DNA of 64,000 nt from Octopus sinensis (GCF_006345805.1 NC_042999.1:138694001-138758000); one strand, 5' to 3'; shown: positions 1 to 64,000, counted from the stretch's first letter. Numbers and translations are program-made. The notes: a model not told the origin generated them from the letters alone.

Positions 1-9
1 TAGAATTAT
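1..9 (-). CDS. Start of a further exon (D-N-S...) cut by the window edge
   Basis: Minus strand acttACTAACtcctgcttcagttaacatttctccAG|ataattcta: TACTAAC branch point, pyrimidine tract, CAG acceptor; open in phase 1. Confidence 0.5.
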
Positions 10-868
10 CTGGAGAAATGTTAACTGAAGCAGGAGTTAGTAAGTGGCGTGGCTTGATATTGACTGAAGTTTATAACTGAAAAGTATTAAGTGCTTAAGT
101 TCAATGAAGCATATCAGTGTGGTATAGTCTTGGCATATATGTTCTGGTATGATATAAAGTTATACATATGAATGCCTTTATTTTTAAATTGCAAGATGCT
201 TTCTGAGTATATTTTATAGTAAGTATGCAGTGTGGATATTCAGGGCACACAGAGGGAATATGCAATAGAGCTACCTCTACTGCATTATATAAGTGTTACA
301 TGAGTGATTTGGTGGTAGATAATATGGGTGTGTATGTAGATGCTAATAGTACTGTAGAATATGATACATGATATGAAGATGTTAGAAAAAATGAGGCGAA
401 AACTGAATGAGAGATAGCAAAAACAAAATATGGAACAAAGCTGAAAAGCACAAGCTTTTCCTCCACCTAAATATAACACGAAATAAATCTAAAAATTGTG
501 GAGGTAAATATGGAAAAGCAAAAGTATCACCATATTGATCTGATGGTCTTAAATGTAATAAATATCAAAATAAATCTTTTTAACAAACATTGTAAAGGAA
601 GGAAAAAATGAATTACAGATCTGGATTGTGTTGAAGTGTGTTAATACATCAACGTATCACAGATTTTCCAGTAATTTTCATTATAACCAGTACCAATCAA
701 TTATTCTTGTTGAGATCATAAACTTAACACCACCACCTGATCCTTAAATAGTAATAACGTATTATATGATCTTTGAGGACCTTTACAAGCACTTTTCCAG
801 CTAACACTGACCTTTAGATGCCCCCCATCATCATAGTGAATCTAGTGCAACATTAATCATCTTGATAC

Positions 869-889
869 CTTTCAGACATAGGGATAAAG
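869..889 (-). CDS. Candidate 21-nt phase-1 microexon (ALSLCLK)
   Basis: ggcattccAG|ctttatccctatgtctgaaag|GTatca; symmetric and stop-free, but splice sites only moderate. Confidence 0.25.
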
Positions 890-1036
890 CTGGAATGCCA
901 TAACTATGCATTGTTATGGATCTGATTAGTCAGGAATGACTTGGTACTAAACGATTTCACGCCAATCTCGTAACTATATTCAACATTAATGCACATTTTC
1001 ATCACCTCATAAAAACATTGCTTAGACATAGTATAA

Positions 1037-1348
1037 AAAAACGATAAACGTCACCCTTTTCAAGCCTAGCCAGGTTCATGGGCCTGGTTTCCCGGTTTCT
1101 GTGGCATATGTGTTCCCGCCAGCTGAATGGGACACCAGTCCATCGCAGCATTACTCAAGAAACAAGAAGAAAGAGAGAAAGTTGTGGCAAAAGAGTACAA
1201 CAAGGGTCGCCACCACCCCCTGCTAGAGCCTCGTGGAGCTTTTTAGGTGTTTTTGCTCAAGACACACACACAACACCCGGTCTGGGAATCGAAACCACGA
1301 TCCTCCAACCGTGAATCACCTCTAACTACTGGGCCATTGCACCTCCAC
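1037..1348 (-). mobile_element. tRNA-derived SINE, family B, tail type 1
   Basis: Minus-strand head ggtgcaatggcccagtagttag...gtttcgattccc (A/B-box-like); 14-bp TSD tagacatagtataa at 1023 and 1349; homologous to 47327-47641. Confidence 0.85.
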
Positions 1349-3521
1349 TAGACATAGTATAATCCACTATAATATGTCCACTATTACTATTTTTCTTCTA
1401 CCTCATTTCACATAGAACTACATTCTATGCATATAGCAGTGATAAACCACTTTATACACACACACACAGGAATACACCAGCATGGCTTCAGCCAAGATAG
1501 CGAAAACACTAAAGAACCAGAATATGCTTCTACATTAATATTACTATGCTTACCATCATAACTGTACCAACATTATACTCTTGTACATAGTGATGGTAAT
1601 AGTTGGTGTCTCAGCAAAACTTGACCTTTGTAGACTCCCACACTAATGTACTAATAATATTAAAATATAGAAAAGAAAGGGCAGGACAGAAAACATCAAG
1701 GCTGTAAATCTCTCTGATCATCATCTCCAGTTACATTAAAATTAATACGAGGTTGTGTGAAACAAACAGCAAAACTTTAGGTAAGAGTGATGGTAGGGGT
1801 AAAAGGGAAGAAGGCTATCAAATATATAATTCCATCATAACAGCAATTATAATATCTCATTCTGCACCATATATGTAAATAATCTGTAACAAAGGTATCA
1901 AAATATTTAATATTTTGGTATCTTAATATTTTTTGTTGACTAAACACAAAATTGTTTTTTGTGTGATACTTTTTATATTACTCGTCATATCTGTTTGAAT
2001 GTAAAAATAACATAACTGGGATTTGAAACAATGTGATACCAAGATAGGTGATATAATGTATTTAGGTGATATGCATAGATTATCTCCCTGCAAGTCCTCA
2101 AATGTGAAGGAGGGAAACCATCTAAGTTAACCCAAATGCTTGAAAGGTACTTTGTATTATTGACTCTGGGAGGATAATTGTAATCAATTGTGTTTTGGCT
2201 ATTACAAAGTTCAGAATTGTAGAACTGAGCAGCAGAAAATTGTGACATACACCTTTCCCAAAGATTAATGAAGTTGTTACAACCAGTAATGGAAATTACA
2301 CCTTTAAAGATATTCTCAATTGAGAAGTCTCAAATGAGATTGGAAATTCTGTTATAGAATCTATCAAATTTAGACGTATCTACAGCAACAGAGTTTGAGG
2401 TATTATGCAACAAATTTACATAATGTTCCATTTTGCCATATTCATTCCCTTCTCAAGGGAATGAATTTCAACCAAAAAGAAAATTGGATCAAAGGCTTTG
2501 CAAAAAAAAAATAAGTAATGATATTTCTTCCCAGTCACATGCACACACAATATGGAATATTACCAACATATCAGCTATTGCAATACAAACTTTCAAAGGC
2601 TGAGTGCAGAACTAGCTTAATATTTTTGCCATTGGAATATTGTGAACCAGAAATTGGCTTGTTAGAATCCTATAACCAACAACATTTAGTAACAAATTCA
2701 GGAGATACATTTTGCTTTAAAAAAAAAAAAAAAAAGGGAGAAATTAATTCTATGACTAGAATTAAGTAAAATATCTAAATTTCTGAAATCATTTTGTTCT
2801 AGTATAACAAGCAGAAGTGAGAAACGTTTATTAGTTAAACACAATGCTGGTTTTTGTGATGTACATATTTTTTTTGTACACCCCATTTTCAGTTAGAAAT
2901 CCTATTGCAGAAATTTAGCAGCATCATTGGCACTTTAATAAAGTAGCCAAAAGATAAAAGAACACAAAAACAACAAAACAAAAACAACAAAAAGGGGTGG
3001 GGAATAAATTACCTGTCAGCAGTGACAGGTTCAGAAGTTGGTATCAAATTATTAAAAGATAAACAGAAGCAATACACATGAAAAAAGAACTACACATTAT
3101 ATACACAACACACGCCATATATATGAGAAACATTGATGAAAGCAAGGAGGACCAAAGCAGAAAATACTATTTTTTTGAGATCAGAAAACAATGACACTGG
3201 AACAACAGACACAGCAAACACTACTTCTACTAGAGATAGATAGTAATGGGGGTTTGGATTGAGGATAGGGTAAGGAGAAAAGTCAAGAGGGGAAGAGGAA
3301 TAAAAATATTAAAGAATACCAAGAAACCAGAAGCAGTACAATAAATTGCTGTTTGACTTAGTGTGTGTGTATGAGTGCGCTTGTGTGTGTGTGCATGTGT
3401 AAAATGGTATTGTTTACTATTTGTTATTTTCGCTCCCATTCAGTCTCAAATACAGGGAGTAGATTGTATAAGAGGAAAAACACTAGCTTGTACTACTACT
3501 GCTGCTGCTACTACAAGATAC

Positions 3522-3617
3522 CTGAGACATCATCAGTAGGTTCAGCCGTAGGGGGACACCTTACAGGCTTTGGTGGTGGTGGCGGTGGTGGAGGTTTTTG
3601 TTTTAAGGGAGGAGGAA
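3522..3617 (-). CDS. 96-nt proline-rich exon VPPPLKQKPPPPPPPPKPVRCPPTAEPTDDVS
   Basis: ctttctcttttcttctttaccAG|ttcctcct...gtctcag|GTatct; phase 1/1 matches the upstream exons. Confidence 0.75.
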
Positions 3618-4074
3618 CTGGTAAAGAAGAAAAGAGAAAGAATGAGAATATACTGATCCCACCAGAAACTAAAGCATATATGTAAGACAAAAAACAAAAC
3701 AAAACAAAAACATCTAGACACCTGAGGTGTCGGTACAGTACAGTGGTGTTCTAGCATGAGCAATATGGTTATGTCCATGGCAAAAAAGAAAGAAAAGAAA
3801 TAAGAATTGAAAAAAATATAAAACAAAATAAAATATATAGTAAAAAGTGGATTATGGAGTTGAGGTACTGTGACATGGTAAAGTTTCCAGATTTAATGTC
3901 ATCTTATACTTGTGGTGTTTTTGCTGCAGTCATTGACCAGTAATTGTTCAGGCTCGGTATCAATTACATTAGACATCTGTGTATGATTTTGATTTTGATT
4001 TTTCCAGTTTCAGCTCATGAGCTGTGGCCATGCTGGGGCACCGCCATTTGGTTTGCTACATGATTTTACCTACT

Positions 4075-4285
4075 GCCATTTGGTGCATGAGAGTTCAATG
4101 CAGCTGCCCTCATCTGCACCTCCTGCCGTGAAGTTGGTTCATCCGGGACACCTGACAGGAAGAGATCCAGTCCTACTTTAAAGACATCCGCATCTACACC
4201 ATGCAGGTCCCTCAGGTTCTTCGGGAGGATATTGAAGAGCTGTGGGCCTCTGAAGCCCAGGCTATCACAGTATGTGCAAATTGGT
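4075..4285 (-). mobile_element. LINE (CR1/L2-like) ORF2 C-terminal fragment
   Basis: Translates TYCDSLGFRGPQLFNILPKNLRDLHGVDADVFKVGLDLFLSGVPDEP, resembling LINE ORF2 C-termini. Confidence 0.65.
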
Positions 4286-4857
4286 CATGGATTCTAACTA
4301 CCTATCTTCCTTTGACAAAATTATATTTTAAAAAGAAATAGAAGTGAGAGGAAAACTAAATCTCACCAGCTTAAATAAAAAAAAACAAACATTTTGGATA
4401 TCATTAAAAAGAATGGATGGTCAGGGTTAGAATTCTTTTGATCATAAGTCTGCTTAGTTAGGGCTGAAAATCTGGTGCAAAACACTTTGGATCAATAGAA
4501 ACAGAGAAATAGCTTTCTCAAGAACATTAGCAACCAAAGTGAAATAGTTGTCCCCATATTCAAAAGACGTGAAACTATTTCTACTTTATGCTTCTCACCA
4601 TGTAAAGAAGCTGAAATACTGAAATAAGAATATCCCCAGGCAATGTCTGCCTTAAGAGTAACATTTTCTGACAGAATTAGGTAGGCGGGAAACTAACAAA
4701 ATGAAATCCAGACAGTAGCAATTAACAAAAATTAAAAGAAAGAGCAAATATGATATAAATATGCCAAACCCTTACCCATTGAAACAAAGTGTATAATGCA
4801 GCTTAATATTGTGAGAGATTGGTAAATAGACACACACACACACACACACACACATGT

Positions 4858-5150
4858 AAGGGCACGTGCCCTAGTGATTAGGGTGTTGCACTCATGATTA
4901 CAAGATCGTGATGAGGATTCCTGGACTGGGCAATGCATTGTGTTCTTGAGCAAAACACTTCATTTGATGTTGCTCTGCAATCACTTCAGTATCTAACGTG
5001 TGGCACACCTTGTTCCAGTACAGTCAATACTGTTTTGGTGGAGGGAGGGAGCTAAAGTACAGTATAAACATTCAATCATTATAAGTCATCTGTGCAGGTT
5101 GTTCAGAAAGTAATTGTAGAGACCCTTAGCTGTCATTTATGATAGGAGAC
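4858..5150 (+). mobile_element. Degenerate tRNA-derived SINE, family D
   Basis: Head and the tgtgttcttgagcaaaacac segment are shared with 29316-29582 and 63055-63386. Confidence 0.6.
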
Positions 5151-5156
5151 TACACA

Positions 5157-5679
5157 TACCGTAAATCGAGTATAGTCTGCCCTTGAGTATAATACACAGG
5201 GGATTTTTAGGGTGCTGTACTTCTGAAAAACCTAAATCTTGTGTATAATCTGCACTCCTTCTCTAACTTGAGTCATATGTAATTAAGCCAGCAGCACCTA
5301 GTCGAACAAACACTTCCGCGCATGCGTAATACAATAATGGTGATATTCTTAACTGTTATATGGGAATGTAAATATGTTTGAAAATTGTTTTTGTTACATA
5401 TTATTCTGTGTTCTGAATACTTTTATTTTAATAAATGTTGCTTACTGCAAGTTATGGATGATTCTTTTATGACTTCATTGCTTTCAGGCTTAGCTTAAGG
5501 TATTTTCGCGCTCGACATCACAAAATGTGTCTGAATAAACATTGCCAGACAGCAAATAGAGAATCGGACATTGCTTAGAAAATATTTTTCATTTTTAACC
5601 TTGTATATAGTACGCACTAGGGATTTTGACCTTTAAATTTCAGGGAAAAAATGTGGATTATACTCGAGGATTTACGGTA
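5157..5679. mobile_element. Non-autonomous Tc/mariner-superfamily MITE (TA-CCGTA ends)
   Basis: TIRs taccgtaaatc(ct)cgagtata / tatactcgaggatttacggta; second copy at 61179-61691. Confidence 0.8.
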
Positions 5680-6564
5680 CACAGATTTAAAAATAAAAAT
5701 AGCAGGTTTTTGTTATTTGCAATGTAAAATAACTATAAGAATAATTAAAAATGATAAATAATAAATAAAACAAATAAAAAACAATAATGCAACAATAAAT
5801 AAAACTAAGATCAATTATAAAAACAATAATAACAATAAGAGCAGTAATAGCAAATATGTTCATTAAAGGTTAGACACTTCTAAAATTGCAGTGATATTTG
5901 ATTGAAATAAACTAAATTTAGTTCAAGTTACTAATCTGAGGCTTCTATCTACTGAATGGACAAAAAATAGTGAATGCATGAGAGAGAGAAAGAGAGAGAG
6001 AAGAAAAGAAAGAATGAAAGAAAAATTGTTAAAAATGCTTACTTTAGAATAAAAAAATATTTTAATCTTTTCTAAAAACAAATCCTATTTAGTATATTCC
6101 CTTAATTTTCTAAGCATTTCACTTAAATCATTACAAATTATATAACAATTTCAATATAAAATGTCCAAGAATAATATATATTTGTTAATCACATTCTGTT
6201 TTTGAAAAACATTCTAAACAAATACAGATTGCTCAAATTGAAGGTATAAAAAAACAAAGAAACAAGCATTAACCAAAAACAATACAAATGTCTGTGAAAA
6301 TAAGAGAAATCTTCACAAGTAAAGCAAAACATAAGCATGAAGTTTGATAAAACCCAACATGCAGGATTAAAAGTCGAGATGGACTTTGAATTAAACCTAG
6401 TTTCAATGGATTTTTACTTTGGGTGTTTGAAAAATTTGCTCAATTTATCATTACATAAGGACCAAAAGTATAAGGCAGCCAATTTACTTCAGGTCCTCTA
6501 GAATATGATACGTTAGGAAACAAATCACTGACAACCCTTCTACAACCCGCCGAATCAATGTTAA

Positions 6565-6624
6565 TCAATTGCAGAGAACACTTTCCAGAACATTTTTATT
6601 CTCTGCAACTGAGTAATATTGAAG
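6565..6624 (-). CDS. Candidate alternative terminal exon LQYYSVAENKNVLESVLCN*
   Basis: ctttcatatacattgtttacAG|cttcaatat...tga; phase 0 fits only the 6987-7027 candidate. Confidence 0.25.
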   Translation of the reverse strand, partial: LQYYSVAENKNVLESVLCN

Positions 6625-6986
6625 CTGTAAACAATGTATATGAAAGTAGTTGTAGAAAGTTTCCTACTGGTATAAAAGTAAAAAGATTTAAGCTATAACT
6701 CAGCATGTTGGGTGGGATTGGGGGTAGCGTATGCAACAAAATTGATCAGAGTTAACAATTGAAAGAAGAACTTGAAACAAAATGCAAACCAATAAAAGTT
6801 CTGGTAGATAAGCTGATCTATAAAGAAGAAACAATGGACTGTATTTTATCTGACATTAGAAAAACTAATAAATATGCATGCCCAAATAGATGTTCAACTG
6901 AATACAATACCAAATAGATGTTCCAATTGAATACAATACCACCAAATACTTAGCAAAACTCTAAAATATGTGATGGTACACCTTAC

Positions 6987-7027
6987 TTTCATAGACGTGT
7001 CTGTCACACACACTGCCTCAATATTGA
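6987..7027 (-). CDS. Candidate 41-nt exon VNIEAVCVTDTSMK (phase 1 to 0)
   Basis: aaattcctttccAG|tcaatattg...atgaaa|GTaagg; good sites and stop-free. Confidence 0.35.
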
Positions 7028-8375
7028 CTGGAAAGGAATTTGTCCCCAGTTTATAATTGTTATTCAAATTTAAATGCTACACATTTTATATGTATTTATA
7101 TTTTATTTTAAGCTGTTTTACAGACTAAATCACAATTAGTTTTTATCACATTTGTAATGAATAGTCAACAGAAAAGAACATTTCAGTAGATTCACTCTAA
7201 ACACTTTTTTGTAGATTAAGTCAATTGGGTCAATTCTCAAAACCTTAAAGAGTTAACAATGGATGCAGAAGCAAAGCAGGGTAGCAAATTGTAATTTGCA
7301 GCTAAGAGTATGAGATTATATTTAAAAATTCATTGCCACTGCACCTCGTTAAAAATAAAGCCAATATTTTTTTTTCCTTCTTCCTTCATGGCCTTTCAAC
7401 TTTTTATTAGAAACTAATTATTGAAGTAATATGAGAAGAAACAACTTGAAATATGGAATTTAGTTGCAAACAAAAACATTTCCCATGAAATTATTCCCAT
7501 AAAAATAAACAAGCAAAAACAAGTTACTACTTCCTTAAATCAGAACTTGAAATAACAAATGATTAATATTAGTCACTGGGATTATGTTTCCCTTCCTCAT
7601 TACAAAGGTAATTTTAATTGAAAGTTTTTGCTCATTTAAGTGTGTTAGTACTCACATATTCTGGAATGACCGGGTATTATTTTTTTTTAAAGGAAAAAGG
7701 AGATGGCAAACAGCTTCTCTACAAGATTTGCCATTTGTTTTAACTAGAAAAAACTATTTTTAGCTATGAGATTCCTTCCTTTAATTTTTTTATTAAAATT
7801 TTTTTTTTATATATATTGTTTGAGAAAAGTCTCTTTGTTGGAGGCTCAAAGTCTGCAGTTGTAACTTAGCAGTTTTAATCTTTCCTTATAAAGTATACTA
7901 TATAGTCCAGCAATGAGATCTCTTGACTGGACGTAAATTACACATTTGCCAATTGAAGGACACTGATTTCATATATATAACAATTTGAAACCAATTTTCT
8001 TCGTAAGTTAAGTACTTCAGTTCTTAATTTGTACACCAGCCAGCTATTGATTCTGAATGCAAATTGCACAACTTCTAAATGGATATTCAAGGTAACATTT
8101 TAAGACTCATCATTAATTAAATCCATTAGGAAGAATTAATGATTTTTATAATGGTGTTAATTCAAATGATATGAAACAAAATAGGCTTTAATAAAGACAC
8201 TTGACAAATTCAAAGGTCTAGCCTATCTAATTGAAAATTTAGACTGTAGAGACCACTGCTGTGGTCAAGAGTATGGCAACATTAACAAATGTTTGTTAAC
8301 TCAAAGTGCTGAGTTCAAATCCTCCTAAAAGAGCCTGAAAAATATCTTGGAAGCCATTATAATGAATCTTCACAA

Positions 8376-9282
8376 TATAAGCTGGTATCAAAAAGTTCCT
8401 GGACCAGTTCTGTAGTGTGCCAACAGATTGCAGCACATGGTTGTATATATAGCAGGAGCTAGCAGTGATCTTCTTCAGGCAGTGTGCCAAGTGACATCGC
8501 TGTGTTTACTTGTGAAACTCGTGTTCTTGTGATCATGTGTATGCTGTAGTCTGCAATTTTTGTCATGGACAGGAAGCTGGAGCAAAGAGCCAATGTGAAA
8601 TTTTGCATCTGACTTGGGAAGTCTGCTGTAGAGACATTGAGAATGCTTCAGAAACCTTACAGTGATGCAGCAATGGGTCATACATGATGTTTCAAGTGGC
8701 ATGGGCACTTCAGAAGCTGAAGAATGTCCCTGGAAGATAAGCAATCTGGAAGACCTACCATGAACATCACTCCTAGAAAATGTGGACAAAAGTCATCAGC
8801 TTGTGCCTGAGGATCATTGGAGGACAATCAATGATATTTTGAAGCATTTAAGGAAGGACATTTGGTGAAAGAATCTGAAGTGCAGAGAATTGGATTCAAG
8901 TGCAGAGAATTGGACAATGCACCCTGTCATCAAGCTCTCCTCACTTGTGAGTTTCTCATCTAAAACAACATGGTATCACTTCCACATCTGTCCTACTCAT
9001 CAGATTTATCACTTGTGAACCTCCATCTCTTCCTCATGATGAACCTGCAGCTCAAAAGTCAGTTTCAACACTGCTGTTGAGATCAAGAGTGAATCACAAA
9101 AGGTCCTTGATTTGCTTACCAACAACTTCTAGGTTGGATACTAAAAGTGGTAGGAATGCTGGGACTGGTAAAATTTTGTGCAAGGTGGCTATTTCAAAGG
9201 AAATGATGTTAAAATTTATGATTAATACAAAAATAAATTATTTACCCAACTAGTCCAGGAAACCTTTTGATATCACCTCGTA
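8376..9282 (+). mobile_element. Internally deleted, decayed mariner transposon
   Basis: TIRs ...tatcaaaaagttcctggac / gtccaggaaaccttttgatatcacctcgta. Remnants MDRKLEQRANVKFC..LGKSAVETLRML..., DNAPCH and HLSYSSDL, with stops and frameshifts. Confidence 0.85.
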
Positions 9283-9414
9283 AATATGGTTTACAGAAGT
9301 TAACTTTTACTAAAAACGAAAAAAAGAAAAAGACTTTGCATCAGTCAGTGGTTCTCGGTTTTTACCTATAGATGCCTTTGATTCTTATTGCTTTTGTGTG
9401 TACTCTCATAGCCA

Positions 9415-9665
9415 TTCATCATAATCGTTTAATGTCCGTTTTCCATGGTAGCATGGGTTGGACGGTTTGACGGGGGTCTGGGAAGCCAGGAGGCTGCACC
9501 AGGCTCGTCTGATCTGGCAGTGTTTCTACAGTTGGATGCCCTTCCTAATGCCAACCACTCTGAGTGTAGTAGGTGCCTTTTATGTGCCACCAGCATAGAA
9601 GCCAGTCAAGGCGGCGCTGGCATCGGCCATGTTCGGATGGTGCATTTTACATGCCACCAGCACCG
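9415..9665 (-). mobile_element. Retroposon 3' fragment (RTE-like tail)
   Basis: Minus strand ends ccatggaaaacggacattaaacga(tta)tgatga; same family as 30905-31124 on plus. Confidence 0.6.
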
Positions 9666-10018
9666 ATATCACAACTTCAATTTCCATTTGATTTTTTGAT
9701 GTGCTTGAAGAGATCCCATAGCCATTCAATATTTTAAAAAATCCTACTATATTCGTATAATTTTATTAGGAATTGTACACTAAAATTGTTAAAATATTGT
9801 GTATTGTTGAAGCATAACCAGTTTGTTGGACAAATTTTAAAGTCTCATATGGACCCCAATAGATCATATAAACCTTGGTTGAGAACCATTGATTGAAATC
9901 ATTTAATAACCCTCACCCACTACCAGTATACATTTAAGCAAGTTAAGACAGAACCTCTATAGATGGTAACTTGATTTGCTAGAAATAACAACCAAATCTC
10001 CCACCCACATTCTAAATA

Positions 10019-10394
10019 GGGAAGCACTCCGTCGGTTATGACAACGAGGGTTCCGGTTGATCCGAATCAACGGAACAGCCTGCTCGTGAAATTAACGTGT
10101 AAGTGGCTGAGCACTCCACAGACACGTATACCCTTAACGTAGTTCTCGGGGATATTCAGCGTGACACAGAGAGTGACAAGGCCGGCCCTTTGAAATACAG
10201 GTACAACAGAAACAGGAAGTAAGAGTGAGAGAAAGTTGTGGTGAAAGAGTACAGCAGGGATCACCACCATCCCCTGCTGGAGCATCGTGGAGCTTTAGGT
10301 GTTTTCGCTCAATAAACACAATGCCCGGTCTGGGAATCGAAACCGCGATCCTATGACCGCGAGTCTGCTGCCCTAACCACTGGGCCATTGTGCC
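10019..10394 (-). mobile_element. tRNA-derived SINE, family B, tail type 2
   Basis: Head aggcacaatggcccagtggttagggcagc...ggtttcgattccc; homologous to 20991-21305. Confidence 0.85.
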
Positions 10395-10864
10395 TAACAA
10401 ACGTAAATGAAAGATGGGATGGACACAACTGCAATGTTTTTGAACATAGGTCTACTGATCTATACAGAAATGGAACTAAACATTTATTCAAGAGTGTTTT
10501 TTTTTTTATTCCATTTCCTAACAACTCCATTCTTTGTATATACAATCATCACCTAACTACCGCTCCATTACCTTCTATGCTGGAAAAGCTATTTTAGCCT
10601 TAGGCTCCAAAATGTCACCACCACCCTGTTTCCAGCAAGGGTAGGTGAGTCTACTATTATTCCATTCAGCCAAACAGCAGCAGCTTTTCAGAGATTGGAG
10701 CATAGTTCCTTTAATGGTAAAAGTTAGAAACGATAGAAGGGGAGTGGTGTGAAGAATTCTCTGCGGTTGTGAGGTGATGTATCAGTTTGCAGTAGACAAC
10801 CATACATTCATTCACTCACTTAACATGGAGCCACCTGGCCTGCTAGTATATTTCTAATTGTTTG

Positions 10865-11270
10865 ATAGGGAGAAGAAGAGAGAACAAATAAATGAAAGAG
10901 AGAGAGAAGGAAAACAAATGAGAGAAAGAGAGTGGAAACAAACAAGGGGGAATAAGAGAAAGCAAATTGGGGGAAATAAGAGACAGCGAATGTGGGAAAT
11001 AAGAGAAAGTGAATAGAGGGGGAATAAAAGAAAGAATAGTGGGGGAGAATAAAAGAAAGAGAATAGGGGGAACTAAGGGAGGGAGAGGGTAGATAAGCAA
11101 CAGAGAGAGAGGGGGGCAAGTGATAAAGAAAGCAGTTGGTGGGGAGGGGGACAAGAGGCAGAAAGCCTAGAGAAAGAGTAAAGAATGAAATGGGTAAATA
11201 CAAAACCTGGTTGGGAGATGGGGGAGTGGGGAAAGATGAGAGATAAGAAAAAGATAAGAGGCTAAAATAA
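10865..11270. repeat. Low-complexity purine-rich tract (polypyrimidine on the transcribed strand)
   Basis: About 400 nt of gaga/gaaa/ggga units. Confidence 0.7.
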
Positions 11271-11553
11271 ATTCATGATGAAAATGCCTTTTGTAACTCA
11301 TTGCAGGATTTTAATACAATATAAACTACTGAATAATGTTTTATATATCTATGAAGTGATGCACACACATATTCATATAATAGGTAGTTGTGATGTTCAT
11401 ACATTTTCTCATTGGCTTTAATGAAATAAGAAATTCAATTAGCTTTGGGTTAATAATATCAAAAAATGAGAGTTTAATCAGTTATTTTTAGCATAATGGC
11501 TATCAAGCTGGTGTGGAAGGAGTAGAGGGAGAGGGAGAAAGAGGGAGGGGAGG

Positions 11554-11591
<38 letters not shown>

Positions 11592-14500
11592 AGAAAGAGA
11601 AAGAGAGAGAGTAGATAACGCATGGGACTCCTGTCTACTGCTTTATGAATTCTGCCAGTCCAACAATGAGGGCAAAATTGGCCTCAGCAGAATTTTAGGA
11701 TCTATTCAGTTTGGCTGCCAGCATCAATTCTGTTTGAATTGATTTCATATTCAGTGTAATGATGCACTTTTATAGGCTAATGAATGGTGAGGAAATCATT
11801 TTTGCTTTAAATCAATAAAGAGTTATTAGCAATTAAAATTTGAAAATTTTGACTAATTTTAGCCAATCTTAAGCCACAGACACTTTCATGCCTGTTTCCA
11901 TAGTAACAAGCAGAACATGAGAACTCTTTTGTCTGCAAGAAAGCATGTGTTGACAAATATATTGAAACTACTTGTTTTACCTATCTGTTGACAACTGAAC
12001 ATGTGAATTTATGAACTAGTCAACAAAATGTTTAGGTTTTAAAAATATTCAGTTTGTAATATGCTATTTTGTTTTTAGATAAATCTTTTAAGTTCATGCT
12101 GCCACAATGCTTAAAACTACATAAGACATGTTTACTCTTCCTTGACAACATGTGCTATTTTTAGGATGTTGACAAAATGTGCAGTCATGTACAAAATGAC
12201 AGCTTCCAAATCCTGTTTCTTGACTGGGAGAAAATGATCCAACTTTAACCCTCTAACATTAAAAAAAAAAAAGCATTTTTCGAGAAAAGTGAAATAACTC
12301 CAGCAATTCAGCTTTGAAAAGTATATTAATGTGCCAAGTTAAAAATTTTTCAATAAGTTTTAATTTTTGAAATGCTGGCAACCAACCCAAATAGATCTAA
12401 ATTTGACTTCACAATGAAAAAAAACAAAAAAAGAACCATCAAACATTTTGACCAATACTCTAATAGCTGTCAGTTTACTACCTCTATAGAGCACAATTGA
12501 TCTATATCAACTTTGGTACTTATGGTATTTATTTTATCGATGTTGAAAGGATGAAAAGTAAATTTCACTTAGGCAGGATTTGAACACAGAAAATAATACC
12601 TTACTAGGGCAATAGCAATTGGTACTCTGGATCAGAGTTGCTTACTATCCTGAAGCAGTAATAATGCTATTAGCATATAATCTGTAGTCTTTTCACCACC
12701 ATTTGACTTGTTACTGTTGCTTTCTTTGAGTAGTGTATCAATGAAATGATTATAATATACAGCACTAATCAACTTGACAATGGAGACAAACTTTGGATGT
12801 GAAGCAGTCACTTTTTGACTGGATACCTATCACAAGTACTTTATTACAGTTAAAATACCTGGCTCTTAATGATAGACTATGACATATTGAATGTTAGTAC
12901 AATATGAGGGAACTGCTACATAGTTGTTTGACCAGGTAGGAACAGGAGCCAAATTGTAATCAAATTGCTGCCATCTTCAGAATGAACATTGGATAATGTA
13001 GTCTTGGAACAAAGGAGCGGTTATGGCTGGAATCTCTTTTTGTCAGTTCTGCTTGATGTATACTGAACAACTGGGTATTTGGTCACTATCCCACCTTTCA
13101 CAAACTGCTTCATTTCAGCACCTTTCTTGGACAGATACACCTCTGTTCATTGCCTTTTTCTAGAATTATTTTTATAACTTTGCAGCCCTACAGCTTGTTG
13201 GATCCTGTCAAACTGTACAACCCATACCAGCAGTGAATTGATGGTAAATGATAAGTAGTTCCAAAATGTGCCAGAAAAGGTATCTAGGTATGTGGTGAAA
13301 TTTCTAAAAATATAATTTAAGAGTTTAGCAAATCAATACTAATGTTTGGGCATCCTTAAAAACATGTTATAATTTTGTTATACACAAGTATGATTAATAA
13401 AACTAAGTATGGGTTATTACTTCTTTCAGAGCTTGTAAAAGAAGTGGAAGGAAGTTTCTTCAGATTTGGCTCAAATGTTTGAGTCAACTCTACTCAAGGT
13501 AGTCAAGGGCCAGATGGTGATATTAAAAACTGACAGCAATTTAATTGAGCCATCAATTTCTTTATCTTTGCTGCTGTCATTTGCTTGTAATTGACTATTA
13601 TGGAAAGCATCTTTCCAATTTCCGTGCAGTTCTTATATTTCCTATCCAACATTGTTCACATGAATGAATACTAAAGTCTTCTATCCTAGCTTAAATAGTA
13701 TAGTATTAAAGTCAGTACCTTTTCAGTAAATATAGTTCTAGCTTTATAAAATTTCAACAACTGTTTAGTACAAGGCAGTAAGCTGGCAGAACTTAACATG
13801 CCAGACAAAATGGTATTTCATCTGTCTATGTTCTGAGTGAATTTTGCCAATGTCAACTTTGCCTTTCCTTTTGGGGTTGATAAAGCAAGTAGGAGTTGAG
13901 CACTGGGAGGTGATGTTATCGACTAGCCACCACCTCCAAAACTTAAAGGCCTTGTGCCTATTGTATAGAGGCTAATAACAGATAAAAGAATCCAAGTTAG
14001 GCAAAATGGTATTAATGTCAAGTTAGAATCGAACCTATAATTTGTTAATGTATATCTACATAACCATTATTTTTTTAACTAATCAATTTATCTTAGAAAC
14101 ATTGTATATTTTTGTTCTCTATCTTCCTTTCATATAGGCATACCCCCTACCAACAACACTGCTATTTGCTGTTCACTGTTCTACATTCACAAAAGGTAGA
14201 TGCCATTGAAAAGTAGAACATCTAGCAGTATATAACCTGGTGTTATACCTGCCTAATATTGATGCTCAAAAGTTTCATATTACACTGTGTGAATATATAT
14301 ATGTGCACATTAAATAATGCTGTATTTATTAACATCCAAATATTTTCATTAAAAAAAAAAATTCAGTTTTAAATAAAGTGAAACAAACACACACACACAC
14401 ACACTGCAGTGTGCACTTTGATAGTTAGCGATTATCAACAGTACTGCACACATATGAAAACAATTAGGATAAAAAACATATTCCATCCCACCAAATATGT

Positions 14501-14744
14501 GTATATACACATCTCCAGAGTGTGCAATATACTAAATTAGCAAAAGGCATCAAAATTTTAAGATACAAGATTTTTTAAAAATGTCAAAAACCAATCAAAA
14601 TAGAAAAATGCCTCCTACAAAAGCAAAAAACAAATAGGGAGGAAAGCAGGATTGAAAGAAGGTGGACAGCAGGAGGAAAGTAGCCACCCCTACTACACTA
14701 CTATAATTTCATATTTATAGGGTGTATGTTGTCAGTGATAATAC

Positions 14745-14804
14745 CTTGTCCAACATACTGGTCAGCACCAATGTGAGAGTCTGCATCATAATATGTATTT
14801 GTAT
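14745..14804 (-). CDS. 60-nt symmetric exon DTNTYYDADSHIGADQYVGQ
   Basis: tttcctccattttctccAG|atacaaat...ggacaag|GTatta; phase 1/1 and stop-free. Confidence 0.7.
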
Positions 14805-16906
14805 CTGGAGAAAATGGAGGAAATTAATAGATTTATATATAAAATATTGGATGGAGTGGTATAGAGAGTGAGTAGATGAGACAGATTGTGTTTGTAGAAA
14901 CAAACTTTTTTGTGTGTGAATGTGCATGTGTATATCAAAATAGAAATGTGTGAGAGGAAATGAAATGTAGTGGGTAAGGGTGAATATGCTTATGATAATA
15001 TGAACAATTTAACAGTTGTTTAATCAAATGAATAAGCCCTACTTATTGCTGAAACATCATTATCAATATTAGAGAGCCATTTATTTGATTAAAATTTTCA
15101 GCAAAACATAAACAAGCAAAAAATAAAATAAAATGTTCAGTAATTAAAACAAAAAAAAAAACTTCTTCCAGAACAAGAAATTAAAATATAACATAACTGA
15201 ATCAGTTGAAGTTGTGTAAGGCAATGGTGGTAAACATTGCAGTGAAGTGACCAGGCAGAAAATGTATGCTGAAATACTGATATCTAATAATATATATTAT
15301 TAATATTACAAAATGATAAAAGTGATTACAGCAGTGTGTGTCTAATGACTTATGATTATTATGATGCAATTGTTTACATCCTAAGAAAATTACTTGAACA
15401 AATGCAGCTCTGGAATAAATTGGATATATTTATAGTAACAATCTTTTAAAATTATAACATTAAGATCCAAAGTTAATTATAATTTTATAATTTTAAAGCA
15501 CTTTCAAAAATAAATGAGCATTTACTGATGCTGTGACTATACTTAGAGACAAACTGAACAAACAGATGAGCAAAATTTGAAGTCCCAGTCAATTTTATCT
15601 TTATGATATATTAAGATAATATCTATAAAATATATTTAAAGTAATAAAACATTAAAATATATATATATTAAATACTAATGTAATGCTTGTTAAAAATAAT
15701 GAGTTATTTTTGCTTCTTGACAGTGAATCTTAATCTTTGTTTCAAGCCCTGCCTTGTTTACTGTCTGATATTCCATTTTATTTTTCAGTTCTTTCTAATT
15801 CAACTCACTTTCCTCCATTATTCTCAGTGACTCAGTCACAAACTTTATAACTTCTCTTCCTCTATCTGCACACATTTATCTCACACTTTTTAGGCTCCTG
15901 TGAATAATTCTTCAAACATCTTAGCAACAAAAGAGTAATTTTACTAAACGCCTTATGCTTATTTTTTAAACTAATTGAAAGTTATAAATATATTTCATAA
16001 GAAATATGGTCAGAAGTATTTTAATTTAAATAACTGCATATCTAATTTCTTACAGGTAATTTCTAACCTAAAAGTATTTTTTTGATTTTGGACATTTTGC
16101 CACTTTCAAAATACTGAAACCATATCCAGATGAAGATTGCCTAAAATAAGTTACCAGTGATAAGAGAACCTTTACATGGTTGCATTACCTGCTAGAAAAG
16201 GCAACCAAATGTCCCTTAAATCACATCTACCATTTTAAATAAGGAAAATACTGATAATGTTACCCTATAAACCCCTTCAAAAGTTGGTACAGTCATGGCT
16301 GAAATGTCTTTGATCATAAATCTGACTTGATAAAAGCAGTGATCAATGAGTACTCCTATAGTGAAAAAAAAGTCACTTCTTGACTGTATGCTTTGCTCAT
16401 CTTTTGCTATCATCATAAATATTATAATTTGTAGAAAGATAGTTCATTCTAAATCTTCCAATCTCTAGTAAAGGTTAACTGGGTAACCACCTTAGACCCA
16501 TTAATTCAAATGCTTTGCAGATATTTTATTGCCAGTTTGGTCACCACAACAATTCAGGCTTAAATTCATCTAGCAGTCAATGAAAGAGAACTCATTTCTC
16601 ATGTGTGTTTAATATAATGAAACTGGAGAAATGAAATATTACAGAGTATGGGATGAAGTACTTAATGTTGACATCTGGAGGTATAGAGATATACAATATA
16701 TAATCTACCATTTGAGAACTCATTATGCTCCTCCAGTGTCTACAAGCTGGTGGCTACCAAGTTTCTGAGCATCTGTTGTAATGCAATGATTCAAAGTATT
16801 ACATAATGCTGGCATTTATATACAAGACATCCTCCACTGAAGTAGGACATAATAAAAACAAGCCAGTGGTGAGCATAAAGAAAAGGTAGGTTTCCTTGTG
16901 TATGTA

Positions 16907-16940
<34 letters not shown>

Positions 16941-17260
16941 CTAAGCCCAATATATGCCAATTGGCTCCATTCCAAATAAACAATTATGTTATATTCAGTA
17001 AACAATGATGAAGCACAAGGTATGAGAAATTTGAAGTAGAGATTGAATAAACAATTATGTAACACACATGTTGATTATTGTATATGTGTGTGTGCGCACA
17101 TGCACACACATACACTTCCTACTAACCTATCAGCAGAATACACAACTTATATTAAAACTAATAGGTTACGATTTTTAAGCAACTTAAGTACATACTTTGT
17201 TTGAAAATATATAAATATTGAAAGATAAAATTAGGAGACATCTTGAGCGTATGTTCAATG

Positions 17261-18926
<1,666 letters not shown>

Positions 18927-19163
18927 GAAATGTGTAAAAAAAAGCATTCTGAATTCACTGATGCATACAGTCAACCAAAAAAAAAAGCCAAATAATTGAA
19001 ACTCTGGTTTGAGTAATATGTATCCTGTTTCCATGTATGGATAAAGCAGACCATAGACACTTTTGAGAAGTGTTTATTGAGCACATATTCAGATTCACAC
19101 ATGAGACAAGCACACTTACACAGAGTAGAAGAAATATCATCAGAAATATTCTGTTTATAGTAC

Positions 19164-19390
19164 CTGTAGGTGTAGTAGCTTCTTCTTCATCAGCAGGTTT
19201 CTCAGTATCAGTCATCCATTGCAATACTTTGAAGGACAGTGACTGCTTTGATGGATTGCTGCCACTTAATTTTGTATCGGCAGCTTCCTCAGCACGTCGG
19301 GCCTCCTCAGCACGCTTTGCTGATTCATTTTCATTGATAAGCTTGAAGACTTCAGATTCACGATAATTTATCTTTGGTTTGTCAGGTAAC
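19164..19390 (-). CDS. Zasp/PDLIM exon GLPDKPKINYRESEVFKLINEN...KQSLSFKVLQWMTDTEKPADEEEATTPT
   Basis: ttttctctttcAG|gttacctgac...cctacag|GTact; phase 2/1; conserved SEV-K and QS-SF-VLQ motifs. Confidence 0.9.
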
Positions 19391-20589
19391 CTGAAAGAGA
19401 AAAGATAACATGTTTAACTATAAGACATAGTTGACAGGTCACTTGCAGAACAGTGGTTATACATGTACTGCACGTCAGCATCGCATCCTTATGCAAGTCG
19501 ATAAAAAGAAAAAAAAAAACGAAAAATTAAAATGATCAAATGGTGTATATTTTTGACAAAATATTGGCTATGAAATTGTATATTAGAGATATTGTATTTT
19601 GTAGCAGCATAATTGTTATTCTGCCAACTGATAAAAAAATGCATTCTTGATTTCTATATTAATTTTCTTAGTAACTAATGAGTCTTTTTGATGCCCCTGA
19701 TACTTGTTAACCTCTACAAGAAAGAATAGTTTACATGTTGCTTGTATGCACAAGTACACGAGTGCATATACATTATGCATGCATGCAAGACAAATTTTAG
19801 TGTTTGGTTGTCTAGTTTCATAATTTCTGATCAATTAAAGAAATATTAAATAAAACTAACAAAAAATAATCTAAATAGAGACTGGAGATTTTTAGAATTG
19901 TAATTAATGAAAACTATGATATATTAAGGATATAGAAATTGAGGAATCAAGGTTGTTGTGGTTAGTGATAAAAGAAACAAAAGAATATAACAGGTTTATC
20001 TATGAAAAGTGTTAACTTACCTATCATATGAATAGTTTATTTTTTGTAAGAGTTGTTTAGGAGTGTGTGTGTGAGAAGGAGCTAATAGATATATGAACAA
20101 TATTCTATCACAGAACTTATTTGGGCTTTATAAGAGGTTAGTAACTTCAAGAAAACAATTCTAATGTTAATATTTTGCTATAAAAAAAATCCCAGGTAGC
20201 ATAATTTTTTTAATGGCTTGGTCAGAATGAAGGGACCGAGTCCATAACCTTTGCAGATCCTCAAATACCTGTGAAAGTTAACATTCCTCTTAAACAGCTG
20301 TGAGTTAATGACTGCAAGAAAAACATGAGCAGTTAGGGAATTTCAGAGGGATTAGCATTCTGCAAGAAGGACCGAGTGAAGTGATTAATGCTTGACTTGA
20401 TGGGGATATGGGTGTTGAGGAGAGAAGGGCAAATGAGTTTGGATGACCCAAGTAAAGAAGTGTGAGCAGTCAATTCCTTGTAAAAACTTTTTACAGCTAG
20501 CTGCTACAACATAAGAGATGGCATATCTATAGATTGTGTGCTGCACTCAACTGATTGCAATGAAGTTGCATTATTTTCTTTTAAACTTG

Positions 20590-20890
20590 TTTCAGTCAGA
20601 CTGTGACCATGCTGGGGCTCAACCTTGAGAAATTTTTAGTTGAATGGATTGACTCCAGCACTTATTCTATTGGTCCTTTTGCTGAGCTGCTAAGTTATGG
20701 GGACATAAACACACTAACACCAGTTATGTAGTGGTGGAAGACATGGGTTTCTTTCAGTTTCCATCTACCAGATCCATTCAAACTTTTCATCAGCCTGAAG
20801 CCATTGTAGAAGATGCTTACCCAAGGTGCCATGAAGTAGGACTGAACCTGGAACTATGTGGTTGGGAAGCAAATTTATCACACCACCACA
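20590..20890 (-). mobile_element. Degenerate SINE, family C
   Basis: Reverse-complement similarity to 51807-52200. Confidence 0.55.
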
Positions 20891-20990
20891 GAGTGGGAAT
20901 TTTCTGTGGTTTAGGGTGTCTTTATGTGTAGTGAGAGCACTGGTCTAAATGTGGGAGCATTATCCTATTGTGGTACAGTGTGTTAAGTGA

Positions 20991-21305
20991 AGGCACAATG
21001 GCCCAGTGGTTAGGGCAGCGGACTCGTGGACATAGGATCATGGTTTTGATTCCCAGACTGGGTGTTGCGAGTGTTTATTGAGCAAAAACACCTAAAGCAC
21101 CACAAGGCTCCAGCAGGGAGTGGTGGCGAACCCTGCCATACTCTTTCACCACAACACACTGTGTCACACTGAATCTCCAAGAACTATGTTAAGGGTACAT
21201 GTGTCTGTGGAGTGCTTAGCCATTCACATGTTAAGTTCATGAGCAGGCTGTTCAGTTGATAGGATCAACTAGAACCCATCATCATTGTAACTGATGGAGT
21301 GCCGA
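20991..21305 (+). mobile_element. tRNA-derived SINE, family B, tail type 2
   Basis: aggcacaatggcccagtggttagggcagcggactc...; matches 10019-10394. Confidence 0.8.
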
Positions 21306-21535
21306 AGAAGACTGTCTTAAAAATTTGTTTTAGATGGTCTTTGTTTTGGAGACTAAACTTTTCACAGCCATGTAGTTAATAAATGCTTTCCACAATCATA
21401 TAACCCCAGATTTATCATAAGGTGTGCATTCTAAGAATGCATTTTGTACCATAGTCTTAACATTGCAACTGAAATTGGGTGGCTGAAAACTGCAAAAACT
21501 TCTTGGATGAGCAGTATCTGTTCTTAGGGGGAGAG

Positions 21536-21603
21536 GCACGGCGAAGTGCAAGAGAGAGAGAGAGAGCACGGCGAAGTGCAAGAGAGAGAGAGAGACACGG
21601 CAA

Positions 21604-21634
<31 letters not shown>

Positions 21635-21637
21635 CAC

Positions 21638-21668
<31 letters not shown>

Positions 21669-21712
21669 CATGCGCAAAGAGAGAGAGAGAGAGAGAGAAG
21701 AGATAGAGACCA

Positions 21713-21752
<40 letters not shown>

Positions 21753-21787
21753 GGCAAAGAGAGAGAGAGAGAGAGAGAGAGACATGG

Positions 21788-21823
<36 letters not shown>

Positions 21824-21976
21824 GCAAAGAGAGAGAGAGAGAGAGAGACATGGCAAAGAGAGAGAGAGAGAGAGATAGACTGGCAAAGAGAGAGATAGAG
21901 AGAGAGAGACATTCAAAGAGATAGAGATAGAGAGAGAGAGACAATGGAAGATAGAGAGAGAGAGAGAGATAGACAT

Positions 21977-22045
<69 letters not shown>

Positions 22046-22053
22046 CATGGCAA

Positions 22054-22085
<32 letters not shown>

Positions 22086-22088
22086 CAT

Positions 22089-22125
<37 letters not shown>

Positions 22126-22204
22126 GGCAAAGAGAGAGAGAGAGAGAGAGAGATAGAGAGATAGCAATGGCAAGAGATAGATAGAGAGAGAGAGAGAGAC
22201 ATGG

Positions 22205-22240
<36 letters not shown>

Positions 22241-23650
22241 TGCAAAGAGAGAGAGAGAGAGAGAGACATGGCAAGAGAGAGAGAGAGAGAGAGAGATACA
22301 ATGGCAAAGAGAGAGAGAGAGAGAGAGACATGGCAAAGAGAGAGAGAGAGAGAGAGAGACATGGCAAAGAGAGAGAGAGAGAGAGAGAGACATGGCAAAG
22401 AGAGAGAGAGAGAGAGAGACATGGCAAAGAGAGAGAGAGAGAGAGAGAGACATGGCAAAGAGAGAGAGAGACATGGCAAGATAGAGACAGAATGGCATAG
22501 AGAGAGAGAGAGAGAGAGAGACATGGCAAAGAGAGAGAGAGAGAGAGACATGGCAAAGAGAGAGAGAGAGAGAGACATGGCAAAGAGAGAGAGAGAGAGA
22601 GAGACATGGCAAAGAGAGAGAGAGAGAGAGACAGCAAAGATAGAGAAGAGAGAACATGCAAAGAGATAGAGAGAGAGAGACATGTGGCAAAGAGAGAGAG
22701 AGATAGAGACATGGCAAAGAGAGAGAGAGAGAGAGAGATGGCAAAAGAGAGAGAGAGAGAGAGAGACATGGCAAAGATAGAGAGAGAGAGAGACATGGCA
22801 AAGAGAGAGATAGAGAGAGAGAGACATGGCAAGAGAGAGAGAGAGAGAGACATGGCAAAGAGAGAGAGAGAGAGATGCAAGAGAGAGAGAGAGAGACATG
22901 GCAAAGAGAGAGAGAGAGAGAGACATATGCAAGAGAGAGAGAGAGACATGGCAAAGAGAGAGAGAGAGAGACATGGCAAAGAGAGAGAGAGAGACATGGC
23001 AAAGAGAGAGAGAGAGACATGGCAAAGAGAGAGAGAGAGACATGGCAAAGAGAGAGAGAGAGAGACAAAGAAGAGAGAGAGACATGGCAAAGAGAGAGAG
23101 AGAGAGAGACATGGCAAAGAGAGAGAGACATGGCAAAGAGAGAGAGACATGGCAAAGAGAGAGAGACATGGCAAAGAGAGAGAGAGAGAGAGACATGGCA
23201 AAGAGAGAGAGAGAGAGACATGGCAAAGAGAGAGAGAGAGAGAAACATGGCAAGAGAGAGAGGAGAGAGACATGGCAAGAGAGAGAGAGAGACATGGCAA
23301 AGAGAGAGAGAGAGACATGGAAAAGAGAGAGAGAGAGACATGGCAAAGAGAGAGAGAGAGACATGGCAAAGAGAGAGAGAGAGACATGGCAAAGAGAGAG
23401 AGAGAGACATGGCAAAGAGAGAGAGAGAGACATGGCAAAGAGAGAGAGAGAGACATGGCAAAGAGAGAGAGACATGGCAAAGAGAGAGAGAGACATGGCA
23501 AAGAGAGAGAGACATGGCAATGTGCAAGAGAGGGAGAGAGAGGCAGGGAAGACCAAGAGCGACCAAGAGGGAGAAAAAACTAGAGAGAGAGAGAGAGAGG
23601 GGGGAGAGAAGAGAGAGAGAGAGAGAAAAGAGAGAGAGAAAAGAGAAGAG
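21536..23650. repeat. Minisatellite of CATGGCAAA punctuating variable-length (GA)n
   Basis: Dozens of gacatggcaaa(ga)n units directly visible. Confidence 0.95.
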
Positions 23651-24659
23651 AATTAAGTGCAACAGCTGTTAACAGCAGTTGCAAATAAGCATCCTTGATT
23701 AACAATTAGATTTATAAGTAATGAGAAAACATTATTGCTACAACAAGTTTAGTACATTTCCAGAAATGTTCAATAGGTTAAAAATGTTCCGGTATGCTGT
23801 AAAAGAAATCTCACATGAGTAACATTGAACAAATAAACTTTTAAATGAAAATGGATTGATCTTGAAATTTTATACCAAACCAGGGCATTAAATACAATGA
23901 TACAATGCAGACAACATTGTGTGAAATTGCTTAAGTTTTATTTAGGAAAGGTAAAACAGATGTGAGGTTAAGGTGTGAGATTTCTGGCCTCATGATCAAC
24001 TTCAAATTTGATTTCTTACTGTGTTGTCAAGTAGGCAGTATGTATTGTCCTGAGGAAGGTACATATATATTTGTCAGTCTCAGTTTAGTGGTTAGCATGA
24101 AGAAAAGTAAAAACTACACTAACAAACCATCAGATCCATGGATAAAGAAAAGGCTACATTTAAGAGAAAAACAATCTGGACAACAGATCACACTACAAGT
24201 ATTATTATTATTATAAACTCTTATAATAGAAATTCTTATTCTTAGAATATGTCAATTGGAAAGTTACAACTATTATGTATTCTAAGCTAGTTTGGGCAGT
24301 TGAAATCTTCTCATGTGTGCAAGATCCACTCAATACATTAGCTTCAAAGCCATTTAATTTTGGTTTTAAAATGAAGGCCACAAGCTCAAAATATCAAATG
24401 TATGTTCCATATTAAAGATAGATTCATCACAAAATGTTGATCAAAGATTCTTCACTTGACTACATTCATGCCATAGGGTGTTCAAGCAGAGTGGACTTAA
24501 TCATATTAACTTATCTGAGTAGTCTATTAACAGATTTCTAAATCTTTGTCTTGTTAAAATTCCAAAGTAACTGTAGCAATTGTTTAGCTTGCTCAAGCCT
24601 GTAATAAATCCATACAAACCCCAGCTGTCTTGTACAGATCAAGTTCATCTTTACATCTA

Positions 24660-24965
24660 CTTTTTTACTTGTTTCAATCATTTGATTGTAGTGATGCTGG
24701 AGCAACACCTTTAATCGAACAATTTGACCCCAGGACTTATTCTTTGTAAGCCTGGTACTTATTCTATTGATCTCTTTTGTCGAACTGCTAATGTTATGGG
24801 GATGTAAACATACCAACACTGGTTGTCAAGCGATGGTGGGAGGACAAACACAGACACACAAACATATGTACACAGACAGGTTTCTTTCAGTTTCCCCTCT
24901 ACCAAATCCGATCACAAGACTTTGGTTGGTCAGAGGCTATAGAAGACTTGCTCAAAGTGCCAGGC
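24660..24965 (-). mobile_element. Degenerate SINE, family C
   Basis: Reverse-complement similarity to 51807-52200. Confidence 0.6.
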
Positions 24966-26984
24966 TACAAATCTTTCTAACAAAATAAATACAATTTTTC
25001 TAATTTAGGTATAAGGCCAGCAGTTTTGAGAGGAGGAAATTAGTTGATTTTATTGATTCCCTAGAAGGAAGAAAAGCAGAAGTTGACCTTGGTGGGATTT
25101 GAACCCAGAATGTAAAAAGCTAGAACCATTACCATACAGCATTTTTTCTGATAATTCAGCTGATCCACTTACCCTTAAAACTACACAAATCAAAAATTCT
25201 ATTTTGTTACAGTATGTCCCAGATAGTGCACTGCAAAATGAAGCCTGCAGATTAGCTGAAAATTATTTTTTGTACAGGAACAATGACTTTCACAGATATT
25301 GGAGAAGTCATCTGATGAGGTAAATGTACTTGAGCAGAGTTGGGTAAGATTAAGCAATAATGAACTTTATGCCAATAAAATGCTATCTTGACTGTTTATA
25401 ATCACTAATTCTGTTCAGGTCTCAAGAAACTGATATACGATAGATCTGCAGACTAATTGTTCACAGAAAAATAAACAACAAAAAGCAACTGTTATCTCTA
25501 AAGAAAGCTTCACTGCAAATATTAAGACTAGACCTATCAAATTCAACCACTACATGCATCACTATCACTTTGTAATACAGAATTTATATAAGCAATGTTA
25601 ATGTGTGAGATATACAAGGATTACACTCCTGCACTATAGTTTCCTTCAATTGGCATATCATATATGTCAGTAGGTAGAAAGGAAATGATTGGTGGCACAT
25701 CATTAATTTCATTTTCTTTCCAACCAGCAGACATGTAGTTTGAAAATGTAATCCTTATTTATCTCATACATAAGCGTATCACTACAGATTTCTAACAAAA
25801 GTCGTACTGAGTACTGTTTTTCTACAAGAATAAATAAATAAATATATATATATATTTATTTATTTATTTGCATGCTTAATGAGAGCATCTATCTATCTGA
25901 TGTAATAGCAAGATGGAAAGAAATGTTTTAAAAACTGACCTGCAGGGATCATATTTCGGCCCACCAGAAATCTTCATGTCACTGTTTGTAAAATTGATGG
26001 AGGGAAGAGAAATATGAAGGAACACCAAATGATGATTGATCACTGATGATGGCAATTGGAACATTCAGATAGGGTTTGAATGTTTAAAACAAAAAAAACA
26101 AAAATACTAAAAATGATGTTGGTCACAATAATGTTAGGCAGGTGAGTAGAATTTTAACCTTTAGTATACTGTAGGTAACATAAGTTACTATATTATCTTA
26201 TAATACTGCTTGTATTTGAAATTGCAAATGAAAAATTAGGTTTCATACTGATGTTTGTATTTCTAGTGATCTGACAAGTTTACATAAGATTTGAATGCAA
26301 TATGTCATTATTGGCAAAGATGGTTGTTTTCCGTTATAAGCCAGAATACTAAAGGTTAAAAATATAAATTGGGTGGGGTAAAAATAAATTGTTTATCAAT
26401 AAACTGGCAGTAAAATTCAGTCTCAACACAAAAATGACAATATAAACAAATAAGGAAATACAAGCAATAAAATATATAAACAGAAATGTAAGTGATGGAA
26501 TTAAAGGTTTAAGTAGAACAGTAAATCTTCACAATTGCATTTGTTCAAAAGTTTGGGCATTCTCTCTCTTATGAAAAGTAAAGAAAGATCTAAATTCTTA
26601 AAGTATTTTTATTTATGAAAATTTAAAAAAATTTCTTCATAATAGCTTTATATATTTTTCAACTTAAAGCGAGATACTCAAAAAGTAGAATTTTGATTTT
26701 CATCTATCAAAGTCAATGAAATAGATGACAGGAAATAATCAGGCTCAAATTTATCAGTTTAATCTATCCTCTAATTTACTAAACTATCAGAAAAAAAACC
26801 CCAAAAAACATGAACCAACAAGTAAAAAAAAAATAAAGAAAATTGGGTGATGGTGGATGAAATTGAACTTAACTAATGAATTTGTATTTCAATGATTGTT
26901 TCTAGGTTGGTTCACTAACCATAATTAAGTAATGCTAATTATATTATCACTCAAAATTAGCCTTGTGCCAATAGCAAAATAATG

Positions 26985-27190
26985 GTTTAAAATTTTGGTA
27001 CAAGGCCAGCAAGTTAGGAGGTGGGGTAATTATATTACCTCAGTGTTTAACTGGTACTTATTTTATTAACCCTAAAATGTATGGAAGGCAAAGTTGACCT
27101 TGGTGGCATTTGAACCCAGAATGTACAGAGATGAAATGCTGTAAAGCATTTTGCCTGACATGCTAACAATTCTGCCAGCTTGCCGCCTTA
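26985..27190 (-). mobile_element. CpG-decayed SINE, family A (others at about 12480-12600, 13770-13975, 24990-25175)
   Basis: aaggcaaagttgaccttggtggcatttgaaccc...tgctaacaattctgccagcttgccgcctt matches intact family A copies with CpG-to-TpG/CpA changes. Confidence 0.7.
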
Positions 27191-27792
27191 ACTGATATCA
27201 GAAATATTAGCAGGGAGGTGGATGGCAGAATTACACAAAATCCCTTGCAGTACTTAGTTATATCACTTTATATTCTGAGATCAAATCTCACCTAGGTTGA
27301 CTCATTTCAAATCCTGGAGTTGGTTTTAACTATAATTCATTCCATGTATTATCAGAATATTAGACAGTAGAACATCAAACTGCCTTGTGGTTTTAAGTTG
27401 CATTTTTTTTACATTTTGATATTAAAATCTTATGGAGACCATCTTTCATTCCTGTGGACTCCGTAAGAAGTATCAATCAGATACAGGAAGACAATATAAA
27501 TAAACTGTTCACTTTTGTCAATGCTTGAATCAGTGGAGTGGTAAATGGAAACATGTTTATTGAACCTTCCCACCAAATTACATATATTAAGACTACTGGT
27601 ATTCTTCCCCAAAAGTTTGTCTTCTCTCATACAGTGTAAGAAGAGGGGGGAGAAGGAGAATAGTGAGAGGAAGTGTAATATTGTTAACTATATTACATGC
27701 TGAAAGATTAATCAATGCATTAACAGGTGTAAAACAGATAATATAATTTTAATTGGGGTAAAATACTTCAGTAGGAAAAGTGAGATACTTAC

Positions 27793-28149
27793 CCACCAAC
27801 AGCAGTAATAACCCCTCCAGACTGACAAGCTAATTCCTCAGTAGCGGCTTCAGCAGAATACAATCCTAAAGGAGAATTGTACTGGCCATGAATGAAAGTT
27901 CCAGAACCAGCCCCAGGTGTTATAGGGGTAACGGGACTATGAGGTTGCCTAGCATAAGATGGTGAAATAGGGCTTGCATTGCTACTGTGAGGTGAAGGGT
28001 AAGACTGGTAATGCTGCTGCTGCTGCGGTTGGGCATAATACTGAGGCTGTGGTGGTGTGTAGGTTGGTACTTGGTGGGCAGCTGCTTCCTTCTTTGCAGC
28101 CTGCACATCTACCTTCGGTCCTTTCCGGGCAGATTGATTGTAATGCTGT
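27793..28149 (-). CDS. ZM (Zasp-like) motif exon QHYNQSARKGPK...GTFIHGQYNSPLGLYSAEAATEELACQSGGVITAVG
   Basis: tttattttcttacAG|acagcat...ggtgg|GTaagt; 357 nt, phase 2/2; QYNSP-GLYS is the Zasp-like motif. Confidence 0.93.
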
Positions 28150-28310
28150 CTGTAAGAAAATAAATGAAACAATAAGATACACAATCAAATTGCTAGAAAT
28201 ATATTATCATTGTGGTGGATTAAAAGAATACATAGAACAATGGACAAAACACTTTAATACATGCAGTTGCACTCACTTTACTTTCTGAATTTAAATCCTG
28301 CTGTGGTTAC

Positions 28311-28321
28311 CTTTCATTCTT
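28311..28321 (-). other. Candidate 11-nt microexon (aagaatgaaag); frame-shifting after the phase-2 exons found
   Basis: catttttcatcataccatccAG|aagaatgaaag|GTaacc. Confidence 0.4.
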
Positions 28322-28458
28322 CTGGATGGTATGATGAAAAATGTATGTAGTCAAAAACTGGCTTTGATATAATTGACAAAAATGTGCTGTTAGAAATCTT
28401 TGTATTTCCATACTTCTAAGTACTGGAATCAATTTACTGAACAACTCTTTCACCTCAC

Positions 28459-28476
28459 CTCCCAGTTGAAAGCCGA
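28459..28476 (-). CDS. 18-nt in-frame microexon (N)RLSTG(R)
   Basis: ttgtgtcttacatacAG|tcggctttcaactgggag|GTgagg; phase 2/2, stop-free. Confidence 0.6.
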
Positions 28477-29315
28477 CTGTATGTAAGACACAATTATCAT
28501 TAAATTATGAAAGAGTCCCAACTGAGAATAACAAAAAGGTACTGATAAATAATCTCAATCAGTTCCATTTGAATAGACATAGCATTAACTGTACAATTAA
28601 GAACAATCTTCGAAATTCCAACAAGCTGTATACCCATAAGATTTTGTGCGGATGGTGCACATATGTGATGATGTACATATACTGATTGCAAATATTGAGT
28701 GAACCGAACACTGAATGAGTGTTCTGTTACCATTAAAGAGATATTGGTGTCTATGGTAAAAACACTTCACTTTCAAATGGATAGATTCACTTTGCTGAAA
28801 ATAGGCATGACAATGTAAAAACAAATTTTCTGTTGATTATAGCAGAGGCACTGTAAAATTGATATTTTGTCAGCTTGTATAGAGTTCAAACCCTTTTGTG
28901 TGTTTGGTCTAAGCTTGTATAAAATTCTATGCTTGTTTGCTTTAGATTGCATGAATTTAGTCAGTGGTTCCTGTAAATTTAGAATAAGTACAATTTACCA
29001 ATGTCATTTGACTAAAAACCATAGCAATGATCATCCTGCCTTTATTGTCATGTATACTATAAGATTTAAGGCTATAAATGAACTTATATTTTAAAGATAT
29101 GTAGTGGTCAAATAAGATCAAATTTGGTACTAAATTGAATGGATGAAATGAAATTTGGTATTACATCAAGTGTAGGCTGAGTGACAATGTAGAAGCTATT
29201 ACTCCAGAAAAGCAGAAGAAAGATGGAATACAAAAACCAAACCCATGCCATGTCATGCACTGATCTGATCTCAGCTGCAGTATCTGCTTCTGGACTCCCA
29301 ATTGTTTCACATAAA

Positions 29316-29582
29316 CCCTAGGGTGTGGCACTCATGATCGCTAGATCGTGGGTTCAATTCCTGGACCAGGAAGTGTTCTGTGTTCTTGAGCAAAACACGT
29401 CATGTTCCTTTGTGATCATTGACACTTGACATATGGTGCACATGTACAGGGCAATGCTGATTTGATAGAGGGAGTGAATGTACAGTACATACACTTGATT
29501 GCTATGAACAAACCATTTGTGCAGGTCATTCAGAAAAAACAAAAAACTGAACACTCGTAATGTAGTCTTTGATGGGAGATCC
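29316..29582 (+). mobile_element. Degenerate SINE, family D
   Basis: gggttcaattcc B-box-like; similar to 4858-5150. Confidence 0.6.
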
Positions 29583-30329
29583 CATCATTATACAAGATAC
29601 AAGTCTTTGCCATGACAGCTTGGCCTTCCCATTGCTCACTACAAGAAAGAAATTTCTATTCTAGCAATTCATTCTAACACACACAGTTCTCTGCATTATC
29701 ACTAGTTCTTTCTGTCCAGTTCCAAGTATTTTTACATTGGTGGTTTGATCTCTATATGTAAAATGCAAGGGACAACACAGACTTTTGATGGAATGCAGTC
29801 AGGTTCTATACGGTTTCAAATTTTGGCAAGCCAACAAAATGCCTAACCTCCATCTGCAAATATTGTACTGTCCAAATAGGTGAAATGGGGTACATTTTCT
29901 AAGACTTTATAATTTATAGTTATAATCTAAATCTTTATATTATCTTGGCATTAGACATTTATAGTTTTTGCATCAAATTGTTAGCTGAACTTTTACATAG
30001 TGGTCTTTCCAGAATTTAAGCATTTGCAAAAATTTAGATAAGAACTGGTTATAGTCTTGAAGCAGACCATGTCCTTTTTGATAAATCTGCTTAAATTTAT
30101 AGCAAAAACTGAAGAAAAATATAGGATATAACCTTGTCTAAAACCAGTCCCAACAGTAAAACAGTTATTCTCTCACTAACACATACATAATTGCTTCTTT
30201 TATATATATTGCTTTCATCACTTTTTAGTTCTGTAGGTATTCTGTATCTTGAATGATTTTCCATGGTACTTTTTAAAGTTAAACCTGCTAAACTTTTCAA
30301 TGTCTTTCTGCAAGCGACCAATCACACTT

Positions 30330-30760
30330 ATATCCCAAAGATAATGGAAATAGTTGTTAATCGCCTTCACCAACATCTTGAGTGTTCATCCTTAATAACC
30401 ATCAATACAGCTTCAGTAGAGCCAGGTCTATTGGAGACATACTCTTACTTATAAGTTGCTTTTTGCTCTTGAGAAGGATGTCATCAGCAAAGCATTCAAC
30501 AATGTATGATACAAGAATTTTATATTTGTCAGATCTCTTAGAAGCTTCTTGTCCAACCAAACTATTGTAGCATGATTTTTGGGACATGCTATCTGCTTAA
30601 ATGGACTCTCGACACTCCTATTCCTGTTAATTAACTACAGGCTCGCTGTCATCTGAATATACTCACTAACCTTATCTGCACACAAATGTCATCTGCATGT
30701 ACCCTAGATACCTCATGTCAGTCAACCTTGCACCGTCGTCTTAAAAAGCTTAAACATTAT
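30330..30760 (+). mobile_element. Decayed LINE reverse-transcriptase fragment
   Basis: Patches PKIMEIVVNRLHQHLE, HQYSFSRARSIGDIL and SKAFNNV resemble LINE RT motifs; disrupted. Confidence 0.55.
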
Positions 30761-30904
30761 TCTATGGAAATGTAATAATCTTTACCAACAGCAAAGAAAA
30801 TTGCGTCGCATATCTTGCACCCGTACCAGTGGTACGTAAAAAGTACCCGCCTAGCTTTGAGTCTCATGGAGGTAGTGACAAGTGACTGAAAGTTTTGGTA
30901 ATAT

Positions 30905-31124
30905 ATCGTACTTGAGAAGACCTGTCAAGTCAGATTGTGGTTGTGGCCGATGCCAGTGTTTCGTAACTGGCACCCATGGCAGTGGTTGGCTTTAGAAAGG
31001 GCACCCAGCCGTAGAAATCATGTTAAATCAAGCTGAAACCTAGCACAGCTCTCCATCTTACCAATTTAAAGTCAAACCAGCCAACCCATGCCAGCATGGA
31101 AAACGGATGTTAAATGATGATGTT
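30905..31124 (+). mobile_element. Retroposon 3' fragment (RTE-like tail)
   Basis: Ends ccagcatggaaaacggatgttaaatgatgatg. Confidence 0.6.
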
Positions 31125-31612
31125 AAAAGAAAAAATCTTGTATCTCATGCTGAGCAACGCATAAACTGTCAAAGACAAGATAACACACAAAATATATTTA
31201 GTGTACATTATACAAAATGTCAAATAGTAGATCTCAAATTCTTATGATGTCCTATCATTCACGACACTGCAAAAATTGCACTTGAAGACTAGCCTTCTTG
31301 GTAGGGGCTTGCTCATCCTCATAAGAAAATGTCTGGCCCAAAGATATGCTGTATGTATCATGCTTCTACAGAACATTCTACTCCTCTGAACAATCAGCTT
31401 GCATACCACCTCTATTCTTCATACTAAATCTAATCTCTTCACAGGGATACAAAATCCCTAGAAGTTTCTTTCAGTTTACATATTACCTGCAGACAGTCTT
31501 ACAAATGGTCAAATAGATCAACAGTAAAGCACTGGTAGAACCTGCCCCAGAGTTTAGAGAGCATTGACTCAACTCAGGTGCCTGACTGTCATCTTTCCGG
31601 TATCAATAAAGA

Positions 31613-31888
31613 TAATACCTATTTCTTTATTACCCACAAGAGGCTAAACAGAGGGGACAAACAAGGACAGACATAGGTATTAAGTCGATTACTTCGACCC
31701 CAGTGCGTAACTGGTACTTAATTTATCGACCCCGGCGGAATTTCGACTTTGCCTTTCATCCTTTTGGGGTCGATAAATTAAGTACCAGTTACGCACTGGG
31801 GTCGATGTAATCGACTTAATACCTATGTCTGTCCTTGTTTGTTCCCCCCGTGTTTAGCCCCTTGTGGGTAATAAAGAAATAGGTATTA
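31613..31888. repeat. Inverted pair of family A SINE 3' halves
   Basis: Arms 31613-31733 and 31766-31888 are near-perfect reverse complements; 32-nt spacer. Confidence 0.9.
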
Positions 31889-32029
31889 TTTTTATTGATA
31901 CTGGAAAGATGAAAGACAAATACAATCCTCTGTGGCGTTTGAATCTAGAACAAAGGGACATAATTAAAACCAGGATTTTGTGTGCTGCTCGTCTACTAAC
32001 CAAGTGTTTTCCAACACATTGTCCAAATA

Positions 32030-32765
32030 AATAATTTCAAATTTTGCACAAGGTCAGCAGTTTAAAGGGAGTGCGTAATTCGATTACATTAACCTCAGAG
32101 CTCAATTGGTACTTCATTGGCCCCGAAAGGCTGAAAAGCAAGATTGATCTCCGCAGTATTTGAACCCAAAACGTAAAGAGCCCGCATGATTGCCACTCAT
32201 CATTTTGGCGCTAACGAATCTGCCAGCTTAAAAAAAAACTCCTTTCTACCTGTTATTGGAACAAATCCTGAAGCTTTTTGAGGAAGGGGCTTGTCGATCG
32301 ACCCCCCAGTGCTCATCTGGTACTTATATCATCGACCCCAAAAGTGAAAGTTGACCTCGGCAGCAACGCTGCTTCAAAATAATTCTTTCAACTATAGGCA
32401 CAAGGACTGTATATTTGGAAGAGAAGGCTAATCGATTACAACGATCCCGAAAGGATGAAAGGCAAAGTCAGTTTCAGCGGAATTTGAACTCGGAACGTCC
32501 AGACGGACGAAATACCGCAAACAATTTTGTCCGGCGTGCTAACGATTCTGCCAGATCGTTGCATTGTTTTGAACAGCAATTTTGAGAGGTGGGGGAAAGT
32601 CGATAACATCGACCTAAATGCTCAATTGATCATATTTTATCGGTCCCGGAAGGACGAAAGGTGAAACTGATCTCGGCGAAATTTGATCTTAGAACGTAAT
32701 GACGGGTGAAATGCCATTAAGCATTCTGTCCGGAGTGACAACGATTCTACCAGCTCGCCGCTTTA
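32030..32765 (-). mobile_element. Cluster of four same-orientation family A SINE remnants
   Basis: Recurring gacc..gaaagg..gaaa, tttgaac and ctaacga..ctgccagct segments. Confidence 0.7.
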
Positions 32766-33383
32766 ATAATAAAAACAACAGTTTAAAAATAAGAGATGTT
32801 TGCGTGTTATGCCTTTCCGACAGACATTAGCAATGTAACTGAAATTTTAACCGGGTATCAGAACTGGCTTACAGACTCGGTTCAACTACATAATATCATT
32901 CTAATTTTAGCAGACATACTGCCATGTTTCTTACATTTCAAAATAGACTTAATGTTGAACACTATAAAGACAGCTTCACTCTGTAGTCAAGAGAAGAAAA
33001 TAGTAAACCTGTCGACTGAGTAGGTTGCCAATAATAATATCCTAACTGGGCAAATAGCCAGGTTCTTGCATAGCACAGAGTATAAAGTAGATTGCCTGCA
33101 CTCCAGAATATGCTAAAAGTACTTATTTTATCGAGTCCCTAAATGATGAAAAACAGATTTAAACTCAGAATTTAATGAAGCAATCTTCTTTTTAATATAT
33201 CGAACTAATTTTCCTATTAATTGTGTGTGGGTAGCTGATCTTAGGAATGAATTGAATCTGTATTAAGTTTAGTGGTAAGCTGCAAAATATCCGAAATAAC
33301 GTATTTACACTAAGAATCCTATTAATTTCAGATGTTTGTACTCCTAGTTGCTTTGCCCCAGGTCATGCCTGATTGAAAATCTC

Positions 33384-33717
33384 CGGGTACTTTTTGCTTA
33401 TCTCACTCATAAAAAAAACAACAAAAGCCATTAAATTGGGTTATCTCCCCACTAAGAAGTTGAGTTTATGTGGCGACAAGAAGTATTGAATCAAAAGGAT
33501 CTAACCCTTTTAATCCAATCTCAACACATTGACTTTTGGCCTCCTCAATAAGCATGGTATGATTTGTTATAAAAATGTTTGATTCAATAAGATATTTAAT
33601 CTTTTCACTTACCAAATTTTCATTTTTTTTTTCGTTATTGAAGGTTATTTCTTTTTAGTCGGAGGAGATAATTCAGTTTTTTAATGGAGTGAGATAAGCA
33701 AAAAGTAGCAATACCCG
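33384..33717. mobile_element. MITE-like element with terminal inverted repeats
   Basis: tactttttgcttatctcactc (33388) versus gagtgagataagcaaaaagta (33687-33707). Confidence 0.55.
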
Positions 33718-34168
33718 TTATCAAAAGGATTCGATCCGTGCCCATCCTGTTCTTTTTTCAGTTAGTAAACGTATGGCTACATTATGTAGTGCTTTTTTTG
33801 TGAAAGACGGTAGAATGTAATTTAATAGAAAACTGACTATTTTTAATATTTGAACGACCACGTAGAGGCTCTCACGATGACTCGTGTTCTCGTTAATATA
33901 AAGTATGATAAAGATGAATATACTTATGATTGGACGGCAATCAGAGACGTATACCAAGTGCAGCTCAATCAATCTGTCAACTCACTGGAGTCTTGTAGAA
34001 TGTTGTCGCATACAAGATGGCAGATCATGTATTATATTGTAAGTAACTTCCTCATCGGTGACAGAAGTTTGCCATTTAACTATAGCAAGAAACGATAGTA
34101 AGGATATAACAACATCCACTAATTAAACAGATGCACGAGTAAACGGCGTCATTTTATCATCGTTACTT

Positions 34169-34551
34169 AAGGCGGCGAGCTGGCAGAAACGTTGGCACGC
34201 CGGGCGAAGTGCGTAGCCGTATTTCGTCTGCCGTTACGTTCTGAGTTCAAATTTCGCCGAGGTCGACTTTGCCTTTCATCCTTTCGAGGTCGATAAATTA
34301 AGTACCAGTTACGCACTGGGGTCTATGTAATCGTTTTAATACATTTGTCTGTCCTCTCTGTGTTTAGCCCCTTGTGGGTAGTAAAGAAATAGGTATTTCG
34401 CCTGCTACTACGTTCTGAGTTCAAATTTCGCTGAGGTCGACTTTGCCTTTCATCCTTTCGGGGCTGATTAAGTACCAGTGAAACACTGGAGGTCGATGTA
34501 ATCGACTATCCCTTTCCCTAGATTTCAAGCCTTGTGCCTTTAATGGAAAGG
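34169..34551 (+). mobile_element. Family A SINE followed by a second partial copy with the alternative tail
   Basis: aaggcggcgagctggcagaaacg...gttcaaat...taaagaaata, then ggtatttcg...gccttgtgcc. Confidence 0.9.
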
Positions 34552-35394
34552 ATTATATTATCGTTATTTGTTTTATCGGAAAAGAGGTTTGGACAAGTTT
34601 CTAGAACCTAGACCCAACCCCAGAATATCGAGTCGTCCCATTTTCAGGTCATTAATTAAAGGACCACCTTCTTCCTGCAACTTAATGAATAAACAAAATT
34701 AAATCGATATAAGAAAAATTGAACTTATGATAAATATAGAGCAGGTTCCATAAAAAAAATCTCGTAAGAGTGAATTTCTGAAAAATCCTTTATTAGGAAC
34801 TATCATTATTTGCCGAAATAGTGCTTTATTAGATTCGTGAGGTTTTTACACAATGCCTCTTTCAATTATTAATTCCCTTTAAGGTCGCTGTTAACGAAAT
34901 GTATGGTGGAATAAATTAGGTATTTGGTTGAGATTACATTGAGATTATAGAATAATTGCTGAGAATATGAACGGTAAAAAAAAAAAGTTCAAGGAGTAAC
35001 GCAACAAAATTCCAGGCATAACGAGCCCTCAGTTAAAATGTAATGAATTTGATCCACAAAATTACTCGGGTCGGGCTATGTAAAATGGAACATAACAAAT
35101 GATCATATTAGAAAGCATTCTACCAGCTTAGTTAACCCAGTGGAACACATATCTTGATTACAGCAAGAAAAATGAATACAAAGTAGAAGTACAACAGCTA
35201 AACTGAGTAATGAGCTAGCCAGTAATTTAATCGCCACTATAGCACTGATATAAAATTAGGTGTTCACATATCAGATATACGCAGTCGCTCATTTCATGAA
35301 ACGTCTTCGTAGCTTATTTCTGTTTTTAGATTTAATTTATGTTCTTAGAAATTCTAGTTTCATTATAACAATACAATTTGAAACCACATCACAG

Positions 35395-35490
35395 ACGACT
35401 GCAGTCGACAAACCGGAAGTACGATTATTTGTTTTTCACAAAATGGAGGTTGAAAGTATCCTATAACATTTCTTTTCAGAGCGGAAATAA
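35395..35490. promoter_or_regulatory. Candidate internal promoter: ETS site and YY1-like site
   Basis: ACCGGAAGT at 35412-35420, AAAATGGAGG at 35440-35449, palindrome cgactgcagtcg; motif match only. Confidence 0.3.
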
Positions 35491-36048
35491 TCCTGATTAT
35501 TAATTCTCATCTTAAAATTTCTTTCCTTCCCACAGGAAATAAGTACTTAGTTAAGATTATATTAATAGTTCACTACAGGGCAGTGCATATAACAGCCAGT
35601 AGAAATCCAGATTCTATGTAGGTTTTAAATTATTCAAGCCGGCCAGATTTTTTTCCCCCACTTACACTAAGAAATTGTAGTGAATTATTTTATTCAATCA
35701 AAAATATAGAGGTTGCCAATTTTTGTTAGGGATAGTGTTATAAAAGCAGCCAGGTCCTGGCGAGTCCTACAAACACGAAGCCACTTTACTTTTACAGCTG
35801 ATGACTGTCCAGACAAAAAAAAAGTCATTTTTATTAAGTTTTGTTGAAACTCCTGGCACTAGGTTCTTTAACTCCTCATAATCGAAAATGTACAGATATT
35901 TAAAAGCGAGGATGTAAAATTACGTTGAAGCAAGAAAGGAATTTAGCAATTGGTAGGTTAGGCCAGTAAACAACGAAGAATGTTTTCCGGTTCGTTTAAA
36001 TCTTCTCCATCCCACGTGCGCGCATGAGAAATTAGAAGTCAATATTGC

Positions 36049-36081
<33 letters not shown>

Positions 36082-36647
36082 CATCATCATCATCGAGGGA
36101 GGCCCTCCCTCCAGTCGTCCGAATTGTTGAAAGTATCAGCCAAATTTTCTCCAAATCATCTTAATGTGATATAATCCGATATATACTAAAAGTCAGAATG
36201 GTCACAGTTGGAAATTTCTGAACACAGATCCATTCGATAATCATGGCAGACATGAGGTTAGACCAAAATAACACGAGCAACAGGAATAGTAAATAACGAT
36301 GCTAATAAACGAAAACCAATTTGTTATGTAACAGTTGTATAAAAAGACTGCGCAAAGTTGTAACGTTCGTGTATTTTTGGACAAACGCAAGAAAAAGTAA
36401 AGAGCAAGCTATGGAAATCAAAGACAATACAAACAAATGAGAGAGCTTCTATATGGTTAATCGACGACTAACTAGATTACCATACTTCCCTTACATTTGA
36501 ACATAAACGCATTTTAAATGAAACATGTAGTTGTAGCTATTGTATCTGACTAAATAGTAACGGCTGAAGTGAATTTAAAGTCTTCTCGATCAGGGTTAAC
36601 ATCACAAAAAGATATAACAAAATTATGTCACACAATCACGTATGTAA

Positions 36648-37153
36648 TCTATATATATAAAACTCTAGTTGTGTGAGTGTCTGTCCCCTTCGATTTAGAT
36701 TCCTAACTCCTCCCACATTTTGCGGTGCAGTTTAACCAAATTCGGGTATCTTATAGTCGTGATTCATATCTAGCCCGTCTGACTATTAGCGCGCGTCAAC
36801 GATGAGTCTACGATTTTAAAAATAATTTAACATCATTTTTTATTCCATTTTAATGCATAAAATGCATCGTGTGTCGATGGCGGCGGAGTTGGCGTCCACG
36901 CTCACAGCTGCACCTGTTTGCTTCTCCCCCTTCCCTCCCTCGTGAAGCTGTGGGGAAGGGAGTGTAAAGAAATCAACGTCGTAATGCGTTGTGAAGGAAA
37001 CCAGCGTTCTTTTAGAACAACGACTTCATGGCTTGAAGACACCAAAACAAAAATGGCTAAGAAAGCCCGAATTTATAAGGGAAGTAACTCTCTAAAAATG
37101 CTTATATAGTTATTTCCCTTACAAACCCGAGCAACGCCGGGCGATACTGCTAG
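36648..37153 (+). mobile_element. Non-autonomous Helitron-type element
   Basis: A|TC start, subterminal hairpin cccgagcaacgccggg, CTAG|T end; copy at 61997-62395. Confidence 0.85.
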
Positions 37154-37813
37154 TAATTGATAAAAATGCCCACATTTACAAACAACTTAATAATAAAGAT
37201 GATATAGTACAATACAGTGGACGATTTAAGTAAATAAATCCTTAAAATATAAAAGGTACACGCGCGCGCGAAAATATAATTAAAGCTTTTTGAAAATTGG
37301 GCAGTAGAAGTCAAACATTGATACATTTAGTTTCTGCCTCTTTACAAAATTGGTAACAATTCTATCGAATAACAACGCATTAGTCCACCATGATAAATGA
37401 TGGCGGTAATTATAAACTGTAAAGGGTTAATTTGTAGTTCAGTAAGAACTATCAAGATACTTATATAACATTCACGCGCAAATACACTGTATACACACTC
37501 TGTAACTTAAATTTCCTTAGAACAGCTGTTGATGTAAAAATAAACCATCCATGAACTAGCGTTAAATATATTAGTTTTCTTTACAGTTCCACCATCGTTA
37601 AGAGATATGGAAGTAATATAACGAAAGCTCTAAGGTGGAACAATGAAATAATTAAAATACGAGCCAACGAGGAAGCCTCAATGTACTAGTAATAGCAACC
37701 AAATCTTCAAATCCCATTATACAGTATTAATACCCCACTCAAAAACCCCCCCACTGGATCTCATCCTAAAAATACATGAAATAGGTGGGTTGACCGCGGT
37801 TTGGATTGTTATC

Positions 37814-38046
37814 TATTTCTTTACTACCCACAAAGGGCTAAACACAGAGAGGACAAACAAGGACAGACAAATGGATTAAGTCGATTATATTGACCCTAGT
37901 GCGTAACTGGTGCTTATTTAATTGACCCCGAAAGGATGAAAGGCAAAGTCGACCTCGACGGAATTTGAACTTAGAACGTAACGGCAAACGAAATACGGCT
38001 ACGCATTTCGCCCGGCGTGCTAACGTTTCTGCCAGCTCGCCGCCTT
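37814..38046 (-). mobile_element. Family A SINE, full length
   Basis: Reverse complement of 39664-39896; flanked by ttggattg(tg)ttat TSD-like repeat. Confidence 0.9.
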
Positions 38047-39663
38047 TTGGATTGTGTTATAGGCTTACTCGATCAGAATCGGTCGAGAGATAAACCACTA
38101 TAATACTTGTAGAAAGCAAATAATTTTAACACGCGAAAATAAAAATTTTCTTACAATTAAACGTTTTGATGTAGTGTAATATCCAAGTAGAAAATGTTAT
38201 TAAACAGTTATTTTCAATTGTTATACAGTTTGGATTACATTATTGGCCAAAGGAAAAAGTCAAGTATGGTTTGTATTAAACTAAGGTGAAATTACCTAGA
38301 GTTTTCCAAGACTAAGAAATGAATACATTTAATTCCACCGAGCGGCTCGAGCCTGCAGTAACGGCGCGATTTCTGTTTGATTTCCATTACATCTTACAAA
38401 TCATATTTTCTAGCTTGTGGTCAATAGCCTGGTAAGTGAAGGTGTCCAGTAAACACAGAAGATGAAGTCTATTATAATGAACCAATAAATTAATGATCAC
38501 GAGATATTTTCATTTCAGGATTATTTGTTGTTCTAAATGCTCAATGAACGAATCATCTAAAACTCATGAAAATACAGTGGTATTTGACATTACAAACATC
38601 AATTTGAGATGGCAAAAAAGAGGATACCTATATCCCTTACACTGTCTCAAACTGGTGTTACCAAAGAAATCGAATTTGGAGTGAACTGTGTTTTTAATAC
38701 ACTAAACAGCTAACTAGGTAAGTTCATGAAGAGACAGACGTAGACCTTATAGTGACACGTGGAACTATCATCATAGCTGTTATTGGCGCAAAACATGAGC
38801 AAGCGAACTAAAAGAGGCACGTTAAAAACTTGTGAATACACAAAATATGGGGAACCACTGAATTAATTCATAATATAAAAACACGCTGCCAACCGATTTG
38901 ACCTTAATATTTTCGAGACATTACAAACTGTTCAGAAATGTATTTTTTTCCCTTCAGCAGATTGAATTAGTGTATGCATTTTAGACATATTCTTATTGTC
39001 CATTTACTTTAATAACAGAATCATCATCATCAATACTTTTCACTAAAAGCAACTACTTTTTATAAATAATAAAACTGTAGAAAAGCTTCGCGAGGCATAT
39101 CTGTAAAATTAATATTTCCAACAAATTGGAACAAGATGTCTAGAGAAAAAAATTATGTAATTTCATCTCCGACCAAATCTGTATTCTAAACTACTTCATT
39201 ATGTTTAGAGTTACGAAGTGTTGTCACACAAACTACCCCAGTCTTGTTCTGCAGAGTCTTTAGTACCTATTCCCGTTTCATTTTACAAAAAAACAGTATA
39301 TTTTTTCTCTCTCAGCGGGTGGCAGGCAAATCAACAAAGCGAAAAGGAAGAAATGTAAGAATTTTAAGCCTGGGGGCTGTGGTTTCAATATCCAGCAGAA
39401 TAGGTTTCTATTTAATGAACTCAACTGCAAAGGAGCGTATGACGGGTTACTTGGTTTGTTAGAAATATCAGCCACATATCCCTCAAATAACAGCTTACTC
39501 CTTTAAAAAATATTAACAAAAGCAGTCCAAGTTTTACCATCTGAATTAAGACGAGATGGTTACGAGGGAAATAAATTTAATATTATGTCTGCTTAATCAA
39601 GGACGGCCTGGGACTAAACAACTGTTAAAGCGTAGAGTGAAAAATTAAACGAATTGTCATAAC

Positions 39664-39896
39664 AAGGCGGCGAGCTGGCAGAAACGTTAGCACGCCGGGT
39701 GAAATGCGTAGCCATATTTCGTCTGCCGTTACGTTCTGAGTTCAAATTCCGCCGAGGTCGACTTTGCCTTTCATCCTTTCGGGGTCGATAAATTAAGTAC
39801 CAGTTATGCATAGGGTCGATGTAATCGACTTAATCCGTTTGTCTGTCCTTGTTTGTCCCCTCTATGTTTAGCCCCTTGTGGGTAATAAAGAAACAT
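39664..39896 (+). mobile_element. Family A tRNA-derived SINE, full length
   Basis: A-box-like gagctggcaga, B-box-like gagttcaaattcc; multiple copies in the window. Confidence 0.9.
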
Positions 39897-42800
39897 ATAT
39901 TAGAAACTGCAAATCGCATGTCTGTGTTGTAAACAAACGCTCAATTTAATAGGTTTCAACATAACAGGTGCTTCTGGGTATTTCTGCACAAGTCGTTCTT
40001 TTAAGTCTTTAGTGCCGAAAAATTATTATCTAATCATTCTAAGACCTTGCAGTTGACGTAAACTACACTTCGCTGATGAAACATTATACCGAGAGTTTGC
40101 TAAAAGATAAAATACAATCACTTTATTTCATAATTTTGATTAAAATTTCTCAGTTTACTACATCAAATGTAACAGCGCTCATTTTACCACTTTTATTAAA
40201 TATAAATTTCTCTCTGCCAATTACTGAATCAAAATAAACTTGATTTCTAAGATTAGTACAAGACCATAAATCTTTAACGAGGGTAGGCTATAGTCGGTGA
40301 AATCGATTCAAGACTTCGAAAAGTACTCTATTTCATCAACTCTGGAAGGAAGAAATGTAAAGTTGACCTCGGCGGGATATTAACCCAACTAAAATATGAG
40401 CAATGAAATAATGAATTAAAATTTCATCTACGGAATGCACTTCTGAGGAAACTAAGATTTCATTTTCCATGATTACTAAAGTTCTTTAAAGACTCACATT
40501 GCATAATTGTAGTCGTTGTTCAACTCCAGGTTAGCCGTTATCTAGTAGCCCAATGATCAGGCATTGCAGCTGAGAGCAGGCCATTTTTTTATGGATAGTC
40601 GAGTACATTAATGTCTTGTTTTTAAAGATATATATTTCGTATGTTGAAACTAAAACAATTACAACGGAGAGGACACCGCGACTCTTCAAAAACAAACAAC
40701 TTCACTTAAACATTATTTGTTATCAAAATTTTCGTCATACCGATTGGTATCTACAAGTGCATGCATGTGTGAATAAATGAGCAATGGGGTTTCATATAAC
40801 CAAAATGCTAAATATTGCAGAAATAATTTCACTTCGAAATAACTAGACTACACTTGCATCCAGATAAAAATTAAAACAAGCGTTCGTGGTGATAGGAAGT
40901 GAAAGAAACTTAGGGAGTTTTCGTAATCATTTAATTTCCCCAGTAACTGGACAATGTTTGGAAATATCATTTAATAACCGACGCATATGCTATTCAGTTG
41001 CGAAAGTCATTGTGGTTAGACGTATATTTTGTACAACTGAAAGATTAATTCTACAAAAGAAAAATACGTAATATTGTATTAAACTTCGATAGAGCACCTG
41101 GTAAAACCTTTTAAAGGTATATAGTTACAATAAATTACGTTCCGAATTCAAATCGTTTTCGAGTTGACTTGGTCTTTCAGTTCTTCAAAATCGATTTTAA
41201 AAAATTGTAAGCCAATTTAATTGACTATGCGTAGGGTCCCATTGCTGGATTTTTCGATACATTTGTTTTAAATAAAATGCAAAGAAAATACAAAAAATGA
41301 AATAGGAAATAAACTTTACTAAATGAAAAGATTTTTGTTCTTTTTGCAATATCAATTTTTGGACAGAGTTATCACTTCACATTTAACATTTACTTGTCAG
41401 ATGCAGGGAACAAGAAAACCTCTACTTGGTTGCTTGATCTGCGAAAAAACAGCAGTTAAATCTACATTCAAACTACCACCTTAAAAAACGACACTTTGAA
41501 TAATGTAGTCAGAGGTATATCAAGCTATATCACACACAAAGACGGGATAGTCATAGCTGGGATAACTTCAATTATAGACTAGGCATGCTTCATTTTGTTT
41601 GAACAGCGAAAAAGGCTTCCAAATTTCCACTCAGCAAATATTACAGTCATAAAAAAATAAAACAGTTGCAGGGTCATGGTTGAAACGCATTTTATCATAG
41701 GTCCCCTCAGTTAAGCTAACAGACTAACACGTAGACTATCGCAGATAAGCCATTGCCGTGTATACTGACAAGGTTACTTGAATAAATGCATAACTTGCGT
41801 GGTTGCATATATTTCAAGCTTTTTGTCCATGTATTGGGGTGGATTAAGGAGCAGGCCTAACACGCTAAGTTCACTACGTTGCAAAGATTTGGTTCTGACT
41901 TTTCGGTTCACGCTTTCCAGCAGATATCAAACGCAGATGTACAAAGTGCACATCAACCGAATTAGTATCACTTAGCTGGAAAGGCTGCAAAGAAGTCACT
42001 GGATGCTGTTCCTCCTCATTACAAAATAAAAAGTTCATTTAAAGCTCTTAGTCAAAAACGATTTCGATTTCTTTTAAACTGTATATTCCTTTAAATAAGT
42101 CGTGTACATTTGAGTTGCATTATCCTGCTTTAACACAAAATTATAAGTGCAACGGTAAACTTCGATTTAGGTATGTGTGATCGGAAAGAGATGCTACAAT
42201 ATCCCATTTCATTTAGTTACTCTAATATAAAGTATAAAGCATAAGAGGAATTCATTATCCCCAAAATTAAAAGAATTCCACTATCTTTACTGTTCCTTCG
42301 TTTTTATAGAATTTATTATTCCAAACGACAATTCTGACACAGATTACAGATAAAATTTCAACGTAATGTGGTCATCTGGTTAATTGGCAAAAACATGGTT
42401 CGAGGCCTGTCAGAGTGCTTGTTCTACTTGTCTCAAATTAGCATTTAGAATGTTTTGTATTCTTTTTTTCTTAATTAACTCTCAGTCTTCCATCTTGACT
42501 GGTTTAATAGAAGCCTTAAGTTGTACTGACACACTTTCTCATATATTATACATATCATGTATGAATTTTTAAAAGTTCATTATTTCAAACAGAAGCGGTC
42601 GGTCGACAGAATCGATAGAACATCTTATTTTGCAATATTTATTTATATCACTCTACATCCGTTCAAATCTCGCAAGGTTAACATTACTTTTGTCTTTCAA
42701 AGATCGATAAAAGAAGTACCCTTCAGGTAGTGGATGCGATTTAACCAAGTTATCTTTCCCCAAATATGCTGTCTTCGCCAATATTAGAAATTACTTTGCA

Positions 42801-43184
42801 CAGTTAATACCATTTTTTTTTCTAGATGAATTTATTAACTTTCAAATGTGTCGTAACATCAAGACAAGAGCTTTAAACCGAAAGCAACCCAGGTGGTGTG
42901 ATAATTTTTATTGGTAACATGAATTTACGACGCAAACCTTTAGATTTAAAAAGAAAAGGTCCTTGCGGGATACAAACGAAACAAAAATATACCCCCCACC
43001 ACCTCAATATGATTACCAATTTGTTTTTATTAATCTAATTCATTGACCAACATTGGTTTGTGTCTAGTCAAATGAAATCAGTTCATGGTGCATGTCTGTC
43101 TGCTAAAATTGTTATTAAACGATAAAAAAAAAAACAACACATTTTCATGAAATAAAAGAGGGGAGAAAAGTCAATTAGAAATAC

Positions 43185-43285
43185 CTGATAGTTCTTGGTG
43201 TTTTGGGTCCCTTAGTAGAATCCCGAAAAATAGGTCGTGGTAAAGGTGGCAAAGTAACAAAAGGGTGAGCCTCATTTCTCATCAT
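43185..43285 (-). CDS. Alternative first coding exon MMRNEAHPFVTLPPLPRPIFRDSTKGPKTPRTI(R)
   Basis: In-frame TAA two codons upstream of the ATG, no acceptor seen, 101 nt ending atcag|GTattt in phase 2, in frame with 28476 and 28149. Confidence 0.65.
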
Positions 43286-43982
43286 AGTTTAGCGATTTGT
43301 ATATTCCTTATTTTCTTTTTTTTTAAAAAAGATATATGAAGTGTGTTGCAATAAGATAAATTAATGCGTTTTGTCGAGAAATAGTGATACGAATCTGAAG
43401 CCGTCCGAACGAAATATCACTGCGAGAAAGAGAAGCGCAATTTTGGACTGATGTCACTTAGGAGAGAAACACAATTTTGGATAACTGACGCTCTTCAAAA
43501 ACTCTTTCTCTTAATTTTTATGCTGAGCAACGCAATACTTCGAAATGTTGACTCCAGACAGAAATAAAAATTAAAAAAAAGATATAAATAAAAGTCTCGA
43601 CAGTCCTACAGGTAATCAATGTTGATGTGATGTTGTATAAATAACGTTAGCATTGCTTTTATGTTAATATCCACATTGTACAATCTGAAGTAACTACGTA
43701 TTAAACAAGAATTGGACAATTTTTTTTGCATATGTTAATTTTGTTGTTTTTGTTTTTGTTTCGTTTCGTCTGTTATAGAATGTACTATATTTGTGGAGGT
43801 GTCTCTTTGCTTACATAGAATGAATATATATATAAATAATAAGTATAATATATATATAAATAAAATGTACGAGTTTCCAGAATTATGTTGGTCGATGATT
43901 CTGTCTTGTTGTTTTCGTGTCCTTTTTATCTACTTCCCCAAACACTGTGCCAATTTTTTTTTTATATAATTCCCACCAAGCG

Positions 43983-44275
<293 letters not shown>

Positions 44276-44384
44276 AAAATATATATTCTATAACATATTT
44301 TCTTAAACGGATAGTCTAAATGACCTCGTTTTTACTTTTCCCTTTAGTTTATCACTTCCAGGAAACAGAACAAACAACTCTTAC

Positions 44385-44420
44385 CTAGAGGATGGGGGCG
44401 CGGAATCAGAATTGTTTGTG
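44385..44420 (-). CDS. 36-nt cassette exon (N)TNNSDSAPPSS(R)
   Basis: ttttatttcttccgttcacatatttcttcAG|cacaaac...ctctag|GTaaga; strong sites, phase 2/2, stop-free. Confidence 0.75.
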
Positions 44421-45429
44421 CTGAAGAAATATGTGAACGGAAGAAATAAAATTTTGAATATTTTTCATAAATGCCTAAAACATTAAACAAGGCGGAAATA
44501 TTTAGAACTGACTATACAAATATGGTCAATGCTGATGGAGCAAAGGATAAACTATCGAAGACTCATGCGTGGAGACTGGTTTCAATGTCGGTCTGTTATA
44601 ATTTTACTCTACTAATGAGGCTAATGCGTTCGGGAACGGGATAAAAATTACATCTCATTTTCACTGCCCATATACATCTGAGACATTGTTCTTGTAAAAA
44701 GATATTAATTATTTATTTTCTTTGACAAACTGCAAGGCTAATCTGTGAAGATTTAGTCTTATAACAGTGGTAATTAGCCTAAAGGAAGCTCAAACTACGC
44801 TCTACAGCAATAAAAGCAGAAGGGTGTATCAGATGTTATAGCCCTAAATGCTCTGTACATGAAACAGATTTTATGTTGAACTCCATTGAGGAGTTTCGTT
44901 GAATATCAGTGGACACTTAATATTTTTTATCAGTCTCACGCTACCCAAATGTCAAGAATAGATATTAATCTTGGGAATGTTGCGACTAATAAGTTGACGT
45001 CCTGTGGTGAGTAGAGTTTGTATCTGATTAGCATAATATATGACGCCCTAGGACTACAATTACGCAATCCATTTAGAGACACATTTTTGGTAACAGCAAA
45101 TATATTTGCAGTTATCAAAAATGTAAAAATTAATGTCACGTTTTTGTTAGCATATTTCATAAGCGCAGAGATGATAATATTGCAGGACTAGAAGTATTTT
45201 TTTCAAATCACATTGAAATCATGAATGCAATGACTACAGTAAAGAAATAGCTTATCCAAGTCTTTCCCAAAAGGGGAATCTATACTATTAATTTGCAAGA
45301 AGTCGCAACAAGATCTTTCTCAAGTCACAAGTTAAAAGCTGAACAACACATTGGATAGTGTAGTTCTAGATACAGCATGTCTGAAAATCAAAGAACGAGT
45401 AGTTACAGCTGGTTAGCTTTTGATAATCG

Positions 45430-45915
45430 AAGGCGGCGAGCTGGCAGAATCGTTAGCGCGCCGGTCGAAATGCTTAGCAATAATTCGTCTGTCAAGGCGT
45501 GAGCTGGCAGAAACGTTAGCACGCCGGCCAAAATGCTTAGCAATAATTCGTCTGTTAAGGCGTGAGCTGGTAGAAACGTTAGCACGCCGGCCGAAATGCT
45601 TAGCAATAATTCGTCTGTCAAGGCGTGAGCTGGCAGAAACGTTAGCACGCCGGGCGAAATGCTTAGCAATAATTCGTCTGTTAAGGCGGCGAGCTGGCAG
45701 AAACGTTAGCACGCTGGGCGAAATGCTTAGCGGTATTTCGTCTGCCGTTACGTTCTGAGTTCAAATTCCGCCGAGGTCGACTTTGCCTTTCATCCTTTCG
45801 GGGTCGATTAAATAAGTACTAGTTACGCATTGGAGTCGATAAAATCGACTTAATCCGTTTGTCTGTCTTTGTTTGTCCTCTCTGTGTTTAGCCACTTGTG
45901 GGTTGTAAAGAAATA
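45430..45915 (+). mobile_element. Family A SINE with four extra tandem copies of its 63-64-bp head
   Basis: Units start at 45430, 45494, 45557 and 45620; the complete element starts at 45683. Confidence 0.92.
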
Positions 45916-46929
45916 GCTTTTGATCATTGGTTTGCTCAACCAGGATTGAACAAAAACAAAACCAAAAGAAATACCAATAAAATTAAGGCGGAGATGAAAG
46001 TAATATGTACTCGAATATTCTAAGAGCATCTTCTAAGGAACTGTGAACTTCATCACGATTTTTCCTTTGCTCTTTAGAACCACATCTTCTTCTACTACCA
46101 GATTCATATAATACTAATAAAAAATTGCACTTAGCTTAAGTTATAGCTGTATTATAATTAATATGTGGTAGTGGGTGTAATTTTATTCAGTCACACGTAC
46201 ATAGCTATACACACAGACCATAGAGAGAGACAATACGCGAAAGAAATAGTTTTAAGTATGAACATGTGTGCATGTGTGTGTGTGCGAGCATATTGCAATA
46301 TACTTGAAGTATTGTAAATGTGTGTAAAATGATATAATTGTATGGAGGGAGAAATGAGACGAAGAGGGAAAGAACAAAGAGAATGAAAGACTCGGTAAAT
46401 TGGTTGTTTGTAAGTTGAAACTTGTGTAGGTGTTGGTGTGTTGGCGTCTTTCTAAGTGTATAAAACTTGTGCAGGTGTCATTATAAATGTGTGTGTATAG
46501 GTGTCTATATAAGGGCTTATGTAGACGAGTGTAATGATTCAGTTGCAAAATTGCCAAGAAGTTTGTAGGTCATATTAAGGAATTAATAGATATGAATACA
46601 CAATAGGGATTAAAACACCGCCTTGATGCTGGTTTAACGTTAGAAGCTCGGTTGGTGGTGGTGGTCAGTATAAGAGCATGGACAGACAGGGTTAGTTATC
46701 AAAAAAAAACTAATTTCTTACTATCTTTCTAATACATACTGTTAGTCTAACCCTTCTCTCACTTCATTACTCAGTTCCTCCTCCTCCCCCTCCCCCTCCT
46801 CCTTCTACTACTTTCGTCAATCCGAAACCTCTTGCACTAATGCTAGTCAAAAAAACCCACAACGTTTCTTTCACTGCTGTGCAGTAATTATTATTGTATC
46901 ATTCTAATAAAGAAAAATCTGCACACACG

Positions 46930-47120
46930 AGTACATCTTGAACTAATCTTTCATCTGGTTATTAGCGTTTCATCCATGAACACACTTCAACTACCGATTC
47001 ACAAACGTCTTATTTCTACTTTCAGCTTCTTCTATTGTTGCTATAATGGTCTCTGCTCTTTTGAACTAGTTAACTGCACACCCCACTGCATTCAAACCCA
47101 CCCGACCTACTCGTCACTCC
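46930..47120 (+). mobile_element. Decayed CR1-like LINE 3' fragment
   Basis: Patch FSFFYCCYNGLCSFELVNCTPPL resembles LINE ORF2 C-terminal LFYRYY.G.CS.EL. Confidence 0.4.
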
Positions 47121-47326
47121 TCCATTTAAAATGATAGATAAGAAACCAGTTAGCTGAGTCTGCGCTGGAAGATCGGTTCCTGGTTGAGCCATTTCACTCC
47201 ACAGATTTCCTTTATGGCAGCTATTCCCGTTTAGACATTTTTCGTGTTCAAAATATCTCCTATAAGTGGATGGATTTCTACAACTTTTGCAATTGAGGTT
47301 CTTAAAAAATGTGTGAAATCTACAAT

Positions 47327-47641
47327 TTATTTATTTAAGCGCCCTTTTCAAGCCTAGCCAGGCTCATGGTCCCGGTTTCCTGGTTTCTGTGGCGTATGTG
47401 TTCCCCCCAGCTGGACGGGACGTCAGTCCATCGCAGCGTTACTCAAGAAACAGGAAGAAAGAGTGAGAGAAAGTTGGGGCGAAAGAGTACAACAGGGGTC
47501 GTCACCACTCCCTGCCATAGCCTCGTGGAGCTTTAGGTGTTTTCGCTCAATAAACACACACAACACCCGGTCTGGGAACCGAAACCGCGATCATCCGACC
47601 GCGAGTCCGCTGCCCTAACCACTGGGCCATTGCACCTCCAC
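47327..47641 (-). mobile_element. tRNA-derived SINE, family B, tail type 1
   Basis: 12-bp TSD gaaatctacaat at 47315 and 47642; homologous to 1037-1348. Confidence 0.9.
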
Positions 47642-48995
47642 GAAATCTACAATGGTCAACTAATTTTATTTTCATATCCGAAATAAATGAGAGTAGGAGG
47701 AGTCTGCATATGTTATTACTGATGTGCTTATCTTTTATTTTTTCTAGATTCTCGTGTCAAGACTCTTAAAAACCTTCTGTTCTTGGATCCTTGCCATAAA
47801 ATAGGAACGTAGGACGTTGTTCCAAAATACCAACCTTTCATCTACTCTACCCCTCTCGAACTTCATACGTTAAAAACGACACTTCATCATCTTCTAAGCA
47901 AATTCAATCTTTCAATGCTTTTTTAGAAGCATAGAGTATCAGAAGTATTGTAGATATGGATCGGGGTAATGAGAAATCAGATGTATGGATTTACGGGAAC
48001 AAAAGGAGATAAATGTAGGAAAATGGCACCAAAATTAATGAGCGGATGTGATGGTATTGCCTGAAGGGACATGTTAATGCATGAGTAGAAAGGAAAAGGC
48101 GTCGATGAGTGGACATGACTGTTTCTGTTGTTGAACTCCAGATCAACCTACATTAAGCAGATCTATGTCTCTTCGCTTACTTTACTAGACGCTAGCGGTT
48201 CTGCTAATTCCTCAAGGATATCACTTGCATCAAGTTCTTCAAATACTGTTTCATCCACTATTCTATAGTCTTGCTTAACTACATTTGGACACAATTTTCT
48301 CTAAACACCAATATGACAAATGTCTCTAACTTCTTTCTAGCATTCTATTGTTTGCATAATGCTGTAACTATGTTAAAAGATTTTAATACAGCCAGCATGT
48401 GAGCACTTGATGATTTTCCTCGTTTTACGAATGCTATGGAAATTAGTTTGTTTTCTACACATTTTAGATCATCCACAAATATTATAGCTGATAGTGCAAG
48501 TCCTAAAGATTCCAAAAGAGCACTTTTTTCTTCCCCTTCTGCTATTTTTATAACTTGTAGTTTCATATCTAATGTATTTATTACAATTACATGGCGTGAT
48601 GAGATAAGAGTATTTAATGATTAAAAAAAAAAAAAGAAATTATCAAAATGCTACACAAGTGTTACAATGTTGCGCGAACAAACTCTCAAGAATACAAAAA
48701 CAATCCAAATATGAACGAGTGATTGCTTTCTTTTACGCATGTTAAAAAGCAACAAAATGGTTGCTTACAAGGAGGTTTAAATTTAGGCGGGAAATTTCGG
48801 GATTGGCTTATCAATGAGAATGGTTCACATTTTTACCTTGGTTTTTGCAGTTAAGTTGCTAATTGTAGCAACTTTACGTAGTTATAACGAATTTTCGCTT
48901 ACAGAGGAAACATAGAACGAGGTATTAGTTTATACGTATTCATATGAATCATTGTACGTCTCTCTCGCTCCCTCACTCTCTTCATATAAATGTAT

Positions 48996-49110
48996 ATACA
49001 TACATACATACATACATACATACATACATACATACATACATAATACATACATAATACATACATACATACATACATACATACAACACATACACACACACTC
49101 ACACACAAAC
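48996..49110. repeat. (TACA)n/(CA)n microsatellite
   Basis: Directly visible. Confidence 0.95.
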
Positions 49111-49817
49111 ACATATAATGTACTGTTCCGCGACAGAAAATTCAACAAAAATAGTATTACATCTGGTGAGATATAAATATCATTTATTTAAAGGGCACAA
49201 TACATGTATTTAAGCGCTGCTAATAGTTTCATACGTTGAGAAATACTCAAACATATTCTTCAGGCGCAAGCAAAAGAACACCTATATTGGATTATGTGAA
49301 GGTGAATTTAAAAATCGCCTCTTTCAGACATAAGGACAAAAGTAAAGCTACTAAGTTGGCTAGTTACGTATTGACCTTGAAATATAACGAAATACCACAC
49401 ATGTGATTAAATGGAAAGTAATTGAGAAATCCATACCTTATGTGAATGGATCGAATAAACGTAGTCTTTGTTTAGCTGTTCAGATCTAAGATCTCTAACT
49501 CTCTATTGAACTTTGGATCAGAAATTTTCAGTGGTTGCAAGCATATGTATAAATATATTTTCAGGAATTGGAAAATTCTGCCTATTCCCGACTAACTTGT
49601 TATTTTTCCAGCCTTATAATTTAAGGTCTAAGGAGGATAGCTCTTTTACTCTTTTGCTTTTTATTTTTTACATTTTAGTTTTTGTGTTTTCGGTTTTTAC
49701 ATTTTGCGTTTTCTATATGCTGTCTTCTCAGGTTTTTTTTTTGCGTTTCTTCTATCATTCTTTTTTATTATGCACACATACACACACACACATTGTGTGT
49801 TCATATTTAGTTATGTA

Positions 49818-50961
49818 CTAGCAGCATAGCCCGGTGTTGCCCGGGTATGTAAGAGCCCCTAGTAGGCAACGACTAATCCTAATCTAGTCCTTTCCCTCTA
49901 GGGAACGAAGGCGCATATGTAGGTTGCAATGTCTTCTCTTCACTCCAAAATAACTTTCAAACAGCTATCGATAATTCAACCCAACCAATTCCTACCAGGA
50001 AGAAATTACATTCGAGACTTTACCCCCAACACCGCCACTTCTGCTAATAGCTGCTGCAGCCGCAAGTTATTCGAATACTTTTTTTGTTTAAACTTTCTTT
50101 ATAACTACCACCCCAAACGTTTTACCATAAATTTTTGACGTACCCTAAGGGTCCTCGGACGCTACTTGCAAACTCTTGGTTTATTATAAACCGCTTTTGT
50201 CGTGTGCACCAAAAAACCTTTTCCATTCGTTTGTTCAGTTTGGTCACTTTTGACTTTTTCGTTGTTGTCACTCACATTACTGCCCGCTTTTTTGCCGTTT
50301 TTGTACATTTTTATACATTTTGGGATGCTTACCCCACGTGTTCCGAGAGTTAAAAAGGTCGAAATGGTTTGTGTTTAATACACAAATCGGTTTGCTATGT
50401 GTGCCACATATGATTTAATTAACCGATTTTTTCCAGTAATAAAGTATCCTATTGGAATAAAAAGGGCCATATAGCTCCTTGGAGCAGACATGATGCTCGC
50501 TGTGAATTTCAAAAAAAATTCCTGCCAATTTGTGAAAGATATTGTCGAAAATATGTCATCTTGAATTTGAACGCAGTTTCCCAAAATGGCATGATTTTAT
50601 CGATTTTTTCTGATGGTAAGGTATTGCATGGAAAACTAACGTCAGAATTAAGTTTCTTAGGGTAACATTAAGCTTCACCATGAGTTTGGTGAAAATCGAT
50701 TGCAAGTTGCGAAAACTACAACAGAAAATGCGTTGCATCTAAAAAGCTTAGATTCTCGACCCCATGTCGAATTTATCGATCTTTTTCAGAACAGGGAGAA
50801 CTTTTCAAAATTTTCGCTGCGTTAGTTTTGAATTATGACATTGGGCTATGTGTGTGTCAAGTTTCATCAGAATCGGTTGAAAGCCGTGGTCAGGGTGAGG
50901 GTACAACCTGACAGATACACAGACGCACAGACAGACAAACTGCCGTTTATATATAGAGAGA
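49818..50961 (-). mobile_element. Non-autonomous Helitron-type element, 1.14 kb
   Basis: Minus strand A|TCtctctatatataaa start, hairpin cccgggcaacaccggg, CTAG|T end. Confidence 0.8.
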
Positions 50962-51589
50962 TGTTGATGTATGCAGATTTTAAAACTTGTTAGAATTTCT
51001 AAACTTTAATTATCCTTGGAAGAAAAGGAAAATACTTGCAAACATGTTGTGACATTGCAGCAATATATTTTGACATGTTGGATTAATTGTCAAGGTCCAA
51101 AGTTTTCATCACGAAAGTTGTTGACAATTTGAATATTTTTGATCGATGAATTAAAATTTACTCTCTTCGAAATTCAATTGTCGAACGTTTTAAAGAATTC
51201 TATATGTACAATTTTATGTATACAAATACTTCTATAATTCGAATTAGTAATTTTCACAGTTAGACTCTGAATAATTATTTTGTTCGCTGTATTACTTGAT
51301 ATAGTAAAATTAAAAATTATATTTTACGCATCTCTCTCTTCTCAACTCTCTCCATTTATCTTACATTCCTGTGAGAATAGATTAATTTTATTAACCCTGT
51401 GTTCCAGTAAAATATGTAACAAATGCTTGACCATTCGTAATTAGCCCTATTCCTTTTTTTTTTTCAGAGTTGGGTAAATAATGTGAGTTTCGATGTTTTT
51501 CTAGAGCAAGTGGAACGCTAGGGTTAATGAAATAATGAAACCAGTGAAATATCTGCAACTGAAATTGAATTAAGATACTTACGTACGTA

Positions 51590-51610
51590 CATACATATAT
51601 ACATACATAC

Positions 51611-51658
<48 letters not shown>

Positions 51659-51760
51659 AATGCATATACACATACACAAATATACAGACATGCATACACA
51701 TATACAATCAAACACATATATAAACATACATAAATATATGCATACAAGTATGCTATAGAA
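51590..51760. repeat. (CA)n and TACA-type low complexity
   Basis: Directly visible. Confidence 0.9.
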
Positions 51761-51806
51761 AACAATATGCCTATAATTTGCCTTAACGTTTCACATAAAC
51801 TTTATA

Positions 51807-52200
51807 GGCACAGGAGTGGCTATGTGGTAAGTAGCTTGCTAACCAACCACATGGTTCCGGGTTCAGTCCCACTGCGTGGCATCTTGGGCAAGTGTCTTCT
51901 GCTATAGCCCCGGGCCGACCAATGCCTTGTGAGTGGATTTGGTAGACGGAAACTGAAAGAAGCCTGTCGTATATATATATATAAGTGTGTGTGTATATGT
52001 TTGTGTGTCTGTGTTTGTCCCCCTAGTATTGCTTGACAACCGATGCTGGTGTGTTTACGTCCCCGTCACTTAGCGGTTCGGCAAAAGAGACCGATAGAAT
52101 AAGTACTGGGCTTACAAAGAATAAGTCCCGGGGTCTATTTGCTCGACTAAAGGCGGTGCTCCAGCATGGCCGCAGTCAAATGACTGAAACAAGTAAAAGA
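51807..52200 (+). mobile_element. tRNA-derived SINE, family C, full length
   Basis: gtggctatgtggtaag A-box-like, gggttcagtccc B-box-like, internal (TA)/(GT) stretch. Confidence 0.8.
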
Positions 52201-55200
52201 AAAAAGAAAGAAAAAGAATAAAAGCTGCCTAAACTAATACCTCTAAGACCATTATGACTCTAACAATAAGGTCACAGATGAGTAGGCAAGTAGAAAGGAA
52301 AATGTGTGGTGGAATGTGCCGAACAACTTAAAATAAATAAAGCTGTGCTGCCTGGAGTAAGAAAACAACCGAGGAAACCTTGTGACAGTACGGCTTGATT
52401 CCTGAAACGCATTCTATTTTTCAATCATGAATACTGAAGTTGGTGTGCCTGATCTACAATCTTTACATCTGTAACTGAAAGTAGAATGACTGATTCCGGT
52501 GTTAAGATATTTCAAAGGGACTAATTCAATGATACAGTCTGTCTATGCTTCTGCTTATTTTAGCACTGTCATGTATTTTACGAAAATCTATTGGTTGTTT
52601 ATACCCTAGGATTTACAACAATAGGAGACACGAATGTAACCCATCATTTCTTTGTAGAGGAGCTAAGATTTACGATGTAAATATTAAAAAAGGCTGAGAA
52701 ACAGCTGGATATATAAGAGCAAATTTCTATATTCACGATAAGGGAAGTGAGTGGCAGGAACAGTAGGATGATGGATTAAATGCTTCGCAGTAATAAGTTA
52801 ATCCTAGGCCTCTGGAAAATTAGACTCAAACCCAAATCTATCCATTTGCAAAAAAAAAAAATAATAAATAAATAAAATAGAAAAACAAATATCCCCAAAC
52901 ACCATTTGGCTCACTGATCGATGAAAACAATATTCTTCCCAGGCATGCCATATAATAATAGTGAAGATTCTATAGAAACTGTACTTCTCTGTCTTCGGAC
53001 AACCACGACATTCGGATAATTTTAGCCAAAAAAGAAAAAAACTCCCTATTGGAGTGAGGTATGATGTTCCAAAAGATGACTTAACAGATTACTCTAGATG
53101 GTGATATTAAGTTAAGAATGGCCTGGGCTATTACTGTCCGAAACATAAATATGTTAACTAAGTTATCCTCTTATGTCCTAAGTTCAATCCCATATAAGTC
53201 TACGCTATCTGAGATAATTTCAGAGTCGATAAAATTAAATACTAATCTAGTACTGGTGTGGATTCAATCGACTGTACCTATCCTTAAAATTTGTGGACAT
53301 GTGCCAATACAAGAATCATTATAATAATTACCTTGCAAAATGAAATAGTTATATAAATTCCTGAAATACCACAGATCTGCATTTACGATTCAGATAAAAT
53401 TAGATGTGTAATTAATAGTTAATGTGGAATTAAGAAAACAATTAATGATATATATATTTACGAAGTTGCAGTATCAAAAATATTTCCTAAACTTTTCTGC
53501 TTTATAAAGCCGAACTATAAATGTTCTCTTCTGAACAATTCTGGAAACTGTATTTTTTTTTCCAATCAAACTCTCCTACTAAACACTTAAGTATAATTTC
53601 GAAAAATTTTAACATTTTGTAACGTGTACCTTTAGACGCTATAGTTCTGGGGAATAATATTCGGATCTCAGTATGTGTCAGTTCTTGCTTGTAGACGTTA
53701 CATATTTTTGGCCTTGGGGAATGATGCACTTCACATATTTTCTTTTCTTCTTCCAAAACAACAACTGAGATTTCATGTCTATATGTATATTTATACACTT
53801 CTATATGTATTTTCAACGGACCGTTAAAAGAAAACTGCCATCCTTTAACATGATAGTCGTAAGACAAAATATAATGCACAAAATCAAGCCAATAAGACGA
53901 CCTTTTTGTCATCATTCAAATTGCTAAGAACAGCAGCTAAACCTCTCTCAAATCACATCCTCACAGTCAAAAAGACATACAAGATAATGTAGCCCTAACT
54001 ACATTGTTCTATGGAAAAAAAATTCCGATTGTCGCCGCAGGGACATCTTTGATTATGGGGCTGATCTGGTGCTATACATCACTAACATATCATACAACAT
54101 TAATTTATCGATATATCGCAGAATTAAAATATGTTGAGGCAACTGTATAGACACAACATTTTCTCATGTTAGAAAGAGGGAGGGTGTATATTTTTTATAT
54201 AGAAAAGTTATGCATTTCAAATGCAAAGATAGGACATCGTCCAATCAGATTGAAGTAATGTGAGTTAATTAACTGTTGAGACACTGCAAAATGATTGAAA
54301 AAATACTATATTAACACATGGTCAAAGATCTTAACATTGCATATTTTGTACTTAAATCCTAAACGTGAATGTTATAAGAGGAAACAAAACGGATGTAAAA
54401 AAATAAGATGATAAAAATCGTTGATACGTGCCGAAAGGTACAGAGCAGCAAGGGAAAAGAAGTAGGATATTCAGATCAAACAAACTGCTTAGTCAAGACT
54501 CTCATGATAATTGTTATTTAGCTCTAGGTCAGCCATAACTGAACAAAGATATTCCAGCAGTAACTATCCCGTCTTATAAGACATAATTTATTTCAGATCA
54601 CATTACACACGTCTGCCATTTTTTAAAGGATGATAGCAATTTGAGAGATTTGGTGGCTATTTTTAGCAGATCGAACAATCGTGTTGAAGCTGCTTCGTTG
54701 ACTTGTTGTGATTGTTAATTTCTGGTTGTAAACGCCTAAAGCTTATAGTTTTCTTTTCCAGGAATATTTACAAAGTTCCCACGAAAGATTTTTTGATAAA
54801 GTACATTTTCACACGAACCGACTGTTTCACATTAAAATTTAGAAGGAAGTGTTTAGGAAATAACTACAATTATATTGACAAATATTTTTGATACAATAAG
54901 ACATAGAAGCTTAAATGTACCAAACGTCACTATAACACTTATATACTCCTTCAAATATTAATTTAACATTAAGTTAATAAATACAAATTTTACTTCAATG
55001 ACAATATAATATACAAAAATTCAAAACCAACTCTTTGAGAGTATTTTATACATGTAGAGGTGCGTTGAAAACTCATAGATAAATTAATATCGCAATGAAA
55101 CATTTGCAGACATTGAAGGAATTTGCTTTTAGAATGTGGGATGAAATTTCAGCAAGGCTGAAGTTACAGCTGATTAAATGGTTAGAGCATCGACGTACAA

Positions 55201-56651
55201 AACGGTTCAATGATCCGTATAGTTCGCTGAACTCCTCGCTAAAACACTCCCTTGCTCCCCAACTAGAGAATATTGTTTACACATAGAAATTTGATACTCA
55301 CTAATGTATTGCCTTCGTATTATAATATCTACAATCAGTAACAGAATTTGATTTTGGAGGGGAAGGCATTTTCTTCTTTCGCGGATTTCATAAAGGTGGG
55401 ATTTTATATAGTTGATTAAATCTAATCTACAAGTATTCATACTTGTTTTATCAACCCCCAGAAATGCAATAAGTAAAGGTGGTCTTGAAGCCGACTAAAT
55501 ACTTGCCAGAAATAAGTCGATTAACTCAATCCTGAATTTTTGTGTTCATAATCTTGTTGGGAGCCACTGTTATTTTACTTTACTCGGATTATATTAGTGT
55601 TAGTGAAGGTCGAATCAACTAACTACATAGTGTTTTCTTTTGACAAAATGATCATTTGTCAATTTGTGGATGACGTGAAATTTCTGATTGTTGAGTAGGA
55701 CATTCACACGACATTTACGATATTACACCACGCCTGTGTATGGTGTAATATAGTGTTGAACTGTAAGCACAGCAGCCATTACACGTAGTCTAGACCAAAA
55801 GATTGACTGAGATGATTTTGGGCTTTAAGTTGAGACTGGATATTAGAAGAGATTTCATTACCTTCTTCATACCTACAAGAGGCTTTCACTTTATCACTGC
55901 TCTGCAAACTTACGAAAATCTTGTTAATTATACAGAAATCCTGATATTCTCATCTGAGCTGTACTAAGTCATAGCATCAATTTCTATCCAGAGAGATTGA
56001 AGCAATGAAACTGAAATGGTTTATCGATGGGCATAGTGCAGTGCGTTTAATTTCCCCTTATCAACGACCTATAATATGCTCTATTGCAAAAATGAAATCA
56101 AATCCTTCACCACCGAGTGCTAATTAGAAGAAAACACTTCACAGTGGGATCAACTTCATCATCACCACAACAATCATTATCATCATGATCATCACTGTCA
56201 CTATGATGCAAAGCATCCATAGAACTACCAAAAGAAATAAATTATCAAAAAATTTATCAGATTTTAAAATATTTGCACACACACGCACATACACCCATGC
56301 ATACAGCTACAAGTACACACGCGCACGCGCACACACATACGCACACACACACACACTTGCATACAAACAAATAAACACATAGACTGCAATGATCTTTTGA
56401 AGATATTGTGAGCCAGACTTTCTTATCGTAATGAAGTTATTTTAATTGGTGTTATGGCGGAGGAGAGAAGAGTGTTAGAAAAAGAAAATAAAAAGAACAA
56501 GAAATTTCAATAGCATCAAAACAAACGTGAATCAAGAATGACAACAGCAACACCAGCACCACGGAGAAACATTTCAGTAAAACCGACATCTTGTTTTCCA
56601 TTGTACTACATTACATTTCAACAATAGCATTAGATAATCAGTCCCACTTAC

Positions 56652-56827
56652 TTTCTTTTCTCTGCAAGTTCTTTCAGGTCGATTCCACTAGGAATATACG
56701 CAAATGGCTTTTGATCTTTGTTCTTCAACATGGTGTTTAACAAAGCGCCCGGAACTTTCCCACTGCTTTCCTGGTCAGATGTACCATTACCATACTGATT
56801 CATCGAATTCTGGCCATGATCAGGCGC
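56652..56827 (-). CDS. Upstream exon APDHGQNSMNQYG...KDQKPFAYIPSGIDLKELAEKR(K)
   Basis: ttattatatctttatAG|gcgcct...agaaa|GTaagt; 176-nt open frame ending in phase 2, in frame with 44420 and 28149. Confidence 0.8.
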
Positions 56828-57906
56828 CTATAAAGATATAATAAATTGTAATGTATAGCATAAGAATATTTAAATACATACAACGATCTAACGCACACTT
56901 CCATTCTTGTTTAGCTATTATTCAACACCATTCAAATTCACATATATAGACAATTGCAATGTTCAGATACAGATGCAGTGTCACATAAATTTACTTTTAA
57001 TTTGAGTGGTAGAATTTACTCGTCGTCGGGTTAACGCCACCACCTGGTCATTGAGTACTTTTGTTAGAATGCATCCTATTGATAGAATTCAGACCAGGTC
57101 TCTGGTTTGATGAAATCCTGTTTCCTTCCTCTCACCAGTCTCGGAAGCTTTGAAGAAATGTAAAGCAGTAAGTAACGCCCTTCTCCTCTAATTAATAAGT
57201 AGATTCTCTTAGCTTTTATAGTAGATTGAAATACTAAATAGAACCCATTGACTTTAATAAATGACGGCCAATTATTTAATCTGAAAGGATGCAAGCCAAC
57301 GTTGACTTTGACTGAATTTGGGCACAGAACGTAGAAGAATGAAAGTATATAACGCAAGGCTGATGCTCCACCATTTGCAATTCTTTTCAGCAGTACATGC
57401 ATTTCAAAGGTATCAGGAAAACTGATAAAATCCTTCAGCTTATGATATAAACGAGCTAAAAATCTAGGAGGCAGGTTTTGTCTTAAGCTGTTACATCATA
57501 GACACACAGATCCATTTCAAGCAGAACAGGAATTTTTTATGTGGTCCTGAATTTGTTTAATGTACTAAAATCTGTTTGACAAAGGAAACTACTTTAAAAT
57601 CATAAATAAAGAGAATGACATTTCCTACAATAATTGTTATTACCCAATATTGAGTGGGGAAATGATTCTTAACAAGGACAGCAGCTCAATGGCACACTCT
57701 AACATGATAACAGCACACTGGTGCTACCCAACACTTGACATCAATTGACTGATATAAACCAACATGGACAAATATCGTGGTAACAACTACAAAAATAATT
57801 TTACAGGCTTGAAAAATATATGAAAATCGAAAACTGGAAAATGAAGAAATTGTATGTTTATAATTCACCAAGCAACAGCGCCAGTAACACACTTCGATTC
57901 TCTTAC

Positions 57907-58010
57907 AAATAGGAAGATAAAGCAAACCAATCCTCTATTTAGGAATATTTGAGTCAGTGAGCGAAAGCTATACGCAGCTGCTCGCCTTGCTAGAAACAGC
58001 TGCAAAATCC
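57907..58010 (-). promoter_or_regulatory. Candidate upstream promoter or non-coding exon with E-boxes
   Basis: CAGCTG at 57975 and 57997, TGAGTCA at 57950, minus-strand donor ttt|GTaaga at 57907. Confidence 0.25.
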
Positions 58011-58122
58011 CCTTGAAGGTACATACATATTGCTGTCTTAATCTTTCGCAGCCCACAAAACCTCTGCATCAACTAGTTTCATCCTCTAAATGCATCTGTA
58101 ATCGACACAGACACACCAAACA

Positions 58123-58184
58123 TGTATGTATGTATGTATGTATGTATGTATGTATGTATGTATGTATGTATGTATGTATGTATG
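58123..58184. repeat. (ATGT)n microsatellite
   Basis: Directly visible. Confidence 0.95.
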
Positions 58185-58983
58185 TTCTCTTCCGTTTTTA
58201 ATTATTTGAAATCTTTTTCTAAGGAAGGAACTGGTTTCTAACAAAAATACGAAGCTCCGTCGTTGGAGTGTAGAAAACAAAAACAAATTCACATTGAGAA
58301 AAAAGTCTTGCATATTTTTACTGTTCCACTTACAGACTGTATTTGTGATGTGCGAATTAGCTAAGTTGATTCGTTTTTCTGAAAACCCTAGCCCTACACA
58401 CAAAAATGACCACGTAGAAACCAGAAGGGAGAACTAAAATCCATCAAAAACAAGAACAACTAACAATTAATCAAGCTAATGAAATATTTAAAGTTGCTGC
58501 CTTTAGACAAACAAATATTTAGAGGGAACATAACAACAGATGGAGTGACAAAACTAGTAGAATGCCTTTTGCAATTTAATTCTGTCTTAGCTTTCAAAAA
58601 TACACCGTAGTCGATATTGTTTATATCCCTGTAGAGTCAATTAACACGTCCTCCAAAAGGTGAATCCACAGCTGCTGCAGTTATTCTACTGGCTGAGTAG
58701 ATAGGAACACTGCGAAATGAATTATATTGCTGAAGGATACAACATATTACTCGCCCCGAAAATAGAACCTCCAACTTAACGATCGTGAGTCCAACAGTCT
58801 AACCCATAGCCCGCGTGTCTTCACCCTAAGTACTGAGGGTTATATAATTACATTGTAGTCAACATTGTTTTTTTTATCTCTCTCGGATCAATATATTATG
58901 TTCTTGTCTAGTATTGGAATCTAAGAACACTGAAGCAGTGCTTCAGCATGTTCGCAGCCCTATACATTGAAACCACTTAAAAG

Positions 58984-59088
<105 letters not shown>

Positions 59089-59422
59089 AAGACCATACAT
59101 TCCATTGGATAGTCGATATTTCTTCAAACATTTTAAATACTTTTAAATACATTCTTGAAACTTAGAAACAAGTTTTCTTCAAAAAAAAATTGGGCGAAAA
59201 TATTTAAAGCTAAATCATTTTTAACAGCAATAATTGTTGAATTGTACATATTGTTGATAACCCTAGGAGATTTGTGGTGGTGGGAGATTGTTGTAGGGTG
59301 TAGATGTCTTCTTTGGAGTGCAGTAAATAGTTTAATAGTGAAATAGGAGGAGAAAGAAAAGACACTGTAGGAAGAAGAATGAGGATGAGGAGGATGAGGG
59401 TGAGAGGCAGCAGTATCAGAAG

Positions 59423-59424
<2 letters not shown>

Positions 59425-59457
<33 letters not shown>

Positions 59458-59610
59458 GAAGAAGAAGAAGAAGAAGAAGAAGAAGAAGAAGAAGAAGAAG
59501 AAGAAGAAGAAGAAGAAGAAGAAGAAGAAGAAGAAGAAGAAGAAGATGATGATGATGATGAAGAAGAAGAAGAAGAAGAAGAAGAAGAGAAGAAGAAGAA
59601 GAAGAAGAAG
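59425..59610. repeat. (GAT)n(GAA)n(GAT)n(GAA)n trinucleotide repeat
   Basis: Directly visible. Confidence 0.95.
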
Positions 59611-60277
59611 TTAAGGGTAAATCTTATCTGGAAATTTGATGTAGAATGCAAAAGCAACAATAATTAATAAAAAAAAAAAATAATAAATTACGAAATAATG
59701 CTTGGCTAACTTGAAGGTTTGGGCGTTGTCAAAACATATATATGCACACACATACATGCATACATACGTATACACTCACATATACAACCATACACAGATT
59801 CATTCATACACACATATACACACACATCACTTATTCACTTAAACTTCTCAGGCATCTTTGCATTTACTTATTTACTGCTGTTGTTCGATTATTTATTTAT
59901 TGCTGTTGTTTTGCCACCTCAGCAACCCAAGAAACGCGATTTCTTCCTTTACGAGTCTGGAAGGCACTGCAAAGGTTATAAATGCTACCTTTCCTGTTCT
60001 GATAAAGCCACACAGTCAACATTTAATTTCCTATCATGAAAACAAATGCAATTAACATTAGTCAAGGGATAAGAACACGTTTTATAAAGAAGGTTCATTT
60101 GGATATTCTACAGTATATATATACATATTTTATCAACCTGGAAAAGATGAGAAGCAAATCTGACCCCGAACTGAATTTGAAATCCGAACCTAGACCAGAG
60201 AAACATAATATGATTAAATAAGGAGAAAGATAACACGATCAAATAATATAAAATTCTATTTAGCACACACAATCACG

Positions 60278-60282
<5 letters not shown>

Positions 60283-60351
<69 letters not shown>
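60283..60351. repeat. (CA)n microsatellite
   Basis: Directly visible. Confidence 0.95.
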
Positions 60352-60353
<2 letters not shown>

Positions 60354-61178
60354 AATCACACATGCACACACCCACACATCATCATCATTACCATCATCCT
60401 TAGGGCGGCAAGTTTGGAGAAGCAGTAAGGCTTACAGTTAACTCATGTTAGACCTAATCACAGGCATATTATACTCCTACCGAAAAAACCAAACGAAGAA
60501 CCAAAATACAAGCAACAAAGGCTCCAACTGTTCTTCTACTATCATAAAATAAAAACAGGAAAGAGAAGAAGCAGAAGAATACAGAACCTATAATCTGACC
60601 TTTTCAACAATGCCGCACACCATTACAATGGTGAATTATTAAGAAGTGGCTTCAGTGAAAAATTTATGTGCAACGAACGGCCCACACGAAAACAACAAGC
60701 AAAAAGAGAAACATCATCTGGTATACCAGATGATTTTTCATTCTCCATAGTGTATGAATATAACTTCAAATATAAAAAGAACGTCCCTGTCCATCCTGAT
60801 AAACAAACACTGCCACAGTGCACAAGTACCACAAATACTTTAACAAAATCAACGTAAAAACTAGCTACAGCTGCTTACATAATATAGACTCCCAGCTCAC
60901 TGTAATAAAATACTTGAATTCATATACTATCCCAACAGTCTAAATGGAACTGTAGAAATACATCAAGATTTTCACGTTATGGAAATGCTTATTGAAAGTG
61001 TTTGTATATAAGAAGAAAACAGCAAACATTCTTGAAATGGTCGCACAGAGCTTACACAGAATAGCTATAAAACCAATACATAGACGGTATACATTTCTTC
61101 ACATTTATGGTCAGAATCAACTCAACGTCACAATCCAATCTAAAGAGGAAAAATCGAAAATATCCCAATAAAATAGAG

Positions 61179-61691
61179 TACCATAAATCCTCGAGTATAG
61201 TCCGCTTTTGAGTATAACACGCAAGGGATTTTTAGAGGGCTGTACCTCTGAAAAACCTAAACCTTGTGTATAATACGCACCCCTTCTCTAACTTGAGTCA
61301 AGGAGGTCTATATAACGTCCTTGGTTTGTAAAAATGTATACGGTAACGTACTTTATTATTATTGTATATATAACATAATGCAAATGTGTAGCATTTTTGT
61401 GCATTTTGTTTGCAAAAACTAAAGAGATAACAGTAATAACATTTAATAAATGTTGCTTACTGCAAGTTATGGATGATTCTTTTGACTTCATCGCTTTCAG
61501 GTTTAGCTTAAGGTATTTTCGCGGCCGACATCACAAAATGCGTGTAAATAAACATTGCTGGACAGCAAATAGAGACTTGAACATAGCTCAGAAAATAATT
61601 TTCATTTTTAACTTCGTGTATAATACGCACTAGGTATTTTGACCTTGAAATTTTGGGAAAAAATGCGGATTATACTCGAGGATTTACGGTA
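61179..61691. mobile_element. Second copy of the TA-CCGTA MITE
   Basis: Collinear with 5157-5679; same TIRs. Confidence 0.85.
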
Positions 61692-61996
61692 TTACAAGAA
61701 AAAAACGAACAAAGAACAAAAATGAAGCTAAACCATTCGTAAACGGAATGCATAATTACAACTTGTACATCGTGTAGAGACGTTATACTTTAATAACAGC
61801 AAGCATAATAGTTGCTATATGCCTCCACAGGAAAATTACTTTCTAATAAATCCGCATATAGTTCTATTACGTAAACATTTATTGTATCCTTACCGAGGAT
61901 CATGGAGAACTAAGAGTTATCACCCACTAACTACCTAAAAATACTCCTGGACACAAAAACCATCACACTGCATTTACCTGGTTTCTCTAATGCAAA

Positions 61997-62395
61997 TCTT
62001 TATATATAAAAGTCAAGTTGTGTGTCTGTCTCCTACGATTTAGATTCCTAACTACTCCCACATTTTGCGGTGCAGTTTAACCAAAACCGAGTATCTTATA
62101 GTCGTGATTCATATCGAGCCCTTCTGGGTATTAGCGCGCGTCTACGATGAGTCTACGATTTAAAAAAAATTTACCATCAATTTTTCACATTTTTAATGCA
62201 TTTTTGGCATATATAAGTAATTTGGAAGTAACTCTCTAAAAATGTATTATTAAATCTCAGAACGTGAAAAGCTACAGTACCCCCCCCTCCTTTGTGGTTA
62301 GCCATATTGAGATGGCTATTATACTTTACATCTCTAAAAATGCTTATATAGTTATTTCCCTTACAAACCCGAGCAACGCCGGGCGATACTGCTAG
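61997..62395 (+). mobile_element. Helitron-type element, shorter variant of 36648-37153
   Basis: TC start, near-identical 5' arm and 3' hairpin plus CTAG. Confidence 0.85.
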
Positions 62396-62569
62396 TAACA
62401 TATAAACCTATCGTGTAGTGACTTCCAGTGACGATTACTCCATCCATTTTGGTTGTCACTTGAAACTTGGTGCCAAGTGTGAAACTCTGAATAGGAATGG
62501 GGTGAATCACCAGCTTCGTACAGATAAATGCACTCTACAATATGCATCAATCATTCTTTAATTCCTTTC

Positions 62570-62785
62570 AAGGCGGCAAGCTGGCAGAAACGTTAGCACG
62601 CCAGGTGAAATACTTAGCGGTAGTTCGTCTGTCTTCATGTTCTGAGTTCAAATTCTGCCGAGGTCGACTTTGCCTTTCATCCTTTCGAGGTCGATAAATT
62701 AAGTACCAGTTGCATACTGGGGTCGATCTAATCGACTGGCACCCTCCCCCCAAATTTCGGGCCTTGTGCCTAGAGTAGAAAAGAT
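62570..62785 (+). mobile_element. Family A SINE with alternative tail
   Basis: attctttaatt on both flanks (TSD-like); tail ggccttgtgcctagagtagaaaag. Confidence 0.85.
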
Positions 62786-63054
62786 TCTTTAATTACTCCC
62801 TGAAACACACATCCACACACACTTGCATGCGAATACGTACACACGCATACTATTTGGCACACACACACACACACATGCGTATGATGGCTCCCTCATCGTT
62901 TGCTCTATCAACTAAAGAAAGAGTTATGTTATGTAAGTGGCTGAGTATTCCACAGACCTATGTACACTCAACGTAATTCTCAGGCCAAATCAGCGTCACG
63001 CAATATATGACAATGCTACACCCATGATTATGTATGTATGAATGTATGTATGTG

Positions 63055-63386
63055 AAGGCGCATGGATCAGTGGTTAGAGCGTCGAGCTTACGATCGTGAG
63101 GTTGTGAGTTCTATTCCCGGACCGGGCTGCGTGTTGTGTTCTTGAGCAAGACACTTTGTTTCACGTTGCTGCAGTTAACTCAGCTGTAGAAATGAGTTGC
63201 GACGTCACAGGTGCCATGCTGCATCAGCTTTTGCATTTCCCTTGGAAAACATCGGTGGTGTGGAGAGGGGAGGCTGGTATGCATGAGCGACTGCAGGTCT
63301 TCCATGAACAACCTGGCCCGGACTTGTGCCTCGGAGGGTAACTTTCTAGGTGCAATCCCATGGTCATGACCAAAGGAGGTCTCCTC
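63055..63386 (+). mobile_element. tRNA-derived SINE, family D head, followed by (ATGT)n
   Basis: aaggcgcatggatcagtggttagagcg...gagttctattccc head. Confidence 0.75.
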
Positions 63387-64000
63387 ATGTATGTATGTAT
63401 GTATGTATGTATGTATGTATGTATGTATGTATGTGTGTATGTTTGTATGTATTTTACAGATGTAATGTTTTCGAAAACAAACTCCACCTACGCTAATTCA
63501 ATAGCTCATTCATATTGAATTAGCGAACGCTGCGTTTCTTTGCCAAAGCATTAAATCTGTAAAATGCAACAATTTGCGTTATGGTAATCTTTAACACGCA
63601 AAGTCTCTTCTTTGTATTCTTGACATGCCGTCCTTTCTTCATTGCCATTTACTATTTCTATCTTGTTCTCCCTATCATTTTCTCCCCAACACCCTCGATG
63701 TTCCTTTACATACTTCTCTTGATTCTTTACCTGATCTTTCCACGCTTTCTCTCGTTCACAATACCTTTACACATTACCACCTCCACTGTGGGTCAATCCC
63801 ATAATTCTTCTTCTCCATTTTGTCTTTTCGATTGAAGATTTCGTTGTAGACAGATGCTCTTTCATTCTCGTCATTGATTCCAATAATACGAGGTCTTAGT
63901 CCGTTCTTTTGTTTTGTGCTATATTTTATCCGTACATGGTCAAAAGACCATCGCTTGTGTATGTGTATGCATACGAGTGTGTGTGTTTGTACATATGTGT

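What the first reader, a model, noticed from the sequence alone, without database searches (positions are those of the whole stretch)
1..56827. Phase-locked modular exon system in a Zasp/PDLIM-like gene: alternative N-termini plus small cassette exons
Seen: the well-supported exons upstream of the ZM exon end in phase 2 (56652, 44385, 43185, 28459), and those downstream of exon 19164 are phase 1/1 (14745, 3522; candidate 869). Each can therefore be skipped independently. Established: Drosophila Zasp52 and vertebrate LDB3/ZASP are heavily alternatively spliced Z-disc alpha-actinin binders. Inference: this locus builds many isoforms around a fixed ZM core, probably by tissue; most of these exons are too small for ORF-based annotation.
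Basis: partly seen in the sequence, partly recalled or inferred. Interest (0 to 1): 0.7.

Follow-up and report, generated by a model that had tools for sequence, protein, structure and literature searches.

The report
Octopus Zasp-like gene: modular cassette exons
The window holds the middle of an octopus muscle-scaffold gene (Zasp-like but without LIM domains) whose exons keep one reading-frame phase upstream and another downstream, so they can be skipped independently; this is real and evolutionarily old, but it is already in public annotation and is an ordinary design for alternatively spliced genes.

Summary
Six of the nine listed exons have independent support. E56, the alternative first exon E43, the ZM exon and E19 match Octopus bimaculoides isoforms, decapod transcripts or distant orthologues. 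E14 (60 nt) and E3 (96 nt) are cassettes that six O. bimaculoides isoforms either include or skip.

E44 and E28a have good splice signals but appear in none of nine cephalopod models. E869 is at chance level.

The phase pattern extends further than claimed. All four junctions from E56/E43 to E19 are phase 2. All seven introns from E19 to the last exon (in an O. vulgaris locus) are phase 1. The bivalve Ruditapes orthologue has 12 inclusion patterns of five cassettes around a constant PDZ/ZM core.

The gene is not a PDLIM. About 35 orthologues have PDZ + ZM (DUF4749), repeated IPSxSFxxLQ motifs and a [ST][DE]F C-terminus, but no LIM domain. The closest known analogue is Drosophila Zasp66. Tissue specificity was not testable. 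Verdict: a real feature of a known kind, and a new member of it.

The parts
56652..56827 (-). E56: 176-nt internal coding exon, phase 0 to 2. It encodes the conserved motif ...VPGALLNTMLKNKDQKPFAYIPSGIDLKELAEKRK.
   Evidence: tblastn hits from 23 orthologues. Decapod transcript P0113 reads ...AEKRK|QHYNQ, so the exon is spliced directly to the ZM exon. Acceptor and donor are conserved in decapod genomic contig L005 and similarity collapses in the introns.
44385..44420 (-). E44: candidate 36-nt cassette, phase 2/2 (TNNSDSAPPSS). Unconfirmed.
   Evidence: AG/GT and an open frame. Splice score sum 6.7, as good as confirmed exons, with about 0.15-0.5 chance equivalents expected. Absent from all nine cephalopod isoforms and transcripts and from all orthologues.
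43185..43285 (-). E43: coding part of an alternative first exon (MMRNEAHPFVTLPPLPRPIFRDSTKGPKTPRTI), ending in phase 2. The 5' end of the exon (UTR) is unknown.
   Evidence: It is the N-terminus of six O. bimaculoides isoforms, 31/33 identical, spliced straight to the ZM exon. An in-frame stop lies two codons upstream of the ATG and no usable acceptor is present.
28459..28476 (-). E28a: candidate 18-nt micro-exon, phase 2/2. Unconfirmed.
   Evidence: Strong donor (8.4) and weak acceptor (-0.9), with about 0.2-0.4 chance equivalents expected. Absent from every isoform. One non-synonymous difference from O. vulgaris, which is uninformative.
27793..28149 (-). ZM exon: 357 nt, phase 2/2. It holds the Zasp-like motif GQYNSPLGLYSAEAA.
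   Evidence: Pfam DUF4749 E=1.9e-14. 89% identical to P0004 with in-frame Q-run indels. 29 orthologues hit it.
25940..25981 (-). E25: 42-nt exon, phase 2/2 (DMKISGGPKYDPC).
   Evidence: 13/13 identical in all six O. bimaculoides isoforms, with a relative in both decapod transcripts. In Mytilus and Ruditapes a cassette at this same ZM|E19 junction is alternatively included. Skipping has not been observed in cephalopods.
19164..19390 (-). E19: 227-nt exon and the only asymmetric one (phase 2 to 1). It encodes SEVFKLINENE...KQSLSFKVLQWMTDTE.
   Evidence: 92% identical to P0004. 73.5% DNA identity to a distant cephalopod contig, with conservation stopping at both splice sites. 37 orthologues hit it.
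14745..14804 (-). E14: 60-nt cassette exon, phase 1/1 (DTNTYYDADSHIGADQYVGQ).
   Evidence: Included in P0024, P0026, P0109, P0110 and O. vulgaris P0108. Skipped in P0004 and P0025. 18/20 identical.
3522..3617 (-). E3: 96-nt proline-rich cassette exon, phase 1/1 (VPPPLKQKPPPPPPPPKPVRCPPTAEPTDDVS).
   Evidence: Included in O. bimaculoides P0109 and P0110 (31/32 identical, one in-frame Pro indel) and skipped in the other four isoforms. Identical in O. vulgaris L004.
869..889 (-). E869: candidate 21-nt exon, phase 1/1. Probably not an exon.
   Evidence: Both splice sites are poor (sum -2.1), with 20-50 equal-or-better chance candidates expected. Absent from all isoforms; E3 joins exon A directly in P0109 and P0110.

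Best explanation
What it is: the window (minus strand) covers the central, disordered-linker part of an octopod gene. The window is about 97% identical to O. vulgaris chromosome OX597816.1. The gene encodes a LIM-less Zasp-like scaffold protein.

Protein layout (from orthologues): an N-terminal Zasp-type PDZ; a long disordered region; the 'LNTMLK..KPFAY..DL' motif (E56); the ZM motif; 'SFKVLQWMTDTE' (E19); three or four 'IPSxSFxxLQ' repeats; and a [ST][DE]F C-terminus. The PDZ lies upstream of the window and the repeats lie downstream of it.

How isoforms are made:
(i) Alternative 5' exons (E43, and the E56-containing long form) all splice to the phase-2 acceptor of the ZM exon.
(ii) Symmetric cassette exons are skipped or included. 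From E56/E43 to E19 every junction is phase 2. E19 shifts the phase. From E19 to the last exon every intron is phase 1. Any internal exon except E19 can therefore be omitted without a frameshift.

Shown: the exon identities, the phases, inclusion and skipping of E14 and E3 (and of a further downstream cassette) in annotated isoforms of sister species, and the same modular logic in bivalves.

Inferred: the phase-1 block arose by tandem duplication of a 1-1 exon encoding the SFxxLQ motif. Splicing tunes the number and spacing of short helical binding motifs and the presence of the PDZ. The protein acts at Z-disc-like structures, possibly as a LIM-less 'blocking'-type partner of LIM-bearing Zasp proteins, as Zasp66 does in Drosophila.
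For: - Pfam DUF4749 on ZM+E19.
- The exhaustive search found O. bimaculoides A0A0L8GUQ2 at 93% identity.
- Six O. bimaculoides isoforms, one O. vulgaris model and two decapod transcripts map onto E56, E43, ZM, E25, E19, E14 and E3.
- In-silico splicing keeps the frame in all combinations.
- Downstream exons A-E are all phase 1 in O. vulgaris L004 and decapod L003, and the junction codons behave as required (G|TG=V, A|TG=M).
- Mytilus isoforms differ by a cassette exactly at the ZM|E19 junction.
- Ruditapes: 12 patterns of five cassettes, with an A/S junction switch (G|CN vs T|CN) that only phase 1 allows.
- No LIM in any family member, whereas true Zasp/LDB3 hits do carry PF00412.
- Exons B and C are 50-56% identical, consistent with duplication.
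- AlphaFold: confident PDZ, disorder elsewhere, short helices at the E56 and SFxxLQ motifs.
- Literature: Zasp66 is PDZ+ZM without LIM, has at least 13 transcripts with alternative starts, and six of them are ZM-only (PMC3591300). LIM-less forms act as blocking isoforms through ZM-LIM binding (PMC6910826).
Against: - No RNA-seq or long-read data could be consulted. The isoform evidence comes from database gene models (UniProt/NCBI) and two Logan transcript contigs, mostly from other species.
- E44, E28a and E869 have no support.
- Skipping of E25 has never been seen in a cephalopod.
- The PDZ-containing long isoform is inferred for this species from E56 conservation and from an O. vulgaris 749-aa upstream gene model whose sequence I could not read.
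- Z-disc function and tissue specificity are untested.
- Gastropod orthologues lack the ZM core, so ZM-dependent function is not universal in the family.
Confidence: 0.85

Rival explanations
1. Selection artefact. The 'phase-locked' pattern exists only because the reader picked, among thousands of AG...GT open segments, those that fit the required phase. On this view the small exons are not real.
For: The window holds 9358 symmetric open AG...GT segments of 15-60 nt. About 480 phase-2/2 segments of 15-40 nt lie between E56 and ZM. E869 is indistinguishable from chance. E44 and E28a appear in no isoform.
Against: E14 and E3, the two larger cassettes, and E56, E43, ZM and E19 are independently confirmed by proteins from other species.
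Confidence: 0.1
2. A canonical PDLIM/Zasp52/LDB3 orthologue, whose PDZ and LIM exons simply lie outside the window.
For: A ZM motif/DUF4749 is present. Some annotators named orthologues 'PDZ and LIM domain protein'.
Against: No LIM (PF00412 or a Cys/His pattern) in about 35 orthologues, including full-length bivalve and gastropod proteins. The ORF ends at a conserved [ST][DE]F stop in exon E. True Zasp and LDB3 hits score far lower and do carry LIM.
Confidence: 0.04
3. The isoform diversity is an annotation artefact. On this view the models are computational combinations, and only one or two mRNAs exist in vivo.
For: All isoform evidence is from gene models, and I saw no reads. The O. vulgaris annotation of this very gene is visibly broken, split by a 1-bp assembly deletion in E19.
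Against: The same cassette positions vary independently in annotations from different pipelines and phyla-level lineages: UniProt O. bimaculoides, and NCBI Gnomon for Ruditapes, Mercenaria, Mytilus, Biomphalaria and Patella. Two assembled decapod transcripts differ in their N-terminus. O. vulgaris includes E14 whereas two O. bimaculoides models skip it.
Confidence: 0.08

Closest known systems
Drosophila Zasp66 (and Zasp67), the LIM-less Alp/Enigma relatives
   Same: Zasp-type PDZ (PWGFRLxGG) plus a Zasp-like motif and no LIM domains. Many transcripts (at least 13), alternative start sites, and isoforms that keep the ZM but lack the PDZ (PMC3591300). These parallel the E43-start, ZM-containing, PDZ-less octopus isoforms.
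   Different: Zasp66 and Zasp67 are described as insect-specific (PMC6910826, citing Gonzalez-Morales 2019). This family occurs in molluscs, an annelid and a centipede. It also carries extra conserved elements: the KPF[AS]Y motif, SFKVLQWMTDTE, three or four IPSxSFxxLQ repeats, and a [ST][DE]F C-terminus. Orthology to Zasp66 was not tested, and function in octopus is unknown.
Drosophila Zasp52 and vertebrate LDB3/ZASP/Cypher (Alp/Enigma, PDLIM family)
   Same: A ZM motif within DUF4749. Heavy alternative splicing of disordered-linker exons. Isoforms lacking individual domains. The PDZ binds alpha-actinin at Z-discs (PMC3591300, PMC6910826, PMC13521563).
   Different: Those proteins have one to four C-terminal LIM domains. 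This family has none in any orthologue, so by the ZM-LIM model it could only be recruited and could not recruit others.
Symmetric-phase cassette exon arrays in modular or disordered proteins (general principle: exons of class 1-1 or 2-2 can be skipped or duplicated without a frameshift)
   Same: All confirmed internal exons except E19 are symmetric, and inclusion or skipping preserves the frame. The repeat-encoding exons B and C look like tandem duplicates.
   Different: Nothing in principle. The only particular feature is the clean two-block layout (phase 2, then phase 1) joined by one asymmetric exon, which is conserved from bivalves to cephalopods.

Membership tests
Alp/Enigma (PDLIM) family sensu stricto | Zasp-like motif (ZM; SMART SM00735 / Pfam PF15936 DUF4749) | tested here: met
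   ZM+E19 translation hits PF15936 at E=1.9e-14, 54.7 bits against a cutoff of 28.7. P0004 scores 65.7 bits.
Alp/Enigma (PDLIM) family sensu stricto | N-terminal Zasp-type PDZ with PWGFRLxGG | tested here: inconclusive
   Not in the window. Present in the long orthologues from bivalves, gastropods and an annelid. For this species it is implied only by E56 conservation and by an unread 749-aa upstream model in O. vulgaris.
Alp/Enigma (PDLIM) family sensu stricto | One or more C-terminal LIM domains (PF00412) | tested here: not met
   No LIM in the window. None in about 35 orthologues by Pfam or by Cys/His pattern, and the ORF ends ...[ST][DE]F. The control hits P0057 and P0059 do carry PF00412.
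Zasp66-type LIM-less Zasp relatives | PDZ + ZM, no LIM, many transcripts with alternative starts, including ZM-only forms | tested here: met
   The architecture is met at family level. E43-start isoforms keep the ZM without the PDZ. The definition is taken from PMC3591300.
Zasp66-type LIM-less Zasp relatives | Orthology to Drosophila Zasp66/67 | not tested
The literature calls Zasp66/67 insect-specific (PMC6910826), which argues against orthology.
Frame-preserving cassette exon | Length divisible by 3 with the same phase on both sides, and both inclusion and skipping observed | tested here: met
   E14 (60 nt) and E3 (96 nt) are included in some O. bimaculoides isoforms and skipped in others. 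For E25 (42 nt) only inclusion is seen in cephalopods, but its positional counterpart is alternative in Mytilus and Ruditapes. E44, E28a and E869 show neither inclusion nor skipping.
Alternative first exon / internal promoter | An ATG-containing exon that cannot be read through from upstream and is spliced to a shared downstream acceptor | tested here: met
   E43 has an in-frame stop two codons before the ATG and no acceptor. It is joined to the ZM exon in six isoforms. Promoter activity itself is not testable here.

The most novel reading that the evidence does not exclude
This gene represents an ancient, so far undescribed LIM-less PDZ-ZM lineage. It is present in molluscs, annelids and at least one myriapod, and so it predates and is independent of the 'insect-specific' Zasp66/67. 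Its long disordered tail carries an array of short helical IPSxSFxxLQ motifs, each encoded by its own phase-1-1 exon. On this reading, combinatorial exon skipping sets the valency of the scaffold, and the alternative promoter at E43 removes the alpha-actinin-binding PDZ. Together these would form a splicing-programmed 'growing/blocking' switch for Z-disc-like structures in lophotrochozoan muscle.
Probability: 0.25. Interest if true: 0.5.

Novelty: new member of a known kind. Interest (0 to 1): 0.3.

Why it matters
For annotation, the practical value is this. The window gives an intact copy of a gene that is split in two in the O. vulgaris reference annotation by a 1-bp deletion in E19. It also fixes the coordinates of seven real exons, four of them 100 nt or shorter.

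Biologically, it documents that a LIM-less Zasp-like gene with combinatorial cassette splicing is shared by cephalopods and bivalves. Its orthologues are mislabelled in NCBI as osa-like, SETD1A-like, YLP-motif-like and so on. The literature treats LIM-less Zasp genes as an insect peculiarity.

The splicing design itself (symmetric exons, alternative first exons) is textbook, and the isoforms are already in public databases, so the surprise for a specialist is modest.

Tried and rejected
1. Word-indexed protein searches with ZM+E19 and with the joined minor exons found almost nothing. That was a sensitivity failure of the index, not absence. The exhaustive search and a profile search then found the orthologues. 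On that basis I had provisionally called E3 unsupported. This was wrong and was corrected when cluster members P0109 and P0110 were read.

2. PDZ and LIM exons were sought in the window by tblastn with remembered LDB3, ALP and Zasp52 sequences and by motif regexes. None were found.

3. The N-terminus of decapod transcript P0031 (MSSYAPHFPG...) was sought in the window and not found.

4. E3 and E869 counterparts were sought in the 10 kb upstream of exon A in decapod contig L003. None were found, and the 'LKQTPPPP' hit was a chance match next to a microsatellite. This is a weak test, because the species is distant and the intron sizes are unknown.

5. Comparison with O. vulgaris L004 at about 97% identity has no power to discriminate the micro-exons.

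6. Genomic loci for O. bimaculoides P0004 and Ruditapes P0030 were not on record.

7. Hypothesis that the [ST][DE]F tail docks into the protein's own PDZ: AlphaFold of the Patella orthologue with a 22-sequence alignment left the tail at pLDDT 31-38 with no strand. This gives no support, but the test is weak.

8. Rfam and tRNA scans of the window found nothing.


Full report
**What is in the window.**
The window is AT-rich eukaryotic DNA (GC about 0.29-0.45) with large microsatellites and no long ORFs apart from repeat-derived ones.

| Exon | Coordinates | Length | Phase |
|---|---|---|---|
| E56 | 56827..56652 | 176 nt | 0 to 2 |
| E44 | 44420..44385 | 36 nt | 2/2 |
| E43 | ATG at 43285, ends 43185 | 101 nt coding | ends in 2 |
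| E28a | 28476..28459 | 18 nt | 2/2 |
| ZM | 28149..27793 | 357 nt | 2/2 |
| E19 | 19390..19164 | 227 nt | 2 to 1 |
| E14 | 14804..14745 | 60 nt | 1/1 |
| E3 | 3617..3522 | 96 nt | 1/1 |
| E869 | 889..869 | 21 nt | 1/1 |

The joined ZM+E19 translation hits Pfam DUF4749, the ZM region of Alp/Enigma proteins, at E=1.9e-14. No PDZ or LIM exon lies in the window.

**Is the pattern more than chance?**
Sequence alone cannot carry the micro-exons. The window holds 9358 symmetric open AG...GT segments of 15-60 nt. About 480 phase-2/2 segments of 15-40 nt lie between E56 and the ZM exon.

I scored splice sites with a crude consensus matrix, so these figures are rough. E44 (sum 6.7) and E28a (7.5) score as well as confirmed exons, and 0.15-0.5 chance equivalents are expected in the right phase in that interval. 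E869 (-2.1) is at chance level, with 20-50 equal-or-better candidates expected. External evidence was therefore essential.

**External evidence for the exons.**
- *Finding the orthologues.* Two word-indexed searches were nearly empty. The exhaustive representative search then found a 474-aa protein at 93% identity. It is UniProt A0A0L8GUQ2, 'Zasp-like motif domain-containing protein', from Octopus bimaculoides. A profile search and cluster look-ups added five more O. bimaculoides isoforms, O. vulgaris CAI9720125.1, two assembled decapod transcripts, and about 35 orthologues from bivalves, gastropods, an annelid and a centipede.
- *Mapping onto the window.* tblastn of 59 proteins against the window hits E56 (23 queries), E43 (4), ZM (29), a new exon at 25981..25940 (5), E19 (37) and E14 (2), and nothing else.
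- *N-terminus and core.* All six O. bimaculoides isoforms start with E43 (31/33 identical) spliced to the ZM exon, and all contain the 42-nt exon E25 (13/13 identical) and E19.
- *Cassettes.* Four isoforms include E14 (18/20 identical) and two skip it. Two include E3 (31/32 identical, one in-frame Pro indel) and four skip it. A further 48-residue cassette outside the window is independently present or absent.
- *E56.* Decapod transcript P0113 reads ...KPFAYIPSGIDLKEIAEKRK|QHYNQ..., which is E56 joined directly to the ZM exon. E56's acceptor and donor are conserved in a decapod genomic contig.
- *E19.* It is 73.5% identical at the DNA level to a distant cephalopod contig, and similarity stops exactly at both splice sites.
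- *Unsupported exons.* E44, E28a and E869 occur in none of the nine cephalopod models and in no orthologue.

**The phase architecture is real and larger than reported.**
- *The comparison locus.* O. vulgaris locus L004 (OX597816.1) is colinear with window 31116..1 at about 97% identity. Window coordinate 1 falls about 3.8 kb short of the next exon.
- *Downstream phases.* In L004 the downstream exons A, B, C (the 48-residue cassette), D and E are all bounded by phase-1 introns. The junction codons change exactly as the isoforms require (G|TG=V when C is skipped, A|TG=M when it is included). The same phases hold in decapod contig L003.
- *Overall layout.* Upstream junctions E56|ZM, E43|ZM, ZM|E25 and E25|E19 are phase 2. 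E19 is the single asymmetric exon. All seven introns after it are phase 1.
- *Statistics.* With typical metazoan phase frequencies (roughly 0.47/0.30/0.23, general knowledge), three phase-2 introns followed by seven phase-1 introns is very unlikely by chance.
- *Caveats.* Equal phase among alternative first exons that share one acceptor is a logical necessity. Symmetric cassettes are what selection for frame preservation produces.
- *Origin.* Exons B and C are 50-56% identical, which suggests the phase-1 block grew by tandem exon duplication.

**Conservation of the modular logic.**
- *Mytilus.* Isoforms X3 and X5 differ only by a 24-residue cassette inserted exactly between '...VTAVSG' and 'MPDKP...', the ZM|E19 junction where the octopus has E25.
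- *Ruditapes.* Thirteen isoform sequences read (annotated X1-X16) resolve into 12 patterns of five independent cassettes. PDZ, the E56 motif, ZM and the first part of E19 are constant.
- *Phase in the bivalve.* The residue before 'SRTIS' is A after two upstream exons and S after a third (G|CN vs T|CN). Only a phase-1 split codon allows this.
- *Other species.* Mercenaria, Argopecten, Biomphalaria and Patella also have 4-7 annotated isoforms.

**What the gene is.**
- *Not a PDLIM.* No family member has a LIM domain by Pfam or by Cys/His pattern. True Zasp and LDB3 proteins, which appear as weak hits, do have one.
- *Architecture.* A Zasp-type PDZ (PWGFRLQGG); a long disordered region ending in poly-Pro; 'LNTMLK..KPF[AS]Y..DL'; the ZM motif; 'SEVYK'; 'SFKVLQWMT[DE]TE'; 'EDDEMRFSG..IPSKAF'; two or three further 'RYxGxxIPSxSFxxLQ' units; and a conserved [ST][DE]F C-terminus.
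- *Structure prediction.* AlphaFold of the Patella orthologue gives a confident PDZ, disorder elsewhere, and short helices of intermediate confidence at the E56 and SFxxLQ motifs.
- *ZM in gastropods.* All eight gastropod orthologue models lack the ZM core.
- *Closest described analogue.* Drosophila Zasp66 has PDZ + ZM and no LIM. It has at least 13 transcripts with alternative starts, and six of them are ZM-only (PMC3591300). In flies, LIM-less forms act as 'blocking isoforms' that terminate ZM-LIM-driven Z-disc growth, and Zasp66/67 are described as insect-specific (PMC6910826). A review of the family mentions no molluscan member.

**Mechanism.**
*Shown:* alternative 5' exons converge on one phase-2 acceptor, and symmetric cassettes are included or skipped with the frame preserved.
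*Inferred:* splicing tunes the number and spacing of short helical motifs and the presence of the PDZ, and the protein works at Z-disc-like structures. Tissue specificity could not be tested. Nor could promoter activity at E43, skipping of E25 in cephalopods, or the three unsupported micro-exons.

**Verdict.**
The modular isoform system and the alternative N-termini hold, but the gene is LIM-less, E56 is an internal exon, and 'by tissue' is untested.
- The feature is real and evolutionarily old. It is already present in public gene models and follows a well-known design, so it rates as a new member of a known kind with modest interest.

Noticed in passing
It is present in all six O. bimaculoides isoforms and, in diverged form, in two decapod transcripts. 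Bivalves have an alternatively spliced cassette at the same junction.
   Followed up: yes
L004 about 9880 (O. vulgaris OX597816.1), corresponding to window E19 about 19330: The O. vulgaris assembly GCA_951406725.2 has a 1-bp deletion inside E19 (GCTTA-CAATG vs GCTTATCAATG in the window). This frameshifts the exon and coincides with the annotation splitting the gene into a 749-aa model and a 228-aa model (CAI9720125.1). It is probably an assembly error.
   Followed up: partly
window 17262-18926 and 21551-23651: Very large (AGAC)n/(AG)n microsatellite arrays in the E19-E14 and E25-E19 introns produce the longest 'ORFs' in the window. These introns are about 1-2 kb longer than in O. vulgaris L004.
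   Followed up: partly
window 45430-45744: A 63-bp unit repeated five times (92% matches), open on both strands, in the E56-E44 intron. Its nature is unknown.
   Followed up: no
window 47342-47641 and about 1000-1300; window 9716-9828: Interspersed repeat copies. The 47.3-47.6 kb segment is about 89% identical to the O. vulgaris counterpart of window about 1.0-1.3 kb. The segment at 9716-9828 is 76% identical, inverted, to a stretch of decapod contig L003.
   Followed up: no
orthologues (P0007, P0027, P0030, P0035, P0041, P0048 and cluster members): NCBI names for this family are misleading and inconsistent: 'trithorax group protein osa-like', 'YLP motif-containing protein 1-like', 'SETD1A-like', 'proteoglycan 4', 'formin-like protein 16', 'PDZ and LIM domain protein 5'. 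This is presumably driven by low-complexity matches, and the family seems unrecognised as such.
   Followed up: partly
C-termini of orthologues (outside the window; last exon at L004 about 46780-46902): A conserved C-terminal [ST]-[DE]-F in molluscs and an annelid resembles a class-I PDZ ligand. AlphaFold of the Patella orthologue gave no sign that the tail docks into the protein's own PDZ (tail pLDDT 31-38).
   Followed up: partly
gastropod orthologues P0032-P0040, P0048: All eight gastropod orthologue models lack the ZM core (YNxP[ILMV]) while keeping the PDZ, the KPFSY motif, SFKVLQWMTETE and the IPSxSFxxLQ repeats. In that region they carry repeated 'PAGxVQSDY' units.
   Followed up: partly
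L004 34064-34183 and 38893-39036 (downstream of the window): Exons B and C, both phase 1/1 and each encoding an 'IRYxGKxIPSPxFxVLx' unit, are 50-56% identical. This suggests a tandem exon duplication, and C is the alternatively included copy.
   Followed up: partly
decapod transcript P0031 (Logan): A third kind of N-terminus (MSSYAPHFPGTHYPNMEQQQPQLYFPLPPQPQALVPGSDRSFIERARRER) is joined to the ZM exon at the same junction. No counterpart could be found in the window.
   Followed up: partly
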